Shown: piece after piece, positions 1 through 64,000 of the stretch | Layout of the letters: each line of letters starts with the position of its first letter | Numbering within the stretch: the first letter of the stretch is position 1 | Made by a program: the position numbers and the translations under genes | The notes under the pieces: generated by a model | The model's database searches: none | What the model was told of the DNA's origin: nothing | Seen by the model: the letters and a program-made list of their open reading frames with translations, nothing else | NCBI GenBank assembly: GCA_020241125.1 | Contig: GCA_020241125.1_4708.1 | Reading direction: 5' to 3' (one strand) | DNA length: 64,000 nt | Origin: a phage

Positions 1-69
1 GAGCAGTGCGAGTTCGAATGCGTTTTTATTGACGTTATCAAAAAGAGAGATGCGGGCCATGTTAGTTCC

Positions 70-1410
70 TTAACCTTTGGTATAAGCTTTAACGAGAGTG
101 TTGATAAATGAGGTCAATGCACGAAGATATTGGTAAGCGAATTGGTTTTCAATACGGTTCTCTTTACCGCAAAGCAGAATCGCGCGCTTAACGAGCTTAG
201 GATAGATCTCAACGTACGGTTGGTAGCTCGCATCAAAATTCTGCTCGTTGAAGCGTTTCATGGTAACGTATTGGATGCGTTCCATGGTACGGATTTTATT
301 ACGAGAGAATATCTCAGAGAAAGCACGCCCACGTTTTGTTACCATCAACAGATCTTTCGCGAACGTCAGTTGTCGAACGCTACGCAAATCGTCAGGTGTC
401 GGCAGGACGTACGTTTCCGGGTCACTATCCCATTCAACATCTTCAACGACAATATCCAAATCGAGGTAACGTTTAACCGCATCGATGATATTGTCTTTTG
501 ACGCATCGAATTCTTTCAAGAAGACTGCACCGTTGACGTAGCGGATGCGTTTTCCGGAAACCGTTGGGGTGATAACGTCAGTACCTTCCACGGAACCGCG
601 ATTTTCCAGTGTCGATTTGACAGCGTTCAAGAAAGTCAGATAATCAACGGGAAGTTTTTCAACTTTATCTAAATGGAAGTCGATGATGTTTAATCCTAAC
701 CCATCAATAACTGAATAACCGTCCGATTTAAGGAACATCTGATTGAAGGTATCGATGTTGCTTTTCAGCGCGTCTACACCACCAACGTTGTTACGGTTAG
801 GGAAAAGTGTCCGCCACTCCGCTTTAAACGCAACTTCTTTATTTTCCTCGTATTTGCCTTTAGGCATTTGTTCGAGGTCTGCAACGGCTTTCTGAAAATT
901 GCGCGTCTCGTCGTAAACAAGACGGGTAAGCTTCTCGAAGGCTGCTGCCAGAGTCAGGGCAATATCAACGATGATATCCCAGATCTTTTTCATGGCTTTT
1001 ACAACGGTGTCCTTAAACCCTTCAACAACCAAAGCTTCTCCAACCTCAACACGATCGGTTGGGGTCAGCAATGCTTCGGAGGGTAGACCCAGAGCAATCG
1101 ATGCGGATTCTTGAACGTTACGAACTAATGCAACGTCACTGTAGTTAGCCGATTCGATAGTCGGAGCAACATCAAAACTGATTTCCCGCAGTGCAGCAAC
1201 AGCAGGGAAAGCACGATCAAGTGCATCTTCATGTTCGTCGATTGTCGCTAAACGTAATTCAACACCATCGGCGTCGATGACTTCAGTGGTAGGCTCCACG
1301 GCAAGCGCCTCAGCAACAATAGGATCTTTTTCAAACGCCTCAAGGCTGATATCGCCCTGGGTCGCAAATAGCGGTATGTGTACCATGTGTTGTCTCCAGT
1401 AATGATTCAA
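70..1410 (-). CDS. Hypothetical large acidic protein; candidate virion internal protein (LVxEGF family member)
   Basis: 446-aa ORF; probable true start at internal Met (ATG at 1386) preceded by GGAG; acidic N-terminal ~120 aa followed by LVVEGF and an amphipathic KKIWDII helix shared with the 9751 and 12603 proteins. Confidence 0.55.
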   Translation of the reverse strand: MNHYWRQHMVHIPLFATQGDISLEAFEKDPIVAEALAVEPTTEVIDADGVELRLATIDEHEDALDRAFPAVAALREISFDVAPTIESANYSDVALVRNVQESASIALGLPSEALLTPTDRVEVGEALVVEGFKDTVVKAMKKIWDIIVDIALTLAAAFEKLTRLVYDETRNFQKAVADLEQMPKGKYEENKEVAFKAEWRTLFPNRNNVGGVDALKSNIDTFNQMFLKSDGYSVIDGLGLNIIDFHLDKVEKLPVDYLTFLNAVKSTLENRGSVEGTDVITPTVSGKRIRYVNGAVFLKEFDASKDNIIDAVKRYLDLDIVVEDVEWDSDPETYVLPTPDDLRSVRQLTFAKDLLMVTKRGRAFSEIFSRNKIRTMERIQYVTMKRFNEQNFDASYQPYVEIYPKLVKRAILLCGKENRIENQFAYQYLRALTSFINTLVKAYTKG

Positions 1411-1434
1411 AAGATAAACCTGAGCGGCATAGAA

Positions 1435-1466
1435 CCCTCTCCCAACCCGTAAGGGAAGGGAGAGGG
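1435..1466 (-). terminator. Conserved GC-rich palindromic hairpin (family member 1)
   Basis: CCCTCTCCC-aaCCCgtaaGGGaa-GGGAGAGGG with CATAGAA/ATATG flanks, between two minus-strand genes. Confidence 0.6.
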
Positions 1467-1488
1467 GATATGTCAGTTTATTAACTGA

Positions 1489-2811
1489 TTACTGCTGTGC
1501 TGCGTCAGCCGGTTTCTCAGCCGCCTGGCCGCCGTACTCTTTCAGCATTTTAGCAACGCCATCCAGGACAGCGTTACCTGCCTGAACACCGTATTTCATC
1601 AGACCGGTCTGCGGGTTCACGTAGCAGGAACGTGCGTCTTTCAGTGCAGACAGTACAGCTTGAACACGCTGTTTTTCCTGAGCGGAAACTTCGCCTTTCT
1701 TAGACAGATCGGCTTCCATATCGTCACCGAATTTAACAGCGTCTTTGAAGCCCTGGGATTTCTTACCGATGTTGCCTTTCAGCGCCAGCAGTTTGTCGGC
1801 CAGTGCTTCAACACCGCTAACCGCAGCAGCCAGCTGATTCAGGGACAGGACGGTAGCTTCAACTTCTTTTGCTTCGCCAGAGCGTTCCCAGGTTACTTTA
1901 CCATCATTGGCTTTGAAACCCCAACCTGCCGGGCCAGCAACGTCAGCAATCGCCGGAGCGTTCAGTTTATCAGCGTACTCGGTGTGAGATTTAGCAACAA
2001 CGGTACCAACGAATTTATCAGCACGATCGTCAGCAGCCTTCATTGCTTTCTCGAAGGTGTCAGCGATTTTGGTCGCGCCGGTAACCAGATCATCACCACC
2101 GATGTAACCAGAAACGCCGCTACCCAGTTTAACTTTGGTATTTTTAGCAGCGCCTTTACGCTTGGCGATCATTTCTTTCAGTTTAGCAGCACGTGCTTTC
2201 AGTTTGGTCGCGCCGTCGAAGATGCGATCCATGAACTTCACGAAGGTTTCCCAGGAAGTCTTCAGGAAGTTCTTGATGGTTGCCCACAGTTTCTGCCACC
2301 ATTTTTGTTCTTCCAGGAAGATCATGTTGGTTGCATCGTAGCGGGAAGCGGAACCACCGAAGCTTTCGAAGGAAGGCATGGTTTCCGGCAGTTTGAAACC
2401 GATAGTACCACACAGACGTTTCAGATTACGCATGTGTTCTTGCGCGGTCTGTGCAGACATACCACCGTCTTTCAGGTAGCTTTCGGTTGCAACAACGGTT
2501 TCCGTCAGTTCATCCATGGCTTCGTCCATGGCTTCTGCGGTTTCGTCGTCTTTTGCAATTTCGATAACAACAGCATCAACCTGCTCGATATCACCACGAA
2601 CTTCGATAGCCAGTTCGGTTTCAGCTGCGGTATCTTCAGCGATTTCAGCACGTTCGGTCAGTTCAGCCACAACGGTTTCATCCGCTGGTGCAGCATCAGC
2701 TGCCGGTTCTGCTTCAACGGTTGCCGCTGCATCCGGGTCGATCTCAGCAGCCAGTTGAACCAGCTGTGCGTTAGATGGATTTGCGACAAGACGATCAAAA
2801 ATAGAAGGCAT
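1489..2811 (-). CDS. Hypothetical acidic/coiled-coil protein (scaffold-like or internal virion protein)
   Basis: 440-aa ORF; AAGGA Shine-Dalgarno about 10 nt upstream of ATG at 2811; strongly acidic Ala/Glu-rich N-terminus; WQKLWATIKNF helix resembles motif in neighbouring large proteins. Confidence 0.55.
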   Translation of the reverse strand: MPSIFDRLVANPSNAQLVQLAAEIDPDAAATVEAEPAADAAPADETVVAELTERAEIAEDTAAETELAIEVRGDIEQVDAVVIEIAKDDETAEAMDEAMDELTETVVATESYLKDGGMSAQTAQEHMRNLKRLCGTIGFKLPETMPSFESFGGSASRYDATNMIFLEEQKWWQKLWATIKNFLKTSWETFVKFMDRIFDGATKLKARAAKLKEMIAKRKGAAKNTKVKLGSGVSGYIGGDDLVTGATKIADTFEKAMKAADDRADKFVGTVVAKSHTEYADKLNAPAIADVAGPAGWGFKANDGKVTWERSGEAKEVEATVLSLNQLAAAVSGVEALADKLLALKGNIGKKSQGFKDAVKFGDDMEADLSKKGEVSAQEKQRVQAVLSALKDARSCYVNPQTGLMKYGVQAGNAVLDGVAKMLKEYGGQAAEKPADAAQQ

Positions 2812-2854
2812 AATTTGTTTCCTTTACAATAAATTGCACATTAGCTAATGCGGC

Positions 2855-2879
2855 TTAAGTGAACCGTCAGCTCACTTAA
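2855..2879 (-). terminator. Hairpin at end of gene 2876..3406
   Basis: TTAAGTGA-accgtcagc-TCACTTAA, 8-bp stem overlapping the stop codon; no clear U-tract. Confidence 0.3.
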
Positions 2880-3406
2880 AAGCCCTTAAAACCCGGTGCC
2901 ATAGGTTGCCCAAACACCGCATTCAAAGTACATATGATGTCCTGGATGCCATTGTCCCAATGGAGCCAAGTACGCACCATCTCTTCGTCTGACAACGTGA
3001 TATAACTCATAAGTTTACCGCTGCTTTCCAGGCGTTGGTGTGAACTTAACGACTGACGATCTGACCAGTTATCAATCAATTGACCAGCAATCTGAACGTT
3101 CGTGTCTCGTCTACCCGTGTGAATGAACCGTAGCGTATCACGGATAAACTCCAGACTGGTGAAGTTCAGATTTGGGTTATGGCTGTTCATTTCCACCCAA
3201 TCGGTGATGGGGTACATCAAACGATAAAGGGTAGAAAGAACCTGGCGTTCATATTTCCAGTCATCGAGAGGAGTACCGTCGACCAGACGCTGATACAAAC
3301 TAACAACGTCACGATCGTAGTTCTCCTGGCGTTTTACACCGTTAACCGGAAATCCGAAGAACCCGGTACCGTATAACGTTAAAGGGACGTCACGAAGTGC
3401 ATTCAT
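2876..3406 (-). CDS. Hypothetical protein
   Basis: 176-aa ORF; 4-nt overlap with upstream gene (3403..4305), consistent with translational coupling. Confidence 0.5.
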   Translation of the reverse strand: MNALRDVPLTLYGTGFFGFPVNGVKRQENYDRDVVSLYQRLVDGTPLDDWKYERQVLSTLYRLMYPITDWVEMNSHNPNLNFTSLEFIRDTLRFIHTGRRDTNVQIAGQLIDNWSDRQSLSSHQRLESSGKLMSYITLSDEEMVRTWLHWDNGIQDIICTLNAVFGQPMAPGFKGF

Positions 3407-4305
3407 ACAGCCGCCTCTTCTTTTCGTTTAATATCATAACGAAGTTTCTTCAGTCGCTCTTCGTGATATTCGATCTGCTGCTGGATTTTTGGATCGTTGC
3501 CCGCATTCTGCTGTTTTTGCTTCAGTGACAAAATCCAATACTCCAACGCTTGGGCTTCTTCTTTGGCTGCTTGTAACGACGCTTCTTCACGTTCGCTGCG
3601 CCAGATGCGATAACGGTAAATAAGCGTGTTGGTCATTTGAGTGTCGGACCATGAGCCCATACGCATCGGGTCAGTATTACCCGCGTTGTACAATCCATTA
3701 CCAACACCGTCTTCATCAGAAACCACAACATCCGGGATTTTATCCAACCCAGCAAGGATCTGTTGTTTCTGTCCACACAGCACCTCGGTGGCGATGGCGA
3801 AACCGTACATGTTGGCGGTCAGGTAAGCAATCTCGTTTTTGGTGAAGAACTCACCAAGTGCTTTATCACCACCTGGCATGCTTTCGCAGATGACCGTCGC
3901 ACGAAGCAGCGTACGAGCGTAGCTAACGTAGAAGCCCAGGGACTCAACAAGACGTACCAGAGCGGCTTCTTTGAAACTCAGACCGTCAGCAGCAACATCG
4001 ATTTCCAGGTTTTTGTTAACACGTTTAACAATTTCTGGAATCAGATCAACAGCATTACGTAGCGCTAAGTGAACGTTTTCTACCCAGCTTCCAGAGCGAA
4101 CGCGGGTTAAACGCTGGTGCAGATCCTTATCAGCAAGTTTCCATAAGGCGCTTTCTCCCTTTTGGAGAAGCGAAGCGGATGTCTCGTAGTAAGGAATCGC
4201 GGTGTTGTTGATTTCGTCACGGATTGATTCAAGTGCGTCAGCAACACCGGTGCGTTTAAAAAGCGGCTTCAAACCGCGAATGAATTCTTTAAAATCGATT
4301 GCCAT
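3403..4305 (-). CDS. Hypothetical protein
   Basis: 300-aa ORF in same-strand operon; no recognisable motif. Confidence 0.5.
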   Translation of the reverse strand: MAIDFKEFIRGLKPLFKRTGVADALESIRDEINNTAIPYYETSASLLQKGESALWKLADKDLHQRLTRVRSGSWVENVHLALRNAVDLIPEIVKRVNKNLEIDVAADGLSFKEAALVRLVESLGFYVSYARTLLRATVICESMPGGDKALGEFFTKNEIAYLTANMYGFAIATEVLCGQKQQILAGLDKIPDVVVSDEDGVGNGLYNAGNTDPMRMGSWSDTQMTNTLIYRYRIWRSEREEASLQAAKEEAQALEYWILSLKQKQQNAGNDPKIQQQIEYHEERLKKLRYDIKRKEEAAV

Positions 4306-4344
4306 GAGTGAGCACCTATGCTATTTCGAAACAGGTTGCGTATA

Positions 4345-5451
4345 TTAACGAATCTGTGGGACGTTTCCGGTACGGAGCGCCTGGAGGATCGTCAGGAGAT
4401 CGGAACCCGAGGTTGACGAACTGTTGGATTTTTCCAGCTGCTTGAAGCTTACGGTGGTCCCTTGATCCAAGCTGTGGAAATAGAAGGTCACCATCTCTTC
4501 AGCTTCGTCGATGATGATCAACTGCATTGCGAGGGCTTCAGCCATGACTTTCTGACGTGTGGTATAATCAGATAAACGACGTCCGATCTTACGCTCGATG
4601 GCTTCCTGGTTAGCCTTAGAGATGATATAGGTGGAGGCGATGGCTCCAGAAGAAGGGATCTTTGTGCTCGCTGCAGCTTTTGCGGCATTGATGCGCGCAG
4701 CATTAACAGCCTTACGGATACCCTCTTTATCCATGCGTGAGATTCGTTTGTGTTCGCGAACCAGATCGCTAAGCAGGATCATATCGCTCCAGAAAGACAG
4801 CTCACCGGCCATCATGCGATGCCAACGTGCTCGCCAGGTGTTCTGTGGGCCGCCAATCGCTAAAATCGACGCAAGCACTTCCGCTGGAGAGCTTGCAATA
4901 CGCATGCTGATGTTCAACGGCATTTTCATCGTTGCCTGACCATCGGTCAGCGTCACGGTTAAGAACTTGCCGGTGACCGCGTTTGCATCTTTGTTCAGCA
5001 ATTCGATCGCCGCGTCGCTGGCTCCAACATCGAGGCTATTTTTTTGTTTCCCCTGTAGGTTGAATCCTTTGTCATCAAGGAAAACAAGGCTTTTGCTATC
5101 CGCACTTTCCAGCGCTAATTTAACGGCCTTATCCATCAGGTTAGCGTTACGGTTTGGGTTCACACGACCCAGCGTTTTATCGACACTGATGTTACCCACC
5201 TGCATGATGGTATTCAACGCCAGTAAATAGAACCCGGTATACATGTTTTCAGCGGTGCGCATGCAGTTGCCTAACGCATTGCGTGCGTCGCTATAATACA
5301 ACTCACGTTCAAAGATCAACGGCGCGATAACGCGTGAAGGTTGTGAGAGTTCAACCAGCGAACCTGGCTGGATAAGTTTATTAACTTCGTAGACTTTAGC
5401 GATACCTGACGCAACAACATTAACAGCGTCGGCAATTTCTGATGCTACCAT
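4345..5451 (-). CDS. Hypothetical protein (possibly structural)
   Basis: 368-aa ORF; head of minus-strand block diverging from plus-strand gene at 5453. Confidence 0.5.
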   Translation of the reverse strand: MVASEIADAVNVVASGIAKVYEVNKLIQPGSLVELSQPSRVIAPLIFERELYYSDARNALGNCMRTAENMYTGFYLLALNTIMQVGNISVDKTLGRVNPNRNANLMDKAVKLALESADSKSLVFLDDKGFNLQGKQKNSLDVGASDAAIELLNKDANAVTGKFLTVTLTDGQATMKMPLNISMRIASSPAEVLASILAIGGPQNTWRARWHRMMAGELSFWSDMILLSDLVREHKRISRMDKEGIRKAVNAARINAAKAAASTKIPSSGAIASTYIISKANQEAIERKIGRRLSDYTTRQKVMAEALAMQLIIIDEAEEMVTFYFHSLDQGTTVSFKQLEKSNSSSTSGSDLLTILQALRTGNVPQIR

Positions 5452-5452
5452 A

Positions 5453-6691
5453 TTGAAATCCTTATTTACAAATAAAGGAAAGAAAATGTCTAATTACTAC
5501 GACCAAGCTATTCAAACCATTCAGGAGAATAATGCGTCGTTAACACCCGAAGCTGTGGAGGCAGCGGGCAATGCGGTGTTATTCACTGATTCGGATTGGG
5601 CAATAGCGCGGAAGAATATTCGTACCAGTGTCGGTCAAGGGACATACGAGGACAGTATCGCCAGACGGTATCGGAATGTGTCGCCTATTCCTGGTAACAG
5701 CCCGATCCCGATTAACCGCGATCATGCCGGTATTACCTTCTTCACACGACCTAATTTACATCTTACCGACGCGAACTTAAAACGAGATCGACGTTTGTGG
5801 TCGTTACGTACGGATAACCCTAACAGTATTCAGGCTGTTGTCCGTGACTACTTGGACCCTGTGGGTGCCAGAAAGCGGAACCATCGAGGACGTGCCATCG
5901 TCGATGAGCGCAATCCATTCATAAGTATACTGACGGACAACCTGACGGATATCAGCGGTTTCAATGACATGGAAATGCAGGTCTATCAGGGTAAACCGGG
6001 ATTACGCCAAGAAACCGTTGTGATGGCTGACGGTTCAGTGGATATGTTCCAGCCTTATAACCTGAACGCGACGTTCAAGAACATCATGGGTAACCCCATC
6101 ATGTTCCTTCATTATATTTGGTTGATTTACATCGCAGGCGTGCATAATGGTGAACTGACGCCAAGCCCTCAGGCCATCATCGACAATGAAATGGATTACT
6201 GGACAAGATGCTATCGTATCATCCTGGATCCGACTGGGATGTATGTTCGTTATATCTTCGCACCGACCGCGATGTTTCCTGTCGGGTTACCGATTGGTAA
6301 TATGGCTAACTACAGCATCGATAAACCCTTCACGCAAGATAACGAACGTATCACTATTCCATATCAGGCGGTTGGTAACAACGCGTTCGATGAGATTCTG
6401 AAGGATGAATTCAATCGACTTGTCCTGATGTTCTATTACGGTGAGAACGATACCCGTACGTTCCTTGAAGATGAGGAGCTGGTACCTATCTCACCCTACG
6501 AGCGTCGAATCATGTCGTATCGTGTCGATATGTATCCATTTATTCATCCGTTGACCTCAGAGCTTCTTTGGTTCGTACCCGCTGATGATTACAACGAATT
6601 CTATCTGGATCTTGAGCCGTCGGCGTTACCACCGGATACGTTCAGTCGCGATCTTGTCCGTACCACCATTCCGCAAAATTACGAGGGATAA
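5453..6691 (+). CDS. Hypothetical protein
   Basis: 412-aa ORF; likely true start at ATG 5486 (MSNYYDQ) preceded by AAAGGAAAG; followed 4 nt later by next gene. Confidence 0.55.
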   Translation: MKSLFTNKGKKMSNYYDQAIQTIQENNASLTPEAVEAAGNAVLFTDSDWAIARKNIRTSVGQGTYEDSIARRYRNVSPIPGNSPIPINRDHAGITFFTRPNLHLTDANLKRDRRLWSLRTDNPNSIQAVVRDYLDPVGARKRNHRGRAIVDERNPFISILTDNLTDISGFNDMEMQVYQGKPGLRQETVVMADGSVDMFQPYNLNATFKNIMGNPIMFLHYIWLIYIAGVHNGELTPSPQAIIDNEMDYWTRCYRIILDPTGMYVRYIFAPTAMFPVGLPIGNMANYSIDKPFTQDNERITIPYQAVGNNAFDEILKDEFNRLVLMFYYGENDTRTFLEDEELVPISPYERRIMSYRVDMYPFIHPLTSELLWFVPADDYNEFYLDLEPSALPPDTFSRDLVRTTIPQNYEG

Positions 6692-6694
6692 TAA

Positions 6695-9688
6695 ATGAGC
6701 GTAACCAACAAAGATCTTGCTGAACAGCTCAATCGCTATATGCTTTCACCTATTGAAATGCAGGCTGTTGCAAGCGATATGATCCGTTTGGCCTCTGATG
6801 GCGAGTTAACCCTGGTTGACCCCAGCTGTCCGTTTGTTTATCTGCTGGAGGTTGCAACGGCAACGGCTGCGAACCAGAACGCACGAGATGAGTCCCGTGT
6901 TCGCGAACTGTATCCGAAGCTTGCAACCAACTGGAGCCAGCTCTATCGTTGGATGTATGATGAGTCGTACGTCGGACGTTTCGCAATGCCGGGTAAAACG
7001 GAAATCATTTATTCGTTAGGGTATCAGGAAATCCTCGATCGCGCTGTAGAGATTCCCAACACCATCGCCTCCGATGATTTGAGCCGTTCTTACAGCCGTA
7101 AGTTAGTGATACCACGTACGACAGCGTTTACGGTAGCCGGAATGGATTTCGGGTTACATTATCCCATCGAAATCCAAGTACAAGCGCACGACCAGATCCG
7201 CGTCGTTTATAACACCGATAACATCAGCCCATTGCAAACCTTGGAGAGTAACCAAGTTGAGTACGGGGTCGTTCGTGTAAAAGCGGGTAAAGTGTTGGTG
7301 ATGCGTATCCCGCTGTTCCAGTTTAAAACGCTGGTAAAAGATGTGCCGTTTAACAGCGTTCACGGGATGAACAGCAGTATTACCTTCGAAGATCAGTTTT
7401 ACCATTGTCGTGCGTATATGTCGTCGGATAACGATACCTGGACGGAGATAGCGACAACGCACAGTCAACAGATCTACGATCCGTTAACACCAACCATCGC
7501 GTTACAAGTAGAAGGGAACAAACTTAACTGGCGTGTTCCTGAAATTTATTTGTCTCAAGGTACGATGGATAAAAGCACCATTCGACTTGAGGTGTTGACG
7601 ACGAAAGGGAAAATCAGCGTCGACCCGTCTGATTACGACGTGACCGACTGGAAAGATAATTACATCGATTTGTCACCAAAAGCCGAACAGAAATACAGTG
7701 CGCCGCTAAGTGCATTCAACATTAAAGGGATTTATAGCGAGGGGGCGTTGTCTGGTGGGCGATCCGCGTTAACGTTCGAGGAACAACGTGAACGCGTTAT
7801 GGCGGGAGTGAACAAAACCAAGGTACCAATCACAGGAACGCAGGTCGAGCTGGTGCTTCAAGATGCGGGTTATGGGATGGTGACCACCATCGACAACGTA
7901 ACCAATCGTTCGTTCCTGGCAACCCGAGATTTACCGCAATTGAGCGACAGCGTGCCGCAAGCCGGTTCGTTGATGGGGTCTTTCTATACGTCAGCTGCAG
8001 CATTGGTGAAAAGTAAGTTTGTCGCTGATAACGGCGACAGTATTACGATTAAACCTGATTGCTTGTATCGTGACAGTAACGGAAGTATCACGCTGTTGTC
8101 AGACGATGAAATTGACCGTATTAATGCAGGTGACTCTGATGCGAAGTTGAACGCGGTAAACAACGCCATGTTGTTCTACAGTCCGTTTCATTACGTATTA
8201 GATGCGACAAGCGATTTCGACATCCATGCTTATTACCTGGATGCCCCTAAGATCGGCACACAAGCCTTCCTCGACGCGAACGAGACAATCCCGTTAACCG
8301 CTATGGTGACCGGATACCGTCTGGATCGTATCGCCGAAGGATATCGTCTAAGCCTCATTGTAGAAGGTAACGACGCATGGAAAGCGCTCGACGATAAAAA
8401 CGTGCACATCCAGCTGGGGTTCAATCCGCGTGGTGAGGGTGATTACGCAACGATGTTAGCATCGCCTACAACCGATGAACAAGGTCGTCGTTTGTTCACT
8501 TTCGATATCACCACGAATTATGATTTTACGCGAATCCTGGCCGATGATTCCACGGCGTATGAACCATATATCGCATTGACTTCGTTCTCGATGTATGAAT
8601 CGACACCGCGGGATTATTGGGCATCACTGCAGCAGTATTTGGAAATATTCCATGTGGTGACGGATTACGCACCGGAAGATGTCGACGGTATTTTACACAG
8701 CGCTTCCGATAATTACCTGGTTAAGAAACTCACGCTTCAAAATGGGTATTGTTTCTACCGTGAACGTCTCACCGCAACCTTTGGTTATGATCTGGATGGT
8801 CTTTGGATGCGTTCTCGTACGGTAGCCTCGGAGATCACGTATAAACGTTACACCGAGAACATTCCGTGGGTGTATGATGAAGATATCCCAGCGACGGATG
8901 AGACCGGTTCTGTTATCATTGAGCAAGGCGATGATGGTACGTTGTCGGTTAAATATCTGCATCGTAAAGGAGATCCGAAATTAAACAGTGATGGAAGCCA
9001 AGCCTATCGTTACCTGAAAGGCGACATCATGAAAGATAATTACGGTAATCCGATCCCCGTCGATGAACGTGAGGTTCTGCGTAACCTGGACATGTTCTTT
9101 ATTGATGCGTCGTATCTGTTAGCGAACGATACAGACGTGATTGAGTACCGTAATGCGATTCCTACGCAGCTTATCGAATGGATCCAGAACGATATCGACA
9201 CGTTCAGGAATTTCTGTTATGAAGAAACAGAGATTTCACTGTATCCTAAGCAATCGCTGGGGTATGTGGATGTTATTGTGGAAAACGGATTGGAAACGAC
9301 GCTTCCTGCTGCCTTATCGTTCAACGTGACACTGTACTTACCAGCTAAGCAATACGCCGACCTGGATTTACGTCAAGTCCTTCAAGCGATGGTGTCGAAA
9401 GTCATCAATGAATGCTTGACATCCCGTACGGTGGCTAAAGCAGAAATGATCGCGATGATTCGTGAGGAGGGCGGTGACGACATCCTTAACGTTGAAATCG
9501 ATGATTTTGGACCAGGTAAGAACCTCAGTGTTTATACCGCGAAGAACGACGGTGTTCGTTGTGCGGTGAAGAAAGAGCTTTATGTGAAAGCGGATGGTAT
9601 CTTGTCCGTACGTGAAGCGATCGATGTAAGTTTTGTGAAACACGCACAAAGCAACAGTTCAGCGCTAGCGCAAGGCCTTCGTGTCTAA
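6695..9688 (+). CDS. Hypothetical large protein (997 aa)
   Basis: Long uninterrupted ORF; ends at convergent junction carrying palindromic hairpin 9710..9741. Confidence 0.6.
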   Translation: MSVTNKDLAEQLNRYMLSPIEMQAVASDMIRLASDGELTLVDPSCPFVYLLEVATATAANQNARDESRVRELYPKLATNWSQLYRWMYDESYVGRFAMPGKTEIIYSLGYQEILDRAVEIPNTIASDDLSRSYSRKLVIPRTTAFTVAGMDFGLHYPIEIQVQAHDQIRVVYNTDNISPLQTLESNQVEYGVVRVKAGKVLVMRIPLFQFKTLVKDVPFNSVHGMNSSITFEDQFYHCRAYMSSDNDTWTEIATTHSQQIYDPLTPTIALQVEGNKLNWRVPEIYLSQGTMDKSTIRLEVLTTKGKISVDPSDYDVTDWKDNYIDLSPKAEQKYSAPLSAFNIKGIYSEGALSGGRSALTFEEQRERVMAGVNKTKVPITGTQVELVLQDAGYGMVTTIDNVTNRSFLATRDLPQLSDSVPQAGSLMGSFYTSAAALVKSKFVADNGDSITIKPDCLYRDSNGSITLLSDDEIDRINAGDSDAKLNAVNNAMLFYSPFHYVLDATSDFDIHAYYLDAPKIGTQAFLDANETIPLTAMVTGYRLDRIAEGYRLSLIVEGNDAWKALDDKNVHIQLGFNPRGEGDYATMLASPTTDEQGRRLFTFDITTNYDFTRILADDSTAYEPYIALTSFSMYESTPRDYWASLQQYLEIFHVVTDYAPEDVDGILHSASDNYLVKKLTLQNGYCFYRERLTATFGYDLDGLWMRSRTVASEITYKRYTENIPWVYDEDIPATDETGSVIIEQGDDGTLSVKYLHRKGDPKLNSDGSQAYRYLKGDIMKDNYGNPIPVDEREVLRNLDMFFIDASYLLANDTDVIEYRNAIPTQLIEWIQNDIDTFRNFCYEETEISLYPKQSLGYVDVIVENGLETTLPAALSFNVTLYLPAKQYADLDLRQVLQAMVSKVINECLTSRTVAKAEMIAMIREEGGDDILNVEIDDFGPGKNLSVYTAKNDGVRCAVKKELYVKADGILSVREAIDVSFVKHAQSNSSALAQGLRV

Positions 9689-9709
9689 AACAAAATAGCA
9701 TGAGCATAA

Positions 9710-9741
9710 CCCTCCTCCAACCCAACAGGGAAGGAGGAGGG
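9710..9741. terminator. Conserved palindromic hairpin (member 2) at convergent gene junction
   Basis: CCCTCCTCC-aaCCCaacaGGGaa-GGAGGAGGG flanked by GCATAA/ATATGC. Confidence 0.6.
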
Positions 9742-9750
9742 AATATGCTG

Positions 9751-12543
9751 TTATCTTACGTTAGTGTTATTCTGTTGTTCACTGAACCAACCATACACCT
9801 TGAGATCGGTACCGTATCTCAGTGCGATATACGCATTCAGCGCAGCACAGAACAAAGACGCGAATGCCCATATCAGCGAAGGATCAACATCTTCCGTTAC
9901 CACTGGGAGAGTATTATCCGGTTCCCATGATGGTGAACTGTCCATGAACGTTGCGTACCATCCCCGCCGTTGTTCTTCAGTGGTAAAGTCGCTATGAGGT
10001 TCCAACGCTTCTTTTGCCAGACGTCGATATTCGAACATATGCGTTGCTAAAGCCGATGAGTTACCAGATTCGCCTTCATAGTTCGGATCCACCGCATAAC
10101 AGAGTTCTGTTGAATCTAACAAAGCAACCGCCTGTGTGATGCTGTCGGCAGTACCTGCACCATAGAGCTCGATAGACCGCGAAAGCTTCTCACAGAACGC
10201 ATTTAACGCGGAAGGATTGGACACCTGAAGGTCAAGGCCTAATGTCCACGGATAGTTACTGAATACACCCGTAAACCGCGGCATAACACCCAACAGATGT
10301 TGTCCGATTACAGCACGGTTATAAACAGCCCTGTTATAGACTTGAAACGCAGCCTCCAGGGCTTGGTTATAATGACGACGAAGTTCGTCACGCGAGTTGC
10401 GGAATCTGTTTGCCGCAAGACTCGTGGCTGCGACGCTACAAACATCGTAATTGGTGGACGAGAGCACAACTTCGTTAAGATCGAACGCTTCCTGTTTCAA
10501 TGTTCCGCTAACAGCCGCTGCTTCGCTGTTCGCTTTATCGACAACTGTACTCAAAGCGTTAATATAACGTTTAGCTCGGACTTCCAACCATTGTGCGATA
10601 CCGAGAATATCCACCGCAGCTTTAGCAAGATCGCGTGCGTTCACGATTTCGTTCTTCAAAGCCCCTAAACCTTTATTTTCAGGCGATGAGGCTTGTTGAC
10701 GAATCATGCTGTTTAACATGGTAAGCAGATTATCCAGCTCATGTCCGCTGACCTTGTTGCGCGCATCGGTAATCGGCCCTTGCAGGAATTTACGGCAACC
10801 ATCGTTGTATCGAATCAGTTTATCCACATCGATAGATTCGTTCGTGGATTCCTTGAACTGATCCTTCAATTCTTCACGGTAGTCATGGATTTCACTTGCG
10901 AGATTATCGATAGTGATACCGTTATGTCCAAGAAGAACTTTATTGAAGTTACCTTTCTCGAATGCCAGAGCAAGACCTTCACGAATCTTAGCGAGTTTAT
11001 CCTGATCGAGTTCACGACCGTTCGATAGCTCTTTCACTTCCGAGCTGATTAATGCCGAAACGTTACCCAGATTGTCGGTAACCCCTTTGAACGCTCCCGA
11101 CCAGATCGTTCCTGCTTCAGCATATTTCGCAATGGTCTGAATACCGACGGTGTGCAGCGACGCTAAACGTTTCTTCGTGCCTTCGGTAAGCAGAGCGTCT
11201 TTAGCTCGCGTAAGCTGACTGTTATTAGCTTCCGCCTGCTGAATCGCTGCTTTCGCACTTCCATTACGCCAGCTCTTAACTAACCAATCAACCAAACGTT
11301 TTAGGATATTGACGGTGTATTCCATTGTCCGCCGTAACGTTTCCCACGCGCTTTCTGCGGTATAGATGCCGTACCCTTCCATCTTCGTTGGGTCAAAGAA
11401 ACCTTCCTGCACGAGATCGATACGTGTGTAGCCATCAGCAGCTTCTACTTCCGCCTGGGTTTTATCCCAGAAGTCGTCGCTCTTTGCAGCAATCGCTGTA
11501 TCTTTAACGTCCAGGATGATCTGACCAACCGTTTGTGCAAACAGCAAGGCCGCACGTACCGATTGTGCGAACATCCGCTGATATTTGATTCGAACGCATT
11601 GCATCTGGGTTAGCAGATTCAGTTGTGCGATCCCATCCAAGGTGCTATCCTGAGCAAGCCCTTCGGCTTTAGCGATAACCTGTTTTACACGTTCAGCGAC
11701 ATCACCGTACTGCTGGCAAACATCCCGCAGAATACGTGTTGCGAAGACCCCGGTACCGATATAGTTCAATAGGTCTTTTAACGACCATTCGGTCGGACAA
11801 TCGGTCGGCGCAATAGGGAGTAAGCAACCATCACCGTCCATGAATCTCTCTAATGCGCTAATATCCTGATTTTCTACGCTCATGGGGATATCGACATCAG
11901 CCGCTTGCAGATCCAGCATCTGTTGTAGGATGTTGGTATCGGCTTGTACAAGCGTCGCAAGCGCTTGGCTGTGTGCGATTATTGGTAACGCAGGCGACCA
12001 TACTGCAGCAAGCTTGTCGGCGTGACGTTGAATGGCATACCCCATATCCTCGATCACATCGGGATGCTCGATAACCCCCTGAAGCGTTTGATGTAGCTCA
12101 CCGAGTTGCTGAGACAGATCGACCATCATGGTGTTGAAGGTTTCGCCATCCTCTTTGTGGTTGTCCAGACGCTCGAGTTCATGTCGAAGCAATATGACGA
12201 GCTGTCCGTTGCCTTCTTGCTTCAGCTTGCTTTCCATTAACGTAATGGCTTTATCGACGATCTGGCACGCTTCACGAAAACCGGTTGTGGAAGGAAGCTC
12301 TGTCCATAACGCCAGCGGTTTACCGTCAAGGGCTTCCGGCATCGATAACGAAAGCATAGACAGTTGTTGACGTGATACTTGCTGTTCACAGTGTAATGTT
12401 TCTTTTAACGCCAGGAGATCGTCAAGAAACGCGCCGTTAAGGGTGGTCGTACGCGGTGTTGAATTAATACCGTCAGTTAACGATTCAAGCACCAGGAGAC
12501 CGTTATCAGCTGAAGAGAGTCCCGCGGCAAGATATTTGTTCAT
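9751..12543 (-). CDS. Hypothetical large helical protein; candidate internal/ejection protein (LVxEGF family)
   Basis: 930-aa ORF; contains LVQEGFFDP and a downstream LVDWLVKSW helix resembling motifs in the 70..1410 and 12603..15398 proteins; predicted highly alpha-helical. Confidence 0.55.
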   Translation of the reverse strand: MNKYLAAGLSSADNGLLVLESLTDGINSTPRTTTLNGAFLDDLLALKETLHCEQQVSRQQLSMLSLSMPEALDGKPLALWTELPSTTGFREACQIVDKAITLMESKLKQEGNGQLVILLRHELERLDNHKEDGETFNTMMVDLSQQLGELHQTLQGVIEHPDVIEDMGYAIQRHADKLAAVWSPALPIIAHSQALATLVQADTNILQQMLDLQAADVDIPMSVENQDISALERFMDGDGCLLPIAPTDCPTEWSLKDLLNYIGTGVFATRILRDVCQQYGDVAERVKQVIAKAEGLAQDSTLDGIAQLNLLTQMQCVRIKYQRMFAQSVRAALLFAQTVGQIILDVKDTAIAAKSDDFWDKTQAEVEAADGYTRIDLVQEGFFDPTKMEGYGIYTAESAWETLRRTMEYTVNILKRLVDWLVKSWRNGSAKAAIQQAEANNSQLTRAKDALLTEGTKKRLASLHTVGIQTIAKYAEAGTIWSGAFKGVTDNLGNVSALISSEVKELSNGRELDQDKLAKIREGLALAFEKGNFNKVLLGHNGITIDNLASEIHDYREELKDQFKESTNESIDVDKLIRYNDGCRKFLQGPITDARNKVSGHELDNLLTMLNSMIRQQASSPENKGLGALKNEIVNARDLAKAAVDILGIAQWLEVRAKRYINALSTVVDKANSEAAAVSGTLKQEAFDLNEVVLSSTNYDVCSVAATSLAANRFRNSRDELRRHYNQALEAAFQVYNRAVYNRAVIGQHLLGVMPRFTGVFSNYPWTLGLDLQVSNPSALNAFCEKLSRSIELYGAGTADSITQAVALLDSTELCYAVDPNYEGESGNSSALATHMFEYRRLAKEALEPHSDFTTEEQRRGWYATFMDSSPSWEPDNTLPVVTEDVDPSLIWAFASLFCAALNAYIALRYGTDLKVYGWFSEQQNNTNVR

Positions 12544-12557
12544 AAAACACTCCGTTG

Positions 12558-12590
12558 GCCTAGGGGAAGGTTTTCAGCCTTCCCCTAGGG
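12558..12590 (-). terminator. Palindromic hairpin (member 3)
   Basis: CCTAGGGGAAGG-ttttcag-CCTTCCCCTAGG perfect 12-bp stem with CATAAA flank. Confidence 0.55.
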
Positions 12591-12602
12591 TTATAAACAC
12601 AA

Positions 12603-15398
12603 TTAAGCTAATTTACCGAAACCGGCTTTCTGCAGTTTCTCGTTGATGATTTTCGCTTCAGCGAAGACGTAATCGCGGTAGGCGGTCACTAACGCATCCA
12701 CACGTGAACGCAAGGCTTCTTCGAAGCTATACCACGCTGCGATTTCACGAATCTGTGCGTTGATATAATCAACGGTTGAGCGAAGCTCGGTTGCGTTTTC
12801 TTGCGGAACGGCTTTCACCTGGCGAGCAACGTCATTTAAACGGCGGAACTGTGTTTCGATTTCTTTAAACTTACTGTCGGCAAGTTTGCTGAATTCGTCA
12901 CCAGAACGGGTAAATAACAGATAGCTGTTGCCGTCAAGTGCGGTCGCTAACTGCTGAAGTACGTTGGTGTCCGGATACACAGGAGTACCGCTTTGCAGTA
13001 CTTTCTCACCGAATTCCGCGAAGTCCTTCGGTGGTAAGTGTGCAGACGTTGTCAATTCGTTGAAACGGAAAGTCAGCGAATTATCATACAGCATCCGGTA
13101 CGCTTCCATACCCTGTTTCATGGTACCGGCCAGGTTAGCCAGACGCGGAGCAATCTCGCCTTCTTTAGCGCGTTTCTGGTCTTCTAACGCCCCTTCGAGT
13201 TCTTTACACTGGTCGTTCAGATACACGATACGATCAGGACGTAGACGACGCATCTCACGAAGAATAGTATCCAGCTTACCTTCCTGGAAATAACCCAACG
13301 TTAAAGACGTACACGCTTGCTGAAGACGATCGAACACCGGTAAGGTTACCATCTCCTTACGGATACCATCAACAATCGCAGAAACAGCCGAAAGTTTCTG
13401 TTCTGTAGTCAATGGAACATCAGAGGCCGACTTGCTGGGTGCACCAACAACGTTACGCATTGCGTCGGTATCCTCGGTTTTATCAACCTCTTTACGAACA
13501 TGCTCATCAGGAACATAAACGTTCGCGTTACGTTTCGCCTGCTTGATGGCGTCGTTGGCCGCTTTTTCGGTGGCCGCTACGCTATCGGCACGTTTCTTCA
13601 AGAGTTCAATAATCCAGAGCAACAGACGACGAATCGCAGTGTAGGCTGTCGTGATGATGACACCGATAACAGCCATCTTCATGATACCGAACGATTCCAT
13701 GGTCGGCTCTAACGCTTGGTCTGGCATATACCGTTCACGCAGCTCCAGATAGATCTGCTCATCTGGTTTGCTGACCTCACCACGATGCGAAGTCCGATAA
13801 ATGGCTTCGTCAATCTCAACAAGATCTTTGCGTGCCTGACGGTCAGATTCTGTTAGGTAAGCACAACCGGATACGTCGTCTTCGAAGCTTAAGAATTTGA
13901 AAAAGTCACTGACGTCGATCTTGATCTTCTTCGCTTCATTATCGACATCGATAACATCTTTTTTCTGTGCCTGATATTCCGCTTTGATGTCGTTCACCGG
14001 CTTCAACGCACGTTCTTTTAATACCTGCACGATCTGTTTCCAGTCGGCGTCACGCTCAAGAACAAGGAAGTAATTCTTGAGTTCAAAAGCACGGTAACGC
14101 GCAACGAGTTGTTCTACCTGAATATGAGCGAGTTGCACATCCATCAGCCAACGCGACATTGCTGAGATCAAACGGCTATAAGCAAGCAATGTCTGATATG
14201 TTAGCTTCATGTGCTTTTCGTACAGCTCAATATCGCCGTCTTGAATATCAGCCGTTGGGTTCATTTCCTTCGTTGCTTTGAAGATCTGTTCGGCCTCATT
14301 TAACGTTTGTTCGAATTTGACTTCATTAAACGTGTCAAACGGTTCAGCCAACTCCATCATTCGATCGTGAAGCTCACGAACCCAGGCTTCCTTATTGTTG
14401 CGAATAGCTGCGTCATCGTGAAGTTCAGTTTGATGTTTCTGTACCCATTCTTCGACGATATCAGCGGCGGCAACAATTCCTGTACCATCGGAAACTAACG
14501 GAACAACTCCAGCAAGTACGCCTACACACGCCGGGGTTTTCCAATAATCGTTCAAAGCGTTTCTGAATTCAACGATGGATTGTACGTTTGGTACCGTATC
14601 CAAAAACGTACTGCCGTTACGGCTCATTGTCGTTACGATATCAGCGAATTCCTTCTGCTTAGCGGTAACAAAAGGAACCAGGACCATAAGCCATTCAGCA
14701 ACCGACTTCGCTTTCTCTTTCAGATTTTTGTCAGCGATTTCCTTAAGGTTTATCGCACCACCGTAACCTGCAAGCTCTTTATATACGTCGCTAAGGGTCA
14801 TCTGTTTATCCAACATTTCTTTGAAACGTGGGTAATCAGCACCTAACGCATCGACAATATCGTTGATTACGTCATCAGTTGTTGCGATAAACTTCTTCGT
14901 ATCAACGTTTGAATATTTCCAGACGTATCGTACTGCTTTCTTGATTCCTGCAAAGATAAACGCCCAGATACGCTTGATGAGTTCCCAGACTTTCTTCGCG
15001 CCATCGACAAACAGTTTAGAGACCTTGGCAACGAATCCTTCCTGCACCAATTCAACGCCGTTACGTGATGGGATTTCCGTGAAGAAAGCATCCGGCAGTT
15101 GTTTCGGGAATGCGTCACCAAGACGCATACGCAGTTCCGGTACATCAGCACGAGAAATACCGCGTGTTACTAATTGTTCGTGAAGACGAACGTTTTCTTC
15201 ACCAGAGGTCACGAATTCGTCAACATCGAAGGAGACCATTGTTTCCTGATCTTCGGTGGTAACGACGCTTGAACCATCACTGGTTTGGATGTCTTCGTCA
15301 GGGAATGCCATGAGCATACCGTGACGCATTTCAACCACCCCGTAATCGGTTGCTAAACCGAATTCGTTGTGGTCTGGGGTAATAACTGGGATACTCAT
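12603..15398 (-). CDS. Hypothetical large helical protein with a hydrophobic segment; candidate internal/ejection protein (LVxEGF family)
   Basis: 931-aa ORF; acidic N-terminal ~110 aa then LVQEGF and KKVWELIKRIW helix; hydrophobic stretch IMKMAVIGVIITTAYTAIRRLLLWII. Confidence 0.55.
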   Translation of the reverse strand: MSIPVITPDHNEFGLATDYGVVEMRHGMLMAFPDEDIQTSDGSSVVTTEDQETMVSFDVDEFVTSGEENVRLHEQLVTRGISRADVPELRMRLGDAFPKQLPDAFFTEIPSRNGVELVQEGFVAKVSKLFVDGAKKVWELIKRIWAFIFAGIKKAVRYVWKYSNVDTKKFIATTDDVINDIVDALGADYPRFKEMLDKQMTLSDVYKELAGYGGAINLKEIADKNLKEKAKSVAEWLMVLVPFVTAKQKEFADIVTTMSRNGSTFLDTVPNVQSIVEFRNALNDYWKTPACVGVLAGVVPLVSDGTGIVAAADIVEEWVQKHQTELHDDAAIRNNKEAWVRELHDRMMELAEPFDTFNEVKFEQTLNEAEQIFKATKEMNPTADIQDGDIELYEKHMKLTYQTLLAYSRLISAMSRWLMDVQLAHIQVEQLVARYRAFELKNYFLVLERDADWKQIVQVLKERALKPVNDIKAEYQAQKKDVIDVDNEAKKIKIDVSDFFKFLSFEDDVSGCAYLTESDRQARKDLVEIDEAIYRTSHRGEVSKPDEQIYLELRERYMPDQALEPTMESFGIMKMAVIGVIITTAYTAIRRLLLWIIELLKKRADSVAATEKAANDAIKQAKRNANVYVPDEHVRKEVDKTEDTDAMRNVVGAPSKSASDVPLTTEQKLSAVSAIVDGIRKEMVTLPVFDRLQQACTSLTLGYFQEGKLDTILREMRRLRPDRIVYLNDQCKELEGALEDQKRAKEGEIAPRLANLAGTMKQGMEAYRMLYDNSLTFRFNELTTSAHLPPKDFAEFGEKVLQSGTPVYPDTNVLQQLATALDGNSYLLFTRSGDEFSKLADSKFKEIETQFRRLNDVARQVKAVPQENATELRSTVDYINAQIREIAAWYSFEEALRSRVDALVTAYRDYVFAEAKIINEKLQKAGFGKLA

Positions 15399-15835
15399 GC
15401 ATTCTCTCCTTGCAGTGCGTTAGCGAAAGCCGTTGCGAGTTGCGCAACCAGCTTAGGATCAACACCTTCGATAACGTCGGGCAGCCCTGCGGTTTCTTGG
15501 TCACGAACGGCGGAGGCTAATAACAGCATGGTTTCAGGTGCGGTCGGCTCATGCACCATGCGGTAACGCAGGCACCAGAAGTAGCGGGCAACGTCTAACG
15601 CATCGGCCAGCCCAATAACCAGTACCTTGTTCAGCTTATCCAGCCCTTCACGGATTTTAGGGAGATGTTCGCGAACGAAAATGCTATCTGCGGTCAGATC
15701 TTCTTTTTCAGCGAATACGGGCATGCTGTAACCAGCGATATAACCTGCGGCAATACTTAGCGCACGGGTCTGTTGTTCGGCTGGGAAATCACGTACCAGG
15801 TCTTTCAGCTGAACGGCGAAATCAGAAATATTCAT
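15395..15835 (-). CDS. Hypothetical protein
   Basis: 146-aa ORF; 4-nt overlap with downstream gene. Confidence 0.5.
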   Translation of the reverse strand: MNISDFAVQLKDLVRDFPAEQQTRALSIAAGYIAGYSMPVFAEKEDLTADSIFVREHLPKIREGLDKLNKVLVIGLADALDVARYFWCLRYRMVHEPTAPETMLLLASAVRDQETAGLPDVIEGVDPKLVAQLATAFANALQGENA

Positions 15836-15867
15836 GTTAAATTCCTTTATAGTAAAAATAGAAGAGA

Positions 15868-17178
15868 TTAGGCGATAATGGAGTCAAGAGTCGCTGCGGT
15901 TTTGAACAGATCGCTGTTCATTGTAGAAGAAAGGACTTGCTGAATTTCTTCCTGTTTAACCGCTTTACGAACCCCAGGACGAAGGATAAGCGTAACCATC
16001 TGTGAAAAGGTACGATTATTGTTCATCGCACTCAGCGTTTCATCGATTGTTTTGATGGCATCCAGCGTCATGGAACGAACATCGCTTGGGATATCACGAT
16101 CTTTCAAGCGTATAATTAAATCTTGTTTGATTTTACGGAATCGTTCCATGTCGTTATCGTAAATGCTGTATGTCGGATCTAACCAAACAGAAAGCGCGGT
16201 TACAGCGACAACAACCAACACGCCGATAGCACCAACAGAAGCTAAACCTATCGCCATCATAGAAGCTATAGTAGCATCCATGATGAAGGAGAGCCAGAAC
16301 ATCGTTTTGGACTTCACGGAGTCTTTGCTATAAAGCCGATACATTTTAGCAAGCCCGCTAACGAGATACTCCCCACCGCCATGACGCGTAGCGAACTGAT
16401 CAGCCATGAATTCGGAAGCAACGTCGGTATATCGTCCAGCGTTGTTTACGTTTCTTAACTGCATCGCTCTGTTAGACACGTAAACCGTGTACCAGACACT
16501 ACCGTCGTCTGAATCACTGATTTTGTCTACGTCGACGTTGGTATCCAACGTTTTGTTTAACGCTTTCGCCAGTTCGATACGTTTTACCTTATCGGTTGTC
16601 CCCAACAGTTCACGCTGTACGGTCATGATTGAGGCTTCGACACGAACCGTTTCCGACAATGTTTCAAGGAAGGTAAATGCGTGCCCGATTTCATGCAGCA
16701 TTATGGCTGCTTTTTCTTCCGGAAGAAAGGGTTCTGTCGCCGTTAGCAGTTCATACGTGATGGCAGAACGAATCTTCAATTCTTCAAAAATACCGTAAAC
16801 ACGACCTTTTTCTAAATCGACGTAACCGACAGGTGTATCTTTAATCTTCTTAAGGAGCGTAACACCATCAGCACCGCGCATCCATAACCGATGATAGTCT
16901 GCCAGGATTGTGTTGTTTGTCGAAATATCCGGCGGGTACACGTAGGCATTCATCCGGCCCATTTTCACGTCGACCGAGAATTCGATGTTCAACCCCGTAT
17001 AGCGTTTAACCATCTCGGTTAAACGACCGTCCTTGAAAACGTTTAAAACCTCTTTTTTATCCAGTCCCTGTTTGCTTCTGAAGAACTCGGTCATTTCCTT
17101 GAACAAGGAACCATCTTGAAACTTGATGGCCTCCATCGTTAATTCGTCATGACCATACACGCGTTGTAGTAATGACAT
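15868..17178 (-). CDS. M48-like zinc metallopeptidase with C-terminal hydrophobic segment
   Basis: HEIGH zincin motif (MLHEIGHAF) followed by EFMADQFA, matching the HExxH...ExxAD zinc-ligand arrangement of M48 (HtpX/Ste24-type) peptidases; long hydrophobic segment MFWLSFIMDATIASMMAIGLASVGAIGVLVVVAVTALSVWL. Confidence 0.6.
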   Translation of the reverse strand: MSLLQRVYGHDELTMEAIKFQDGSLFKEMTEFFRSKQGLDKKEVLNVFKDGRLTEMVKRYTGLNIEFSVDVKMGRMNAYVYPPDISTNNTILADYHRLWMRGADGVTLLKKIKDTPVGYVDLEKGRVYGIFEELKIRSAITYELLTATEPFLPEEKAAIMLHEIGHAFTFLETLSETVRVEASIMTVQRELLGTTDKVKRIELAKALNKTLDTNVDVDKISDSDDGSVWYTVYVSNRAMQLRNVNNAGRYTDVASEFMADQFATRHGGGEYLVSGLAKMYRLYSKDSVKSKTMFWLSFIMDATIASMMAIGLASVGAIGVLVVVAVTALSVWLDPTYSIYDNDMERFRKIKQDLIIRLKDRDIPSDVRSMTLDAIKTIDETLSAMNNNRTFSQMVTLILRPGVRKAVKQEEIQQVLSSTMNSDLFKTAATLDSIIA

Positions 17179-17190
17179 TGTACACTCTCT

Positions 17191-17206
17191 AAATTTACGT
17201 AAATTT
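17191..17206. promoter_or_regulatory. Perfect 16-bp palindrome AAATTTACGTAAATTT (candidate operator)
   Basis: Exact self-complementary 16-mer 12 nt upstream of the M48 peptidase start codon, in the divergent region shared with the PolB gene. Confidence 0.4.
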
Positions 17207-17399
17207 AAGGGTTCATGGATCGGCTGGCCGCACCAATCACAATGTGTCCGCTGCTATGCAACGGCATTCATAGAAATACCTTTTGACGGTAACATCACCG
17301 TTCATACCCCAAGCAATAAGAGTGGTCGGTTAAAAACAACAGAACGTGAGGATGATATAGAAAATCACCTTTTAACACTTATTACGAGTTTATCAAGCC

Positions 17400-19151
17400 A
17401 TGAGCGAACAAGAACGAAAACCTAAGAAGAAACTGCTCGGTATTCAATGTCGACACATCAGCTATAACGAAGCGAACGATGGCAGCAAGAACGACCTCAT
17501 GATCGCAAAAGAGATCATGTTCTTCGATGATAATACGCAAGCGACGAACCTTCGCTTCTTCGAGAATTACAAACGTCCGTTTTGGGTGACGGTAGAGAGT
17601 AAACGTAAGAACAAATATAAAAAGGAAAGCGAGAAGCTCTCGCATGTGCGTCGCTACGATGTCCGCCAAAGCGAACTGGTTGAAAAGATCAGCTCGGTAC
17701 TTTATAAAAGACGTGCTGACGATAACACCCGTTTACAGCAGCTTGCACGGAGTCCATACCTCTATGGAACGGACGTTAGCGCCAGCTGTTATTTAAAAAC
17801 CCAGTACAACACAAAATGGCCGGAATACGTCGATAAATTACCCGCTTCCATTGCCTGTTTCGATATCGAAACCGACGTTGTCCACGGACACGGTAAGATC
17901 GTTTGTATGTCTATTACAATGGGATACAATGCGATACTTTGCTATACCAAGGACTTCGTTGGTCATATTCCGAATGCCATTGAGAAAACCCATGAGAAGA
18001 TTCGATATTACCTGGCCGAACGTCTGAATACCAAAGAAGATCCCCACGCATTCGAAAAATATCAGTACGATGTTCGAATCGTAGAAAGCCCGGCACAAGC
18101 GGTCATCCAATGCATGCAGAAGGTTCACGAATGGCAGCCGGATTATCTCCTTGGCTGGAATATCGCGTTCGATATTCCGCGCATGCTCCAGGCACTGAAC
18201 GAGGAAGGGTATCGTCCCGAGGATGTTTTCTCCGATCCCCGTATACCACCTAAATATCGTATTGCTCGCTGGGTACCACCGAAGACCGACAAGGTATCTG
18301 CTTCAGGTCGTAAAACCAACCTTACCCTTGAGCAAACCTGGCCGATGTTTTATACGATGGCTACGTATCAGGTTATGGATGCGATGTGTGGCTATAAGTT
18401 CGTTCGTTTAGGAAGACCGGATGAAGGACGCTATTCACTCGATGCGGTGTTAGAGCGAAATAAATGCCATACGAAATTAAAAGCTATTCCTGGTACAGAG
18501 GGGTTCACGGAGCTTGCCTGGCACGAAGAGATGCAAACGAACCATCAAATCGACTACGGCGTATATAACCTTTGGGATAACCAGGGTATTGAGGCGTTGG
18601 ACCAGAAAACAAAAGACTATTCGATGACCATCCCTATCCGTTTAGCGGCGTCGGATTTGAAAGATTTCAGTTCTAACCCTAAACGTATCTGCGATAAACT
18701 TTTCTTCGTTTATCTTAACCGTGGGGAAGTCATGGGATGTACCGCTGACGACATGACCCAGGAAGAAGATAAGTGGGTTATCTCACGAGCTGGACATATC
18801 GTCACATTACCATGCGATCTCATGGCTGACAACGGCATTCATCTCTTCTGGGATATGCCGAACCTGAGAAGTTATATCCGTCTATTCGTTGCAGACCTTG
18901 ACATTAGCAGTTCATACCCGAATGGGCAGATCCTGTTGAATCTATCCAGAGCGTGTGTTTTTCGCGAGCTCTCACGCATTGAGGGCGTCTCTGACTATCA
19001 ATTCAGGAAGTTAGGTATCAACTTTATTACCGGAGGTAAAACGAACGCTGTAGACTTCTGTAGAATCGTTTATAAAGCACCATCGATGTTTGAACTTTTA
19101 GAACATTTCGATGCAACGCGTCCAAAAGAGGAAGCGCGGACCATCGAATGA
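17400..19151 (+). CDS. Family-B DNA polymerase, N-terminal part (3'-5' exonuclease domain plus motif A); appears split or truncated
   Basis: Exo I-like FDIETD, Exo II-like GWNIAFDIP, possible Exo III YSLDAV, and pol motif A DLDISSSYPNG (DxxSLYPS-like); no motif B (KxxxNSxYG) or motif C (DTDS) before the stop; flanked by opposite-strand genes. Confidence 0.55.
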   Translation: MSEQERKPKKKLLGIQCRHISYNEANDGSKNDLMIAKEIMFFDDNTQATNLRFFENYKRPFWVTVESKRKNKYKKESEKLSHVRRYDVRQSELVEKISSVLYKRRADDNTRLQQLARSPYLYGTDVSASCYLKTQYNTKWPEYVDKLPASIACFDIETDVVHGHGKIVCMSITMGYNAILCYTKDFVGHIPNAIEKTHEKIRYYLAERLNTKEDPHAFEKYQYDVRIVESPAQAVIQCMQKVHEWQPDYLLGWNIAFDIPRMLQALNEEGYRPEDVFSDPRIPPKYRIARWVPPKTDKVSASGRKTNLTLEQTWPMFYTMATYQVMDAMCGYKFVRLGRPDEGRYSLDAVLERNKCHTKLKAIPGTEGFTELAWHEEMQTNHQIDYGVYNLWDNQGIEALDQKTKDYSMTIPIRLAASDLKDFSSNPKRICDKLFFVYLNRGEVMGCTADDMTQEEDKWVISRAGHIVTLPCDLMADNGIHLFWDMPNLRSYIRLFVADLDISSSYPNGQILLNLSRACVFRELSRIEGVSDYQFRKLGINFITGGKTNAVDFCRIVYKAPSMFELLEHFDATRPKEEARTIE

Positions 19152-19199
19152 TTCAAGTAGGTTGATCCTCGCTTAACAAAAAAGAAAACACATGCGAAG

Positions 19200-19231
19200 C
19201 CCCTCCCCCTGGCGGAAGCCGGAGGGAGGGG
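19200..19231. terminator. Palindromic hairpin (member 4) at convergent junction after the PolB fragment
   Basis: CCCCTCCCCCTGGC...GCCGGAGGGAGGGG imperfect inverted repeat. Confidence 0.5.
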
Positions 19232-19237
19232 TGAGGT

Positions 19238-19723
19238 TTATGCGCGTTCGTTACCAACCGTTACTTTGTAGTCAGCGTCGGTTAAGAAAATAGACAGGAA
19301 TCCATGTTCTTTGCAAATCTTACTAAGGATGTCAGCAATGATTTCGTTGATCATCGGCTTGTTTGCAAGGGCATAGATGTACCCGGGTGTAAAAGAAAGT
19401 GCGTGATTGATCATAGGCTCATGAGAAGCCAAGATAAGGATCACATGATGCTTCCCATCGTCGGTAACGACCGCTTGCGTAGACACGAAGAAATCAGTGA
19501 AGCAGCAGCGATCACAGGCTTTAGGTATATACAAGTCACCCAGAGCTTCGTCACGTGCTTTTACGTGTGTTTCAGGGGTGATGCTGCTAAGTTGATCTTC
19601 AGCGAGATCCAAGACATCCTCAATCGTTTTAAGAATAGCGTTGCGGAAATCCTCACGGTAGAATGGGATGATATCACGATCGTTCATGTAATCGCCGGAT
19701 TCGATAGTAAAGTTGATGTTCAT
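19238..19723 (-). CDS. Hypothetical small protein
   Basis: 161-aa ORF, first gene of a long same-strand array of small genes; AGGAG upstream of start. Confidence 0.5.
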   Translation of the reverse strand: MNINFTIESGDYMNDRDIIPFYREDFRNAILKTIEDVLDLAEDQLSSITPETHVKARDEALGDLYIPKACDRCCFTDFFVSTQAVVTDDGKHHVILILASHEPMINHALSFTPGYIYALANKPMINEIIADILSKICKEHGFLSIFLTDADYKVTVGNERA

Positions 19724-19793
19724 TGAATGCTCCTAGTGGTTATGTCGATTGATCGATGTATTGATTTATGTTTGAAGGTGTTGTTCACCTTCG

Positions 19794-20258
19794 TTAGATA
19801 TCGTCATCCGTGGTGCCGTAGGACATATGCTGAATTAATTTTCTCGGCTCGATGAAAATACGACATGTGATAAACACATCGGGATCGTATTGCTCCACGC
19901 AACGTCCGAAGGTTTGTTTTGCGGCTTGGCGCATCGATGTTATTTCCTGATCGTTCATCGCATTATCGAATTCGATGTTGATCGCGATTTTATCGGGAAA
20001 TAAATAGATAAAGTAATCGCCGCTGATACCACCATCATCAAAGTGACGTTCATTGTAGCACTGGACGAGCTTACCTTCACGTTCTTTCTGATACCACCCA
20101 AGGATACTATTAAGACCTCTGTCCACGCATTCGAATGCTTGAGTAATAACATCCTCAACGACGGATGCAGGCGTGGGACCATTGAATAGACGATCTAAGC
20201 GCTTTTTCATCGATTTGGTTTTCTCGTTCATGATTTCTTTTCCTGTTATAATCGGCAT
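19794..20258 (-). CDS. Hypothetical small protein
   Basis: 154-aa ORF in small-gene array. Confidence 0.5.
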   Translation of the reverse strand: MPIITGKEIMNEKTKSMKKRLDRLFNGPTPASVVEDVITQAFECVDRGLNSILGWYQKEREGKLVQCYNERHFDDGGISGDYFIYLFPDKIAINIEFDNAMNDQEITSMRQAAKQTFGRCVEQYDPDVFITCRIFIEPRKLIQHMSYGTTDDDI

Positions 20259-20262
20259 ACAA

Positions 20263-20293
20263 CCCTTCCCCGGCCTGATGGCTAGGGAAGGGG
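20263..20293 (-). terminator. Conserved palindromic hairpin (member 5)
   Basis: GCATAcaa-CCCTTCCC-N14-GGGAAGGG-gcTATGC. Confidence 0.55.
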
Positions 20294-20306
20294 CTATGCT
20301 ACGTTG

Positions 20307-20705
20307 TTATGCTTCGCAATCAGCTGAAGGCGTCGCGCCTTTCTTACCAGCGATACGCCAAATCCGACACGCTGGGTAATGGTTAACCTCTAGAGAGCAA
20401 GGAATGTTATATTTCTCTTCCAGCGCATAAAGACATTTCGTTAGCTGCTCCAGCGCGTTCTCGTCGTGTCGTAACGCGTGGTGGCCTAATCGATGTTGGT
20501 CGTTCTTTATATACGCCTCGAAGAGAACATGTTGGCGATGTACGCTGACGTTTACAGCCTCGAGTATAGCTTGGTCGAGCATACGACTAAAGCACATCAA
20601 CGAGTCAGATACGTTTTCTCGCTTAACCAGATCGATCATGGCGGGAATATACGAATGGTCGATGTTATCGATGACCGCTTTAGCGACGGAATCAGCAACG
20701 TTCAT
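20307..20705 (-). CDS. Hypothetical small protein, paralog A of tandem pair
   Basis: 132 aa; clear similarity to adjacent 20743..21138 product (shared VKAV-DNIDH, MID, EEKYNIP-SLEVN motifs). Confidence 0.6.
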   Translation of the reverse strand: MNVADSVAKAVIDNIDHSYIPAMIDLVKRENVSDSLMCFSRMLDQAILEAVNVSVHRQHVLFEAYIKNDQHRLGHHALRHDENALEQLTKCLYALEEKYNIPCSLEVNHYPACRIWRIAGKKGATPSADCEA

Positions 20706-20742
20706 CTTTTTTAATCCCTAGTTTGTTATTGATCACGTATAT

Positions 20743-21138
20743 TTACTCTTTGACGTCAGTTGTCGTTTCGACATGCTTCTCACTACTGACGTACCAGAGC
20801 AGGTACGCTGGGAAAAGATTGACCTCTAAGCTAAATGGGATATTGTATTTCTCTTCCATTTTACAGAGATGTTCTTTAAGTAAATTTCTCGCGTCTCTGT
20901 CACCACGAACAGAGTGCCAGTCTAGTTCTTTGTTCTCCTTTACCAGGACCTCTACGATGATACGTTGCTCGTGAACCTCGGTTTTCACAGTGAAAAGTAA
21001 ATCGCTGCTATCCAAACGGGTAAAACGAATGTATGAACCAGGTGTTTTTTCTTGTTTAATAATATCGATCATGGTAGAAATGCGCGGATGATCGATGTTG
21101 TCGTTAACAGCTTTAACGATGGATTCTACAATGCTCAT
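20743..21138 (-). CDS. Hypothetical small protein, paralog B of tandem pair
   Basis: 131 aa; paralogous to 20307..20705 product. Confidence 0.6.
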   Translation of the reverse strand: MSIVESIVKAVNDNIDHPRISTMIDIIKQEKTPGSYIRFTRLDSSDLLFTVKTEVHEQRIIVEVLVKENKELDWHSVRGDRDARNLLKEHLCKMEEKYNIPFSLEVNLFPAYLLWYVSSEKHVETTTDVKE

Positions 21139-21170
21139 TTTTTATCCTTAATGTTATCGATTTGGAAATA

Positions 21171-21938
21171 TTACTTATTTTTGCTTTCTTTATAGACAGT
21201 TGTTACCCACGATGGGAAAGCCGGATGGAAACAGAGCGTGAACGTAACTGTCGTATCGTATTTAAACGCACAGTTCACTAACCGGGTATCTAACGTTTTC
21301 CTTAATCCGTCATCATCGTTATCGATGATGGTCATATCTCTTAATATCCCAAGCACGTTAACGCCATCGGGTGTCTGGGTTACGACAAGTCGTCGTAATG
21401 GCCCGCATGTATAGTCACGTACAAATCCTTTCTTCGGGTCCGATACCCTGTTTAACGCATCGTGATTTTTGATGAATTCATCGGCGATACAATAGGTTTG
21501 TTCCCTTGCTTTATCGGGATCGTATTCTGCTAATAGTTCCTTCGTGTCGAATGTTATCGCGTTATTAGCATTCGATTCAGAAGGGAAACATAAAACTAAA
21601 CGAACAGGGTATTCATATTGATCTGTTCTCGTTTCGAAAGCATTAGCTAAACACGGCTTGTATGCCTTTGCGTCGACATTGTCCAAACACGGATGCAATA
21701 ATGCGTGAATAACGGCACCATCGTCAGTTAAACCGAATTCCAGAAATTGTGTTTCATCGACATCCGTGACGGTTTTCTGAAGATACGCTTTACCGTTAAC
21801 GATATCGGTATCCCACATATCGTCGTTTAACGATTCTTCAAACTTATCGAATATATGGTTTACGAAATTGATGAGTTCATCAATACGACACTGTTGGTTG
21901 AATTCGATTAATCGTTGAACTTTATCTCTGATAGACAT
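21171..21938 (-). CDS. Hypothetical acidic protein
   Basis: 255-aa ORF, Asp/Glu-rich. Confidence 0.5.
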   Translation of the reverse strand: MSIRDKVQRLIEFNQQCRIDELINFVNHIFDKFEESLNDDMWDTDIVNGKAYLQKTVTDVDETQFLEFGLTDDGAVIHALLHPCLDNVDAKAYKPCLANAFETRTDQYEYPVRLVLCFPSESNANNAITFDTKELLAEYDPDKAREQTYCIADEFIKNHDALNRVSDPKKGFVRDYTCGPLRRLVVTQTPDGVNVLGILRDMTIIDNDDDGLRKTLDTRLVNCAFKYDTTVTFTLCFHPAFPSWVTTVYKESKNK

Positions 21939-21940
21939 GA

Positions 21941-22405
21941 TTACTCCTTAGTTCCTTCTTCGTTGGACGTATATTCCACATAGTGGAATTCACGGCCGTC
22001 GATAAACTTGAGTGCTACTGTAATAGGGAAATCACACGGCATAGCGGATTTCGTAAATGCGTTATCAGCAACATCAGATAACCGACGTATGGTATTCTCC
22101 CCTTTTGCTATGAATGGGAATTTAATGTTAATAAGGATACGGTGTTTGTAAATAGTAAAGACGACAGTGCTGTCGAAATGTACCCCAGTTAAAGTCATTG
22201 TTGGGATACGTTTTACAACGGAGAAATGTGTCCCGTCAATATCGCTACTTCCCACTGACCATTCATCGGAATTGCGTAGACTTTTCTTGAGGATATCAAC
22301 GCTTTGCGTGACCACCTCAGCAACTTGTACGACGTACGTGTCTTTATGCATGTCGAAAAGTTCGTTGACGTTAGATTTGAATGAATAAACCGTTGCCATT
22401 ATCAT
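21941..22405 (-). CDS. Hypothetical small protein
   Basis: 154-aa ORF; 4-nt overlap with upstream gene. Confidence 0.5.
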   Translation of the reverse strand: MIMATVYSFKSNVNELFDMHKDTYVVQVAEVVTQSVDILKKSLRNSDEWSVGSSDIDGTHFSVVKRIPTMTLTGVHFDSTVVFTIYKHRILINIKFPFIAKGENTIRRLSDVADNAFTKSAMPCDFPITVALKFIDGREFHYVEYTSNEEGTKE

Positions 22406-22860
22406 ACCTCTTTTTTCATCTTCATCGGAACAGCGAGTGCAGCACTCGCTGTTCCATTATCCGGCTCATATTCCAATGTAACGAGATTGCAGCCGTCCGA
22501 TAATTCATAATCGATCGCTAGGGGGAACGAGATACCGTGCGACTTTATGCATTTACCAAATGTCTCGTTGGCTGTATACATTAGAAGTTGCTTTGCGGCA
22601 AGCCCGTTTACGCTGAAAGGTAATTGTGCTGTCGCAGCGATACGATTATTGTAAACTCTGATATCGGTGATATCTACAATCGTAGCATTGCCGTGTTGTG
22701 TTGATGGAACGGATAGGTTGTAGAAGTAAGGTTCGGAGTCGGAATCGGGCTCGTTAAATAATTCCCAGCACCCGTCCTCCTGCAATCTTACTTCGAGTAT
22801 TTCAAAGCTTTTAATTATCGATTCTACCAGCTGCTCACCGTAAGAATCCCATGTCGTCAT
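22402..22860 (-). CDS. Hypothetical small protein
   Basis: 152-aa ORF. Confidence 0.5.
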   Translation of the reverse strand: MTTWDSYGEQLVESIIKSFEILEVRLQEDGCWELFNEPDSDSEPYFYNLSVPSTQHGNATIVDITDIRVYNNRIAATAQLPFSVNGLAAKQLLMYTANETFGKCIKSHGISFPLAIDYELSDGCNLVTLEYEPDNGTASAALAVPMKMKKEV

Positions 22861-22931
22861 TTTTTAACACCTTCGACACCTTTTAACCGATACGTGTCCC
22901 ATCTAACAAGGGACACGATATCGTTGATTAA

Positions 22932-23432
22932 TTACTCTTCTGTGTTTTCATTGTCAGGATCGTAGTGGAATTCGAACAGCCCTGAACCGTCGTGTCCGTT
23001 GATTGTTAGTATAACGGGCATATCGAATCCTCGGACACGCGAATGAAAACATTGTGCTAATTTTAGTTTGGCGTATGCCGCTACTTCATTGACAGCAATA
23101 CACGATTCACCTGTTATACTCAGTATAACGTCGATACTAACAATGTTGTCGTGCAACGCAAAACGCCAGCGATCGATACGATTATTATCTTTATCGGTTG
23201 TCTCGTTTACGAGATAGACTTTATCGTCAACCGACAAAGCGGGACTCCAGCAACGATCGTTTATTAAATTCGCCTGGAGTTTTAGTATCGTCTGATCGAT
23301 AATATCCCAACACGTAACCAGCGTGGTGTCAGGCACTGAGTAGAGAAGGGCGTGCACTTTATCCTTTATTTTAAGTGCTTCCGCAGGACGTCCGCAAATA
23401 CCATGCATTTCGACTTTCTTATTCATATTCAC
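22932..23432 (-). CDS. Hypothetical small protein
   Basis: 166-aa ORF. Confidence 0.5.
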   Translation of the reverse strand: MNMNKKVEMHGICGRPAEALKIKDKVHALLYSVPDTTLVTCWDIIDQTILKLQANLINDRCWSPALSVDDKVYLVNETTDKDNNRIDRWRFALHDNIVSIDVILSITGESCIAVNEVAAYAKLKLAQCFHSRVRGFDMPVILTINGHDGSGLFEFHYDPDNENTEE

Positions 23433-23470
23433 TTCTTTCTTAATCTAAATGTTAGTTGGGGGTGGGATGC

Positions 23471-24103
23471 TTACATGCTTTCTAGCATATTGACGATCAT
23501 GGAACCCATACCGAAACTCGGTCTCTCACCGATATACTCAGCAAGCTGGCGATGGACGTCTTTTGGATTTCCTTCTTCACCGTCAGCATCGATGTAGACT
23601 GAAAAAGAAACCGAATCGGAATCCACGCTGATAACCAGACGACGTTCATTGCGTTCCTTGAGCGTGTCGACGATAGATGCTTTCAGTACCGGGATCGCAT
23701 TCATCGCGTGCAAGATATCTCCATCGGGTTTCGGCAGATCGATCTTTTCTTTCAGGTCGATATTGATGTTGGTTACAATTGGGTTGAGGTCGACCTTGAC
23801 GTAATCGTTAGGGTACATGCGAATAATCGCACGATCGATATCTGAACCGTAAAAGTCAACACGTGGCTTTAACACTTCTTTGTTTGGATCCATGTTTTCA
23901 TCCATACCCGCCTGCAAGAAACGTTCTACGTTATCCAGTTCACGATAAACTAACGCTTCGATTTCTTTCAGATAGTTGGCTGCGGTTTCATGTTCTTTAC
24001 GCAGCTCGTCTTTAAGGAGCTGTACGGTGGTTTCACTGGAACGAATGCTGTTCGCGAATTGGGTAATTGACATATCGAATTCCTTAAATTCTCTTGAGTT
24101 CAA
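23471..24103 (-). CDS. Hypothetical protein
   Basis: 210-aa ORF; start may be the internal Met (MSITQ). Confidence 0.5.
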   Translation of the reverse strand: MNSREFKEFDMSITQFANSIRSSETTVQLLKDELRKEHETAANYLKEIEALVYRELDNVERFLQAGMDENMDPNKEVLKPRVDFYGSDIDRAIIRMYPNDYVKVDLNPIVTNINIDLKEKIDLPKPDGDILHAMNAIPVLKASIVDTLKERNERRLVISVDSDSVSFSVYIDADGEEGNPKDVHRQLAEYIGERPSFGMGSMIVNMLESM

Positions 24104-24120
24104 TTAATGATGAAAAGCTG

Positions 24121-24146
24121 TAAAAAAAGGTGGGGCGAACCCCACC
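24121..24146 (-). terminator. Intrinsic terminator
   Basis: GGTGGGG-cgaa-CCCCACC hairpin with plus-strand A7 run (U-tract on the minus transcript) immediately downstream of gene 24172..24597. Confidence 0.75.
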
Positions 24147-24171
24147 AAAACGTCAGACACACGCGGGAAAA

Positions 24172-24597
24172 TTAATTCAGTGATGCATATAAGGCATAAC
24201 GACTGTAGATCTCAACCGCCGGTCCGTTATGCGTTAACAGACCGTCTCGGCTGTAATACTGGAAAAATGAATAACGTTTGTCGAAGTGATAAACAAAAGC
24301 AATGTCTTTGCCGTCAAAACCTGTGATGCGTGGTCTGTTTTTATCTAGCAATGCTTTGACTTTTAACAGTGTTGCCGCACGTGCTTTAACGTTAGGGATC
24401 AAGCCATCACAATCGATATAAACAGTGTAACCTGTTTCAGATGTTGCGACGGTCGTATTGCGATTGACGCGGAAGATTTTTGTTTCGTATGTACTATCTT
24501 CAAGAATTGGGTTTTGTTTTTCGTATTTTCGTTTACGCAGAAATTCTACAACGGTGATATAGTTAGCGGTAATATGCCCGGTTATAGCTTGTAACAT
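24172..24597 (-). CDS. Hypothetical small protein
   Basis: 141-aa ORF; preceded by conserved promoter/leader element (copy A) and followed by canonical terminator. Confidence 0.55.
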   Translation of the reverse strand: MLQAITGHITANYITVVEFLRKRKYEKQNPILEDSTYETKIFRVNRNTTVATSETGYTVYIDCDGLIPNVKARAATLLKVKALLDKNRPRITGFDGKDIAFVYHFDKRYSFFQYYSRDGLLTHNGPAVEIYSRYALYASLN

Positions 24598-24690
24598 CTT
24601 GACATCCTTTTATATTGGATTGGTTGCAATTGTCTTAAATAGATGATAAGATATTTTGCTCTTATCACTAAGGTAATGTAGTCGCGAAAT
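24598..24690 (-). promoter_or_regulatory. Conserved promoter/5' leader element, copy A
   Basis: Two blocks shared with 52806..52895 at the same spacing from the ATG: proximal (minus orientation) CAATCCAATATAAAAGGATGTCAAG-ATG and distal TTTCGCGACTACATTACCTTAGTG about 69 nt upstream. Confidence 0.5.
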
Positions 24691-24725
24691 AAACTGCGTT
24701 AACACGAAATAAAAAACAGCATAGA

Positions 24726-24768
24726 ACCCTCCTCCCACATCCTTCAAGAGGACGGTGGGAAGAGGGAG
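24726..24768 (-). terminator. Conserved palindromic hairpin (member 6)
   Basis: CATAGAA-CCCTCCTCCCAC...GTGGGAAGAGGG, one mismatch. Confidence 0.5.
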
Positions 24769-24771
24769 AGA

Positions 24772-25173
24772 TTAAATGTCGTGGACGGCAATGCCGTTTA
24801 ACCAGCAATACAGCTTAACGCGACAGGAATACCGCTTCGTTGCGGCAACCATTTCATCGCGTAAACGCTGGTATATTTCATCCTGGTGTTCACGATCAAT
24901 GGGGTAATCAGCCCAACATTCGATCATGACGTCACCATTCGTCAGAATCGTCGTACGCATCCTGTCCTGGATACGGCGGTCTTTCCCGGCATTAGGGAAA
25001 TACATTCCTTCAGTACGAATAAGGTCGCCGCAAGGCATGACTAACCATTCGTTCGTTTTGCCGGTATTCTTATAATCCATTACAGCTTGCATTGCGGTGT
25101 CAACGCTAAAAGAAACATAATTCCAAACGGATGTCCAACGATAGATTGCGGGTTGTTCGAGTGTTTCGTTCAT
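24772..25173 (-). CDS. Hypothetical small protein
   Basis: 133-aa ORF. Confidence 0.5.
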   Translation of the reverse strand: MNETLEQPAIYRWTSVWNYVSFSVDTAMQAVMDYKNTGKTNEWLVMPCGDLIRTEGMYFPNAGKDRRIQDRMRTTILTNGDVMIECWADYPIDREHQDEIYQRLRDEMVAATKRYSCRVKLYCWLNGIAVHDI

Positions 25174-25226
25174 GGAGTGCTTTTCCTATTTTTATTTTCT
25201 GCACAGGATAAATTCAACGGCATAAA

Positions 25227-25260
25227 GCCCTTCCCTGCCCTTATATGGGGCGGGAAGAGT
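25227..25260 (-). terminator. Degenerate palindromic hairpin (member 7)
   Basis: CATAAAG-CCCTTCCCTGCCC-ttatat-GGGGCGGGAAGAG-TTTATG; imperfect stem. Confidence 0.4.
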
Positions 25261-25387
25261 TTATGACCGCAATGAGAATCTCTCACGACAAGCTCACGAC
25301 GATTATCGCATCACCCCGCGAGTGAGGGAGATCAGGATCACCTCCTACGTCGTAACGACAGTAATCCCGTTAACGTCGCCTTAGGCA

Positions 25388-26014
25388 TTATGCGAAGCGA
25401 CGCATGTAACCTGCCAGATAGTTACGTGTATCGAAGTAAGCAATTTCAGGAATTGCGATATTAAGGTCGATAGCACGGATTTCAACCTGGCGACGGCTTT
25501 CATCATAGATCGCATCCATCAGACGCAGTACTGTCAGGAAAGCCATGCGGGTATGGTAGTCCAGCGGCATGTTATCGATGCCACGATACAGATAACGGTT
25601 TGCATTAAATGCTCCTTCGCTGTTATCTTTCCAGATCTTCAGAATATCAGCAAAGGCGGTGCGGAAAACCTCAGGATTATCCACATCCAGTAACGCACGG
25701 AAGGCAGACATTAAAGACCGCTGATGGCGGATCAACGACTGCGGTGTTTGCGGCATGGTCGGACCCATTTCTTCCGCATATTTCTGGAACGGGGCAACCA
25801 GGGTTGCGGCACGAGAAGCCACGATAGAAACAGCAGGCGATTCTTTCACCGCTGGTTTCGCAGGCTTTTCTTCAACAACGGTTTCCTTCTTCTCAACAGC
25901 GACCGTTTCCGGCTGTGCTACAACATCACCAACCGGAGCATCTGCAACGGTGGTTTCTACCGCAGTAATCTCCTCGTCCATTTTTGCAGAACGTTGGTCT
26001 TTATTCTTGCTCAT
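25388..26014 (-). CDS. Hypothetical protein with acidic low-complexity N-terminus
   Basis: 208-aa ORF; AAGGAAATAAAC upstream of ATG. Confidence 0.5.
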   Translation of the reverse strand: MSKNKDQRSAKMDEEITAVETTVADAPVGDVVAQPETVAVEKKETVVEEKPAKPAVKESPAVSIVASRAATLVAPFQKYAEEMGPTMPQTPQSLIRHQRSLMSAFRALLDVDNPEVFRTAFADILKIWKDNSEGAFNANRYLYRGIDNMPLDYHTRMAFLTVLRLMDAIYDESRRQVEIRAIDLNIAIPEIAYFDTRNYLAGYMRRFA

Positions 26015-26039
26015 GTTTATTTCCTTTCATTTAACAAGG

Positions 26040-27341
26040 TTAACTAATATAAAGTTCGGGATCGTAAGGCGCTAACGATACACTGGCGTTATGCATTGCT
26101 TTCATCATAGTGTTCATGAAAACGTTGTTTACACCGGTGATCTCTGCCCCGATCGCGTCTGGGGTTGGAGCCATCGCGTTACCGCAACAGGTAGCACAGT
26201 ATTCCAGTGGGCCTGCTTTACAACGTTGAGGATCACGTAACTTGATGGTCTGTCCTTCCAAGGAAGCAAGTAATTCAGCATCAATAAGTTTAAGCGCTGC
26301 GCCGTCGATCATGTAACGGCCGACAAGCAGCTTATCTTTGATATGATCGCGGTTTACCGTGAACAGAATATGTTCGTGGGTACCACAGTCGTCCATCGTG
26401 ATTTTAAGGTTCTGTGTCGCACGTTGTGATTCTTTCGCCGTCTGTCCCGCTAAAGCGGTCAGTGCGCCACGTGAGAACGAACCTGCACGTGCGCTGTTGT
26501 TGTACTCCGCCCAATGGTCGACACGCATCCCTTCAGCCAGGCTGTGTGTGATAACGTTACGTTTACCAGGGTCAACGAAGTCGGCTTCAACCCCCATCAT
26601 GATGTGCGTTTTCTTTCGAGTATTACCGAAACTCTTACCGGGGTTAATATAGAACCCTTCCGATTCATCACCCTTAAAGGATTCCTTATCCATTTTGGTC
26701 AGCGTGGCTTCGAGTTTGATCAGTTCTTCAGGCGTGAACTTACCTTCCTCTTGTAAGCGTGCTAACTCTTTATCGCGATAGGCAATAATATCATCATCGA
26801 CCGTTAACGCTTTATCACTCATTGATGGAACAATTAAACGGTTGATAGCGGTTAACGCACTAATATTGTTGGTGAATTTCTTCACTTCGCTTGCGTACAA
26901 CGGACCAATTGGACGTTCGTTAGGATCGGGTATTCCCTCTTCAGGATCGTCAGCGACGCGTGGCGCAATCAGTGACTCCAGTGTACCGCTGGTCAACCGT
27001 CCTGCCTGGTATTCAATCTGAATACCGAAAGCATCATAAAGGACGTACATATTGAACAACGCTTCACCGAAGGTTGTGGTGGTTGTATTCTTAACCGACG
27101 GTAGATCACCAGGTGCAAGCTCCAATGGCTCCCAGAAACTCAACAGGGGTTTTGTTGGCTCGGTTTCCCATTGGTGTTCTTCACCGTCGATGGTAACCGT
27201 AACGACGTTACCTTGACGACGTAATTTAGGCTGATACTTCTCAGCGCCGCCTTCCGTAAAAGCAAATGCGTCGTTAATCCATTCAAGATAACGGTAGTGC
27301 CCTTCACGCATCGCGTAAAGGAAATATTCACGAGGTGTCAT
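26040..27341 (-). CDS. Hypothetical protein with C-terminal Cys cluster
   Basis: 433-aa ORF; Cys cluster CKAGPLEYCATCCG suggests metal binding; otherwise unrecognised. Confidence 0.5.
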   Translation of the reverse strand: MTPREYFLYAMREGHYRYLEWINDAFAFTEGGAEKYQPKLRRQGNVVTVTIDGEEHQWETEPTKPLLSFWEPLELAPGDLPSVKNTTTTTFGEALFNMYVLYDAFGIQIEYQAGRLTSGTLESLIAPRVADDPEEGIPDPNERPIGPLYASEVKKFTNNISALTAINRLIVPSMSDKALTVDDDIIAYRDKELARLQEEGKFTPEELIKLEATLTKMDKESFKGDESEGFYINPGKSFGNTRKKTHIMMGVEADFVDPGKRNVITHSLAEGMRVDHWAEYNNSARAGSFSRGALTALAGQTAKESQRATQNLKITMDDCGTHEHILFTVNRDHIKDKLLVGRYMIDGAALKLIDAELLASLEGQTIKLRDPQRCKAGPLEYCATCCGNAMAPTPDAIGAEITGVNNVFMNTMMKAMHNASVSLAPYDPELYIS

Positions 27342-27354
27342 GTAACAACTCCTT

Positions 27355-28233
27355 TTAAACCCGGGTCAGGTCACCGTGACATGAAACGAACTCTGATAAC
27401 GCTCGGGTTGCTTCTTTGGATTCTTCAGCCATCGGGAAGTTTGCGGTAATAAGTTCTCGTAAGACAGGGACGAGTTCATTATCTTCGAGATCGGAAGCTA
27501 AGGCGAATGCAATCAGTTCTTGGGTGTATGCATACGGTTGCTGACGTAATGCAGTAAGCTGATCCCGACACTGCGACATTAGCAGGTCCAGTGGAACCGC
27601 TATCGTACCCCCTTCATCAATATACTGGCTGAACACTGGTGGGAACGCATCGCTGATGACACGAATACGTCGACGAATATGATCCGGAATCTGGACGTTT
27701 TCTTCATCGACGACGTTTTCGCTATCTTTCTCCAGCTTCTTGGTCAGTACCTCTTGAATGCGTGGAAGTAAGCTTGAATGCACGAAACCGATTAATGGGG
27801 TTACGTTAACAGCATCAACGCCGTAAATATAATGCGCGCATTCCGCTAGCGCTTCAGCTGTGGTGTAGTCTTCATCTTCAACGATAGCGAGTAGAAAAGC
27901 GGTATCGTCGTGTGTTTCCAGGTCTAATAACGTAGACGCTAGCGCATGAAGATATTTCAGGCTATCCAGAGTTAGCTGCCCTTCGTTAATTCGGATCCCG
28001 AAGGCAAGCAATTGTTGTTTATAAAGTTCGATACATCCGTTTGTTAAAATGATGTCTAATTCGTTTAAATCGTATTGTTCCCCAGCACCTGACAACATCG
28101 TACTGCAGAACGTTTCCAGTTGTTCACATTTAAAATCTTGGTATAAACGATGTATGCAGTGCTGTAACAGCGTACGCCTTGTTTCAGGGATCTTACCTTC
28201 TAACAAAGCCAAGACGGAATCAATCATATCCAC
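27355..28233 (-). CDS. Hypothetical protein
   Basis: 292-aa ORF; ORF-track start is GTG, true start probably the ATG 6 nt downstream. Confidence 0.5.
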   Translation of the reverse strand: MDMIDSVLALLEGKIPETRRTLLQHCIHRLYQDFKCEQLETFCSTMLSGAGEQYDLNELDIILTNGCIELYKQQLLAFGIRINEGQLTLDSLKYLHALASTLLDLETHDDTAFLLAIVEDEDYTTAEALAECAHYIYGVDAVNVTPLIGFVHSSLLPRIQEVLTKKLEKDSENVVDEENVQIPDHIRRRIRVISDAFPPVFSQYIDEGGTIAVPLDLLMSQCRDQLTALRQQPYAYTQELIAFALASDLEDNELVPVLRELITANFPMAEESKEATRALSEFVSCHGDLTRV

Positions 28234-28323
28234 TCCGATGCGGTAAATGTCTACTAGCTCTCATAATCTATTGAAGAAACTACCAGCTTACGCCAACTTA
28301 GATTAATCAGGAGTAACCATCCC

Positions 28324-28797
28324 ATGCCAGTTTCATCCAAACCAAGAAAAAAATCCGTAGGAAACCCTAAAGCTCAGGAAACAACAGCAATTCGTTGGGA
28401 CGAGTTACGTGAACCTATCGAAAACTGCGAATTGTTATTAGGTACCCTGGGTGCAGCTATTTACCAAGCGACGCAACCCTGTCGTTTACGATTAACCCAA
28501 AACAAACGTGATGAGTTCGTTGCATTATCAACAAGCACGAATAAAGATCTGACCGAACTTCAAACCGAGTTGACGACGATCAAGAACTCCATCACGCCGA
28601 TGTACGGTAAAGAAGTTGATGAACAAAGTATTCTGTTACAGTACAACTACGGGATGTCGTTAATGAACATCCTGGAACGCGCATCCGATATTCTGCGTCC
28701 TGACGTTGCACGCCTAAGCCAGCTGCGTGTCGAAGGGATGGAGAACCAGATCCGATTCGCTAACAGTGTTAAATCTCAAGGAGCCACCGAAGCATGA
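28324..28797 (+). CDS. Hypothetical protein
   Basis: 157-aa ORF; AGGAG about 11 nt upstream; 4-nt overlap with next gene. Confidence 0.5.
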   Translation: MPVSSKPRKKSVGNPKAQETTAIRWDELREPIENCELLLGTLGAAIYQATQPCRLRLTQNKRDEFVALSTSTNKDLTELQTELTTIKNSITPMYGKEVDEQSILLQYNYGMSLMNILERASDILRPDVARLSQLRVEGMENQIRFANSVKSQGATEA

Positions 28798-30458
28798 GCG
28801 AACAAGAAAAAGAAGTCGTGACGAATCAGGAAGCCGTTGAGCGTTCAGAGTCGTCCGTTGAAACAACGATTCCGGCAAGTTCCGAGCCTGTTGGTTCCAC
28901 ACAGCAGGAAAGTAAAGACGAAGTAGTGGCTCCAGAAGCAACCCGTGAAGAAGAACCATCACATCCACCGCTGGTCGATTTCTCGAAGGCAACGATACGT
29001 TTCCAATGCGAAGACATTCGTCCTAAGAGTCCGAAGAAAACAAAACGTCAGCCGTTGGTGTTACCGCTGTATTCTCCACGTGTGCAGACAACGTATTACC
29101 GGGAATACATCAACGAAGCAATGGATACCGTGCAAGCCATTGTCGCTCAACGCGGTAAACCGACAGACGAACAATTTGATAAATTCAGTAAAGCGGTGGT
29201 GCAATCGGTTGCTGATGGACAATATCATCCGCGTGGCCCAGCTCACGATCGCGCCTTGGAACGTAAGGGCAGTCAGTGGACTAACGTACCCGTAGACTCA
29301 TCGGGTGTTGGTCGCGTTATTCCTGGCATTCCACAACCGAACCATATCCCTGATGATGTCGAAGCGCCGCTGACAGGAACCGATGCGATCTATTTTGCCA
29401 TCCGTAATACGAAATCAGGTGCGCCTGCGGTAATGCCGTTATGGCATAGCGGTATTAAGCTGCAGTTTAATCCGCCGTCAAATGAACGTGTTGCAATTAT
29501 GCACGAACGTATTGCACGCGATAAAATCCTGGGTGGACGTGATAGTACCGGTTTCCTGTTTTCAGCAACCTCGATTATCACCATGAAGCACGCTATCGAA
29601 TTAGCATTAGAATGCTGCTACATGGCCAACGTACCGAACCTGGATATCCAGCGTTTGAAAGACATTATTCCGGTTACCGATGTTCCAGCGTTATTGCTGA
29701 ACGTGCTGGTAACCATGTACCCGTACGGATATCCTTACGTACAGACCTGCTATCAGAATCCAGAAACCTGCGACTATCGTGTTGAAGATACCGTAAGCTT
29801 TGCGAAACTCTATCAAGTTGACAACAGCGCGATAACCAAACGTATGCGACAGATCATGACCGAAGGTCCGGTCATGACGGATGAACTTTTGCGTGAGTAT
29901 GCAAACGAACTGGGTGAAACAAACTCCCGTACGCTGGATCTGTCCGACAACGGTTCTGTTATCATTGAACTTGAAGTACCGAAGATTTCACGTCAGATCG
30001 CCATGGGCGAACGCTGGTTAAGCGATACCCTGGAAGATCTGCGTGATATTCTATCGCGTCCGTCAATGACCGAAGAAGAGCGTGATCGTGTTATTCGTGA
30101 ACGTCAGTTCTATAGCTGGATGCGTCAGTATGATGCGTGGATCAAATCGATGCACGTGTCAGTAAACGGTACCATGCGTCGTGTAAGCGATGCAGATACG
30201 GCAACGGTATTAGCACAGCTGTCACGAGACAGCGACCTTCGTGAACGTTATATTGACGGGTTGATGCAATTCATCGGTGATTCGACGATTGCGCTCGCAG
30301 CGATGCCTGCCTGGAAATGTCCGAAATGTAATGCCGATATTGCTGACAATCTGCGTGACCAGAAATACTACGATCTGATTGCTTTGGATGTACCCCAGCT
30401 TTTTTTTACCCTAAACTCCGTCCAATCTCTTCAGGAGGGGATGGACGCGGTATTCTAA
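28794..30458 (+). CDS. Hypothetical protein with C-terminal CxxC motif
   Basis: 554-aa ORF; acidic N-terminal tail; WKCPKCNADIADN near C-terminus. Confidence 0.55.
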   Translation: MSEQEKEVVTNQEAVERSESSVETTIPASSEPVGSTQQESKDEVVAPEATREEEPSHPPLVDFSKATIRFQCEDIRPKSPKKTKRQPLVLPLYSPRVQTTYYREYINEAMDTVQAIVAQRGKPTDEQFDKFSKAVVQSVADGQYHPRGPAHDRALERKGSQWTNVPVDSSGVGRVIPGIPQPNHIPDDVEAPLTGTDAIYFAIRNTKSGAPAVMPLWHSGIKLQFNPPSNERVAIMHERIARDKILGGRDSTGFLFSATSIITMKHAIELALECCYMANVPNLDIQRLKDIIPVTDVPALLLNVLVTMYPYGYPYVQTCYQNPETCDYRVEDTVSFAKLYQVDNSAITKRMRQIMTEGPVMTDELLREYANELGETNSRTLDLSDNGSVIIELEVPKISRQIAMGERWLSDTLEDLRDILSRPSMTEEERDRVIRERQFYSWMRQYDAWIKSMHVSVNGTMRRVSDADTATVLAQLSRDSDLRERYIDGLMQFIGDSTIALAAMPAWKCPKCNADIADNLRDQKYYDLIALDVPQLFFTLNSVQSLQEGMDAVF

Positions 30459-30520
30459 TCGATCCGCGATACGGGTTACATGACGGACAACTTGTTCGTA
30501 ATGATGAAAAAATCTGGGAA

Positions 30521-30880
30521 TTGCTATTAGCCCGTAAAGGCGACGGTGGCATGAAACTGAACATCGAAATGGGTATTGCGTACGATACCATGTTTGGCTT
30601 GTACGATCGTGTTAACGACTGGACGCCGTTGAAATGGGTTGCTCAGCATCCCGCTGAAGATCCCTGGGACAGATTGGGGATTAAACCCTTAATCGAAGAT
30701 TATGTCCGATTCGGTATTAAAGAGTTCATGACGCTGGATGCGTTTTTACAAGCACCGTATCCTTACGCGCAAACGGTACTCAAAATCGCACAAGACGAAC
30801 TGCGGAAACGTAGTGCGGTACTGGACGACGATGAGGACAAGTTACGACGAGAAGAAGAACGTTTACGAAACGGAAAATAA
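30521..30880 (+). CDS. Hypothetical small protein
   Basis: 119-aa ORF; start may be internal Met (MKLNIEMG). Confidence 0.45.
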   Translation: MLLARKGDGGMKLNIEMGIAYDTMFGLYDRVNDWTPLKWVAQHPAEDPWDRLGIKPLIEDYVRFGIKEFMTLDAFLQAPYPYAQTVLKIAQDELRKRSAVLDDDEDKLRREEERLRNGK

Positions 30881-30881
30881 A

Positions 30882-31391
30882 ATGGCGAGATTTACCAGTT
30901 TGATTGGGTTGGATATTTGGGAAACACCGGCTGACGTTCGGGTTATTCCTGTTAACACCGTCGGTGTGATGGGACGTGGTCTTGCCAAACAGGCAGCCGA
31001 TCGTGTACCCGGTCTTCTTGAAGCGTACCGTAAGCAATGTCAAGATGGGTTTAAGGTGGGCGAAGTCGTGTCGTATCAACACGGTGATAACGATCAACTC
31101 ACCTACGTGTTGTTTCCATCAAAATCGGATTGGCGTGAAAGAACACGACGCGAGTATATCGTTAACGGTTTACTGGCGTTAAAAGCATGGTTACTGGAGC
31201 TTCAGTTCGAAAGAGACGGCTTCTCATATCGGCGTCCGGCTGAACCGCTGATCGTTGCAATTCCTCCGGTTGGTTCTGGTTGCGGTAATATCGGTTACGG
31301 ACAATCCGAAACAATCCAGCCTCAGTGGGTACGCGCACAAATCAAACAGTATCTTGCCACCGTACCGAACGTTCATTTCTACTTGTTCTAA
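30882..31391 (+). CDS. Macrodomain protein (TARG1/DarG-like ADP-ribose processing fold)
   Basis: MARFTS... start immediately after stop of upstream gene; VIPVNTVGVMGRGLA, KVGEVV and IAIPPVGSGCGNIGY...W align by eye with TARG1 CISEDCRMGAGIA, KSGEVAV and MPRIGCGLDRLQW; the longer ORF-track start (30738) overlaps the upstream gene. Confidence 0.55.
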   Translation: MARFTSLIGLDIWETPADVRVIPVNTVGVMGRGLAKQAADRVPGLLEAYRKQCQDGFKVGEVVSYQHGDNDQLTYVLFPSKSDWRERTRREYIVNGLLALKAWLLELQFERDGFSYRRPAEPLIVAIPPVGSGCGNIGYGQSETIQPQWVRAQIKQYLATVPNVHFYLF

Positions 31392-31407
31392 CGCAACGGT
31401 AACATAA

Positions 31408-31439
31408 CCCTCTCCCTTCCCTGCTGGGTTGGGAGAGGG
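31408..31439. terminator. Conserved palindromic hairpin (member 8) at convergent junction
   Basis: CATAA-CCCTCTCCC-ttCCCtgctGGGtt-GGGAGAGGG-cTTATG. Confidence 0.6.
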
Positions 31440-31456
31440 CTTATGCTGTTATGCTA

Positions 31457-31831
31457 TTAATGTTCGTTCCAGATGGCATCTTCCGGTGGAACAATAGGAT
31501 CTTTCTTCGGCATTGATGGCACTTCATGGCGATGTTTACGGAACTGCCTATCAATAACCTCACGAAGCCGGTACGCATCAACCCATGTTGATTTATTGAA
31601 CAGCTCCAATGTCACAGTTAATCGTGTTCTTGACATTGAATAGCTTTTCTTTGCAATCAAATTGGGATAATTCAGTTGAGCGAACCACGCACGTATTTGT
31701 GCTTCGGTAAAAGCGATGCTGTAATAACTAAGTTTACCGTCATTAAAATCGTGCGCGTGGGTGTAACGTCCAGCGTAACGCCAGACAAGATGCACATTCA
31801 GATCGATCCATGGTGGGGTGGTATCAGCCAT
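31457..31831 (-). CDS. Hypothetical protein
   Basis: 124-aa ORF. Confidence 0.45.
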   Translation of the reverse strand: MADTTPPWIDLNVHLVWRYAGRYTHAHDFNDGKLSYYSIAFTEAQIRAWFAQLNYPNLIAKKSYSMSRTRLTVTLELFNKSTWVDAYRLREVIDRQFRKHRHEVPSMPKKDPIVPPEDAIWNEH

Positions 31832-31840
31832 GTGTTACCC

Positions 31841-32410
31841 TCAACGATTCTTCATCACTTTACCCAGGCTTTCGATATTATCCCAAAAGCGATTTTTACT
31901 TGGCGCATCGCCGACGATAACCGACATCAAATCACGACGTTCGCGACTGATGATGCCTTGTGATTTCCAGATCACCATCGTCCAGCAAGCGGCCAGAACG
32001 AACAGATGGTTAATGCTCGGTTTGGTTTGCGCGATGAACGCAAGCCATGCCCAGATACCGGTGTATACTAGCGTCACTAAAAAGAGCGAGATTGTTGCAA
32101 CGACAACAACGAAGTTTTGGACAGCGGGTTGATTAGCGTTATCATGAATAGCGGTAAGATCAGGAAGATTACCTTCAACTGAACTCGTTTCATCGATTTC
32201 CAATTCTTCGATTTCTTTTCGTGTGTCAGGAGCTAATCCAGCATCATCGAGATGCTTTTTTAACCGCTGTATGCTTAATCGTTGACCGACAGGAATGTTG
32301 ATGTTGTCGTAACTATTAAGCGCATCAACCAGGGAGCGTCCATCAACGAGAACCAAGCTCGCGGTACCCATCGTTTGCGGTTTTATTTTGTAAAGGTCTT
32401 TTACTTTCAT
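31841..32410 (-). CDS. Hypothetical protein with internal hydrophobic segments
   Basis: 189-aa ORF; hydrophobic stretch VVVATISLFLVTLVYTGIWAWLAFI. Confidence 0.5.
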   Translation of the reverse strand: MKVKDLYKIKPQTMGTASLVLVDGRSLVDALNSYDNINIPVGQRLSIQRLKKHLDDAGLAPDTRKEIEELEIDETSSVEGNLPDLTAIHDNANQPAVQNFVVVVATISLFLVTLVYTGIWAWLAFIAQTKPSINHLFVLAACWTMVIWKSQGIISRERRDLMSVIVGDAPSKNRFWDNIESLGKVMKNR

Positions 32411-32431
32411 GTAGACACCACCTCCAACGTG

Positions 32432-35044
32432 TTAAGCGTCCGGCGTAAAATCAAAAGGAATGTCCGTACGAATGATATCATAACGTTTTCCGAGGAAATA
32501 AAACTCTTCGGGAACCTGACCGGGAATAATGCTATCACCGATGAACTGCGGATACGCCCAGATGTACTGAGTGAGTCCTTCGAACATATCCAGGTTATTT
32601 GCGTGGTTACCCATGATACGTTTCCAGAGTTCGCGTTTATACGGCGTTTTAACATCGAAACCATAAAGCGGTGCAAGATCTTCACCAGGAACAAATCCCA
32701 GGTAATAGTGAATCTGACTAACCGGGAAACCAAGCGTATCTCGCGGAATGGTGATCGCTTGCTCAGCTTTGGTGACATGCGTTTCAATAATCCAGTCGTA
32801 ACACTCTGAATAGAACCGATCGAATTTCTCTGGATTATACCACGCTTTGGGAAGATTCAGTTTCTCCGTGAACGCATTCGACATGATCGTCGGTAAGAAC
32901 GGAAGAACACCGGTTTTGATCTGCGTGTATTTCGATTTTACCCGGTTAACCAAATTCCAGCAACTGTATCCTAACTGTTCGTTACAAAACTCAACGTAGA
33001 GATCGTAATCACCGCCGGATAATGGGTTGTTGATATCACCAATGTCTGCAGCGTATTTGTTGGGATATCGGTTATTGAAAGCCAGTTTGGTTTGGTAATC
33101 GTAGATACACGGTTTGTTGTTCGCTGTATTGATCCACCACCAGGGTTCACCCACCTGTACACAAATGTCCTGGACATGAGGGTAAATAATATCGGCAAAC
33201 GCGGTTAACACATCCCCTAACCACGCCATCGCCTGTTGGTTACATGGAGACAGCAACCAGGACGGTGGTGTATATCCGGTTGCTGCGATGTTTCCTTCCC
33301 AATCCTGCTGCGCCCACTCGAACGGGCAGGCTGTACTCATCAATTCGTAACTTAAACTGATGGTGACAGAGAAATGGTGTTTTGCAGCATATGCGGCGAA
33401 AGCTTCATGCCACGCGATACAGGGTGGATTTAATACATCCGTGGTGTTCACCAGTAACTTACCCGCACTTGGCGTCCAGACAGTATCGTAGAAATGCGAC
33501 ATTCCAACATAATGCACTAATTCATCTTGATACCCCGCATAAACCAGGTTCTCAAATACACGCTCTGGCGTGATGTTGTAATGGTCATCGTAAGCGGTTA
33601 TCGCACGAAGTTCGTGTGGTGTACAGTGGTGACGATTAACCGTCATTTCCTGATACACCCCATCGATAGGAAGAATCTCGAGGGTTAAACCGAGGTCGAT
33701 TGGCGTTTCCAGATAGGTCGTTTCAGTCGCACCTTCCTTATAATGTCGAGAACTCATGCTGAACATCAACGATGCTACCGATTCGAGTTCGATAGGCTCG
33801 TCAGCATAGAACCCCGCCATTGCGTCATTGAAATCGATCGTTACGATTGCGCTTCTACCGTCTTCAGAGACATCGGTGGCGTATCGGGTTAATGAGATAT
33901 ACTGACGGCTATCGTCTTTGTGTACGACGGTTAAAACCGGCGGGTTTTCGGTATCTGCAAAGTTACGCTGATCGCCAGTAAACGTGATCTTCGCTTTAAA
34001 GATCAAACCGAATAACGACGTCATGGGATCATACGCAATACAACCGTGATCCAGCGTATCCGTTGTCCGCCATTCTATCCCGACCAACCCGTTAGCGGTA
34101 TGGCATCGCATATACGCATTAAGGACCATGTCTTCACTGACAACCGCGAAGTTCTCTGTTGACTGACCGTTGATAATCCAATACATCGGTTGCCAGAGGT
34201 TACGCGTACCTTTTGCGTAGCGGTAGGTTGGTGCGCCTTTAGGGTTGCCGTTATTGAGATGGAATACGGCAGTACCTTGATAATGGTCGTTCGTATTAAT
34301 CGGAACACTGTAAGCGTCACCGAGGTCCGTACGTTCCACCTTCGTGACCGTTGCGTTTTCAAATAACCCACGCAACGCTGGTAAACCGATATCTTCAGGC
34401 GCGTTTTCTCGACGAATCGCATCCGCGATGCGATGGGCTAAGGCGGGGTAAATAGCTTCACCCTGTTGTAGGTTTGCAAGACCTACAAAGCGATCAGGGT
34501 CGATACCAGCAATCAATAACTCAACATCACCCTTCGTTCTATCGTCGTTAAGATATTTCAGTCCGGTAAGGTCAAGATGCTGAATAAGCGACAACAGGTT
34601 GTATTTACGGTTTTCAACAGTTAGTACAAGATCGCCTGCCCAAACCAAACTTCCCTCATCCGCTGTTACTTTAACGGATTGTCGGCCTGTGGTAGACGTT
34701 GTTGTCGTTTTATTTAATTGTCCTTGTAGGAAGTCGGTTGCGAGGTCAAAGGCAATACCGTAACGGTCAGCGACCGCTTGCATGATTTCACGTAACTGGG
34801 TATCTTCTTCAATGATAATCTTGACAGGTATTCCCAGGAACGCTTTAGCGAGGTCTCGTTTAACCAACGAGACGAATACGGATTTGTAGTATCGGCTTCC
34901 ATCTTTCCCTTTAAAAAGAATGGAGGTTGTTTCGGGTGCCGATAGAACACGTGCAAATTCAACATCGTCGAAAGTAAGAGAAAGTCCGTTTTTCTCGTTG
35001 GTCAATCTTAGTATTTCATTTTGCGCGGTTTCATGTAACTTCAT
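32432..35044 (-). CDS. Receptor-binding protein (tail spike/fibre) with shared N-terminal anchor domain
   Basis: 870 aa; N-terminal ~110 aa (Y..VKRDLAKAFLGIP..I....YGIAFDLATDF) homologous to N-termini of the 40698, 41384 and 46786 products. Confidence 0.55.
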   Translation of the reverse strand: MKLHETAQNEILRLTNEKNGLSLTFDDVEFARVLSAPETTSILFKGKDGSRYYKSVFVSLVKRDLAKAFLGIPVKIIIEEDTQLREIMQAVADRYGIAFDLATDFLQGQLNKTTTTSTTGRQSVKVTADEGSLVWAGDLVLTVENRKYNLLSLIQHLDLTGLKYLNDDRTKGDVELLIAGIDPDRFVGLANLQQGEAIYPALAHRIADAIRRENAPEDIGLPALRGLFENATVTKVERTDLGDAYSVPINTNDHYQGTAVFHLNNGNPKGAPTYRYAKGTRNLWQPMYWIINGQSTENFAVVSEDMVLNAYMRCHTANGLVGIEWRTTDTLDHGCIAYDPMTSLFGLIFKAKITFTGDQRNFADTENPPVLTVVHKDDSRQYISLTRYATDVSEDGRSAIVTIDFNDAMAGFYADEPIELESVASLMFSMSSRHYKEGATETTYLETPIDLGLTLEILPIDGVYQEMTVNRHHCTPHELRAITAYDDHYNITPERVFENLVYAGYQDELVHYVGMSHFYDTVWTPSAGKLLVNTTDVLNPPCIAWHEAFAAYAAKHHFSVTISLSYELMSTACPFEWAQQDWEGNIAATGYTPPSWLLSPCNQQAMAWLGDVLTAFADIIYPHVQDICVQVGEPWWWINTANNKPCIYDYQTKLAFNNRYPNKYAADIGDINNPLSGGDYDLYVEFCNEQLGYSCWNLVNRVKSKYTQIKTGVLPFLPTIMSNAFTEKLNLPKAWYNPEKFDRFYSECYDWIIETHVTKAEQAITIPRDTLGFPVSQIHYYLGFVPGEDLAPLYGFDVKTPYKRELWKRIMGNHANNLDMFEGLTQYIWAYPQFIGDSIIPGQVPEEFYFLGKRYDIIRTDIPFDFTPDA

Positions 35045-35066
35045 TAAAAACCTCAGCCCTTTAGAA

Positions 35067-35708
35067 TTAAATGTACTGCTTACCGCCCACGAAGGAAGTT
35101 AACCAGTTCCCGCTGACGAGTTGTGATACCCAGCCTGGAACGGCTCTACCATTCTGGCTCATGATGTTACCACACCAACCAGGGAATCCGGGACGGATGT
35201 AATAGAAAGTTAAATTGTAGAGATGGCAATTCCATACCGCAACGTTATGTTTACCAGAAACCGCTTTAAAGACAAACGCGACAGGTAACGGAGACGATAA
35301 CAATTCGGTCACAGGGACGGCTGACCAGTTCGCATTCGCGTTCCATGGTTGCCAGGTATGGCTGCGCGAGTCGCAATATACGTTACCGTTGTTACCGCGC
35401 CCACCCGCATTCCACCACAGCGACGGACTCATGTTCTTAAGTGAGGTAAATTGCTGCGGTGGAATATTAGGAATAATAACAGGGTTGGTACCTTGCCCAT
35501 GTTTCTTTTCTTTTGCGTTCACATACCCGCTTATCGATTCGAGGTATTTGACACCAGGATAATTATTCTGGACTTGTGTCGCAATATCACGAACATCGAA
35601 CGTCCAGCAGATCATGGTGTTGTAGTAAGCATCGGTGTTGTCGTACCATGCGTTACCATCTTGTAAACGTGCGCCACTATTCGGTGTTTTATCTGTGTTT
35701 ATAGCCAT
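35067..35708 (-). CDS. Hypothetical Trp/Asn/Gly-rich protein, paralog 1 (conserved C-terminal module)
   Basis: 213 aa; C-terminal ~45 aa (RPGFPGWCGNIMSQNGRAVPGWVSQLVSGNWLTSFVGGKQYI) nearly identical to C-terminus of 35820..36572 product. Confidence 0.55.
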   Translation of the reverse strand: MAINTDKTPNSGARLQDGNAWYDNTDAYYNTMICWTFDVRDIATQVQNNYPGVKYLESISGYVNAKEKKHGQGTNPVIIPNIPPQQFTSLKNMSPSLWWNAGGRGNNGNVYCDSRSHTWQPWNANANWSAVPVTELLSSPLPVAFVFKAVSGKHNVAVWNCHLYNLTFYYIRPGFPGWCGNIMSQNGRAVPGWVSQLVSGNWLTSFVGGKQYI

Positions 35709-35819
35709 AGTGTTGTCCTATACTGCGATGATTGAGATATCGGATGCCGGATGTGTGTTGCCATCAGGTGGTACGTACAGAAACACCCACAGATAAAACA
35801 GTAGCTTCTCTAACTTCAA

Positions 35820-36572
35820 TTAAATTGAAGTTAGATATTGTTTACCTCCAACAAACGACGTTAACCAATTACCTGAAACAAGTTGCGATGCCCAGCCAGG
35901 CACTGCCCTACCGTTCTGGCTCATCACGTTACCTGCCCATCCCGGAAAACCAGGTCGGAAAATATATACTTGAATATGTGTTAAAGCGTTATCATTACCA
36001 CCGCCAACAGCAACGTTACGACTCCCAGATGACGGGAAATATTCTTTTAAGAACAGAGGATCGGTTGCTAATAAAGATGCGGGCCAAGGGTTCGCGGATG
36101 CATCAACATCGAATTCGGTCCATCGCCATTTACGTCCCGTGTCGAACCATGTCGATGTACCACCACCCCTCACGGCAAGATTGCGCGCATCACGGACATT
36201 ATAAATTGATTCGATGTTACGCCATCCACCTTTTGCAGCGTTTGCTGCATAGCAAACCGCATTACCACCATTCTTCTTCTCGTAAACGGTTCGTTTGATA
36301 TGAACACGGTCGATGAACGCTTCACCGTATTTGTTGACGAGCGTTTGTGCGATATCACGAAGATCGTGCATGTGAAAAGCGATGTCTTCGTTATGGAACC
36401 ATGTTGTCTGGTTCCAGACGGTACCGTTTGGTTCGGCACACATCGATCGGATATTGTTGCGTTGATTAATCGCGATAAAACCCATTGTATACCTCGTTCC
36501 TATTCTCAAAAAGGAAATTTCATACGATGACGCCATAGCAGCTCCTCCTTCCCTTACGGGTTGGAGGAGCAT
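35820..36572 (-). CDS. Hypothetical Trp/Asn/Gly-rich protein, paralog 2 (conserved C-terminal module)
   Basis: 250 aa; shares C-terminal module and DVRDIAxxVxN-Y motif with 35067..35708 product. Confidence 0.55.
   Translation of the reverse strand: MLLQPVREGGAAMASSYEISFLRIGTRYTMGFIAINQRNNIRSMCAEPNGTVWNQTTWFHNEDIAFHMHDLRDIAQTLVNKYGEAFIDRVHIKRTVYEKKNGGNAVCYAANAAKGGWRNIESIYNVRDARNLAVRGGGTSTWFDTGRKWRWTEFDVDASANPWPASLLATDPLFLKEYFPSSGSRNVAVGGGNDNALTHIQVYIFRPGFPGWAGNVMSQNGRAVPGWASQLVSGNWLTSFVGGKQYLTSI
36541..36570 (-). terminator. Conserved palindromic hairpin (member 9)
   Basis: CATAGCA-GCTCCTCC-ttCCCttacGGGtt-GGAGGAGC-ATAC. Confidence 0.55.
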
Positions 36573-36578
36573 ACTTAA

Positions 36579-37085
36579 TTACTCGCTGATAACCTCAACG
36601 GAATTGGGATCAGCGATCATCGCACGGTCAGTAGAACAATTGAAGAAGACCATGCCGACACCATCGCCGTTCGAGTTCAGGGTTGAACTTACGTAAGACA
36701 GGGTTGGTTTATTCATGCGGTAGAAGCGTTCGCTGGTTGCGGTATTGAACCCCAGGTCAACGTAGTCTTTCACCGTGGTGTACAACTGTGTGGACTCGAA
36801 AACGGTTACCGGAGAGTCGACGGTAAATTGACTACCTTCGTCTACAACCAGAACTTTATCGTTCCAGATTTCAGTGGTTGAGAACTTCGGTTTCCAATGT
36901 TCGAATTCCTGGGTTGCACCCCAGCAAGAATACACAGCGAGATTGCTGTTCTTCTCAACAGGTTTCAACCCCACCAGTTGTGTCAGGTCTTTATCCAGGT
37001 TCGGTAAGCCTTCCAGCGTAGCACACCCACCCAGAGAAAGTACCATCAACATACCAAGAACGATCGCACAAAGTTTCTTCATCAT
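36579..37085 (-). CDS. Putative lipoprotein
   Basis: 168 aa; N-terminus MMKKLCAIVLGMLMVLSLGGC is a classic signal peptide with lipobox (LGGC). Confidence 0.6.
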   Translation of the reverse strand: MMKKLCAIVLGMLMVLSLGGCATLEGLPNLDKDLTQLVGLKPVEKNSNLAVYSCWGATQEFEHWKPKFSTTEIWNDKVLVVDEGSQFTVDSPVTVFESTQLYTTVKDYVDLGFNTATSERFYRMNKPTLSYVSSTLNSNGDGVGMVFFNCSTDRAMIADPNSVEVISE

Positions 37086-37133
37086 TAGATTTCCTTATGT
37101 GTTAACGGAAGTGACTTCCATAAGGATTGATGA

Positions 37134-40100
37134 TTACTTTTTGAGCGCTTTAAGTTCTTCTTCCATCGCTTCCACTTTTGCCGTAAGCTTCTGTACTTGT
37201 TTGATTAATGGAACCACCAAACGTTCGTACATAACACCTTCGGCGACGAGTCCGTTAGAAGAAACGATAGCGGGGTCATCTTCTTCGGTTGCATCACGCC
37301 AATGCACGTATTGTGGTGCGATCTCACCAACCTCTTCGGCAATCAACCCATACCAACCCCAATCCTTGTTGTCGGCTTCGCAGGTAGAACGATACCAGAC
37401 AGGACGCATCTCCAATACTTTATCCGCTTGTTCATCCGTGATATTCTCGATATCTTTCTTATAGCGCCGCGACGACGTTGAACGAAACACATTGTTGATC
37501 CCAGCAGTAGGACTGATATACATATTAGCCCCGCTGGTTGTAGTGCTAATGTCCCATACCGCAAATCCGCCGTTACTCCCATTTCTCACGACCAACGTAT
37601 TGGCAATAATATCCAGGTTATTGTTGTAACCGGTTAACTGGTTTTCGGTGACAAAATCGGATAAGTTAACGGAGTAGTTCTTGCTGTTATAACAACGACG
37701 CCATCCTGGGCTGTTGGTGCTGCCATTATAGTTGTCGTAGCTATAAATGAACTCGGAGTTGGTTTTCGCACCACTGACGGAAGACGTGGTTGCGGTGGTA
37801 ACACGGATAGTGTAGTTCGTCATCCCGAAGCTAACGACCTCGATAACCGCACCAGCCAGAGGAATAATACCACATTTGGTTTCACTGTCTGGGATGTATG
37901 CGCTATCGGCAGCAGCGAAGGAGCAACGTGCGACCCAGGCACGGGTATTGAATGCACCTTGGTTCTGTAATAACGTAATAAACGATGAGGTCGTAATCGA
38001 GCTGTTATTATCACCTGTGATCAACCAGCCGGTTGGACATGCGGTAGCACCAACGTTTTTCGCTGTTAGCGTGATGTTCTTCGATCCGTCGAAGGCTACG
38101 CCGCTGATGGTACGTGCAGTCTGTAGCTTCGTCGCCGTTGCCGCGTTCCCTGATGTGTTCTGGTTGCCTGTTGTATTCACACCCGGGATACTATCCTTAG
38201 ATGTGTAGATCTGTGCCCATTCCGACCATTTCGCATCGGTTGAATCACGACGTGAACGTAGGTAAGCTGGAGCGTGTGCACCCGAGGTACCTGACCATCC
38301 AATGAGGATTTCACCTTCGCCGACCGATGAAGCGCCTTTAAGATGAACAACGTTACCGTAGGCTGTAGGGTATCCGTTATTGTACGCTTCATACATCTGG
38401 ATACCCGTATTGCTGCCCTGGGTCGCATTAGCTAAAGCGGTAACCCGTCCCTTGGAAGCGAGCACGTTAATGCTAAAGCTAATATCGGTTGTACCGTCAA
38501 AGGCGACCCCATTAATCCTCCGCGCTGTTTGGAGTTTCGTGGCAGTAGCCGCATTACCAGAGGTACTCTGATTGCCTGCTTTGTTCACACCTGGTAAATC
38601 AATGTTGGCGGTTCCATCAAAGGACACGCCCCCTATGGTTCTCGCCGTCTGAAGTTTTGTTGCTGAACCAGCGTTTCCGGAAGTGCTTTGATTACCCGTC
38701 GCGTTGACACCTGGTAGGTTAATGCTAGCAGAACCATCAAAAGAAACTCCACCGATCGTAATAGCTGTTCGCAACTTCGTGGCTGTCGCAGCGTTACCCG
38801 TCGTATTCTGATTACCAGCTGCATTGACGCCAGGTAATGCGATATCAGCTGTGCCATCGAACGCGACACCTCCGATTTTACGGGCGGTTTGTAGCTTGGT
38901 TGCTGTAGCAGCATTACCGCTGGTATTTTGCGTACCGGCTTTATTTACACCAGGAAGATCGATGTTAGCAGAACCATCGAAGCTGACGCCACCTATCGTT
39001 CTTGCAGTAGCAAGTTTAGCGGCTGTAGCAGCGACGTTACCGACTTTTAACCATTCTCCCCATGGACCATCCACACCGTTCCATGATGCCGTTAAACTGC
39101 GCACGTATATGTTTCCTGTACGTACTGTGTAACGTTGTGTTCCACCGAATTGACCGGCTGGGAGCACTTCGATGTAACCTACAGCATTTGCTTCAGGGAA
39201 ATTGTGGGCAGCATCGGCATTCGTTGATGTTTGTTTGGACCAAATACCCACAGACGCTTCAACCGGACCGTAGGTATCCAGATTTGCATCGGTGGGGAGC
39301 TGTCCTCGAAAACGTCGGAATAATGAAGCCGATAACCCCAACGTTGTTTGCATCCCTTCAATGCTTGACTGCGATAGAAGCGCCCGAGCTGTCGACGTGA
39401 TGGCCGCTAAAGCAACCTTATCCGTACCGGTAAAAAACGGGAATTTGTTTGCTGATGTTGCTAAACCTGAAAGGGCGGTCAGTAATGCGTTAAGGGGTTG
39501 TTTCCCGGCTAGCGCGTTAGTCACAGTCGTTGCAAAGTTTGGATCATTACCTAACGCTTGAGCTAACTCGTTAAGCGTATTTAGCGCTTCTGGAGACGAG
39601 TCGATCAGCGACGCGATAGCACGCATCACAAATTCCGTGTTGGCGATCTGTTGACTGCTATCGTTCTCTGCAGCCGTAGGTGCTGCTGGGATACCGGTGA
39701 ACACAGGGTTATTAAGATCCGCCTTAAGGGCGATGAGACGTCTAAGTGCTTCAACATCGACTTTCAGGTTTTCCCATCCGACGAGATAACCATCACCGGT
39801 TGTGTGATAACGGTTGTACCAAAAATCGCCATTAACGCCAAAATAAAATATTCCCTTCTCTTCGTATTGTGGGCCAGAACTGTTCCGTGATGAGCTAATG
39901 TATTTTATTTCGATAAGGCCGTTGAATACCACTCCTGGGATAATTTTGTCGTTTCCAGACGATTGCGATACCTGGTAAGCCCCCGGTGTTGTGGCTCTAA
40001 CCCAAGTCAAGAATTCTGATGTTCCAGCGTTACCGCTAAAACGCTTGACGTCGGTAAGTATCGCACCAAAACCGAACATACCGGGTAAAGCAACTCGCCC

Positions 40101-40691
40101 ATCGGTACGGTCACGAATATCTGTTGCAACAACAGGCAACTGCTTACGAACATCATTAACTGCTTTAGGTGTCGCTGATTTTGTCTCATCGTCGCTATCG
40201 ATATCACTGCTCAGGATGGTCAGTCCTCGAGTATCTGTGGTTGCATCAGGAAGAAACGCGTTATCTAACACCTTAAGCTGTATCGCATCCGTGTTATTAA
40301 CAACAACATACACTTGACAGTTAAGAACGCTGGTTGCGCCTTCGGTAGGCACAGGCTTGTATCTTTCTGGTGCACTGCATACGGCGACCAGAACACCTTG
40401 ATTGTCATACAGACCGATCTCACGTACCCAGAACCCACCTTGACTGGCAGGAATAATACCCTCAACAATAATCCTGGTTGTGTCGTCAACATCAATACGG
40501 ATGTTGGAAACTTCCCCACGATAAACTTCGTGTACAAGTGCTGTTTGGCTAGCATCGGGGGTTGGTGTAGAACCGTTGCCATCACCAACGGCAAAATGCG
40601 TAATTCTTAGTTTCTCACCGTCAGGAAGTAATGCTGCGGTGATACGTTCAGCGCCTTTATCGGTAATGACCGTTTTATAAGTTGTACTCAT
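37134..40691 (-). CDS. Long tail fibre protein with C-terminal intramolecular chaperone (peptidase S74-like) domain
   Basis: 1185 aa; N-terminal region resembles phage tail-fibre N-termini (P2 gpH-like; LIDSSPEALNTLNELAQALGNDPNFATTVTNALAGKQP); about 6 tandem ~38-aa repeats (GGVSFDGSANIDLPGVN...ATATKLQTAR); C-terminus SSRRYKKDIENI...WYGLIAEEVGEIAPQYV...LVVPLIKQVQKL matches S74 chaperone domain pattern. Confidence 0.75.
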   Translation of the reverse strand: MSTTYKTVITDKGAERITAALLPDGEKLRITHFAVGDGNGSTPTPDASQTALVHEVYRGEVSNIRIDVDDTTRIIVEGIIPASQGGFWVREIGLYDNQGVLVAVCSAPERYKPVPTEGATSVLNCQVYVVVNNTDAIQLKVLDNAFLPDATTDTRGLTILSSDIDSDDETKSATPKAVNDVRKQLPVVATDIRDRTDGRVALPGMFGFGAILTDVKRFSGNAGTSEFLTWVRATTPGAYQVSQSSGNDKIIPGVVFNGLIEIKYISSSRNSSGPQYEEKGIFYFGVNGDFWYNRYHTTGDGYLVGWENLKVDVEALRRLIALKADLNNPVFTGIPAAPTAAENDSSQQIANTEFVMRAIASLIDSSPEALNTLNELAQALGNDPNFATTVTNALAGKQPLNALLTALSGLATSANKFPFFTGTDKVALAAITSTARALLSQSSIEGMQTTLGLSASLFRRFRGQLPTDANLDTYGPVEASVGIWSKQTSTNADAAHNFPEANAVGYIEVLPAGQFGGTQRYTVRTGNIYVRSLTASWNGVDGPWGEWLKVGNVAATAAKLATARTIGGVSFDGSANIDLPGVNKAGTQNTSGNAATATKLQTARKIGGVAFDGTADIALPGVNAAGNQNTTGNAATATKLRTAITIGGVSFDGSASINLPGVNATGNQSTSGNAGSATKLQTARTIGGVSFDGTANIDLPGVNKAGNQSTSGNAATATKLQTARRINGVAFDGTTDISFSINVLASKGRVTALANATQGSNTGIQMYEAYNNGYPTAYGNVVHLKGASSVGEGEILIGWSGTSGAHAPAYLRSRRDSTDAKWSEWAQIYTSKDSIPGVNTTGNQNTSGNAATATKLQTARTISGVAFDGSKNITLTAKNVGATACPTGWLITGDNNSSITTSSFITLLQNQGAFNTRAWVARCSFAAADSAYIPDSETKCGIIPLAGAVIEVVSFGMTNYTIRVTTATTSSVSGAKTNSEFIYSYDNYNGSTNSPGWRRCYNSKNYSVNLSDFVTENQLTGYNNNLDIIANTLVVRNGSNGGFAVWDISTTTSGANMYISPTAGINNVFRSTSSRRYKKDIENITDEQADKVLEMRPVWYRSTCEADNKDWGWYGLIAEEVGEIAPQYVHWRDATEEDDPAIVSSNGLVAEGVMYERLVVPLIKQVQKLTAKVEAMEEELKALKK
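38080..39060 (-). repeat. Intragenic tandem coding repeats (~114 bp units) within the tail fibre gene
   Basis: Repeated peptide unit visible in translation; DNA units diverged but periodic. Confidence 0.6.
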
Positions 40692-40697
40692 GGCGTT

Positions 40698-41225
40698 TTA
40701 TCCCGGGTAAATAGTGATGACATCACCGATGACAGTTGCCGCACCGGCGCAAAGATACGCTGGTGATGTATCACGCTGGTTTGTCACGATAAGATCCAAT
40801 TGCCCACGCCAAACCATGGAGGTATTCGCGATGGGAATCGAGATCTTCTTGGAAGTATCGTCACGAAAATTAATGGCGGTAGCAAGGGTAGCTGAATCAA
40901 AATCAACGTCGGGTTCAAAGTTGAAACCGTATTGATCCGAAATAGCTTGAATAACCGCTCTTATGGTTGTTGTTTCAACCGACTCCAAAACGATTTTTAT
41001 CGGTATTCCTAGAAATGCTTTCGCTATATCACGCCGTGTGTAAGTGATAAAACTTTCACCACACCACCTTGTTCCTTCATTTGCTGTGACGATCACTTTT
41101 GCCCTGTTAACACCAGAACTCCCATCCAGGGTTAAAGTGAGATCGGAGTTGCTGAATACACTACTGTTACGTTGGTTTATCAACGTAATAAGTTCGTCTT
41201 TCCATGGTGGGTAAAGTGAACGCAT
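40698..41225 (-). CDS. Short protein carrying only the shared receptor-binding-protein N-terminal anchor domain
   Basis: Start set at ATG 41225 (MRSLYPPWKDE) preceded by GGAGGAGGG; ORF-track start at 41408 would run through the upstream hairpin; product shares RRDIAKAFLGIPIKI...YGFNFEPDVDF with other RBP N-termini. Confidence 0.5.
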   Translation of the reverse strand: MRSLYPPWKDELITLINQRNSSVFSNSDLTLTLDGSSGVNRAKVIVTANEGTRWCGESFITYTRRDIAKAFLGIPIKIVLESVETTTIRAVIQAISDQYGFNFEPDVDFDSATLATAINFRDDTSKKISIPIANTSMVWRGQLDLIVTNQRDTSPAYLCAGAATVIGDVITIYPG

Positions 41226-41338
41226 AAGCGCACCCTCCTCCAACAATCGAATTAATATGCAAAAACGCCTCGAAACAGGAGTGCGATTCGAGGCTAACGT
41301 AAACAGTCTTAACGACCGCATAAAATTCCGCGCATATT

Positions 41339-41371
41339 GCCCCTCTATCCCGACAAAGCGAGATAGAGGGG
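41339..41371 (-). terminator. Palindromic hairpin (member 10)
   Basis: CATATTG-CCCCTCTATC-ccgacaaagcga-GATAGAGGGG. Confidence 0.5.
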
Positions 41372-41383
41372 AGGATAATACGA

Positions 41384-43153
41384 TTATGCTGCTACATATC
41401 CAGGCCAACGTTCTCTTGGCCAGTTTGTTGCGCCCTGTCCAACGTTGTCCTTACCAGAAATTACATTACTTACGTCCCAACCACTAAGATCCTGGTTAAA
41501 TGCGGTGTTGTTACGCATCATGAGGTCGATATTACGTAATGATTGGGTATTCCAGCCGGAAATGTCTTGGTTGAATGCCGTGTTGTAAGCAAACATGTTA
41601 ACAACGTTTTGTAATTTTGAAGTGTTCCAGCCGCTAATATCGCCATTGAACTGCATGCTCGAGAACATACTGCTAGCATCGATAAGACTATCTGTTTTCC
41701 AGTTAACCAGCTTGTTTTCATCAAGTGCGTTGCAACTACTGAACATGTAACTCATGTTGTTAACTTTGGATACATCCCATTTATCTAACCCGTTACCAAC
41801 GAACTCGTAACAAGCTTGGAACATCCAGCTCATGTCGGTAACCTGGCTCACATTCCATTTGCTAAAGTCGAGGTTGAGTTTTGCGCATCCGGAGAAAGTT
41901 TTATACATACTGGTGATACGACTAACATCCCATTCTTGAATGTTAGGATCATTAAGTATAGATAAGAATTGGAACAATCCGTCTAACGACGTCCATTTCT
42001 CTGGAATACGGTTTGGTACTGTACGGAGCGATGAAAGGTTATTGGTTGACGGAGAGCGGAACATACCGTTATCCCAATTTACGATTTCCGTAATGTTGTA
42101 CCCACGGATCGTTTGGCGTCCATTACCATTATACACAGACCCTGTTGCAGTTATTGTATATTCGTTTGTATCAGCATACGTATGTTCAGCCTGTGTAGGC
42201 CACTCACCTATTACATCCCTATTCCCATCACCCCAATCGATGGAAATATTTGTCCAACCATCAAGATCTAGGGTAACGGTCCCGCCATTGGTCTTCAGGA
42301 TGTATTTACCTGCATTGTCGGTATAATAACAAACGATCATCGCACCGTATAGGTTACCAATTTGCCAATCATCCTTTTCTGTTACCGCTATTTGCGCTGT
42401 ACCACGTTGTAAGAAAAGCACCGTACGGTTGTCGTCAGTCTGTAACGCGGTTAATGCTTGAGCTTTGTCGTCGCCGGTAATTTCACCAGCTTCCACTAAA
42501 GCATTTAACATTCTTTCAAAGTATTCGATGGGTAATTGGTGTCCTACAGACATGTCAACTGATGGAAGAATGAGATCATCTAATGCTGCGGCAGTTGCAA
42601 GGACTAATGATCCCTTGGTGGGGTCTGTTTCTTGGAGGTAACGTAGTCCCGTAATCTGGTATGCTTGAATGATTGTAATCAGATCCAGCGTATCGTTAAT
42701 GACCTGTATCTGTAAATGCCCAGACCAAACATAGCTGCTTTCAGCAATTGGTAATTCGACCGCCTGAATACCTGACGTTTCAAAGCTGATCTTTTTATTA
42801 AGATCGGTTTCCAGGAAATCAACCGCGAGATCGAAATTTATACCGTACTTTTCAGCGATGGAATCTACGATGTTTCTGAAAGCAACATCGGTACTTACGA
42901 TAAAACGTAACGGGATTCCTGCAAATGCATTAGAGATATCTCGACGAACATATGTGAGTGACTGCTCGAAGAAATACGGGCTGTTATCTCCAGGCTTGAT
43001 GGTTATCTGGCACACCTCAGGGTGTTCAGCTGGGATGAACGATTCGAATTTAACATCGGATTCTTTCAACGAAAGCTTGTTCTTCCGGTTTACCAACGCC
43101 AGAAGATCGGCTTTCCATCCAGGATAAACTGTAGACATAAGCACTCCAATCAT
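41384..43153 (-). CDS. Receptor-binding protein with DUF285/BspA-like repeats and shared N-terminal anchor
   Basis: 589 aa (start possibly at internal Met MSTVYPGW); N-terminal anchor homologous to other RBPs; C-terminal repeated units FxxxxAFNQDISGWNTxxLxNxxxMF typical of DUF285/BspA-type repeats. Confidence 0.6.
   Translation of the reverse strand: MIGVLMSTVYPGWKADLLALVNRKNKLSLKESDVKFESFIPAEHPEVCQITIKPGDNSPYFFEQSLTYVRRDISNAFAGIPLRFIVSTDVAFRNIVDSIAEKYGINFDLAVDFLETDLNKKISFETSGIQAVELPIAESSYVWSGHLQIQVINDTLDLITIIQAYQITGLRYLQETDPTKGSLVLATAAALDDLILPSVDMSVGHQLPIEYFERMLNALVEAGEITGDDKAQALTALQTDDNRTVLFLQRGTAQIAVTEKDDWQIGNLYGAMIVCYYTDNAGKYILKTNGGTVTLDLDGWTNISIDWGDGNRDVIGEWPTQAEHTYADTNEYTITATGSVYNGNGRQTIRGYNITEIVNWDNGMFRSPSTNNLSSLRTVPNRIPEKWTSLDGLFQFLSILNDPNIQEWDVSRITSMYKTFSGCAKLNLDFSKWNVSQVTDMSWMFQACYEFVGNGLDKWDVSKVNNMSYMFSSCNALDENKLVNWKTDSLIDASSMFSSMQFNGDISGWNTSKLQNVVNMFAYNTAFNQDISGWNTQSLRNIDLMMRNNTAFNQDLSGWDVSNVISGKDNVGQGATNWPRERWPGYVAA
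41416..41956 (-). repeat. DUF285/BspA-like coding repeats (~69 bp period)
   Basis: Repeated SGWN(T/V)S...N...MF units in translation; periodic DNA similarity. Confidence 0.5.
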
Positions 43154-43175
43154 GGGGCGGTAACCGCCCCATCGG

Positions 43176-46100
43176 TTAAATTGTTGGTTTCACGTCGCGT
43201 AATAGGGCAATATAATAGCCTAATCCTCGGAGGATCTCCCCACTCCAGAAACCAAAATACATTCCGTCTCTGCCGAGATTAGTACTATCTGGCGCAGGAC
43301 TCCACCCACCATTCATTACATCGTCAACGGTGTAACGGTTGATGTAGTTCTCAACAATCTCGTTATAAACGTTAACAGCAACAGGATAGCCTTTATCGTT
43401 GGGATGTCCGTACAACATCGCTAACGACGCGCCCGCCAACCATAATCCTGCCATGTGACCAGTAAAGTCATTAGGGATAAAAGCTGGAGGTTTATCCATC
43501 GGAAAATCCGTAGGAGATTGATAAGCGTTTTCCTGTTGATACGTGAACAAGAAATCAATCCAATGACTGATGTAAGTGGTTAACTTCTCGGGGACAGCTA
43601 AACCATGATCGAGCAGTCCAGCATAAAGCCTCACCGCTGAGAAGAAAGCCCTCGGCTGATAACCAGACCATGCTGTCTGATCGCCGAAGTGGTACATCGT
43701 AAAATCGTTGACTTTCGATCCGCTTGGCGCATCCCAACGATCCCACACGTACGCACTTGCACCCGGCCCTAAAACACCGAATTTCTGATGATACCACTGT
43801 TGTGAGTCATACCAGAAATTCACAACATTCTGGATCATGAGGTCACGTCGTTCAGCCGTTACATCCATATCCAGGAAGACCCATGGATGCTGGTAGCCAG
43901 GATAAGGCTGACCACGCCAACTGTCGAACGTCGGTGCGTTAGGGATATAGTTGTTTGAGAACGGAATAATACCTGGAGTATAAGGCAATGGATCTAGACG
44001 CTGGTTAACAATCGTGCAGTCACCAACACGTAACGTACCCTCCGCCTCAAAGGTTGCTTTTAACGTAAACAACATGGTATATCCGTCATCCGTGGCGTAA
44101 GTTGATGGTGGATTGTTGATAGCGTAGAGCTTAAATACCCCTTCAGCGATATCGCCGTCATCAGGCAAGAACAGAATTTCAGTTGAACCATCGCCCCACA
44201 CAGGTGCGGAAGGTTTAGGGTCAGTGCCAGCATGGTTAGGTTGATACCCTGAGAGCGTCCACCCATTCGCCGAAAGTGTCAATGTATTTCTTGCTGTGGT
44301 GGCTGGTAACATCTGCCACCATCGCCAACCATTTGCATCTTCTACACGAACGTTGTAGTCAATCGACGCGAAATAACTGACCTGCCTTACGATCTGTTTT
44401 GCGGTTGGATTGAATTCAAATTGTCCGCCTGCCGCAGTAAGCTGCGCTTTTAAGAACAACCCATCCCAGGAATCTTCCACTGCTTCGCTGAATTCTGTTG
44501 TGATGGCGACATCATCTTTCCAGCCGACTTTATCGGCCGATATCAACACAGAACCTGTAACAGCATCACCGGTTGACGCTGAAGCTTCATCAACCGCATC
44601 AGCAGGAATCAACGAGCCTATTTTGAAATCCCATTCTTTCGGTTCAGCGCTGGAAGGTAATACCAGCTTGTACGTTTTGGCTTTCGCTTCGGTTTTGTCC
44701 AAAGAAAGCGATAATGAGATCTCAACTGGAATTGCAACGCCTGCTGTATCTTTACCTCCGCAGGTTACACGAAGAATTGAATCACGATTGACGCGGAACG
44801 GAATGGCCTGCTGTTCAAGGTAAATTTGTGCTGAAGATGCTTGAATCACGATCCAACCATCGGTATCACGTGTGATTGTGAACGGCGCTTTCGACGGGTA
44901 TGTATACGTGTAAGCGATACCGTCGGTGTCGTAACGATCGGTTCCTTTTACTTGACGGAAGAACTTATCGTTAGCGTCAATACGGGTATATTCTTCAATC
45001 GTAAACAAAGACGCCTTGTACGCTTTCTGATAACGCTCCTGCTGCGTTAAACGGTATAAGGTGTAGGCTGCTTCACAAAACCACTGTTCAGCGTCTGACG
45101 CGTTTCCCATGTAGTCTCTGGTGACCGGCACCTGGATCGGTCGGTTATGCTGACACTCGTTCGTTTTGATAAGGTATCCGCCATATTCAACAGGAACACG
45201 CGGTGCCCATGCAACCAAGTAAGAACCGCTGACGGATTTATTTTTGAGTACGATAGTACCTACTTCATCGTCAGTACACGCTTCAAGATCGTCCCCGTCA
45301 GCACTTACGTAACGTTTTGTGCGTAACGCAACTTTCTCGATAGGGAACACCGTACCCTTTGTATCCCAGTCAATCGTCCCATCATCATTGGTTTTGAACA
45401 CATCGGCGTTCAAATTCTGCCAGCCGAGTTTACCTTCATAGACCTGAACAACAAGATCCATGTATTCCCCGAACGTTGGTGCCCCATGTGTTATTTTCCC
45501 GATACCGTTGGTGAATGTAACCGCTGTGTCATGGAAACCCCCGTGTGTTGGGTAATCGTCTTTTGCAAGAGGATAATGAGCCAACACCGGTTGCTTACCA
45601 TTAACGATCCAGTTAGCGATCCAGCGTGTCGGTGTATCCGGTGGTTCAAGGCCTGCGTAGAACGCTTTTATATACGCATCGAACGATGCCTCTGCTAATG
45701 TGAGATAATGCGCTTTAAGCTTGGTGTTGTCCGTTGTATGACTGAATATACCCGCACCCAGAATTAACAACGACTGTCCTTCTGTTGTTGCGTCACCATC
45801 CGGTTGTGCTTCTTGTCGTGTTGCTGCAATGAAATGACGGTTGTTTACCATGACCCCGCTTTCATTTAACACGTAATGATCGGTTTCTGGGTCGGTAAAC
45901 GTTCCTGTGTTTCGGGTTAAGAATCTTGCATGGCCATAACCAACGAAATTAACCGGCGACGCTGTAATCATCCATTTACCGATAAGTTGAGCAACATCAT
46001 TATAACGCTCGGATGCGGTGATTTGTTTCACGTACCAGTCTTTATGGTTAAATGTCCAAAGCAGGAAGTAATAAGTTGTATCGATTTCCATCACTGGGAA

Positions 46101-46772
46101 CGTCGGCGTTAACGGCTCCAGCGTTAAGTAGTTGCTCCAGTCAATCTGTCCGCCAACCACCGATGGGGTAATCTCTAATAACTGACACCATTCATAACGG
46201 TCCGGTACACTACTGGACGTTGTTGGTAAAGGTAACTTGTATACGCCAGTACGATTCAGATCGAACGCTTTTCTAGCCGATCCTAAATCAACATAAATAC
46301 TCGATGATGCGCTTGCACTATATGCCCCCAAAGCACCTAGCGTTGACCGATACATTGAGATGAACAACGTATCTTTCCAGTAAGGGTTATCCTTGGTTGG
46401 TTCTAAAGCGATTTGTGCGGAGATGCTGTTCCATGTCCCTAACTGGTATGTCGCATTTAAAGATTCTTCTGTGAAATAACTTTCTGCAATCGTCAGATGG
46501 AACTGCTCGTTCAATAACGCGAGTGCGGCGCGGCCAGTAACATCCTCGTTACCGGTTTCTTTTTTCACGATCGCGCCGAACGGAAACAGTGTCGCGAATG
46601 ACCGTTTTGGTTTATTAACCGTAACCGTCCCTGTGTAATTTCCAACACCGTCAAGTTTTTGACTATCGCCAACAGCAGTGACTGCGATACCATCAGCCGG
46701 GATATTTGTTTTATTTAGTACATTGAGTTGGTCAACCAGATCCTGCTTATCGTCAGGTAAGAATGTCGCCAT
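43176..46772 (-). CDS. Hypothetical very large protein (1198 aa), probable tail/baseplate-associated protein
   Basis: Long ORF embedded in the tail-fibre cluster; no recognisable motif; lacks the shared N-terminal anchor. Confidence 0.5.
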   Translation of the reverse strand: MATFLPDDKQDLVDQLNVLNKTNIPADGIAVTAVGDSQKLDGVGNYTGTVTVNKPKRSFATLFPFGAIVKKETGNEDVTGRAALALLNEQFHLTIAESYFTEESLNATYQLGTWNSISAQIALEPTKDNPYWKDTLFISMYRSTLGALGAYSASASSSIYVDLGSARKAFDLNRTGVYKLPLPTTSSSVPDRYEWCQLLEITPSVVGGQIDWSNYLTLEPLTPTFPVMEIDTTYYFLLWTFNHKDWYVKQITASERYNDVAQLIGKWMITASPVNFVGYGHARFLTRNTGTFTDPETDHYVLNESGVMVNNRHFIAATRQEAQPDGDATTEGQSLLILGAGIFSHTTDNTKLKAHYLTLAEASFDAYIKAFYAGLEPPDTPTRWIANWIVNGKQPVLAHYPLAKDDYPTHGGFHDTAVTFTNGIGKITHGAPTFGEYMDLVVQVYEGKLGWQNLNADVFKTNDDGTIDWDTKGTVFPIEKVALRTKRYVSADGDDLEACTDDEVGTIVLKNKSVSGSYLVAWAPRVPVEYGGYLIKTNECQHNRPIQVPVTRDYMGNASDAEQWFCEAAYTLYRLTQQERYQKAYKASLFTIEEYTRIDANDKFFRQVKGTDRYDTDGIAYTYTYPSKAPFTITRDTDGWIVIQASSAQIYLEQQAIPFRVNRDSILRVTCGGKDTAGVAIPVEISLSLSLDKTEAKAKTYKLVLPSSAEPKEWDFKIGSLIPADAVDEASASTGDAVTGSVLISADKVGWKDDVAITTEFSEAVEDSWDGLFLKAQLTAAGGQFEFNPTAKQIVRQVSYFASIDYNVRVEDANGWRWWQMLPATTARNTLTLSANGWTLSGYQPNHAGTDPKPSAPVWGDGSTEILFLPDDGDIAEGVFKLYAINNPPSTYATDDGYTMLFTLKATFEAEGTLRVGDCTIVNQRLDPLPYTPGIIPFSNNYIPNAPTFDSWRGQPYPGYQHPWVFLDMDVTAERRDLMIQNVVNFWYDSQQWYHQKFGVLGPGASAYVWDRWDAPSGSKVNDFTMYHFGDQTAWSGYQPRAFFSAVRLYAGLLDHGLAVPEKLTTYISHWIDFLFTYQQENAYQSPTDFPMDKPPAFIPNDFTGHMAGLWLAGASLAMLYGHPNDKGYPVAVNVYNEIVENYINRYTVDDVMNGGWSPAPDSTNLGRDGMYFGFWSGEILRGLGYYIALLRDVKPTI

Positions 46773-46785
46773 TATTTACTCCACC

Positions 46786-47616
46786 TTAATCGTAACTAAA
46801 ATAAAGTTTGCTGCTGACGCCGCTATCGGAATGAGGTTTTAACACCAGAACAGAGCTTCCGAACGACGGAAGTATTGGAACATCTAAATCGTTCGCATCG
46901 GCAACTTTTCCATTATAAACGACATTGGCTGTTGTGATGAGTTCCCAGGCTAAGGTATAACTCATTGAAATCAGCGACGAGGCTAAACGGAATGCATTGT
47001 ATCCTTCTGGAGTATCTCCAACCGACATCGTACGTATCGCATCTTGCGGCGGTAAATTTAGCTTGATGCCGTAGGTGCTGAATGTGTGGAAATCCCCTTG
47101 TTTACTATCTTCTGGATAATACGAGGTTAGCGGTTCTCGCACCGTAATCAGTTCGCTAATATCGGTACTTACCGCTTTTCGGGCGAGGAATTGAAACGTA
47201 CCGTACCACGATGCTGATGTATCAGAATGAACGGGAACAGCTATGGTTTTCTCGTCGCTTTCAAATTTAACCTGCGACACTAACGCTGAAGAATCAAAGA
47301 TCGTTAAATCGATCTTCAACCCATACTTCTTAAACAGCTGCGTTAAGCAGTCTGCTATCGTCGTCTTATCAGCAACGACAATAAAAGGTTGGTGTTTGAT
47401 AAAGAGCTTATTAATGTCTCGACGTTGAAGATAAACCTGTACGGGGTCTTCGATATAGTAAGCCGATTGTGGTGCGGGGACTATAGAAAGGCGTAACCGA
47501 CCTGATGCACCATACCAGGCTGGCGTTAACGTAACGTCTGACAGAGACAACGGGTGCTGGAGATAGGCGTTTATTTTAGATAACACTTCCTCCTGCCATG
47601 ATGCTTCAGGATACAT
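46786..47616 (-). CDS. Receptor-binding-protein family member with shared N-terminal anchor domain
   Basis: 276 aa; N-terminus YLQRRDINKLFIKHQPFIVV...YGLKIDLTIFD aligns with other RBP N-termini. Confidence 0.5.
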   Translation of the reverse strand: MYPEASWQEEVLSKINAYLQHPLSLSDVTLTPAWYGASGRLRLSIVPAPQSAYYIEDPVQVYLQRRDINKLFIKHQPFIVVADKTTIADCLTQLFKKYGLKIDLTIFDSSALVSQVKFESDEKTIAVPVHSDTSASWYGTFQFLARKAVSTDISELITVREPLTSYYPEDSKQGDFHTFSTYGIKLNLPPQDAIRTMSVGDTPEGYNAFRLASSLISMSYTLAWELITTANVVYNGKVADANDLDVPILPSFGSSVLVLKPHSDSGVSSKLYFSYD

Positions 47617-47665
47617 GCTGACCTCATAGATGATCGTTGATAGGAAAGAAACCTAATTCATACCA

Positions 47666-47733
47666 TGGGAGCCTCAAAAAAAAAAAACGAAAAAATAGGA
47701 AAACGGTGTTCATCCTTTTTAGGGATGAACACC
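47666..47733 (-). terminator. Intrinsic (rho-independent) terminator
   Basis: Perfect 11-bp stem GGTGTTCATCC/GGATGAACACC (47705..47733) followed on the minus-strand transcript by a long U-tract (plus-strand A-run 47666..47700); lies just downstream of gene 47755..48330. Confidence 0.8.
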
Positions 47734-47754
47734 GCGTACCGTTATATCGAACGA

Positions 47755-48330
47755 TTAATGAGGAATCAGATCGTTAAGCTTTTCTTCTTCAATGACAAAG
47801 AAGTTGTTCTGGTCGTCTAAATCTGTTAACAGGACTTGTCCGACAGTAAAGCACGTACCGCCCTTCTTAGGCACCCATACCGGCTCATTCGTTACCTTAT
47901 CGGGATACCATTTGAAACGATTGGTATCCAAGAAGAACGCTGCTTTGTTTGCTTTATCGGTTGAACGATAGCTAACCAATGCAGGCCACTCAATCCAGGT
48001 GTTTGTGCATGGTACATGTAAAGGATACCATGCGCGCCAGCGTTTGCCCGGACTGTTAGGATCAACCCAATACTCGGCAGTCAATACAGCATCTTTATAA
48101 TGTTTCTGCATTAACATTTCGAGCACAAGCTCATTGCCTTTTGATGCGTCTAAAGTCACTTCCGTCATATAAAGAGATTTAGGTAATTCAGACTGTTTTG
48201 CGGGTGTTACAACACCGGTAACCAACGGTCTGCTCGGTTTACGTTTCTGTTCTTTCCGACGTGTGTAAAAGAATAGTCCGATAGATACAGCAACAAGTAT
48301 AATAAACAACACTACCTTAATCCAATTCAT
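47755..48330 (-). CDS. Hypothetical membrane-anchored protein
   Basis: 191 aa; N-terminal hydrophobic segment MNWIKVVLFIILVAVSIGLFFY followed by a basic stretch. Confidence 0.5.
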   Translation of the reverse strand: MNWIKVVLFIILVAVSIGLFFYTRRKEQKRKPSRPLVTGVVTPAKQSELPKSLYMTEVTLDASKGNELVLEMLMQKHYKDAVLTAEYWVDPNSPGKRWRAWYPLHVPCTNTWIEWPALVSYRSTDKANKAAFFLDTNRFKWYPDKVTNEPVWVPKKGGTCFTVGQVLLTDLDDQNNFFVIEEEKLNDLIPH

Positions 48331-49076
48331 TCGTCAATATCTCCTTCCACAAACAGAGTCAATTTGATTTCAGGATCATAGAACATGGTAATCACATCAT
48401 CTTGCTCTACTGAACGCTGTGCTGTCCATATTAACTGTTCATCCCGAATATCAAATTTATGTCGTTCGTCACTCACCACAGCTTCCGCATCAACGTAATG
48501 GTAAACATCACCGAGAGGATTCTCAATCCAGCCGCGTACCATCAAACGTTCTTTTTGTTTACGTGTAAAGAAGCGATAGGGATCTTCGCACGTGCGCCAT
48601 ACGTCCCCCTTCTCGCTAACCAGTTCATCATAAACTTTAGAGAGTTCGTCAGGCACCGGAATCAAAATGTTATCTTGATAGTTCGACCAGAAACGACGTA
48701 CGTCTTGGATCAACTCATCGTCTGGGAGTTTAGTCGCTATGTTACTATAATCGATTTCAACAGTATCGATATCAAGACGGGTAAACGGAAGAGCGTCTAG
48801 GTTTCCCACCATGACCTCGATCTGATCATGATGGACACGAATCCATCCATCGAACCATCTGTACCCATCAGCTTGATATAACGTTGTGTGATAAGTGACG
48901 ACGTTAATATCCTCGAACGATTCTAATAAGGCTTTAGCGGCTAAAAGCGGTGAAAAGTTCTTCGATTGTCCTGGTTTACGTATTTCTTCTTTGATAAACA
49001 ATTTACCGAGCAGTGGGTGTTCGATAACAAAACCACAGGAAAGCATGATGCTTCCTTGATAACGTGCTTCTTGCAT
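48327..49076 (-). CDS. Hypothetical protein
   Basis: 249-aa ORF; 4-nt overlap with downstream gene. Confidence 0.5.
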   Translation of the reverse strand: MQEARYQGSIMLSCGFVIEHPLLGKLFIKEEIRKPGQSKNFSPLLAAKALLESFEDINVVTYHTTLYQADGYRWFDGWIRVHHDQIEVMVGNLDALPFTRLDIDTVEIDYSNIATKLPDDELIQDVRRFWSNYQDNILIPVPDELSKVYDELVSEKGDVWRTCEDPYRFFTRKQKERLMVRGWIENPLGDVYHYVDAEAVVSDERHKFDIRDEQLIWTAQRSVEQDDVITMFYDPEIKLTLFVEGDIDE

Positions 49077-49194
49077 TTTTTATTCCTTAAACAAAAGATT
49101 GTCTTTTACGCGACATGATTACAAGTACACAGGTTACTGAATTTCTGTAAAAGTTAATTTTCGTAAACTAAAAGAAAATGTATCCGTGTTTCCT

Positions 49195-49231
49195 GGTTCT
49201 TCCCCTCCACAGCCTCAGGAAGAGAAGAACC
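49195..49231 (-). terminator. Hairpin downstream of gene 49252..49500
   Basis: GGTTCTTC...GAAGAACC outer stem with alternative inner pairings (TTCTTCC/GGAAGAG). Confidence 0.4.
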
Positions 49232-49251
49232 GTTTGCTAAGTTGTTATGTA

Positions 49252-49500
49252 TTAAAATGCATTGATTGGACTGTTCAACGCTTTATCACGGATTTGAATC
49301 GCCGCCAGCATTGCTTTCTGGTACGAATCGTAGGCATCGACAGAAACAGTCGTATCAACCAATTCCTTTAATGCGGATTCAGCCGCTTTTACACGGACGC
49401 GGAACTTGGTGATTGCGTTATCTTTGTTACGATAAACCGTGATGTGGTGCAGCGGTTGAACTTTGGTTTTAACGGATTTAGTTGCTTTGATCGTTTTCAT
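49252..49500 (-). CDS. Hypothetical small basic protein
   Basis: 82-aa ORF bounded by hairpins on both sides. Confidence 0.45.
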   Translation of the reverse strand: MKTIKATKSVKTKVQPLHHITVYRNKDNAITKFRVRVKAAESALKELVDTTVSVDAYDSYQKAMLAAIQIRDKALNSPINAF

Positions 49501-49552
49501 GATGATTTCCTTCTTTATTAGGATGATTACATTTAGTCAGTTTAACAGCATA

Positions 49553-49580
49553 AGCCCTTCCCACCTTACGCAGGAAGGGC
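49553..49580 (-). terminator. Conserved palindromic hairpin (member 11)
   Basis: CATAA-GCCCTTCC-caccttacgca-GGAAGGGC-ATAC. Confidence 0.55.
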
Positions 49581-49593
49581 ATACGGATTTGTT

Positions 49594-50091
49594 TTACGTG
49601 TGTCGTCGTTTACCAAAGAAAATGTGGCTATCTACCACGGTGATATTGGTAGCATGTTTTCTGAAATGTTTAGGGCGAAGATGTTTCGCGTTAAAGAATA
49701 CGGCTCCTCGTGTTGGGTCGGCTTTATGGTAAGCCGCAATGTCAGTATAACGTAATGTTGCGACCTCTCGTGCTATTGCTCTTGCTCGCTCAAAAGCAGC
49801 ATGATCGCGTATGACAATACGCCTTTGTTTTGTCCAGGGGAATTGACCTCTTTGCAGTACGACGTCTCTGACGTTCGTAGGGAATCGGTAGTCCATAGAT
49901 CGATTATGTATTAAAAACGCCACGGAGTATTGCCCTTTTACAGATTCGCCTCTGGCTTCCATATACACAGCGCATGCGACGATCTCTTTCCGGCAATCGA
50001 TTCTAGGTCCTGCGTTCACCGATGCTTGACTGAACGGTGTGATAAGCAACATAACAAGCCCTAAAATCAACGTGTGTAAAATACCTTGCAT
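49594..50091 (-). CDS. Secreted SleB-like cell-wall hydrolase (candidate endolysin)
   Basis: N-terminal signal peptide (MQGILHTLILGLVMLLITPFSQASVNA); CAVYMEARGES matches the hallmark YxEARGE motif of SleB/CwlJ-type hydrolases. Confidence 0.6.
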   Translation of the reverse strand: MQGILHTLILGLVMLLITPFSQASVNAGPRIDCRKEIVACAVYMEARGESVKGQYSVAFLIHNRSMDYRFPTNVRDVVLQRGQFPWTKQRRIVIRDHAAFERARAIAREVATLRYTDIAAYHKADPTRGAVFFNAKHLRPKHFRKHATNITVVDSHIFFGKRRHT

Positions 50092-50344
50092 CTTAATAAC
50101 CTCACGATAAGGTGCTGTCCACTGGCGTCTTGATAACGCATCCCGTCTATCGGGTTGTTCTATTCAGCGGGCAGCAGGTTAGCGTCAGATGTTTGCCCGA
50201 CATCCACGACAGAAATAAACGGTACTGAAAATACGGTCTCCTCTGGTTTGGCAATAAACATAACGTTGGATAACAGAACCCATTTCCCGCATCCAACGCG
50301 GTAAAGGTGTACATCGTTTGAAGTCATATAGTTTCTCAAAGATG

Positions 50345-50749
50345 TTAACCTCTACCGTCGAGCCATAGGTTGTATTTATCCCGAACATACGGCTCACGAT
50401 AAATACGTCGATAGACTTGATGCGGTATAAACTTGCAATGTACGAGTTCGTCGCTTAATTTATGCCGTCGCTCCATACCGTTGTGAATACGACGTATCTC
50501 CCGGATATTAAAGGTTGTTTTATTCAAGAGAATAGACATAATGGCGGATCGATGATCCAGATTAAAGATCGCCATCACGCTTCGTATCTCGCGTAAAACA
50601 ACTTCTCTATCGACAAGGATGCGATTAGTTAACTTAAGATTCTCCGTGATACCCATAACCTTCATCCTCGACACGTCGACACATCGGTAAAAATAAACAC
50701 CAGCTTGTTGCACTGAGGACCGCCGTTGCGACGATATTTGCGATATCAC
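50345..50749 (-). CDS. Hypothetical protein (uncertain)
   Basis: 134-aa ORF overlapping neighbouring ORFs in other frames; start uncertain. Confidence 0.3.
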   Translation of the reverse strand: MISQISSQRRSSVQQAGVYFYRCVDVSRMKVMGITENLKLTNRILVDREVVLREIRSVMAIFNLDHRSAIMSILLNKTTFNIREIRRIHNGMERRHKLSDELVHCKFIPHQVYRRIYREPYVRDKYNLWLDGRG

Positions 50750-51005
50750 TCAATCGAGCATCGGCTTGCCACATAACAAGCATGAAAAGAACGTACGCGA
50801 ACCCATACACGACAAACCGTTTTATGTTACGCGTCGACCATGTACAAATATACAAAAGGGGAAGCTGCCCTATAACACAAACGATGGTTCGGATAACGTA
50901 ATAAACGCGTTCCGTCGTTGTTTCAAAATCGATATTCGTTGCAGAAATCCCAATCATTATAAAAGTGAAAATGAAATAGATTTTTGCGTATGTCTTTAAA
51001 CTCAT
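50634..51005 (-). CDS. Small multi-pass membrane protein (holin-like candidate)
   Basis: 123 aa with several hydrophobic segments (IYFIFTFIMIGISA, VIRTIVCVIGQLPLLYI, VVYGFAYVLFMLVMW). Confidence 0.45.
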   Translation of the reverse strand: MSLKTYAKIYFIFTFIMIGISATNIDFETTTERVYYVIRTIVCVIGQLPLLYICTWSTRNIKRFVVYGFAYVLFMLVMWQADARLSDIANIVATAVLSATSWCLFLPMCRRVEDEGYGYHGES

Positions 51006-51021
51006 GGCTTTTCCCGATCGT

Positions 51022-51255
51022 TTATTTGTGTTTTCCTACATTCCTCAACAAGGTAACGATAACGAATACCGCTATCATCAAGAAGACGAACCATAACCCT
51101 ACGTTAATTCGGGCAGCAGGTTCATCGACCATGAAGAACATCATCCCACAAAACCCAATGACCATCCATGCTAGAACCATCCCCGTTAATCCCCGTAGTA
51201 GCATATGTCCCATCATGAACTCCTTCTTACTTTTTCTGATAAAGCGATGATTCAA
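51022..51255 (-). CDS. Small two-TM membrane protein
   Basis: 77 aa; hydrophobic segments LTGMVLAWMVIGFCGMMFFMV and LWFVFLMIAVFVIVTLL. Confidence 0.45.
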   Translation of the reverse strand: MNHRFIRKSKKEFMMGHMLLRGLTGMVLAWMVIGFCGMMFFMVDEPAARINVGLWFVFLMIAVFVIVTLLRNVGKHK

Positions 51256-51389
51256 ATTTTAGAAACATCACTAACGCGAATGCGAGTAATAACGCACGTA
51301 CCCACATACCTCCTTGACAACTGTTGTACAACATAAAGACCAGAGCGATGCCGCCCATATGCAGGCGGCACTTATCGAACAGTGTTGGT

Positions 51390-51617
51390 TTATACATAAG
51401 AGATCAATCGTTGAATGATTTTTACTTTGCCTTTGCCTGGACCTTTCTTGCGGCGATTCAACAGACGGATACTGTTTCCAGTTACGGTGTCGCCATCATA
51501 ATCAGCCCGGAACTGTGATAAAAAAGCAGGTTGTATCTGATCGACACCAGGATTGCTGTGGAAAGGATTGAGACTTAAAAGAGGGTTAGCTGGAATCATC
51601 GTATTGTCCTTACTCAA
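51390..51617 (-). CDS. Hypothetical small protein
   Basis: 75-aa ORF. Confidence 0.35.
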   Translation of the reverse strand: MSKDNTMIPANPLLSLNPFHSNPGVDQIQPAFLSQFRADYDGDTVTGNSIRLLNRRKKGPGKGKVKIIQRLISYV

Positions 51618-51968
51618 TTATTTACCCAGATAGAGATATTCAGCGCCCTGAACAACGCCGGTTGTTGGATCAACCAGTACGCGAACCCGTGCGTAGGTCT
51701 TGAAAGAGGGATTGAAAACTTCGAAGTCGGCCACTTTCAATTTCACGCTGGGATTGATAGGGTTCTTAACTCCTGGAAGTTCTTTCGGTAATCCGAAGTC
51801 GACTCCATATTCTTCAAGGTCTGCTGGCGTCATGCTCTCCATGGCCATGTAGACCGCTTTTGCTTTATCGTAAACTTCCGGGCTATCCAACAATCCAGCC
51901 TGCGCTGAACCGACAACACTACCGAACAGAATAGCAACAGCAACAAACAATTTAGTTAACGTTTTCAT
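51618..51968 (-). CDS. Small secreted protein
   Basis: 116 aa; signal peptide MKTLTKLFVAVAILFGSVVGSAQA. Confidence 0.5.
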   Translation of the reverse strand: MKTLTKLFVAVAILFGSVVGSAQAGLLDSPEVYDKAKAVYMAMESMTPADLEEYGVDFGLPKELPGVKNPINPSVKLKVADFEVFNPSFKTYARVRVLVDPTTGVVQGAEYLYLGK

Positions 51969-52006
51969 GATCGTTTCCTTAATAACTTAAATAAACCAAT
52001 TTAGTA

Positions 52007-52429
52007 TTAACGTACGGCCGCTACACTGTTAGCGCATGCCTGAATATCATCGGTATTTACGATGATGGTTTCGTTAAACGCACGAATACGCGCACGACGT
52101 GCTTCTTTAAGGCTGGCGATTGCGTTAGCAGCTTGATCTGTATTCGCAAGGCTAATAACTGGGATCAAGCGCATGTCCGGACTGCAGATATTCAATGCCT
52201 GGTATACACGTCCATTGATTCCTACGGTATCAGACATCGGATAGTGCGCACGGCATTGAAATTGACCCATGACAACAAGCGAACGATCTGAGATACCAAT
52301 CTGATAACGACCATCTTCACTGTAGGCGTAGCAGTTATTCCCACGAGCCATCCAGTTAGCCTGTGCTTGCGTGCTAACAAAAGCCAGGGTGGTGACGATA
52401 GCGAATACGATATTTTTGAACAGTTTCAT
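52007..52429 (-). CDS. Small secreted protein
   Basis: Start set at internal Met (MKLFKNIVFAIVTTLAFVSTQAQA signal peptide) because the ORF-track start at 52498 runs through a terminator hairpin. Confidence 0.5.
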   Translation of the reverse strand: MKLFKNIVFAIVTTLAFVSTQAQANWMARGNNCYAYSEDGRYQIGISDRSLVVMGQFQCRAHYPMSDTVGINGRVYQALNICSPDMRLIPVISLANTDQAANAIASLKEARRARIRAFNETIIVNTDDIQACANSVAAVR

Positions 52430-52465
52430 GATAAAGATCCTTATTGAAATAAAATCGGTATAAAG

Positions 52466-52482
52466 GCCCCCATTTAGGGGGA
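52466..52482 (-). terminator. Short GC hairpin, putative terminator
   Basis: CCCCC-ATTTA-GGGGG hairpin immediately downstream of gene 52488..52805, followed by U-rich sequence on the minus transcript. Confidence 0.45.
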
Positions 52483-52487
52483 CCTGA

Positions 52488-52805
52488 TTAGTTTGCACGT
52501 AAGAAATGACCTAGAACCGTTACAATTGGAAACAGTCCTGTAACCGTATTATCACCCGAAAACATCATCTTTGAGTCGTTAACGGTGATGAAACGGATGT
52601 CGGTTGCGGATCCGTCGATAGCGACAAAACGCATTGAGTTCGGTGGAAGATCCTCAACAACTTCCACGAGGTGTTCACGATTTTCAAAGGCTTCTTTAAC
52701 ACGACGCATGAAACGAATCAATGTTCCTTCAGCGTCGGCTTCCAAATGACCTAAGATATCGCGATTATTGCGAATAGCGAATACAGACATTTTAAACATA
52801 CACAT
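52488..52805 (-). CDS. Hypothetical small protein
   Basis: 105-aa ORF; preceded by conserved promoter/leader element (copy B). Confidence 0.5.
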   Translation of the reverse strand: MCMFKMSVFAIRNNRDILGHLEADAEGTLIRFMRRVKEAFENREHLVEVVEDLPPNSMRFVAIDGSATDIRFITVNDSKMMFSGDNTVTGLFPIVTVLGHFLRAN

Positions 52806-52895
52806 CTTGACATCCTCTTATATTGGATTGATTGCTAATAATTCAAGGTGAAGCTGATTACTGCATTGCTTCACCTAGGTAATATAGCCGTGAAA
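52806..52895 (-). promoter_or_regulatory. Conserved promoter/5' leader element, copy B
   Basis: Proximal CAATCCAATATAAGAGGATGTCAAG-ATG and distal TTTCACGGCTATATTACCTAGGTG about 67 nt upstream; near-identical to copy A. Confidence 0.5.
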
Positions 52896-52910
52896 ATTAA
52901 TGCATTAATT
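52895..52910. promoter_or_regulatory. Perfect 16-bp palindrome AATTAATGCATTAATT (candidate operator)
   Basis: Exact self-complementary 16-mer between the stop of gene 52914..53939 and promoter element copy B. Confidence 0.4.
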
Positions 52911-52913
52911 TAT

Positions 52914-53939
52914 TCACGACTTCGCCATGTAGGGTTGAATCGCATGGAAGCGTTTAACCACAACTTCAGGAAAAAGTTTGATGATTTCATCAGGCGGTGC
53001 TGCACCTTCTGTCCAACGATAGCGTTCAACCTTCTCGATGCGTGGACTCCCTCCGACGTCAGCGATACGAAAGATACAGGCGATGCCTAAATCAAAACAC
53101 ACGCTGTAAATATCTTCCGTGCCTCCTTTATCAGCAAGTATTTTCGCAAAATGCTCGTTATCAGGAAGAATGGCTAAATTACGTATACGCCAAACATTAT
53201 TACCCATTTCTTCAAGGATTGGGTATGTTAAAGTGTGTCCGTGTCGTGTTAACCATCGATGATTTTCGAGGTAGAAGTCCTTATCCCCTGGCCGGTAACC
53301 CATAATCACTCCCGTGTAGAAGAGATTGGGCATATCGAGCAGTTCTTGAATCGTTGGGCCGGTATACTCCCAGAGACAGATTTGTTTGCGGTCTATATCG
53401 TAATCTGTAACGTTACTCACCTCCCAACTTATCGTAAGTTCGTCGATAACATGCCAACCTAAAGTGTGTTCGCAACAAAATAGATTAACAATGGCTGATA
53501 TCTCATACTTGTCAAATACCCCCAAATTACACGGTGGTTGCATCGTACGTAACGGCTCCCATAACGCACTGTAATCATAGAGCAAGTGCCGACACAAACT
53601 TTTTGTTAGTGGTGTCTGTTCAGTAAACAGTGGAAGAATCACCTTATCCAATAACAGACGTAACGGATGGTCGTCTGGTGGTAGAGGAGCAACTAGACGA
53701 CCTCCTTCTTTAGGGTAATCAGGGCCAAACCCGTAACGCTCCGAAATGAGTGCAATCAACACTTTTGCTACGCGATTACGTAGCATGCGATGGATATCAT
53801 CACTGTAACTGAATTTCGGTTTATTTCCGCAAACGAAGGTGAAGTATCTAGGTGATAGCTTAACCATAATCTTTTCCTTAATCCAAATAGTACGTGATGG
53901 ATAGGTCTTTTCCATTGAATACAATATCCGTACAGTCAT
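52914..53939 (-). CDS. Hypothetical protein
   Basis: 341-aa ORF; no recognisable motif. Confidence 0.5.
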   Translation of the reverse strand: MTVRILYSMEKTYPSRTIWIKEKIMVKLSPRYFTFVCGNKPKFSYSDDIHRMLRNRVAKVLIALISERYGFGPDYPKEGGRLVAPLPPDDHPLRLLLDKVILPLFTEQTPLTKSLCRHLLYDYSALWEPLRTMQPPCNLGVFDKYEISAIVNLFCCEHTLGWHVIDELTISWEVSNVTDYDIDRKQICLWEYTGPTIQELLDMPNLFYTGVIMGYRPGDKDFYLENHRWLTRHGHTLTYPILEEMGNNVWRIRNLAILPDNEHFAKILADKGGTEDIYSVCFDLGIACIFRIADVGGSPRIEKVERYRWTEGAAPPDEIIKLFPEVVVKRFHAIQPYMAKS

Positions 53940-54324
53940 GGATCGTCGGTAATACCATTTTGGCGGCTATCGGAACATACGCCTGCAACTCCATGAAGTT
54001 ATCCATACGGAATGCACGACGCACCATCAACGGTGTTAGTGTAAACGTTACGCTGACGTTACCGCCCGGAGTCAAGTGCATTATCGCATGCCCATGATCG
54101 CACCAACAATGGTTTTCGATCCATCCAGTGTAAATCAGAATATTTTTATCCTCATCGTAATAAGCAATGCCAGTCTGCTTTAAACGGCTGGTAAATCGAG
54201 AGGCCTGCTCATAGCCCGCACGCAACATTCGAGCAACCAGGCGAGTGTTGTTAGCGATTCGATTCTGTTCGTTGGTTTTTGTGGTTTTGAAAAGTTCGAT
54301 ACGTTCTGCTTTTGTAATTTGCAT
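53878..54324 (-). CDS. Hypothetical protein
   Basis: 148-aa ORF; overlaps downstream gene by ~60 nt so the boundary is uncertain. Confidence 0.4.
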   Translation of the reverse strand: MQITKAERIELFKTTKTNEQNRIANNTRLVARMLRAGYEQASRFTSRLKQTGIAYYDEDKNILIYTGWIENHCWCDHGHAIMHLTPGGNVSVTFTLTPLMVRRAFRMDNFMELQAYVPIAAKMVLPTIHDCTDIVFNGKDLSITYYLD

Positions 54325-54329
54325 GATTA

Positions 54330-54743
54330 CTAACCTAATGAATTGCGTTTAAATAATTGGATGTATGGGGTACCAAATAAAGGACTGTATGAATGTATTC
54401 GGTTCTCCTCTGATTCGTAATACTCGATAGGCCACGATATTGGTTTAGGTAAACGATCTAACGCTTGCAACACGGCGAGTTTAACGCTATTACTTTCGAT
54501 CGGATACGGAAGTACCGTTGACGAACAGAACACACGTGTTCGATGTAAATAAATGAGATGCTGCTGTAGCTTAGACGAACGCCTACGCTTGATTAAGAAA
54601 CCAGTTACGCGGCAATCGGAGTGATCGTAGTGATAACGTGCGCTATCGAAATAAACCTGTTCTCCTCTAACAATGAGATACTTTATCGCTTGCATGAAAG
54701 AGTAACGGCGTAATTCTCCATTAGCCAACATGACACGAATCAT
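54330..54743 (-). CDS. Hypothetical protein
   Basis: 137-aa ORF. Confidence 0.45.
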   Translation of the reverse strand: MIRVMLANGELRRYSFMQAIKYLIVRGEQVYFDSARYHYDHSDCRVTGFLIKRRRSSKLQQHLIYLHRTRVFCSSTVLPYPIESNSVKLAVLQALDRLPKPISWPIEYYESEENRIHSYSPLFGTPYIQLFKRNSLG

Positions 54744-55342
54744 TACTTATGTTCCAGTGTTGGTCCAAACAACCAGAATGTCAGGCGCTGATAGACCTGT
54801 TCGCTGACCGCGGCTTCTGTTTGCTCTTCTAGTGATTTCCCTTTTTTATGCTGTATTTCTGGCGGGATGTCGCCCGTGTAAACATACCCTGTTGAGAAGT
54901 CCCACGCCAGCCGTTTACCGAATGTGGGTAAGAACACCTCTTCGAATCGGAACGCTTTCGAATTCCAATGAAGCAGCTGATCGGATTCAACACGTAATGC
55001 TTTATTACGTTTGCTTGGCATGTTTCCGAAGTACTGAACGATGGCTGACTTCATAACCCGATCAGCGAAGTCTTTGGCTTCGGTCTCATCGAGGGGAGGC
55101 AGGCGATGCGATAGATTCAGCTTGCGTTGTTCAACATCAATCTTACGCATCGCTTTAATCAAATCACTAGGGACGATTTTACCCTTATGTCCTTCCTGTC
55201 GGTGTATGAAACACCCCTGGAATAACACGCAAAGTTCTTGAGGTGCGGTACTTTCCATTCGTCCGTAAGCAACGATCACCGAACGGCGACGGTCGATAAC
55301 TTCGCGGATAAACCGCGGCTCAGTAATACTCACCACTGTCAT
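54743..55342 (-). CDS. Hypothetical protein
   Basis: 199-aa ORF. Confidence 0.45.
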   Translation of the reverse strand: MTVVSITEPRFIREVIDRRRSVIVAYGRMESTAPQELCVLFQGCFIHRQEGHKGKIVPSDLIKAMRKIDVEQRKLNLSHRLPPLDETEAKDFADRVMKSAIVQYFGNMPSKRNKALRVESDQLLHWNSKAFRFEEVFLPTFGKRLAWDFSTGYVYTGDIPPEIQHKKGKSLEEQTEAAVSEQVYQRLTFWLFGPTLEHK

Positions 55343-55386
55343 TTAAAGCCCTCTTTATCTTTTTCCATTTCTCTTTACATAACCAC

Positions 55387-56112
55387 TTAAGACGTTGCCA
55401 TCTTATCTTCCAGAGACTTCTTCGGTAAACCATGGATAACTCCTTCCGGGGTTAAGAACACACAGTCTGGATTCTGCGTTCGCGAACGGTCGTCTGGAGT
55501 GTTCAACGAGAACAACAACGCAGAAATACCTTTCGTCCGGTTTAACGTCGCTACGATCACGTCAAGCTGCCGTAGTGCATCCGATACCGTTCGATGAGGA
55601 ACGATACGTGACTGTTTGAAGCTGGCTAACCGCCAAGTCTCGAACAAACAACGCAGTTTAAACACGTCAGACGGAACAGCAGTAGATCCCTGTTCGATAA
55701 CCTCAACCCGATCAGCTTCAGGATAACCTACGGCAACCGCACTAAAGTGTCTTACCCCATTATGAAAATCATCGATAGATGCTTCAGCGTATTTACATAC
55801 CGTGCCAGAAACGACCATCACTTTTGCTAAACCGCGATAATTGATCGTCAACGGAATACGAAATACACGTAAAGCATGTTCCGGATTTAATGAGACGTCG
55901 TTAACCTTCGTTGCGGTCAGCTTACCACGCTCGTAACGTGCGGTGAACGGCAGCCCGTCATAAACGGGATTGATTACAACGCCCCCTGGGGAGGCGTTAG
56001 CGTTAAGATGGACATTAAGCCAATCGGATACTTCCTGTCTACTAGTTACGATTAACATAAAACGGTCCTCCATTTCTTTTCCTTTATTCATGACGAGTAT
56101 CTTCCAAATCAT
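55387..56112 (-). CDS. LigA-like nucleotidyltransferase-domain protein lacking the catalytic lysine (candidate pseudo-ligase)
   Basis: NPVYDGLPFTARYERGKLTATKV and RVFRIPLTI align with [23 protein letters not shown] and the downstream region of the full-length LigA in this window, but the KxDG lysine is replaced by Val. Confidence 0.4.
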   Translation of the reverse strand: MIWKILVMNKGKEMEDRFMLIVTSRQEVSDWLNVHLNANASPGGVVINPVYDGLPFTARYERGKLTATKVNDVSLNPEHALRVFRIPLTINYRGLAKVMVVSGTVCKYAEASIDDFHNGVRHFSAVAVGYPEADRVEVIEQGSTAVPSDVFKLRCLFETWRLASFKQSRIVPHRTVSDALRQLDVIVATLNRTKGISALLFSLNTPDDRSRTQNPDCVFLTPEGVIHGLPKKSLEDKMATS

Positions 56113-56734
56113 CCCTTTGTTTTGTAAATTCTGATTGCTTGCGATAAACCGTCCACGAATCGTATATGCCGTGAAAGTTCAAATGACGTGCATTTAAGTT
56201 AACGGTGAATTCTTCCACAGAGGAGAAATCCGAACGAAGCATCGAATGGAAGGCGTCATCTCCGGTGCAGCCCCCGTATCCCTCACCCTGATAGATCAAA
56301 AGCTGATGTGGTTGAATACGCGCGGCAACCAGCGCAGCTTGTGGTTCGCAGTAAGGCGGCCACGACAGTAAAATAACATCGTACTGTGAAAGATCGATGT
56401 TCGTGTAGTCGACCTGCTGAATGTCCTCGATAAACGGGTGGGGATGTAATTCCGTATCGTAGGCGGTAACGTCCTCAACACCAAGTTTACGTAGTACATA
56501 AGTCAGGTAACCTGTCCCACAACCCAAATCAGCGACACGTCGCCCGTAACAGATATTCGCTAACTGGAGCGCGGTATCCATGGTTAACAACGACCATCCA
56601 ATGTGCTGGGTACATTCTTCACGCACACTCCATTGTTGATGGTACGTCATGGGTTCTATGATACTAGCAAGCTGCTGGTACGGCAATGGCATTCTGGTTT
56701 CGCCTTGCGTGAGTAATGCAATAACGTTGTTCAT
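56084..56734 (-). CDS. Class I SAM-dependent methyltransferase
   Basis: Motif I VADLGCGTGYL, acidic residue after beta-2 (AYDTE), and YDVILLSWPPY. Confidence 0.6.
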   Translation of the reverse strand: MNNVIALLTQGETRMPLPYQQLASIIEPMTYHQQWSVREECTQHIGWSLLTMDTALQLANICYGRRVADLGCGTGYLTYVLRKLGVEDVTAYDTELHPHPFIEDIQQVDYTNIDLSQYDVILLSWPPYCEPQAALVAARIQPHQLLIYQGEGYGGCTGDDAFHSMLRSDFSSVEEFTVNLNARHLNFHGIYDSWTVYRKQSEFTKQRDDLEDTRHE

Positions 56735-56760
56735 TTTGTTTCCTTTTTTATCAGCATAAA

Positions 56761-56779
56761 CCCTCCCGTGCCGGGAGGG
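56761..56779 (-). terminator. Short palindromic hairpin (member 12)
   Basis: CATAAA-CCCTCCCG-tgc-CGGGAGGG. Confidence 0.5.
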
Positions 56780-56784
56780 TACGA

Positions 56785-57213
56785 TTATTCATTTTCAATA
56801 ACTTTAAGATTCGGCGTACCGAGTGTTTTCTTGACCAACGCCTCAGCAACGCGTTTCTCGATGAAATCGGTCGCATTGCTTCCGTCTATCGTGCGCATGT
56901 CACCACGGAAGTTATTGAAGACCATAAACAAGTCGCAACCGTCGATAGGTATCGCAAGATCATAACTGACTTGTGATGCCGTGAAATGGACACCGACGAC
57001 AACGGCGGGAACGAATTTAACCGCTGTGTTATCTCCTTCTTCTCCGGTTCCGAACGGAAGCTCAACCCGATCACCGATAGAAAATTGCGCAACATCACCA
57101 ATGATGCGAGTTAATGCTGCTCGTTGCATGTCGGCGATATTTTCCTTATTCGCGTCGCAAGGTAGGTCTAAGACTTCTTCCAACGTGAAGAATTTACGAT
57201 CGAACCAGCTCAT
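56785..57213 (-). CDS. Hypothetical protein
   Basis: 142-aa ORF. Confidence 0.45.
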   Translation of the reverse strand: MSWFDRKFFTLEEVLDLPCDANKENIADMQRAALTRIIGDVAQFSIGDRVELPFGTGEEGDNTAVKFVPAVVVGVHFTASQVSYDLAIPIDGCDLFMVFNNFRGDMRTIDGSNATDFIEKRVAEALVKKTLGTPNLKVIENE

Positions 57214-57214
57214 G

Positions 57215-57748
57215 TTAAGCTCCTTTCTGTTTGATTGATGATGTTAACCACGATGATCTTACCGTGAAACCCTCGGACTCGTAGAACGCCTGGGCTTCGT
57301 CGTTATCAGCACGAACATCCAGGCCGATAGAATGCCCGCCGCATCGGTAAGCGATGTTACGTGCTTCGTTCATCAAGGCGTGGCCGATCCCGCGTCCACG
57401 GTATTCCGGTTTTACAACAATCGATGTAACATCATGAATGCCCATATGGCTCTCTGTATTCACTTCCAAGAGGCCTACCGGTATCGAAGCGATGGTGTCG
57501 ATCATAACGACCAACTTTGCGGTGTCCGGTAAACGCTTCTCTAATTCTAAGGCATCGTACTCGCGTTTTAAATCGGGGATATTCTCAAACATAAACGTGG
57601 TTGCCCATGCCTCTGATTCTACATCATCGAGAATACGGTACAGCTCACGAATCTGTCGTTTATGTGGGTAAAGGTGTGGATCGGCAGCCGTTGAGGCGAT
57701 AACGCAATAGAACGGCCGTTCATTAATAACTACTGTTTTGATGCTCAT
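57215..57748 (-). CDS. GNAT-family N-acetyltransferase
   Basis: Acetyl-CoA binding motif RGRGIGHALMNEA followed by AQAFYESEGF. Confidence 0.65.
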   Translation of the reverse strand: MSIKTVVINERPFYCVIASTAADPHLYPHKRQIRELYRILDDVESEAWATTFMFENIPDLKREYDALELEKRLPDTAKLVVMIDTIASIPVGLLEVNTESHMGIHDVTSIVVKPEYRGRGIGHALMNEARNIAYRCGGHSIGLDVRADNDEAQAFYESEGFTVRSSWLTSSIKQKGA

Positions 57749-58251
57749 GCTAAAATTCCCTCATTACCTAACAGTCGATTACGGTGACGTCGGTACATTT
57801 GACAAAGTGTTGTGATTTGATAAAGTTTGTTATAACGTAATTCGATACGTTTTTGCACCTCTTTCCATGAAAGTTTATCATATTGCCGATAACGATGGAT
57901 TTCATTCAACATCCGAAGACGCGTAGGATCGGTATTCTTTATTGTTACGAGCTTCACGCGTTGGTATCCGCGCTGCAACCCCGATTCAGAATACGTAATG
58001 CCGAACTCATCCTGAATGATAGTAATGATCTCCCGCCATCGGCGCTTCTCGCCGTCACGTAAATGGACAACCCGCGATAAGATATCGTTCCGATTACGAT
58101 GACTCAGTTTAATGTTAAGCATTGAAGCAATCGCGCTAATTGCTCTCTGACTCCGCCCTAACGCCTCACCGATCTCTTTCGATGTCATGACGCCAGCGTT
58201 TCGACGTATGAATGCGATTTCGGTTGTTGTGTATTCTTTACCTGCCGCCAT
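57745..58251 (-). CDS. HTH-repeat DNA-binding protein, paralog 1 of 6 (Myb/SANT-like)
   Basis: 168 aa; YTTTEIAFIRRNAGVMTSKEIGEALGRSQRAISAI HTH unit plus basic C-terminal unit; homologous to five upstream neighbours. Confidence 0.55.
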   Translation of the reverse strand: MAAGKEYTTTEIAFIRRNAGVMTSKEIGEALGRSQRAISAIASMLNIKLSHRNRNDILSRVVHLRDGEKRRWREIITIIQDEFGITYSESGLQRGYQRVKLVTIKNTDPTRLRMLNEIHRYRQYDKLSWKEVQKRIELRYNKLYQITTLCQMYRRHRNRLLGNEGILA

Positions 58252-58715
58252 TTCTTACCACGCGTGTTATAATAGTAACGTTGACAAAGATGTGTGTGAT
58301 GGTACTCCCGTTTGAACTCGACATTGATAATGCGAGCAACTTCTCTCCAGCTAACCCCTTCATGTCGAAGTGTCGTGATACGGTCTGAAATTTTGCACCA
58401 TTCACCAGGATCGTATCGTCGCAGTTTATGACGTCGTATTACGGAGGCGACGCTCGCTTTCGAGCGACCAAGATGATTCGACATTCGTTTAATCGAGTAT
58501 CTATGGATATTATCGCGAATATAGGAAAGCTCGTTGTCTGTATACGTCGCGTTGGTTCTCGGCGAAGGGAACAATACGTATAACTTATTCTTAATCGCGC
58601 TTTCTGTGCGTTGAAACACGGTAACCAGTTCACTAATCGATGGTCTAGGTATTTGATACGCGTAATTCTCGAGGCGTGAGAGTTCCTCATCTGTCCAGCG
58701 GCGGTATTTGCGCAT
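58185..58715 (-). CDS. HTH-repeat DNA-binding protein, paralog 2 of 6
   Basis: Start set at internal Met (MRKYRRWTDEEL) to avoid overlap with upstream gene; three units, e.g. WTDEELSRL...ISELVTVFQRTESAIKNKL. Confidence 0.55.
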   Translation of the reverse strand: MRKYRRWTDEELSRLENYAYQIPRPSISELVTVFQRTESAIKNKLYVLFPSPRTNATYTDNELSYIRDNIHRYSIKRMSNHLGRSKASVASVIRRHKLRRYDPGEWCKISDRITTLRHEGVSWREVARIINVEFKREYHHTHLCQRYYYNTRGKKWRQVKNTQQPKSHSYVETLAS

Positions 58716-59190
58716 GGGCAACTCCTTTGTTTTTCGTGTAATAACACCAACGTTGATACAACGCATGTTTATTCGTTGTAATCCCAAATTTAACAACAAC
58801 GTCGTATGTGATAATATTCCAATTTTGGGTGACGTTAAGTCGTTCCGCGATAAACGCGATAATCGCTTCCCGTTCTTGCTTGGTTAACGCACGACGAATT
58901 CCATTAAGCCGTATAAACTGACGAACCGAGTCATACGAACGGTTTAAATCATACGCAATCTCCCTCAGCGATTTTTGTTTGATTACGGACTTGATGTACG
59001 CACGTTCTTCTTCCGTATACGGTCGATGCTTCTGGCGTTGACGTATTCCCAAACGCCCCAGACACGCGTCGATGCTGGCGTATGTTCGTCCTGTCCGTTG
59101 TGCGATTTCATCAATCGTCAGCGGCGTGTTCAAGTACATGTGTGTAACATCTTTTAACTCATCGTTACGCCACGGCCGAGGTCGTCCCAT
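58687..59190 (-). CDS. HTH-repeat DNA-binding protein, paralog 3 of 6
   Basis: 167 aa; WRNDELKDV...IDEIAQRTGRTYASIDACLGRL and two further units. Confidence 0.6.
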   Translation of the reverse strand: MGRPRPWRNDELKDVTHMYLNTPLTIDEIAQRTGRTYASIDACLGRLGIRQRQKHRPYTEEERAYIKSVIKQKSLREIAYDLNRSYDSVRQFIRLNGIRRALTKQEREAIIAFIAERLNVTQNWNIITYDVVVKFGITTNKHALYQRWCYYTKNKGVAHAQIPPLDR

Positions 59191-59668
59191 CTTGTATCCC
59201 TCTTTTCTTTCTATGATGCCACCAACGCTGATAAACAGCTTGCTTCGTCCGTGTTATGCCAAAATGCGCATTAACCCGTTCAGCAATGTGGTACCAATCC
59301 TGCGTTTCTTCTAACAATGCATCAACGAAGGCTATGAAGATCTTAGTATCATCCTCGCTTAACCGCTTGAAGCCATGGCGGTGTGCTATTGTTCGAATAC
59401 TGTTTGGATCTCTGTTTAAATCGCGTGCGAGCTGTTTGTAACTTTTGTGCTTACAGTGTAGTCTGATATGTTCTAATTCATCGACGCTGAAACGTTTATG
59501 CGGTTTACGGCGTTCGACGTTTAAGTACCTCAACCTTGATTCGATTGCACCGTACGTCGTTTCCATGATTTCCGCGATTTCACGGATTTTTAATTTCGGG
59601 CGACGATCGTATAGTTTCAGCAACTGCTCATCGTACTTACGATTCCATCGTCGTACTGGGGGTTTCAC
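59165..59668 (-). CDS. HTH-repeat DNA-binding protein, paralog 4 of 6
   Basis: 167 aa; same three-unit architecture, C-terminal ...HFGITRTKQAVYQRW conserved with paralog 3. Confidence 0.6.
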   Translation of the reverse strand: MKPPVRRWNRKYDEQLLKLYDRRPKLKIREIAEIMETTYGAIESRLRYLNVERRKPHKRFSVDELEHIRLHCKHKSYKQLARDLNRDPNSIRTIAHRHGFKRLSEDDTKIFIAFVDALLEETQDWYHIAERVNAHFGITRTKQAVYQRWWHHRKKRGIQDGTTSAVA

Positions 59669-59670
59669 AA

Positions 59671-60150
59671 CTAGATTTCTCCTGTTCTACGCGTTTTTAA
59701 TGCTTGAGTGTAGTAAAGGGTATGAACACCGCTTAACGTGTAATGGGTGTTAAATTCGTTATTGATGATATTCTGTATTCTCTCCCAGGTTTTCTTCTCT
59801 TTTCTAAGAGTATGTATTCGGTGATAGATCATCTCTCGACGTTGCGCTTTGCACGCGATAATACCGTAGCGGTAGCAGAGTTTAGCGATCGCATCCACGC
59901 TACGATTGAACATTACCGCGGCTTCTTTCACGCTGTGCGTCTTGAGATAATCGGCTAACATCACGCGTTCTTCGAAACAACAATAGCGGTGACGCGACGT
60001 GAGTTTCCAGCGCTTGCGATTACGGTTAATTCGACCTTGAACCGAACCTTCCGTTCGGCCAAGTCGTACCGCAATCTCTTGCATCGGTATACCGTTTCGG
60101 TACAGGGTAATCAACATCGCATCTTCTTCGGGTGTCCAGTCCTTGACCAT
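59671..60150 (-). CDS. HTH-repeat DNA-binding protein, paralog 5 of 6
   Basis: 159 aa; WTPEEDAMLITLYRNGIPMQEIAVRLGRTEGSVQGRINR fits Myb/SANT consensus W-T-x-EED-x-L...IA..L.GRT. Confidence 0.6.
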   Translation of the reverse strand: MVKDWTPEEDAMLITLYRNGIPMQEIAVRLGRTEGSVQGRINRNRKRWKLTSRHRYCCFEERVMLADYLKTHSVKEAAVMFNRSVDAIAKLCYRYGIIACKAQRREMIYHRIHTLRKEKKTWERIQNIINNEFNTHYTLSGVHTLYYTQALKTRRTGEI

Positions 60151-60162
60151 AATGCCACCCCA

Positions 60163-62853
<2,691 letters not shown>

Positions 62854-62933
62854 AAAATTGTCAAAATGTACATCGGCATAACGCCCGTGCCCGCCCGTGA
62901 TGGGAGGGACACAGGCAATACGCTTTTATTTCA

Positions 62934-63566
62934 TCAAGACTTCACAACGCATTCGACTTCGTCGTTCATATAGGCTTCGTATAAAGACAGTACTTCCTTC
63001 ATTTTAATTTCAGGTAACGCAACAGAACGAATCGCTTTCAGGATATTCCGTGTCTGATGATGTTTAACCTTCGCTTCACGTAGTTTACAGAATTGACGGA
63101 TGCAGGTATTAACTTTACCACCTTCCGCACGTTCGAGGGCGACGTGCAGTTTCAGATCCAGTAATACTTCCGTGAGTTCCTGGGTGGCAGGATCGTTACG
63201 AATAAGTCGCACCGTCCGTTCATCCGGATTCAACATCGTGAGGAACTGAAGCTTGATCTGTTCAGGTACGGGTTTCGTGTTCATCATGATGGCGTCAAAC
63301 TGTTCCTTAACATCCAACTCATTGAACACATAACGTTCGATGTGTACGACGTGTGCTTTTCCCGACTCACCGTAAATCGCCATCGCACGATAGTCATCGA
63401 ACAACACGACATACATCAGATCTTGTTCCGGTCCGATGGTACCATCCATGAGCTTCGGGGCGTGTTTCCTAAAGAAGCCGTAGCGAACCGCTTCATCCGG
63501 CATGAGCGTCCACGCATTAACGGGCTGTTTTACGAGTTCCATGTAACACCTCATCAAGATTATCAC
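62934..63566 (-). CDS. Hypothetical protein
   Basis: 210-aa ORF. Confidence 0.45.
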   Translation of the reverse strand: MIILMRCYMELVKQPVNAWTLMPDEAVRYGFFRKHAPKLMDGTIGPEQDLMYVVLFDDYRAMAIYGESGKAHVVHIERYVFNELDVKEQFDAIMMNTKPVPEQIKLQFLTMLNPDERTVRLIRNDPATQELTEVLLDLKLHVALERAEGGKVNTCIRQFCKLREAKVKHHQTRNILKAIRSVALPEIKMKEVLSLYEAYMNDEVECVVKS

Positions 63567-63825
63567 TTACGCCAGGCGGTACCACAATACCGGTACGAAT
63601 CACAGCAGCAACTTCCTGCATGCCCTTACCCTTCAACGCATAGGTTTCATGTACCACATTACGTCGAGTCGTTAATCCAACAAATTTACATACAACCATG
63701 TTGTTTTCTGAAAGATAAGCGGTGTCGAGTTCACCGTGCAACAATTCTTTTTCTTTGGTATCAATACCTAATAACGCAATTTGATAAGCAGAAAGTTTCC
63801 AATAACGCATAATCGTCCTATTCAT
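63517..63825 (-). CDS. Hypothetical protein
   Basis: 102-aa ORF; start uncertain (overlaps downstream ORF). Confidence 0.4.
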   Translation of the reverse strand: MNRTIMRYWKLSAYQIALLGIDTKEKELLHGELDTAYLSENNMVVCKFVGLTTRRNVVHETYALKGKGMQEVAAVIRTGIVVPPGVSDNLDEVLHGTRKTAR

Positions 63826-64000
63826 AAACTATCAAATATTCTGAAACCAAGTTTCTTGTTTCTACTTTTGCCGAAATCGTTCTTCGTACAGTTACAGGGT
63901 ACAATTTTGTCGCCGAACTATAAATCTCTTCAGTCAACGCACAAGCACTGTTGCTAATGATTGTAGGAATTCCCCGCGAGCGCAAGTTGTCAGCCTTTTC

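Follow-up and report, generated by a model that had tools for sequence, protein, structure and literature searches.

A recurrent LV(V/Q)EGF motif probably marks a head-maturation protease cut in capsid-packaged proteins of a Goslar-like jumbo phage

Introduction

Three minus-strand ORFs (70..1410, 9751..12543 and 12603..15398) of the window, i.e. the whole 64,000-nucleotide stretch of phage DNA analysed here, encode the hexapeptide LVVEGF or LVQEGF, and each copy is followed by a strongly amphipathic, Trp-containing helix. This raises the question of whether the hexapeptide is a processing site, a structural element of the mature proteins, a relic of common ancestry or a coincidence. We consider it probable that it marks the cut by which a head-maturation protease frees an acidic leader from proteins packed into the capsid.

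Results

Four capsid-internal proteins of two kinds

The window is 95.6% identical at the DNA level to Goslar, an Escherichia coli jumbo phage of the Chimalliviridae, and the two gene maps correspond one to one; the source is thus a Goslar-like nucleus-forming jumbo phage of this family. For ORF 70..1410 the likeliest start codon is the ATG at 1386, which has a GGAG Shine-Dalgarno sequence and is also the annotated start in Goslar. The products of the gp57, gp58, gp64 and gp65 homologs are packaged inside the capsid, as a sequence-only reading of this DNA had supposed: all four belong to the interior of the head, and published mass spectrometry and cryo-EM place them in the virion. A Goslar virion has about 2150 copies of gp58, about 110 of gp64 and about 50 of gp57, PDB entries 11fg, 11mk and 36za contain Goslar gp65, and a gp58-sfGFP fusion is packaged and injected.

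The same reading had treated the three motif-bearing products as one family, a view that did not hold. The Pfam family PF12699 matches the gp58 homolog (E=4.4e-22) and, weakly and below the cutoff, the gp57 homolog (E=8.7e-5), which is paralogous to Goslar gp56 (E=8e-18) and gp55 (E=3e-9); it does not match gp64 or gp65, and gp64 has no match in Pfam, PHROG or PDB and just 4 representatives in a set of 1.84 billion clusters. An HMM of proteins in the position of φKZ gp86, built without any Goslar-lineage sequence, was run against 436 Goslar ORFs and matched gp65 (E=1.3e-11, aa 70–155) and gp64 (E=3.6e-4), while 8/8 of the gp53-58/64/65 proteins came within the top 16, with matches covering the site-plus-helix part. 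Judged by sequence, gp64 is a divergent paralog of gp65 in the N-terminal about 100 aa. Between the PF12699-like gp57 and the gp86-position pair gp64/gp65, no similarity was found beyond about 60 aa.

Table 1. Coordinates of the genes and features discussed in the text. The arrow marks a cleaved, putative or equivalent bond.
Feature	Position	Strand	Remarks
gp57 homolog, PF12699-like internal head protein, 438 aa	70..1386	-	96.6% identical to Goslar gp57
gp57 acidic N-terminal segment, aa 1-122, putative propeptide	1021..1386	-	net charge -19
LVVEGF of gp57, aa 119-124	1015..1032	-	putative cleavage E122↓G123
gp57 amphipathic Trp helix, aa 126-158, with KKIWDII	913..1011	-	hydrophobic moment 0.64, top 1.2% of 18-mers
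gp58 homolog, dominant PF12699 internal head protein, 440 aa	1489..2811	-	99.5% identical to Goslar gp58
VATESY of gp58	2476..2493	-	candidate cleavage E110↓S; end of most acidic stretch; canonical A-x-E form
PSFESF of gp58	2359..2376	-	second candidate site E149↓SF; 20 aa before Trp helix
gp58 Trp-rich amphipathic helix (EQKWWQKLWATIKNFLKTSWETFVKFMDRIF...)	2185..2310	-	hydrophobic moment 0.68, top 0.2%
gp59 homolog, φKZ gp91 vertex-binding protein	2876..3406	-	Pfam PF25618 E=1e-46 and published assignment
gp64 homolog, 930 aa, lineage-restricted virion protein	9751..12543	-	98.8% identical to Goslar gp64
gp64 aa 42-107, homologous to gp86-family propeptide (VSR ... WTELPSTTG)	12223..12420	-	HMM E=3.6e-4
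LVQEGF of gp64, aa 377-382	11398..11415	-	putative site E380↓G; within 22-aa insertion
YTAESAW of gp64, aa 394-400	11344..11364	-	second possible site E397↓S; YTTE↓GAW in P0122
LKQEAF of gp64, aa 682-687	10483..10500	-	virion peptide indicates cleavage after E685
gp65 homolog, 931 aa, vertex-binding-complex protein, inner capsid wall	12603..15398	-	φKZ gp86 / SPN3US gp47 family
gp65 N-terminal segment, aa 1-120, putative propeptide	15039..15398	-	net charge -16; conserved GISR and FTEIPSR
LVQEGF of gp65	15033..15050	-	putative cleavage E120↓G121 (E119↓G120 in Goslar numbering)
gp65 amphipathic Trp helix region, aa 123-160 (KKVWELIKRIW...)	14919..15032	-	hydrophobic moment 0.73, top 0.1%
gp65 hydrophobic segment, aa 570-600, MAVIGVIITTAYTAIRRLLLWIIELL	13599..13691	-	inside deposited 36za range 134-934
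gp66 homolog, φKZ gp85-like vertex-binding-complex partner	15395..15835	-	unprocessed control

The motif recurs at an equivalent structural position

The three motif copies and the helices behind them, as first described, were confirmed (Table 1). The 70 non-overlapping ORFs of the window comprise 20,018 aa and contain LV.EGF 3 times; when residues were shuffled within each protein 1000 times, the mean count was 0.022 and no shuffle reached three. All three copies occupy an equivalent structural position, directly before Trp helices whose best 18-mers have hydrophobic moments of 0.64–0.73 (top 0.1–1.2% per protein). Against these observations only the shortness of the motif speaks for coincidence, which is hardly credible. 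The acidic N-terminal segments were likewise found in gp57, gp65 and gp58 (net charge -27 over aa 1–110), with C-terminal parts that are near neutral in gp57 (+2), still acidic in gp65 (-14) and basic in gp58 (+10); the gp64 motif has no acidic leader of 110–130 aa before it.

The hexapeptide could also be a relic of common ancestry, or a shuffled short cassette, in paralogous head proteins, with no protease reading it. The N-terminal paralogy of gp64 and gp65, the paralogy of gp55, gp56 and gp57, and the resemblance of the 22-aa insertion around the gp64 copy to a local duplication would fit. The two LVQEGF copies differ in synonymous codons and have unrelated flanks, and hence their identity has been kept at the protein level and does not stem from a recent DNA copy; gp57 has no detectable similarity to gp64/gp65 outside about 60 aa, and the motif positions match mapped cleavage sites of other phages. 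Moreover, P0122, a gp64 ortholog of about 30% identity, preserves the Glu, the small residue and the aromatic residue while the sequence around them varies (DLAME↓GF, YTTE↓GAW and YKAE↓SF at corresponding places). We therefore regard a relic as very improbable.

A generalised form of the motif matches 29 times in Goslar, 11 of them in the gene block treated here (12 with gp54), whose share of residues we estimate at about 7%. At the equivalent place the Goslar paralogs have IVLE↓GF (gp56), LNME↓SF (gp55), LTME↓SY (gp54) and IAME↓GF (gp53). P3 is Val in the window motifs and Thr, Asn or Lys in paralogs, while φKZ and SPN3US use S/A/G.

The proposed E↓GF bond coincides with cleavage sites of homologs

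Prohead-protease sites have been mapped at SQE-122 of φKZ gp86 and SQE-113 of 201φ2-1 gp148; SPN3US gp47 is cut at AVE-79, with ALE-111 as an expected, not mapped, maturation site. Among the SPN3US PF12699 proteins, gp53 matures at E125↓GWKETLKDLFER (E↓GW) and gp54 at E137↓SLWDDIK. The sequences share one layout: a Glu, a small residue, a hydrophobic or aromatic residue and a Trp helix. The sequence-only reading had called for an alignment across relatives: in 11 gp86-position sequences the Glu of gp65 LVQE shares a column with that of φKZ gp86 SQE-122, and P0122 keeps its Glu sites. Goslar gp53 aa 823–911 matches SPN3US gp54 aa 133–229 (E=3e-4), which places IAME827↓GF on the mapped ARE137↓SLW site, by offset arithmetic only and with the alignment not viewed. 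Peptides from the 827-aa N-part of gp53 occur at normal intensity in Goslar virions, so this part is not expelled. In gp58, PSFESF parallels, by eye, VSVE↓SF ... VAVE↓GL-KATIKNWWQKLKAWF of Erwinia phage PhiEaH1 gp226.

The composite capsid model 36za covers gp65 residues 134 to 934 and lacks residues 1–133; the chain begins at KKVWELIKRIW, 14 residues after E↓GF. As a positive control, the processed major capsid protein is listed there from residue 158; as a negative control, the gp66 chain covers residues 1–142 and is therefore without N-terminal truncation. A hydrophobic segment of gp65 had earlier been taken as consistent with envelope insertion on ejection; since it lies within the residue range of the deposited capsid-bound chain, it is no evidence for membrane insertion, and nothing else speaks for that idea.

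The hexapeptide may instead belong to the mature proteins as a structural or assembly element (a first-helix cap, or a capsid or scaffold docking site), with cuts only at upstream S/A/G-x-E sites such as G-V-E116↓L in gp65 and G-V-E43↓L in gp57. A small residue (S/A/G) at P3 is reportedly required by the φKZ and SPN3US proteases, and in gp65 the true cut might lie at the canonical G-V-E116, four residues before the motif, rather than at LVQE↓GF. In addition, the conservation of G-F and of an aliphatic P4 exceeds the published protease requirements, and IQIE↓GF lies within the mature major capsid protein, evidently uncut, so the motif alone is insufficient. Yet it is the LVQE Glu, not that of GVE, which aligns with the φKZ gp86 SQE Glu, and SPN3US gp53 matures exactly at E↓GW. 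Residues 120–133 of gp65 are not ordered in the capsid model and thus are not structural core. Finally, in gp57 the stretch between aa 44 and aa 122 is free of canonical S/A/G-x-E sites, yet neither of two good tryptic peptides of aa 59–89 is among the peptides listed in Goslar virion Table S4, and a virion peptide of gp64 ends at LKQE↓AF despite the Lys at P3. On balance we find a purely structural role unlikely, and we strongly infer cleavage at the exact E↓GF bond.

Virion peptides point to an internal cut in gp64 and to retained fragments

The gp64 peptide is the semi-tryptic ANSEAAAVSGTLKQE of Table S4 (score 108, area 14,100). The canonical cleavage Glu of the gp86 family is replaced in gp64 (REACQ), while P0122 retains DLAME↓GF there; the insertion that carries the gp64 LVQEGF is absent from P0122. 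This LVQEGF lies at the boundary between a divergent N-part (47.6% identical to P0121) and a conserved C-part (95.7%), and YTAESAW immediately precedes the helix LVDWLVKSW (hydrophobic moment 0.70, top 0.1%). Peptides from aa 274–318 occur at normal intensity in Goslar virions, so the first 380 aa of gp64 do not form an acidic propeptide that is expelled. The earlier proposal that an acidic propeptide is removed at LVxE-GF thus stands in part: the bond coincides with homolog sites and the gp65 model lacks residues 1–133, but the gp64 N-part stays in the virion.

For gp57, 0/3 expected leader tryptic peptides were found among the Table S4 peptides listed. The range of Table S4 covered runs to peptides beginning with ELK, and none starting at G-F was seen in it. 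Leader-region peptides of gp58 (aa 55–72, area 4880) and gp55 (aa 52–62, area 1130) were detected in Goslar virions, as was a trace peptide, ADVPELRMR, of the gp65 leader (aa 83–91, area 451). The major capsid protein propeptide is detected likewise, and hence this test has little discriminating power.

No prohead protease gene was seen in the window itself. Goslar gp212, encoded outside the window, matches Pfam Peptidase_S80 (E=1.3e-78), is 30% identical to φKZ gp175, and is a prohead protease homologous to φKZ gp175 and SPN3US gp245.

Discussion

The closest parallel to gp65 is the system of φKZ gp86, 201φ2-1 gp148 and SPN3US gp47. These proteins are encoded at the same genomic position, on the opposite strand between homologs of gp87 and gp85. 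Their N-terminal region is homologous to that of gp65, with the conserved motifs G-[IVM]-S-[RK] and [FWY]T-x-x-PS[RT], and the cleavage Glu stands in the same column, about 110–120 aa into the protein, with an amphipathic or hydrophobic Trp helix behind it; like φKZ gp86, gp65 belongs to the vertex-binding complex. In contrast, gp65 has 931 aa with an extra folded domain (422–577 aa in the gp86 system) and Val rather than Ser/Ala at P3 of its putative site. Unlike that system, Goslar-like phages carry two copies; the second, gp64, is very divergent, has lost the canonical site and bears motif copies at aa 380 and 685.

The gp57 and gp58 homologs resemble the PF12699 'phiKZ_IP' proteins (φKZ gp93-97, SPN3US gp53/gp54), gp58 as a clear member and gp57 weakly so, in that an acidic leader of 110–150 aa precedes about 300 aa of mature protein, which opens with a Trp helix. 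The maturation sites of SPN3US gp53 (E↓GW) and gp54 (E↓SLW) correspond in place to the putative gp57 and gp58 sites, and PF12699 proteins are high-copy, packaged and injected. The Goslar lineage differs in that one member, gp58, dominates copy number, and at its putative sites P3 varies (V, T, N, A), while the aliphatic P4 and the aromatic P2' are conserved.

The likeness of LxE to prohead-protease sites, also proposed from the sequence, is supported by the coinciding φKZ, 201φ2-1 and SPN3US sites, but the analogy to T4 is inexact. T4 gp21 is a Glu-specific prohead serine protease, a distant S80 relative, which strips N-terminal targeting peptides of internal proteins that are later injected. 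The T4 site has L/I at P3, whereas the window motifs have an aliphatic residue, Leu, at P4 and Val at P3, and the substrates are without sequence homology. The T4 capsid-targeting sequences are also much shorter than the acidic leaders of 110–150 aa; only the 20-residue propeptide of SPN3US gp45 is comparable in length to the T4 sequences.

The virion location, the homology, the motif statistics, the N-terminus missing from the gp65 model and one peptide that ends at E685 are shown; we infer that the protease is the cutter, that E↓GF is the exact bond, and that the leaders serve the following role. The proteins would be made with an N-terminal leader, 110–150 aa long and strongly acidic in gp57, gp58 and gp65, which by analogy would direct them into the prohead and keep the next amphipathic helix from acting. 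As the head matures, the protease would cut after the motif Glu, and the short acidic leaders would be fragmented further and for the most part lost. In their mature form the proteins would then start with G-F (or S-F/S-Y), followed by the Trp helix. The gp58 protein, and probably gp57, would remain with the DNA and be injected into the early-infection vesicle, and gp65 would remain anchored on the inner side of the eleven non-portal vertices. The lineage-specific gp65 relative gp64 would undergo internal cuts, E685 apparently being one site and E380 and/or E397 probably others, with all fragments staying in the virion. Altogether, the finding is real but largely ordinary, since such protease processing is well known in related giant phages.

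Gene identities in the window

The first 16 kb of the window are 95.6% identical in nucleotide sequence to Escherichia phage vB_EcoM_Goslar, a nucleus-forming jumbo phage of the Chimalliviridae, with genes corresponding one to one. The four ORFs under study are Goslar genes gp57, gp58, gp64 and gp65, and homologs of φKZ gp91, gp89, gp88, gp87 and gp85 lie between and around them. For gp57 the true start probably lies at ATG 1386, where a GGAG stands 8–11 nt upstream and where the Goslar gene is annotated to begin, while the TTG at 1410 has no ribosome-binding site; the product is thus 438 aa long and not 446. Further along, only 83% of 16001–41000 aligns to Goslar (93.5% identity, 9 pieces), so this stretch carries indels or replacements. 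Neither tRNA genes nor Rfam families were found across the whole window.

The internal head proteins are mosaic. While its neighbours are 97–99.5% identical to their Goslar counterparts, gp65 is 85.5% identical, with differences clustered roughly at aa 140–330 and 450–505. In contig L009, which carries a 77%-identical gp64 relative, the adjoining gp65 is 97% identical and the first 370 aa of gp64 only 47.6%. Searching with gp65 by tblastn in the phage collection returned Goslar only, and a gp63 scan of viral contigs returned near-identical loci only; two queries from contig L008 gave no match, namely its gp63-like protein, scanned against viral contigs, and a C-terminal piece of its distant gp65 ortholog. 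A paper on Avs5/JADA was considered and bears no relation to these proteins.

Motif copies, helices and charge

Three of the products had been read from sequence as carrying LV(V/Q)EGF followed by an amphipathic, Trp-containing helix, with a proposed cut between Glu and Gly. All three copies are present, and across the window's 70 non-overlapping ORFs LV.EGF is seen three times, where 1000 shuffles gave a mean of 0.022. The LVQEGF pair does not reflect a recent DNA copy, since the synonymous codons differ and the flanks are unrelated. Each copy is followed by a Trp-containing helix-forming segment with a hydrophobic moment of 0.64–0.73, within the top 0.1–1.2% of its protein. The strongly acidic N-terminal segments are confirmed in gp57 (−19 over 122 aa), gp65 (−16 over 120 aa) and gp58 (−27 over 110 aa), but the pattern breaks down in gp64, where the motif sits at residues 377–382 and is therefore not behind a short leader, as we call the part before the proposed cut. 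The remainder of the protein is near neutral or basic in gp57 (+2) and gp58 (+10), while in gp65 it is still acidic (−14).

Table. Positions, candidate cleavage sites and diagnostic peptides of the head proteins discussed. Positions are in the window unless marked; the four window genes listed are on the minus strand.
Gene	Position	LV(V/Q)EGF copy	gp86-position propeptide motifs	Candidate sites	Diagnostic semi-specific peptides
gp57	ORF 70..1410, probable start ATG 1386	1015–1032		LVVE|GF	GFKDTVVK
gp58	1489..2811			VATE|SY; nearer its helix PSFE149|SF	SYLK, SFGGSASR
gp64	9751..12543	11398–11415	aa 42–107, 12223–12420	LVQE|GF and LKQE|AF	GFFDPTK, SAWETLR, AFDLNEVVLSSTNYDVCSVAATSLAANR
gp65	12603..15398	15033–15050	FTEIPSR, 15063–15083	LVQE|GF	GFVAK, GFVAKVSK
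gp53				IAME|GF, also LKQE|SF	GFMDTVK
gp54				LTME|SY	SYDQLAMK
gp55				LNME|SF	SFDK
gp56				IVLE|GF	GFKER
gp41 (Goslar capsid protein)	L002:13440-15662 (Goslar)				SYDQK, LVQLSYDQK, SEELVQLSYDQK

Location in the Goslar head and the maturation protease

The suggestion that these are head-internal proteins is already established for the reference phage, where published virion LFQ-MS, cryo-EM and deposited gp65 chains place the flagged products in the head. gp58 is present at ~2150 copies per virion and has a PF12699 (phiKZ_IP) domain, gp57 at ~50 copies with a predicted PF12699 fold, and gp64 at ~110 copies with no role discussed, while gp65 is one of five "vertex binding complex" proteins on the inner capsid surface and is homologous to φKZ gp86 (bioRxiv 10.64898/2026.04.21.720040). 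When fused to a C-terminal GFP, gp58 is packaged and then injected into the early-infection vesicle. In our searches gp58 matched PF12699 with E=4.4e-22 (79.3 bits, cutoff 27) and gp57 with E=8.7e-5 (22.3 bits, below the cutoff); within Goslar, gp57 has gp56 (E=8e-18) and gp55 (E=3e-9) as paralogs. Neither gp64 nor gp65 matched a Pfam or PHROG family of known function, nor PF12699 when fragments were included.

A suitable enzyme is known from the ~95%-identical reference Goslar, the window itself having no homolog of it. Goslar gp212 is a Peptidase_S80 protein (PF20034, E=1.3e-78), annotated as head maturation protease, 30% identical to φKZ gp175 (E=1e-21) and with the same neighbours as in φKZ.

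In the composite Goslar PDB model 36za, gp65 is modelled over residues 134–934, starting 14 residues after LVQE119|GF (Goslar numbering). Its partner gp66 is modelled over 1–142 and is hence not truncated. The chains identified by sequence as gp65 and gp66 carry the name 'Inner-peripheral baseplate spoke gp32', apparently through mislabelling of this composite entry. The hydrophobic segment of gp65, residues 570–600, lies within the range of the capsid-bound chain, and the envelope insertion once proposed for it is accordingly unsupported. Unlike gp65, SPN3US gp47 has a hydrophobic, membrane-like helix right after its site, with which the mature protein begins, and so, as we read their sequences, do RAY gp289 and PhiEaH1 gp232.

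The major capsid protein gp41 is modelled over 158–740, and the missing 157 residues were taken as a sign of processing (bioRxiv 10.64898/2026.04.21.720040). Within residues 153–159 the first modelled residue, S158, follows ELVQL|SY, a near copy of ELVQE|GF with Leu for Glu at P1. A short way upstream are two canonical sites, GCE150 and SEE153, so the true cut may lie at one of these instead.

Correspondence with mapped cleavage sites

In φKZ, 201φ2-1 and SPN3US, internal head proteins are well known to lose a long N-terminal propeptide by proteolysis. The SPN3US protease gp245 cuts after A-x-E at sites mapped by mass spectrometry, and the PF12699 proteins of this phage mature at E125|GWKETLKDLFER (gp53) and E137|SLWDDIK (gp54). 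Among proteins of the gp86-position family, φKZ gp86 is reported as processed at SQE-122 (PMC5694885, PMC9026906), 201φ2-1 gp148 at SQE-113, and SPN3US gp47 is cut at AVE-79, ALE-111 being its expected, not mapped, maturation site. The homolog leaders span ~110–137 aa and are strongly acidic except in SPN3US gp47. When anchored on the cleaved Glu, the layout in the window is that of the homologs: leader, Glu, small residue, hydrophobic or aromatic residue, Trp helix.

We aligned the N-termini of the gp86-position proteins of φKZ, SPN3US, Erwinia phages RAY and PhiEaH1, Ralstonia phage RP12 and Vibrio phage pTD1 with gp65 and gp64 of the window. In this alignment across related phages the Glu of LVQE|GF in gp65 falls in the same column as the experimentally mapped Glu of φKZ SQE-122, and the motifs G-[IVM]-S-[RK] and [FWY]T-x-x-PS[RT] are conserved upstream. 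As the main alternative, the prohead protease could cut at a canonical site close by (GVE116 in gp65, for example), which would make the motif part of the mature N-terminus. We consider this quite unlikely: the gp65 Glu aligns with the mapped φKZ site, and residues 44–122 of gp57 hold no canonical site at all. Across the leaders, canonical [SAG]-x-E sites are no more enriched than composition predicts.

Processing at the LV(V/Q)EGF Glu also agrees with a profile search. An HMM built from non-Goslar gp86-position members only was run against 436 ORFs of at least 80 aa from the first 229 kb of Goslar; gp65 ranked first (E=1.3e-11, residues 70–155) and gp64 second (E=3.6e-4, residues 42–107, its N-terminal ~65 aa only, with a weak second match at 401–443), followed by gp54, gp56, gp53 and gp57. 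gp53–gp58, gp64 and gp65, eight proteins in all, ranked 16th or better, and in each the match covered the site-plus-helix part of the model. With its homologous N-terminal region and its syntenic place between the gp87 and gp85 homologs, gp65 belongs to the gp86 family. Goslar gp53 (aa 823–911) also matches SPN3US gp54 (aa 133–229; E=3e-4), and by offset arithmetic on this local match IAME827|GF would fall on the mapped ARE137|SLW.

The two propeptide motifs are shared by gp86-position proteins from six chimallivirus genera, a few residues before the cleavage Glu, and may serve for targeting or for docking of the protease. Between the gp87 and gp85 homologs φKZ and SPN3US have a single gene, whereas many chimalliviruses have a pair. 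Among loci L015-L018 (RAY, PhiEaH1, RP12 and pTD1), compared with 9751–15398 of the window, RAY and RP12 have in both genes a leader of ~100 aa, a small-x-E site and a helix that is Trp-containing or membrane-like; for PhiEaH1 and pTD1 this layout is seen in only one gene of the pair.

A generalised motif with a relaxed P3

The junction before the Trp helix reads [LIVM]-x-x-E|[GAS]-[FWY] in all Goslar PF12699 paralogs as well as in gp64 and gp65. An ORF scan of 70,904 aa of Goslar gave 29 matches, 11 of them in the block of these genes (12 with gp54), which by our estimate holds ~7% of Goslar residues. The motif alone is insufficient, as the mature capsid protein contains an IQIE|GF that is evidently left uncut.

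Glu occupies the proposed P1 in every copy. The small P3 residue of the canonical sites is largely missing: P3 is Val in gp57, gp64 and gp65, the E685 site of gp64 has Lys there, gp54 and gp55 have Thr or Asn, and S/A/G is found only in gp58 (VATE, PSFE) and gp53 (IAME). Equivalent sites elsewhere in chimalliviruses mostly have S/A/G at P3 (VAVE|GL, VATE|GF, VGCE|SF, AGLE|SI), while the Goslar-lineage sites often have V, T, N or K there, with an aliphatic P4 and an aromatic P2'. On sequence comparison the motif thus apparently differs at P4, P3 and P2' from the sites of φKZ, 201φ2-1 and SPN3US, and hints that the subsite preferences of the Goslar-lineage protease differ from those in φKZ and SPN3US.

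The targeting peptide of T4 internal proteins ends in (L/I)-x-E, and the sequence-only reading had drawn on this resemblance. A T4-type peptide does not fit the leaders seen here, which run to 110–150 aa and have Val at P3; T4 targeting peptides are short (~10–20 aa), and the analogy is functional only.

gp64, a divergent second copy

gp64, the least known of the four products, has only four relatives among 1.84 billion cluster representatives, and the best 120 matches of a homologous-protein search were near-identical Goslar-like proteins only (at least 98%). These copies (98–100%) lie on contigs of ~233–244 kb in numerous assemblies that bear the name of E. coli or Salmonella enterica; the one on a 238-kb contig filed under E. 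coli O157 matches gp64 at 100%. It seems that sequenced enterobacterial isolates bring Goslar-like phages with them, and the window probably stems from an assembly of this sort.

Two relatives are informative about the site. P0121 is 47.6% identical to gp64 over residues 1–370 and 95.7% over 371–930, the change falling at the motif. P0122, ~30% identical, lacks the 22-residue insertion that carries LVQEGF in gp64; it has DLAME|GF right after WTAIPSTTG, the canonical gp86-type position, where the window gp64 has REACQ. It further has YTTE|GAW where gp64 has YTAE397|SAW, and YKAE|SF where gp64 has LKQE|AF. From these correspondences the gp86-position gene seems to have a divergent second copy in gp64, in which the cleavage site has moved.

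From E380 to E685 gp64 spans 305 residues, similar to the ~300-residue mature parts of PF12699 proteins. Homology between gp64 and these proteins was not shown by hhalign or Pfam. A fold shared between PF12699 proteins and the mature parts of gp64 and gp65 was considered and cannot be claimed, the hhalign probabilities being 0.2–15%; a single-sequence AlphaFold2 model of gp64 (mean pLDDT 36) was useless for fold comparison.

Peptides from Goslar virions

Peptide evidence was taken from the portion of Table S4 (bioRxiv 10.64898/2026.04.21.720040) that covers peptides sorting alphabetically up to 'ELK'; the diagnostic semi-specific peptides start with G, S, L, N, T or V and fall outside this range. 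Within it, one gp64 peptide, ANSEAAAVSGTLKQE (score 108, area 14,100), ends precisely at LKQE685|AF, a non-tryptic C-terminus, while its partner beginning AFDLNEVV was not found. None of the three expected gp57 leader peptides, nor the one tested for gp56, is listed in this portion. Leader peptides of gp58 (area 4880), gp55 (1130) and gp65 (451, low score) are listed at low level; a capsid-protein propeptide peptide is listed there too, so leader peptides are no argument against processing in this sample.

For gp64 these data contradict an expelled propeptide, since peptides from residues 274–318 occur in virions at normal levels (areas 8390 and 2420). Likewise, peptides of the 827-aa N-terminal part of gp53 are at normal levels (areas 287,000 and 79,000), and the one that spans IAME|GF gives a very weak signal (area 541, score 36). 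In this portion of the table, the long N-terminal parts evidently remain in the capsid, cut off or not.

Implications for head maturation

Altogether, we regard LV(V/Q)E|GF as a probable prohead-protease maturation site, with greater confidence for gp65 and gp57 and less for the E380 site of gp64. By estimate from the sequences, mature gp57 would be roughly 36 kDa (precursor 49 kDa) and mature gp65 roughly 92 kDa (precursor 107 kDa), and gp64 would yield fragments of roughly 42, 34 and 27 kDa. A wider reading, which we offer as tentative and rather doubtful, combines a shifted protease rule in the Goslar lineage with the loss and regain of the gp64 site and an N-terminal domain that is released but retained in the capsid. 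The shifted rule may comprise an aliphatic P4, a relaxed P3, Gly/Ser/Ala at P1' and Phe/Tyr at P2', as against S/A/G-x-E in φKZ and SPN3US; P1 may not be strictly Glu, as hinted by the first modelled capsid-protein residue after ELVQL|SY. On this reading gp64 may have branched off the gp86 family within this lineage, losing the canonical site and acquiring another 285 residues downstream by way of the 22-aa insertion. Its N-terminal domain of 380 aa, which evolves fast, would be set free by the cut yet stay in the capsid as a separate polypeptide, possibly as injection cargo.

Processing of Goslar-lineage head proteins had so far been suggested for the major capsid protein only. A known mechanism is refined here and no new one is proposed: what is added is one more lineage for the known propeptide processing, together with the unusual family member gp64. 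For at least eight head proteins the motif provides a concrete list of candidate cleavage sites. Along with their DNA, chimalliviruses inject internal head proteins by the hundreds to thousands, and exact mature N-termini show which polypeptides, and which exposed amphipathic helices, enter the cell, as well as where tags are safe, namely at the C-terminus and not at the N-terminus.

Follow-up and report, generated by a model that had tools for sequence, protein, structure and literature searches.

Intergenic hairpins with a polar TTATG flank as probable transcription terminators in a close relative of the jumbo phage Goslar

The phage and its intergenic hairpins

Judged from its sequence, the source phage of the 64,000-nucleotide stretch of DNA analyzed here (the window) is a close relative of the Escherichia coli jumbo phage Goslar (Chimalliviridae), with 94% identity between the two. 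The RNA polymerase beta-like subunit encoded in the window is 99.8% identical to that of Goslar and shares about 30% identity with its counterparts in phiKZ-type phages, and a scan of the window found matches to sigma-70-like promoters to be depleted.

Between the genes of the window lie 12 strong GC-rich hairpins with TATG at most 6 nt away (Table 1). A first-pass annotation had listed twelve sites of shared architecture; a GC hairpin is present at all 12, and 11 of them belong to the family defined here, to which the element at 62883-62916, absent from that list and conserved in Goslar, has to be added. The hairpin at 12559-12589 was rejected as a family member, as its arms differ (CCTAGGGGAAGG) and it has no CATA or TATG flank; it is probably a terminator of another type.

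Table 1. Hairpin elements and canonical terminators of the window, with strand (a point marks elements at convergent junctions), structure and scores
Position	Strand	Feature and context	Structure and flanks	Scores and basis
1428..1472	-	predicted terminator element between two minus-strand genes	stem CCCTCTCCC/GGGAGAGGG at 1435-1466, nested CCC-N4-GGG; sense-side TATG 1431-1428, mirror TATG 1469-1472	-27.5 kcal/mol, z -4.9; covariance model E 6e-23 (copy is a model seed)
9704..9751	.	two-sided element, convergent junction (plus-strand gene end 9688, minus-strand gene end 9751)	nested-type stem 9710-9741; TATGCTG plus strand at 9744, TATGCTC minus strand at 9708	z -6.3 and -7.2; covariance model match
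12559..12589	-	strong hairpin between two minus-strand genes, outside the family	CCTAGGGGAAGG-ttttcag-CCTTCCCCTAGG	z -3.5; identical in Goslar
19194..19245	.	convergent-junction element	stem CCCCTCCC/GGGAGGGG at 19200-19231; TTATGCG 6 nt downstream, plus strand only	z -3.9; E 0.07
20256..20298	-	element between two minus-strand genes	stem CCCTTCCC/GGGAAGGG at 20263-20292; TATGCC minus strand at 20259, mirror TATGCT plus strand at 20295	z -4.4; not a seed; E 5.5e-7 minus strand vs 0.036 plus strand
24122..24146	-	canonical intrinsic terminator, separate class	GGTGGGG-ttcg-CCCCACC, then TTTTTTT	top hit of T-tract scan (24146-24129)
24720..24766	-	one-sided element	40-nt imperfect hairpin 24727-24766, then TTCTATGCTG	z -5.2; E 1e-4
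25221..25265	-	element between two minus-strand genes	hairpin 25228-25259, then CTTTATGCCGT on minus strand	z -5.5; E 2.9e-6; 1 mismatch to 3' half of phiKZ motif
31403..31449	.	two-sided element, convergent junction	nested-type stem 31408-31439; CTTATGCTGT plus strand, TTATGTT minus strand	folding, covariance model, phiKZ-motif comparison
36534..36574	-	one-sided element	nested stem GCTCCTCC/GGAGGAGC at 36541-36570, then TGCTATGG	z -5.5; covariance model match
41333..41371	-	one-sided element	stem CCCCTCTATC/GATAGAGGGG at 41340-41371, then CAATATGCG	z -5.1; E 0.15
47666..47735	-	canonical-type terminator, separate class	13-bp hairpin 47703-47735, long T-rich tail	passes T-tract scan
49545..49580	-	one-sided element	hairpin 49554-49580, then GGGAAGGGCTTATGCTGT	z -4.7; covariance model match
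56751..56780	-	one-sided element	ACCCTCCCG-gca-CGGGAGGGT, then TTATGCTGA	z -2.7; E 5.5e-5; phiKZ-motif comparison
62877..62916	-	one-sided element, new relative to the earlier list	imperfect hairpin 62883-62916, then GTTATGCCG	-23.1 kcal/mol, z -5.5

The arms of the family are strictly homopyrimidine on the 5' and homopurine on the 3' side, and in many hairpins the stem is lengthened by a lower CAUA/UAUG helix. All listed hairpins fold stably (-17 to -34 kcal/mol; z-scores -2.7 to -7.4). The nested CCC-N4-GGG inner hairpin with AA/TT bulges, which had been ascribed to the whole set, occurs in four of 13 hairpins (1435, 9710, 31408, 36541), with other interiors elsewhere; as a conserved recognition feature it does not hold, being confined to a minority of copies and flipping its orientation between close relatives. 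The hairpin at 36541-36570 has a GUAA loop on the sense strand, while the element at 56751..56780 is the simplest, phiKZ-like form of the family.

Hairpins of at least 8 bp with at least 6 GC pairs and TATG within 5 nt downstream number 12 over the two strands, whereas 100 dinucleotide shuffles gave 0.13 on average and 2 at most; for GC hairpins of this class the figures are 30 and 4.3. The GC palindromes are real and well beyond chance, which bears out the first-pass proposal of a non-random, sequence-constrained family at gene ends, for which enrichment over shuffled sequence had been named beforehand as the measure. The hairpins lie exclusively between genes of the window, starting 4-48 nt (in a single case 128 nt) 3' of a stop codon, and all three convergent strand switches (9710, 19200, 31408) carry an element, as had been claimed; coding DNA was free of copies in a covariance model scan. 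The lack of a U-tract was likewise correctly noted: in a scan of the window for hairpins followed by a T-tract no family element passes, because none has 5 or more U within 8 nt, and the two canonical terminators, seen already in the first pass, do pass (24146-24129 and 47735-47703, both minus strand).

In a covariance-type alignment 98.2% of cells are paired and both sides change in 8 of 12 pairs, a level reached by 0 of 500 shuffles; as this model-fitted alignment contains both palindrome strands and possibly whole-copied paralogues, the compensatory changes do not count as independent events. Four one-sided elements (24727, 41340, 49554, 62883) contain G-U pairs which work in the sense RNA only. 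There are two such pairs at 24727-24766 (sense -28.4, antisense -24.5 kcal/mol) and two at 49554-49580 (-19.7 and -13.1 kcal/mol), and at 41340-41371 the sense strand is more stable by 3.1 kcal/mol; across all co-directional elements, sense and antisense stability did not differ significantly (Wilcoxon p = 0.11).

Polarity of the flank and distribution along the genome

The 3' flank of the elements reaches TTATGCYG, and the base after TTAT is G in every copy. Flanks on both sides, CATA as well as TATG, had been described as general; they are found at 1435, 9710, 20263, 25228 and 31408, and the remaining family sites carry TATG on the transcript-exit side only. At co-directional sites of the window, TATG is present on 9/9 exit sides and 3/9 opposite sides (Fisher p = 0.004 once convergent sides are added), and across the whole Goslar genome on 45/52 exit sides and 6/26 opposite sides (p = 5e-8). 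These tests rest on rough ORF calls and on loci chosen for at least one TATG side, a bias countered by the single-sided co-directional sites of Goslar: in 20 of 22, the exit side is the one with TATG. Of the Goslar sites, 8/13 convergent and 4/26 co-directional ones are flanked on both sides (p = 0.008). The flank is polar, and its CATAA mirror is found mainly where gene ends converge. Furthermore, an element is present at 13/19 convergent, 26/181 co-directional and 0/20 divergent junctions of Goslar; the polar flank, together with this excess at convergent over divergent junctions, is what is predicted for a terminator.

Correspondence to the terminators of phiKZ-type phages

In phiKZ, 61 terminators identified by ONT-cappable-seq have the motif BCCYCCCCHWWDGGGRRGGBYTTATKYYGT in common (Putzeys et al. 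2024, PMC10914365), which occurs 59 times in 201phi2-1 as 'motif A' (PMC11512511), and transcript 3' ends of both phages have been mapped to this hairpin+TTAT motif (PMC10914365, PMC11512511). The phiKZ gene-end hairpins take the form CATAA-GCCCTCCC-loop-GGGAGGGC-(N)TTATGYYG. A covariance model built from Goslar-clade copies alone, the scan of a related phage suggested in the first pass, has about 30 hits in 100 kb of phiKZ DNA at E <=1e-4, and these align with the model end to end, both flanks included. Within the window, the 3' half of the phiKZ motif has 12 matches against 2.27 expected, the single exact one (0 mismatches) being GGGAAGGGCTTATGCTGT after the hairpin at 49554-49580.

Common to both groups are arms rich in C on the 5' and in G on the 3' side (CCCTCC/GGAGGG), directly followed by the tail (N)TTATG(Y)(Y)G(T) and optionally preceded by its CATAA mirror. 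In both, the elements lie shortly behind stop codons and are two-sided where genes converge, and the phages concerned are all chimalliviruses with two multisubunit RNA polymerases. They differ in hairpin length (27-40 nt here, about 18-22 nt in the phiKZ type) and in the subfamily found here, in which the nested CCC-N4-GGG hairpin lies between AA/AA or UU/UU internal loops. Moreover, the host here is E. coli, and the elements of the Goslar clade are known from sequence, those of the phiKZ type by mapped 3' ends.

We consider it likely that the elements are transcription terminators (3'-end signals) for the multisubunit RNA polymerases that the phage itself encodes, the Goslar-clade version of a conserved hairpin+TTAT terminator. 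This type of signal has already been described, as the hairpin+TTATG stop sites of nucleus-forming jumbo phages such as phiKZ; the contrast drawn in the first-pass annotation, of a function other than termination, is not supported, given this match in sequence and structure. The analysis itself shows that the elements match phiKZ terminators, that their flank is polar, where in the genome they lie and that their stems evolve with compensatory changes. One site, 31403..31449, is annotated in Goslar as 'putative transcriptional terminator'.

In the proposed mechanism, the nascent RNA would form a stable hairpin whose 5' arm (CCCUCYCC) consists of pyrimidines and whose 3' arm (GGRGAGGG) consists of purines throughout, and a short U/A-rich (N)UUAU with an invariant G would replace the bacterial U-tract. 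The signal would be polar in the direction of transcription, the hairpin preceding TTATGCYG, and the polymerase would stop at about UUAU|G; in the present phage, 3' ends are predicted to form at the elements. The conserved U|G step may be a pause or release point, comparable to the Y(-1)G(+1) elemental pause of bacterial RNA polymerases. Between converging genes, the flank on both strands would give the full CATAA...TTATG palindrome and a bidirectional terminator. Termination at the elements may also be factor-dependent.

Alternative readings of the elements

A second function, compatible with termination, is possible though rather unlikely: the TATG after the hairpin could also be a core promoter of the non-virion RNA polymerase, so that the upstream transcript is stopped and transcription of the next gene restarted. 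The late promoter of this phiKZ enzyme is TATG with G at +1, both of which it requires (Yakunina et al. 2015, PMC4666361; structure PMC12809450), and its beta-like subunit gp123 binds the TATG tetranucleotide. As this same tetranucleotide adjoins each hairpin here, initiation could account for some of the conservation of the flank at co-directional sites. There, TATG precedes the start codon of the following gene by roughly 20-55 nt (125 nt at 24727); the G after TAT, invariant here and G or T in the phiKZ motif, favors a promoter role, and the divergent regions 17179-17399 and 28234-28323 contain motifs resembling TATG as well. However, TATG by itself is insufficient for promoter activity in phiKZ (PMC4666361), and the phiKZ model late promoter P119L does without an upstream hairpin. 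The elements here also occupy convergent sites, where TATG is found on 5/6 sides in the window and 21/26 in Goslar; no gene follows, and initiation would yield antisense RNA only. The complete absence of hairpin+TATG from the divergent regions of Goslar also argues against a promoter.

It is less probable still that the polymerase reads through and that 3' ends are set later, by a block to 3'-5' exonucleases or by RNase cleavage; in a variant of this reading, the hairpins might mark the phage mRNAs, to be recognized by an RNA-binding or export factor of the phage. The great stability of the hairpins, many with the lower helix, would fit such a role, and the CCCUCC/GGAGGG stems, oddly uniform in phiKZ and Goslar, could reflect protein recognition. 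Termination and trimming are not told apart by 3'-end mapping alone, and in the long-read RNA sequencing of phiKZ termination is not fully separable from exonuclease trimming to a stable hairpin; the phiKZ terminators were, however, called on a read-coverage drop of at least 20% across the site (PMC10914365), which speaks against pure processing. An exonuclease block requires no conserved single-stranded 3' flank, whereas TTATGCYG is conserved and polar, and both the loop and the inner hairpin are free to vary and to change orientation. In the Serratia phage KpGz_1 the flanks are kept with the arm polarity reversed, which argues against a reader of the stem sequence. RNase III processing, raised in the first pass, is unlikely, given short and interrupted helices (9+3 bp with internal loops, plus 4-6 weak base pairs).

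A role at the DNA level, as the binding site of a dimeric phage protein or as a mobile REP/MITE-like palindrome spreading between genes, is very improbable: near-identical copies are numerous (three 32-nt Goslar hairpins are mutually identical), whole hairpins are exchanged at orthologous sites of close relatives and the inverted loops suggest that cruciforms formed or templates were switched at the DNA level, but the mostly one-sided flanks track the direction of transcription, stems vary with compensatory changes, some depend on G-U pairs, which are mismatches in DNA, no presence/absence polymorphism separates the window from Goslar over about 64 kb, and no copy lies in coding DNA or a divergent region. 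The one-sided flank and compensatory changes likewise contradict a symmetric site for a DNA-binding protein.

Comparison with other hairpin elements

Like canonical bacterial intrinsic (Rho-independent) terminators, the elements place a GC-rich hairpin directly before a U-containing tract, and they resemble the bidirectional ones, with their palindromic A-tract/U-tract layout, in providing a two-way stop at convergent genes. They differ in having fewer than 5 U in 8 nt, a specific tail (UUAUGCYG) and strict homopyrimidine/homopurine arms; true canonical terminators (24129, 47703) coexist with the family in the window. With the RNase III sites of phage T7 they share the form of intergenic gene-end hairpins with internal loops in a phage with its own transcription. 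The T7 sites have a helix of about 20 bp in two stems separated by an internal loop and are not known to have a conserved single-stranded tail; the helices here are shorter and the polar TTATG tail is their most conserved feature. The REP/BIME elements of enterobacteria are also repeated, GC-rich imperfect palindromes, exclusively intergenic, often 3' of genes and subject to concerted evolution, but the present elements have another consensus, their polarity tracks transcription and they are common to distant phages of other hosts. No transposase appears in the annotation list of Goslar.

Variation among relatives

Between strains, the loops of the hairpins change orientation, and at orthologous sites one entire hairpin can take the place of another. 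The loops of the element at 49545..49580 and of the canonical-type terminator at 47666..47735 are inverted relative to Goslar, and the inner 14 nt at 31403..31449, once reverse-complemented, match the Goslar copy exactly. At this last site L003 and L004 have another hairpin altogether, and at the site of 24720..24766 they carry a different one, of the nested type. At 19194..19245, the hairpin and right flank are identical to those of Goslar, with one substitution 9 nt upstream of the stem.

Source phage and its RNA polymerases

The window derives from a close relative of the Escherichia phage vB_EcoM_Goslar (hereafter Goslar), a 237 kb nucleus-forming jumbo phage of the Chimalliviridae. In a nucleotide search, bases 30000-50000 were 94% identical to Goslar over 81% of their length and gave no nucleotide-level match to any other phage record. 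The majority of the genes in the window lie on the minus strand. Among them, the ORF at 26040-27341 (-) encodes an RNA polymerase beta-like subunit which is 99.8% identical to the Goslar protein. Homologues stand in 311 jumbo-phage records, and identity to the beta-like subunits of phiKZ, 201phi2-1, SPN3US-like phages and many others is about 30%. Further RNA polymerase subunits are named in the Goslar annotation, as in the split multisubunit RNA polymerase of phiKZ-like phages. Matches to sigma-70-like promoters fall below the shuffled expectation in the region 20001-60000 (21 vs 33.8 +/- 4.7; 31 vs 39.2 +/- 6.8), a depletion which fits a phage that does not depend on the host polymerase.

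Hairpin elements at gene ends

The first-pass annotation had listed twelve GC-rich palindromes and ascribed one shared architecture to them. An exhaustive search for perfect stems (at least 7 bp) found GC-rich hairpins at 10 of these sites, and a mismatch-tolerant folding scan picked up the imperfect stems at 24726 and 25227. Hairpins are thus present at all of the listed sites, but at 12559 the arms are of another kind and the CATA/TATG flank is missing. In the folding scan, 12 strong intergenic loci had TATG on one side or both (see table), including one member, 62883, that was absent from the earlier list.

These elements are not products of chance. Counted over both strands, hairpins with stems of 8 bp or more, 6 or more of them GC pairs, and with TATG in the next 5 nt occur 12 times, as opposed to a mean of 0.13 and a maximum of 2 in 100 dinucleotide-preserving shuffles; GC hairpins of this class as a whole number 30 versus 4.3 in shuffles. 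The predicted RNA folds are stable, with energies of -17 to -34 kcal/mol and z-scores of -2.7 to -7.4 relative to shuffled sequences. All copies in the window are intergenic, the hairpin starting 4-48 nt past a stop codon or, at a single site, 128 nt past it, and all three convergent gene junctions carry an element, in agreement with the earlier placement of the palindromes at gene ends and at every convergent strand switch. The lack of a U-tract, also described earlier, is upheld: in a scan for hairpins with a T-tract (at least 5 T in the 8 nt directly after the stem), not one element passed, and the top-ranked results were two separate canonical terminators. Rfam families at the gathering threshold gave 0 matches in the 64 kb window, and a tRNA scan of the window returned nothing.

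Coordinates of the hairpin elements and related features (positions in the window unless another genome is named)
Feature	Position	Remark
Element	1435	folding-based scan
Element	9710	folding-based scan
Element	19200	folding-based scan
Element	20263	folding-based scan
Element	24727	folding-based scan
Element	25228	folding-based scan
Element	31408	folding-based scan
Element	36541	folding-based scan
Element	41340	folding-based scan
Element	49554	folding-based scan
Element	56760	folding-based scan
Element	62883	folding-based scan
Canonical terminator	24146-24129 (-)	T-tract scan
Canonical terminator	47735-47703 (-)	T-tract scan
Inverted loop, element 31408	31417-31430	inner 14 nt; TTCCCTGCTGGGTT in the window, AACCCAGCAGGGAA in Goslar; exact reverse complement
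Inverted loop, element 49554	49562-49572	inverted relative to Goslar
Inverted loop, canonical terminator 47703	47714-47721	inverted relative to Goslar
Exchanged hairpin in relative	L003:13609	
Exchanged hairpin in relative	L003:20760	
Exchanged hairpin in relative	L004:9838	
Exchanged hairpin in relative	L004:16995	
Reversed-arm copy, KpGz_1	L022 4230	CATAA and (A)ATATGYYG flanks kept
Reversed-arm copy, KpGz_1	L022 16418	CATAA and (A)ATATGYYG flanks kept
Reversed-arm copy, KpGz_1	L022 21942	CATAA and (A)ATATGYYG flanks kept
Reversed-arm copy, KpGz_1	L022 26978	CATAA and (A)ATATGYYG flanks kept

A polar flank on the exit side

Symmetric CATAA/TTATG flanks, previously taken as the rule, are not general, as the majority of copies are not symmetric palindromes. 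At the nine sites between two minus-strand genes, TATG is found on the minus-strand downstream side in 9/9 and on the opposite side in 3/9 cases, and at the three convergent sites it occupies five of the six sides (Fisher p = 0.004 for polarity). The downstream flank in the window has the consensus TTATGCYG. The whole Goslar genome, assembled from six stretches and scanned with rough ORF calls serving as gene calls, holds 39 intergenic element loci, at which TATG is present on 45/52 exit sides (the flank downstream of the hairpin in the direction of transcription) versus 6/26 other sides (p = 5e-8). Where a co-directional Goslar locus has a single TATG, it lies on the exit side in 20/22 cases (p = 1e-4), and at least one of the two exceptions, locus 156156, is situated just after an annotated small plus-strand gene that the ORF caller missed. 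Elements occur at 13/19 convergent, 26/181 co-directional and 0/20 divergent junctions of Goslar, and their flanks are two-sided at 8/13 convergent vs 4/26 co-directional loci (p = 0.008). The polarity of the flank therefore identifies the full CATAA...TTATG palindrome as the two-sided form of a one-sided signal, and this form is used mainly where transcription comes from both directions.

Conservation of the stem

The stems are built from arms such as CCCTCTCCC, CCCTCCTCC, CCCTTCCC, CCCCTCCC and ACCCTCCCG, each with its exact complement, C-rich on the 5' side and G-rich on the 3' side. Only 56760 has a short loop, of 3 nt; the other interiors span 11-16 nt, four of them with a nested hairpin. 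The CCC-N4-GGG inner hairpin, flanked by AA or TT, is accordingly confined to 1435, 9710, 31408 and 36541, and its supposed conservation throughout the family does not hold. Among 15 nested-type copies from the window, Goslar and the IMG/VR relatives L003 and L004, four different arm sequences are found, all perfectly complementary, with 5' arms entirely of pyrimidines and 3' arms entirely of purines. One may speculate that such homopyrimidine and homopurine arms prevent pairing within an arm and ensure a single, fast-folding register.

In an alignment of 78 hits of the model to Goslar-clade and phiKZ sequences, which is fitted to the model, counts both strands of palindromes and includes non-independent paralogues, pairing holds for 98.2% of the cells, and both sides have changed in 8 of the 12 pairs; sliding and shuffling controls all scored far lower. 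The pattern of substitutions suggests that the constraint on the stem is one of structure, not of sequence. Sense-only G-U pairs occur in four one-sided elements (24727, 41340, 49554 and 62883), and stabilize their sense RNA by 3-6.6 kcal/mol relative to the antisense RNA. When all co-directional elements are compared, sense and antisense stability show only a trend towards a difference (p = 0.11), and the comparison was discarded as a general test, being informative solely for these four.

Correspondence with the phiKZ-type terminator

In phiKZ, 133 transcript 3' ends have been mapped by ONT-cappable-seq, and the motif 5'-BCCYCCCCHWWDGGGRRGGBYTTATKYYGT-3', which consists of a hairpin with TTAT behind it, is reported to be common to 61 of these (Putzeys et al., 2024; PMC10914365). 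The same motif is the main terminator motif of 201phi2-1 (n = 59), in which elongated versions of the hairpin occur as well (PMC11512511). Direct reading of 100 kb of phiKZ revealed gene ends of the forms CATAA-GCCCTCCC-attgc-GGGAGGGC-ATTATG and CATATC-GCCTCCC-ctag-GGGAGGC-TTTATGCTG, with two-sided copies at convergent genes.

A covariance model, R1, built from 25 Goslar-clade copies only, recovered the non-seed members in the window (E 5e-7 to 5e-4) and gave nothing below E 0.1 in coding DNA. In phiKZ, about 30 loci within the 100 kb were matched by R1 with E <= 1e-4, end-to-end through both flanks and with the stems aligned column for column. The 3' half of the phiKZ motif, GGGRRGGBYTTATKYYGT, matches the window 12 times with up to 3 mismatches versus 2.27 expected, once exactly, at 49545-49562 (-), and twice more with 1 mismatch; intragenic matches at 33801 and 43618 were rejected as chance, having no hairpin (z +1.0 and -0.35). 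Elements and phiKZ terminators thus have in common the C-rich/G-rich arms (CCYCCCC/GGGRRGG), the immediate BYTTATKYYGT tail and the position at gene 3' ends with the tail downstream. The short loop of about 4 nt (HWWD) is, in contrast, absent from the window save at 56760, although the loop is a variable part of the motif and is elongated in 201phi2-1 too. The window clade further differs from phiKZ in its longer hairpins, its nested-hairpin subfamily and its invariant G.

R1 found nothing in Seoulvirus SPFM16 or in Serratia phage KpGz_1, which has the next-closest polymerase subunit. By eye, KpGz_1 contains CATAA-GGGAGGGC-gaaa-GCCCTCCC-AATATGYYG, with the same flanks and reversed arm polarity. 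R1 is therefore specific for arm polarity, and the tail is the most conserved part across lineages. The Goslar annotation carries the label 'putative transcriptional terminator' at a few sites, including the orthologue of 31408; the searchable literature yielded no papers on Goslar terminator or promoter motifs, and the Goslar RNA-seq paper is without end mapping. By analogy with the mapped phages, we classify the element as a member of the known chimallivirus hairpin+TTAT terminator class, new to this clade and host.

Probable termination and its alternatives

The reading with the best support is that the phage's own multisubunit polymerases terminate at the elements in an intrinsic-type manner. 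The support from the sequence side comprises the match to the phiKZ class, the polarity of the flank, the genomic distribution and the compensatory stems. A stable hairpin would form in the nascent RNA, (N)UUAU followed by the invariant G would substitute for the U-tract, and the U|G step would act as the pause or release point; transcript 3' ends would be expected at the elements, by extension from the ends mapped in phiKZ and 201phi2-1. The elemental pause of bacterial RNA polymerases is Y(-1)G(+1), which the proposed U|G step would resemble.

TATG is also a promoter element. With its G at +1, it forms the essential core of phiKZ late promoters (PMC4666361) and is bound by gp123, the beta-like subunit of the phiKZ non-virion RNA polymerase. 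At co-directional sites, the hairpin-adjacent TATG lies about 20-55 nt upstream of the next start codon (125 nt at 24727), which makes a stop-and-restart function conceivable. A dual role of this TATG as both terminator tail and promoter nevertheless seems unlikely to us, and four observations speak against a role as promoter only: convergent sites, which have no gene behind them, contain TATG just as often; the element is missing from all 20 divergent regions of Goslar; a hairpin was looked for upstream of P119L, the best-studied late promoter of phiKZ, and none was found; and TATG alone is insufficient for promoter activity in phiKZ (PMC4666361). We offer only as a long shot the idea that the promoter TATG read by the beta-lobe of the non-virion polymerase has been reused as a release or pause element, such that hairpin-TTATG would be a polymerase-specific stop, and a stop-and-restart signal at co-directional junctions. 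If true, this reuse would have a parallel in the way non-segmented negative-strand RNA viruses punctuate gene ends and gene starts, and it would help explain the specificity of a 4-nt promoter.

A pure exonuclease block or RNase site would leave the conserved, polar, single-stranded tail unexplained, and helices of this length are short for an RNase III substrate. Four findings contradict both a symmetric DNA-binding site and a mobile palindrome: the flanks are one-sided, the stems contain compensatory and G-U pairs, no empty site distinguishes the window from Goslar, and neither coding DNA nor divergent regions contain copies. A Shine-Dalgarno sequence with start codon (GGAGG arm, spacer, ATG) was rejected: at 1435 and 25228 the ATG within TATG is not in the reading frame of the ORF that follows, at 24727 TATG and the next gene are 125 nt apart, TATG also occurs at convergent sites, and phiKZ permits T at the G position (PMC10914365).

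Goslar is the main E. coli model among nucleus-forming jumbo phages. The same signal design is shared by chimalliviruses of Pseudomonas and of E. coli, between which the identity of RNA polymerase subunits is only about 30%; this points to a termination mechanism that is specific to these non-canonical polymerases and has no U-tract requirement. The resulting map of putative terminators (12 sites in the window, about 39 in Goslar) and its signal rule, a hairpin and then a polar TTATGCYG tail, two-sided at convergent genes, can serve the annotation of transcription units, phage engineering and the design of in vitro termination assays, and the overlap with the TATG promoter core poses a concrete, testable question.

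Loop inversion and hairpin exchange

In three of about 14 orthologous hairpins, one of them a canonical terminator, the loop in the window is inverted relative to Goslar, at 94% identity between the two sequences; the inverted loops are exact or near-exact reverse complements. This comparison indicates that the spacer between inverted arms flips frequently, through template switching or events of the cruciform type, although the genomes have diverged by only about 6%. Loop flipping accounts for the two bulge orientations (aa versus tt) noticed earlier and shows that orientation is without functional constraint. At the positions of 31408-31439 and 24727-24766, the flanks are unchanged in L003 and L004 but enclose another hairpin of the family, and many Goslar copies are identical over 32 nt. 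Taken together, the exchanged hairpins and identical copies suggest gene conversion or concerted evolution among the terminator copies, possibly via their shared flanks.

Neighbouring observations

The upstream regions at 24598-24771 and 52806-52913 (-) share CTAYATTACCTWGGTGA and a 34-nt block, GCAAYCAATCCAATATAARAGGATGTCAAG, which is 94% identical and ends at the start codon. Their TTACC core resembles the phiKZ middle-promoter motif AAanTTACc, and the regions are candidates for a promoter with a conserved 5' UTR. A 583-aa PolB-exonuclease-like gene at 17400-19151 (+) is intact in the window; in Goslar (2654-6164 of L001), an insertion of 1.76 kb with the NUMOD1/HNH homing-endonuclease gene Goslar_00069 interrupts it behind residue 499. 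The window thus has the allele without the insertion, which is probably an intron or a similar intervening sequence. About 720 nt at 35761-36481 are absent from Goslar, L003 and L004 and hold a diverged paralogue of the adjacent gene (213 aa, 35067-35708), to which it is 74% identical over 124 nt. The tail-fibre region at 37134-43153 shows patchy similarity to Goslar (80-87%, with gaps) vs about 95% in the flanking regions, and looks like an exchange of a host-range module.

Follow-up and report, generated by a model that had tools for sequence, protein, structure and literature searches.

In the core gene table of Chimalliviridae, the family considered here is listed as cg22, 'putative virion structural protein', and its orthologs in other phages include 201phi2-1 gp145. 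In the SPN3US member, gp45, a 20-residue propeptide is cut away by the serine prohead protease gp245 (PMC5694885, PMC10052503); the SPN3US authors drew the comparison with capsid targeting in phage T4. SPN3US proheads lacking gp245 show no processing, though nearly all virion proteins are present in them (PMC7411985). The Goslar member, gp67, was identified in virions with 46.8% mass spectrometry coverage (19 peptides) and estimated at ~48 (32–76) copies per virion. A second head protein relevant to this locus, of the SPN3US gp47 type, has a predicted transmembrane helix, is proposed to be ejected and is part of the vertex binding complex. The DNA that nucleus-forming jumbo phages inject arrives in a membrane vesicle, and both the formation of this vesicle and its resident proteins are stated open questions (PMC12908238).

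The window analyzed here is a 64,000-nucleotide stretch of phage DNA (contig GCA_020241125.1_4708.1) from a Goslar-like chimallivirus with 92.5% nucleotide identity to Goslar. The original prediction singled out one of its genes as encoding a membrane-type M48 zinc metallopeptidase of the HtpX/Ste24 arrangement, located next to a putative block of internal proteins. The features of the locus are collected in Table 1.

Table 1. Features of the peptidase-like gene and its surroundings in the window
Feature	Coordinates	Strand	Basis
Putative M48-like zinc metallopeptidase gene, 436 aa, ATG start	15868..17178	-	ORF list
N-terminal propeptide, codons 1–16, predicted cut after T-M-E16 by prohead serine protease	17131..17178	-	conservation, ortholog propeptide, Goslar peptide
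N-terminal alpha/beta subdomain, aa 17–150, strands before active-site helix	16729..17130	-	AF2 model, hhalign
HEIGH, predicted zinc-binding/catalytic motif (H162, E163, H166; aa 162–166) on helix 153–192	16681..16695	-	conservation, ZMPSTE24 alignment
EFMADQFA (aa 256–263), predicted third zinc ligand E256 and D260, helix 252–282	16390..16413	-	conservation, ZMPSTE24 alignment
Hydrophobic helical hairpin, aa 291–333 (predicted helices 291–313, 317–333)	16180..16308	-	hydropathy, AF2
C-terminal helical domain, aa 343–436	15871..16152	-	AF2 helices 343–435, conservation
146-aa ortholog of Goslar gp66/PhiKZ gp85, capsid vertex-binding-complex protein	15395..15835	-	PDB match E 1.3e-92
931-aa ortholog of Goslar gp65/PhiKZ gp86, vertex-binding-complex protein	12603..15398	-	PDB match E 0
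Perfect 18-bp palindrome TAAATTTACGTAAATTTA, 11–12 nt upstream of ATG	17190..17207	.	sequence
Divergent intergenic region, peptidase gene to DNA polymerase gene	17179..17399	.	alignments

A known virion protein family with a distant M48-like zinc site

Sequence comparison identifies the 436-aa protein as an ortholog of Goslar gp67, PhiKZ gp84, SPN3US gp45, PhiPA3 gp086 and RAY gp286. It matches PHROG 2767 over residues 12–432 (E 5.7e-82) and shares 91% amino acid identity with Goslar gp67 and 24–27%, over ~95% of its length, with the orthologs from SPN3US, PhiPA3 and the PhiKZ-like phage SL2. Homologs were found by tblastn in 218 phage records, from jumbo phages, and the profile of the family picks up 3,817 clusters (50% identity). 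At least one GenBank record already names a member M48 protease. The protein is a typical representative of this established family, whose enzymatic side is putative. Structural relatives are present in Bacillus phage AR9, which means that the protein does not belong exclusively to steps found only in chimalliviruses, such as the early-infection (EPI) vesicle.

The putative peptidase motifs lie far beyond chance expectation. H162, E163, G165, H166, E256 and D260 are invariant in 188/188 family members, mostly representatives of clusters at 50% identity, and these include both histidines of HEIGH, on whose conservation in orthologs the predicted zinc site depended. When the family profile was compared with the PDB, the top match was ZMPSTE24 (E 0.0016), with both zinc motifs colinear. 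HEIGH is aligned to HELGH of ZMPSTE24 in this search and to HEIxH of the Escherichia coli M48 proteins by hhalign, and SEFMADQFA is aligned to RRFEFQADAFA within residues 412–441 of ZMPSTE24, a stretch that we take to contain the third zinc ligand, E415. The hhalign comparison with E. coli HtpX, BepA, LoiP and YcaL (probability 84.6%, E 6.9e-6) pairs aa 131–167 with the region in which a strand is followed by HExxH. Pfam family PF01435 (Peptidase_M48) is matched weakly by 14/26 relatives, with a best E-value of 2.5e-5; in one of them the score, 19.0 bits, falls short of the cutoff of 20.3. Because the gathering threshold is missed, the window protein is a distant relative of M48 and not a Pfam-defined member. 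Several relatives also match the HtpX models of NCBIfam weakly, and relatives in BFVD carry the names 'Zincin protease' and 'Peptidase M48 domain'.

The window's own protein has no PF01435 match even at E<=10, and searches of it alone against Pfam, NCBIfam and PADLOC gave no M48 or defence match; its link to M48 is therefore visible only via profiles and relatives. Neither the window protein nor its PhiKZ-type ortholog has a phmmer match in the PDB, and a Foldseek search of the PDB returned nothing significant. Overall, the evidence supports the 436-aa protein as an M48-type peptidase of clan MA, a putative gluzincin (HExxH and E-x-x-A-D), at the level of a distant relationship only, and in this form the proposed M48 assignment is borne out.

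Domain organization and local divergence

In the AF2 model, the N-terminal subdomain has strands at residues 64–70, 78–81, 118–121, 126–129 and 135–141. The N-terminus itself has no hydrophobic segment by either hydropathy or AF2; the sole such segment is the hairpin at aa 291–333. Residues 292–333 include one charged position among 42, and the Kyte-Doolittle maximum over 19 residues is 2.57. A hydrophobic segment is found in 184/188 family members directly after the Glu helix, where column conservation is the lowest in the family. HtpX has transmembrane helices that flank HExxH and precede the glutamate, whereas the single hairpin of the window protein comes after the Glu helix. Accordingly, the HtpX/Ste24 likeness that had been proposed holds for the motifs and for the presence of a hydrophobic segment; it does not extend to an N-terminal helix, which is missing, or to the position of the sole hairpin. 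The uncharged hydrophobic segment ranges from ~17 to ~50 residues across the family, so that one topology cannot hold for all members. Conserved residues of the C-terminal region are Y340, R346, K359, Q413 and L424-F425. In two fusion proteins considered as 'Rosetta stone' candidates (P0165 and P0176), the extra regions contain no informative domain.

The hairpin is also locally hypervariable: aa 301–330 are 37% identical to Goslar, as against 80–100% in every other 30-residue block. Between Goslar-like phages in which the DNA polymerase and gp66 are 97–99.6% identical, the peptidase is 48–78% identical at the amino acid level, and the central part of the window gene falls into one of three or more divergent classes of allele that circulate among Goslar-like phages. 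By these sequence comparisons the peptidase gene is a local divergence hot-spot, with what might be called a host-interface flavour. Despite this fast divergence, dN/dS is 0.10–0.28, i.e. the gene is under purifying selection. Across the family alignment, the commonest residue of a column has a mean frequency of 0.28–0.63, depending on the region.

Gene neighbourhood and upstream region

The gp66-like gene lies downstream of the peptidase gene in the same direction, separated by 32 nt, and is in turn overlapped by 4 nt by the gp65-like gene, the positional equivalent of SPN3US gp47. The corresponding PDB chains are named 'PVC protein gp66' (110 copies modelled) and 'PVC protein gp65' (55 copies modelled). 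Since both neighbours are capsid vertex-binding-complex proteins and not inner-body proteins, the idea of an internal-protein block has to be abandoned. No significant paralogy was detected between the two ~930-aa ORFs of the window. The gene order, with a divergent DNA polymerase gene upstream and the gp85-like and then gp86-like genes downstream of the peptidase gene, is kept in Goslar, SPN3US, PhiPA3, SL2 and two metagenomic loci (L005 and L006).

A 16-bp palindrome had been reported 12 nt upstream of the start codon. It is indeed there (AAATTTACGTAAATTT, positions 17191–17206, exactly 12 nt from the ATG at 17176–17178), and it forms the core of a perfect 18-mer. By shuffling, ~0.93 perfect palindromes of 16 bp or longer are expected per window and 62% of the shuffles contain one or more; the palindrome alone is not beyond chance. 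It is kept in four Goslar-like genomes, one of them with diverged adjacent upstream sequence; it does not precede the orthologous genes of SPN3US, PhiPA3 and SL2. A search of the window that allowed at most 3 mismatches gave no further copy, and the half-site is confined to the palindrome. The palindrome could be a 5'-UTR element, an operator or a promoter. Alignments that include the intergenic region show 5–6 differences in ~240–270 columns to Goslar and L006, and this region is more conserved than the synonymous sites of the flanking genes (pS 0.17–0.27). It has no Rfam match and no sigma-70-like promoter. A TATG motif resembling the PhiKZ late promoter lies 94 nt upstream and does not recur upstream of other genes of the window.

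Cargo and substrate of head maturation

The predicted propeptide cleavage site is strongly conserved: E16 is present in 185/188 relatives, and position P3 is Ser, Ala, Thr or Gly in 178/188. The motif of the prohead protease is S/A/G-x-E, so the Thr at P3 in the window protein is near-consensus, and T-M-E16 aligns with A-S-E20 of SPN3US gp45. The N-terminus of Goslar gp67 is identical to that of the window protein, and a semi-tryptic peptide from Goslar virions, AIKFQDGSLFKEMTEFFR, begins at A17, which fits a cut after T-M-E16. A second virion peptide in the published Goslar proteomics, AAIMLHEIGHAFTFLETLSETVR, comes from the HEIGH region. For close orthologs, packaging in the head, with some tens of copies, is established, and by analogy with Goslar gp67, given the 91% identity, the window protein is probably packaged in the virion head as well.

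As is shown for close orthologs, the serine prohead protease cuts off the first 16 residues; head maturation therefore has the M48-like protein as cargo and as one of its substrates, and another enzyme carries it out. A role as head-maturation protease is ruled out by the published SPN3US data, in which gp45 is cut by gp245 and proheads without gp245 stay unprocessed. The suggestion that a membrane-type M48 enzyme replaces the usual serine head protease fails on the first of these observations, and the second argues against processing of the neighbouring proteins during maturation. The window protein itself has no similarity to the prohead protease family (T4 gp21/PhiKZ gp175/SPN3US gp245).

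Possible role in infection

The invariance of the zinc site suggests an active zinc-dependent peptidase. Our best explanation, to which we give roughly even credence, is that this divergent M48-like virion protein is packaged, ejected and inserted into a membrane, where it acts as a peptidase early in infection. Inside the capsid it would stay latent, perhaps attached close to the vertex complex, and it would exit with the DNA and other ejected proteins. The hydrophobic hairpin would then insert into the host inner membrane or the EPI vesicle membrane, and the juxtamembrane active site may cleave a host or phage protein that lies close to the membrane and is required for successful entry or early infection. 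Activity on host envelope or defence proteins, as had been considered before, is possible. Several points weigh against the ejected-peptidase explanation: a hydrophobic hairpin would need shielding in a DNA-filled capsid, and the transmembrane layout is unlike that of HtpX and Ste24; the missing Pfam match of the window protein, the varying length of the hydrophobic segment and the relatives in phage AR9 count against it as well. In a TnSeq study of PhiKZ, no filtered transposon insertion fell within the 1,242 bp of PHIKZ084, compared with one per 42 bp on average over the genome. The same paper explains the missing insertions in the neighbouring orf85-86 by polar effects, as deletions there are tolerated, so the zero count in orf84 is no proof of essentiality.

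The peptidase might instead act inside the head, either degrading the propeptide and scaffold fragments that the serine prohead protease produces, down to a size that allows capsid exit, or cutting links that hold vertex-complex or inner proteins for release at ejection. This would suit a protein that is packaged with a short propeptide resembling the T4 capsid-targeting sequence, has its gene immediately before those of the vertex-complex proteins gp66 and gp65 and, at ~48 copies, is compatible with 55 (five at each of 11 vertices); moreover, propeptide fragments are reportedly cleared completely from PhiKZ and 201phi2-1 heads. Such an activity is nevertheless unlikely, given that normal processing does not occur in gp245-less SPN3US proheads with nearly all virion proteins and that all mapped head cleavages follow the x-E motif of the serine protease. 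It would also leave the conserved membrane-type hairpin without an obvious role, and the label-free copy numbers are rough (gp66 is estimated at ~1,000, against 110 modelled).

A narrower version of the ejected-peptidase explanation, which we consider improbable as a whole, makes gp67/gp84 an unmodelled partner of the vertex complex, with ~5 latent copies under each of the 11 non-portal vertices. It would possibly account for the unassigned helical density beside gp65. Released during genome ejection, the protein would insert by its hypervariable hairpin into the host inner membrane, and the membrane-inserted protease would help to form or remodel the EPI vesicle or remove a membrane-associated host barrier. 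If this were true, the first phage-encoded membrane protein of the EPI vesicle would have been identified.

In these phages, prohead assembly takes place at the inner membrane. Very improbable, in our view, is a membrane-anchored assembly factor, of which the hairpin would tether or nucleate the prohead at that membrane and proteolysis would free it. The protein does combine a hydrophobic hairpin with cleavage by the prohead protease, but the cut takes off only residues 1–16, and purified virions still contain the mature protein together with its hairpin, with peptides detected across the protein. Tens of copies per head also contrast with a single attachment point, and the strict conservation of the zinc site would be left unaccounted for. 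Least credible is a protein without catalytic activity that serves only as a structural component, minor in the capsid or part of the vertex complex, and has a retained zincin fold: peptidase activity is only predicted, unassigned helical density adjoins gp65 in the Goslar map and the copy number is near 55, but H162, E163, H166, E256 and D260 are invariant in all 188 members against column means of only 0.28–0.63, dN/dS indicates purifying selection and pseudoenzymes normally lose such residues.

Significance and comparison with known systems

The protease that seemed unusual at first is a conserved virion protein already on record, and not a new kind of head-maturation system. The family is one of few virion-packaged core proteins, it combines a recognizable enzymatic site with a membrane-type segment and it is not present in solved virion structures; together with the lack of insertions in PhiKZ, these properties make it worth testing. 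None of the papers covered by our literature search treats this phage family as a peptidase, which makes it a concrete and cheap experimental candidate.

Compared with the other cg22 orthologs, the window protein has full-length homology, the same length class and gene neighbourhood, the N-terminal x-E cleavage site and the invariant zinc-site residues. It differs from them in nothing essential and represents a new allele; the hydrophobic hairpin of Goslar gp67 is another sequence variant. With SPN3US gp47/PhiKZ gp86/Goslar gp65 it has in common the gene cluster, processing by the prohead protease, a hydrophobic segment and fast divergence between related phages. However, gp65 has no sequence similarity to the peptidase and no enzymatic motif, and it is resolved in the capsid map, whereas gp67 is found in no PDB entry.

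The T4 internal proteins IPI–III and Alt resemble this family in their short N-terminal propeptide ending in Glu (16–20 residues in the family), in its removal by a prohead protease related to T4 gp21 and in being enzyme cargo in tens of copies. Ejection of the present family is only proposed, and its cargo would be a zinc peptidase with a hydrophobic hairpin rather than an ADP-ribosyltransferase or anti-restriction protein.

Members of MEROPS family M48 (Ste24/ZMPSTE24, HtpX, Oma1, BepA, LoiP and YcaL; PF01435) share with the window protein a helix-borne HExxH after a beta-strand region, a putative third-ligand Glu in an E-x-x-A-D-x-F/x-A helix and a predicted active site adjoining a membrane-type segment. 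This Glu lies 80 residues after the first His of HExxH in ZMPSTE24 and 94 residues after it in the window protein. Unlike the M48 enzymes, the window protein has no N-terminal transmembrane helix, signal peptide, lipobox or TPR cap, it has an extra C-terminal helical domain, and its family is packaged in the capsid with a propeptide that is removed by a protease.

Distribution of the zincin family

The zincin encoded in the window is the counterpart of Goslar gp067 and, according to record annotations and tblastn, of PhiKZ gp84, 201phi2-1 gp145, PhiPA3 gp086, EL gp52 and SPN3US gp45. It belongs to PHROG 2767, a function-unknown group (E 5.7e-82). In their supplementary table of the Chimalliviridae core genome, Prichard et al. 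enter it under cg22 as a 'putative virion structural protein' and equate Goslar gp067 with PhiKZ gp084 and RAY gp286 (PMC10299810). Homologs are present in 218 phage records (tblastn). Among clusters at 50% identity, 3,817 match the family profile, and 1,744 do so at E<=1e-30. Of the 150 best matches listed from these 3,817, almost every one is 411-482 aa long, the exceptions being two fused proteins. In these metagenomic sequences, P0165 (1,237 aa) and P0176 (839 aa), the entire peptidase module is C-terminal in a far longer predicted protein. A domain search with their extra 400-800 residues gave nothing informative, and they could be either genuine fusions or products of faulty gene calling. 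Publications already cover the gene family, where the protein sits in the virion and how it is processed, and here and there a database annotation uses the M48 label; the enzymatic nature and the membrane-type segment appear to have received no treatment in the searchable literature.

Features of the zincin locus. Amino acid identities to the window are from two metagenomic Goslar-like loci
Feature	Position	Orientation	Description	Identity to window
Zincin ORF	15868..17178	-	ATG start, 436 aa	78% and 48% (the latter in L006)
HEIGH	16681-16695	-	aa 162-166, inside zincin ORF	
EFMADQFA	16390-16413	-	aa 256-263, inside zincin ORF	
Hairpin cassette	16189-16278	-	codons 301-330	
gp66 ortholog (PhiKZ gp85)	15395-15835	same as zincin, 32-nt gap	146 aa; deposited Goslar chain E 1.3e-92	98.6%
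gp65 ortholog (PhiKZ gp86; SPN3US gp47 positional equivalent)	12603-15398	same direction, 4-nt overlap	931 aa; Goslar chain E 0	86-95%
gp064 ortholog	9751-12543	-	930 aa, downstream of gp65 ortholog	
Intergenic region	17179-17399		221 nt	
Palindrome AAATTTACGTAAATTT	17191-17206		12 nt from ATG; perfect 18-mer at 17190-17207	
Family-B DNA polymerase	17400-19151	+	uninterrupted 583-aa ORF	97-99.6%
Palindrome TTTCTTCCGGAAGAAA	16713-16728		inside peptidase gene, encodes FLPEEK	
Palindrome GTTTCGATATCGAAAC	17857-17872		in polymerase Exo I motif, encodes FDIE	
Palindrome AAATTAATGCATTAATTT	52894-52911		AT-rich 18-mer in intergenic gap of two minus-strand genes	

Relationship to M48 peptidases

The original prediction described an ORF with HEIGH, a downstream EFMADQFA and a long hydrophobic stretch in an M48 (HtpX/Ste24) arrangement, and all of these elements are present as described. 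Residues 292-333 form a stretch of 42 residues with one charged (Kyte-Doolittle 19-residue maximum 2.57), predicted to fold into a single hydrophobic hairpin of helices 291-313 and 317-333, C-terminal to the Glu helix. As a single sequence, the zincin matches neither Pfam M48 nor any sequence in the PDB. The best match of a 25-member family profile against all PDB sequences is human ZMPSTE24 (M48A; E 0.0016), in two colinear parts, namely, the HExxH helix and 'SEqlADqFAtRhG' versus 'RRFEFQADAFAKKLG' (residues 412-441), the latter including the third zinc ligand, E415. Pfam Peptidase_M48 was matched by 14 of 26 relatives scanned singly (best E 2.5e-5), while one relative scored 19.0 bits against a cutoff of 20.3; several gave weak HtpX NCBIfam matches. 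Alignment of the family by hhalign to E. coli HtpX, BepA, LoiP and YcaL yielded 84.6% probability (E 6.9e-6) over only 34 columns (strand plus HExxH). Among predicted viral structures, the zincin model matched orthologs, a 'Zincin protease' of Bacillus phage AR9 and a 'Peptidase M48 domain-containing protein', and the ortholog of Serratia phage Moabite is already labelled 'M48 family lipoprotein protease'. Both HEIGH histidines (H162, H166), as well as E163, G165, E256 and D260, never vary in an alignment of 188 family members, in which the commonest residue of a column has a mean frequency by region of only 0.28-0.63. The profile-level comparisons agree with one another, and we conclude from them that the protein is probably a divergent gluzincin of M48-like type whose catalytic site is intact. 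A distant M48 relation is upheld, with the zincin falling outside Pfam-defined M48, and its membrane layout differs from that of HtpX/Ste24: an N-terminal transmembrane helix is absent and the only hairpin follows the Glu helix.

Packaging, processing and neighbours

SPN3US gp45 is a head protein by mass spectrometry, and its 20-residue N-terminal propeptide, likened by the authors to T4 capsid-targeting sequences, is cut off by the serine prohead protease gp245 (PMC5694885, PMC10052503). E16 of the window protein (T-M-E) aligns with SPN3US E20 (A-S-E); glutamate occupies this position in 185/188 relatives, and S/A/T/G is found at P3 in 178/188. Purified Goslar virions yielded 19 peptides of gp067 (46.8% coverage), and the LFQ fraction of this protein corresponds to ~48 copies per virion, range 32-76 (2026 structure preprint supplement, bioRxiv 10.64898/2026.04.21.720040). 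In our reading of the peptide table, a single identification, AIKFQDGSLFKEMTEFFR, starts at A17 right after E16, exactly where the mature protein is predicted to begin; the Goslar and window proteins are identical over their first 60 residues. It is demonstrated or strongly supported that the zincin is conserved, has an intact active site, enters heads at tens of copies and is trimmed at E16 by the prohead protease. Head maturation is not carried out by the zincin, because proheads of SPN3US mutants without gp245 contain almost all virion proteins and lack normal processing (PMC7411985).

The block next to the gene, originally taken for internal proteins, consists of orthologs of gp66 and gp65 rather than PF12699 inner-body proteins. 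In Goslar, both are part of the 'vertex binding complex', which sits inside the capsid at the eleven non-portal vertices; 110 copies of gp66 and 55 of gp65 were modelled, and helical density beside gp65 was left unassigned (bioRxiv 10.64898/2026.04.21.720040). Goslar gp67 itself is absent from PDB entries. Its ~48 copies would agree with 55 and so suggest that it associates with the vertex complex; we keep this as a lead only, because LFQ estimates are rough, with gp66 estimated at ~1,000 copies versus 110 modelled (bioRxiv 10.64898/2026.04.21.720040). In PDB 36za, the chains matching gp66 (110) and gp65 (55) bear the molecule name 'Inner-peripheral baseplate spoke gp32', whereas 11fg and 11mk name these sequences 'PVC protein gp66' and 'PVC protein gp65', so that the names in 36za look mis-assigned. 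The gp65 chains in 36za begin at residue 135 of the window protein, which fits an N-terminal propeptide of 134 residues, either cleaved off or disordered. Goslar gp064 is also abundant in virions (~110 copies estimated) and unmodelled (bioRxiv 10.64898/2026.04.21.720040); its ortholog does not significantly resemble the 931-aa protein next to it.

Allelic exchange and the upstream region

The zincin gene is a local hot-spot of divergence: against the two metagenomic loci it is saturated at synonymous sites (dS 1.5-1.8) and its flanks are not (0.2-0.7); therefore, the central part of the gene has been exchanged between lineages. In the metagenomic Goslar-like locus L006, identity to the window is 96.9% across the polymerase gene, the intergenic region and the initial ~100 nt of the peptidase gene and 87.8% from the last ~150 nt of that gene through the downstream genes, and the central ~1 kb is too diverged for blastn. 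This mosaic (window 16023-17076 versus L006, also L005, a second such locus) indicates allele replacement by recombination. Between the window and Goslar, hairpin residues 301-330 are 37% identical, with 57% nucleotide identity over codons 301-320, versus 80-100% in each other 30-residue block. Two hairpin 'alleles' are variously combined with flanking residues in database relatives P0001-P0005.

The palindrome predicted 12 nt upstream of the start codon is found at that distance and is 18 rather than 16 bp long. The 18-mer is unique in the window. Four Goslar-like genomes keep it, one of them L005, whose sequence just upstream differs by an indel and many substitutions. By chance, 64 kb would hold about one such palindrome; the 18-mer is absent upstream of distant orthologs, PhiKZ-type upstream regions sharing a TCTTTATGATTA motif instead, and its transcript could fold only into a weak stem made entirely of A-U pairs. 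Perfect palindromes of 16 bp or more occur four times in the window versus 0.93 expected from shuffles, three of them within 1.2 kb. The whole intergenic region has diverged less than the synonymous sites of the genes on either side (5-6 differences in ~240-270 aligned columns versus Goslar and versus L006, against 17-27%), which indicates purifying selection on non-coding sequence; it has neither an Rfam match nor a sigma-70-like promoter.

In Goslar, L005 and L006, the polymerase ORF, annotated or called, ends at 499 aa, and an HNH endonuclease gene comes next (of NUMOD1/HNH type in Goslar). The break point corresponds to ~18895-18915 in the window (Goslar locus L001 12597-14379), and the ~1.8 kb Goslar insertion matches the Rfam group I intron RF00028 just below the gathering score (44.7 bits, E 2.4e-9). 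The window ORF being uninterrupted, its phage has the intron-less allele.

Proposed role

In a PhiKZ transposon screen, PHIKZ084 had zero filtered insertions in 1,242 bp versus one per 42 bp genome-wide (PMC12676376). Essentiality of orf84 is likely and not proven, because orf85-86, also free of insertions, tolerate deletion, the authors blaming polar effects (PMC12676376). Our best guess, which we hold at roughly even confidence with the identification of the protein included, is that the peptidase identified here would be carried latent in the capsid, exit together with the DNA, insert its hairpin into the inner membrane or the membrane of the early-infection (EPI) vesicle and, early in infection, cut a host or phage protein close to that membrane. 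Phage AR9 has structural relatives, which cautions against linking its function to chimallivirus-specific organelles. An intracapsid clean-up or release peptidase is an appreciably less probable reading. That it tethers assembling proheads to the membrane, an idea raised by protease mutants whose proheads are membrane-bound, is improbable, given that the mature zincin, hairpin included, stays in virions, and a dead structural protein is more doubtful still, the catalytic residues being invariant. The zincin is a testable candidate for early-infection membrane events. The hydrophobic segment is kept in 184/188 relatives, and its hypervariability is the pattern expected of a part touching lipid or a variable partner. 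It recalls the fast-evolving neighbour gp47/gp86, for which action at the host membrane was proposed by the SPN3US authors.
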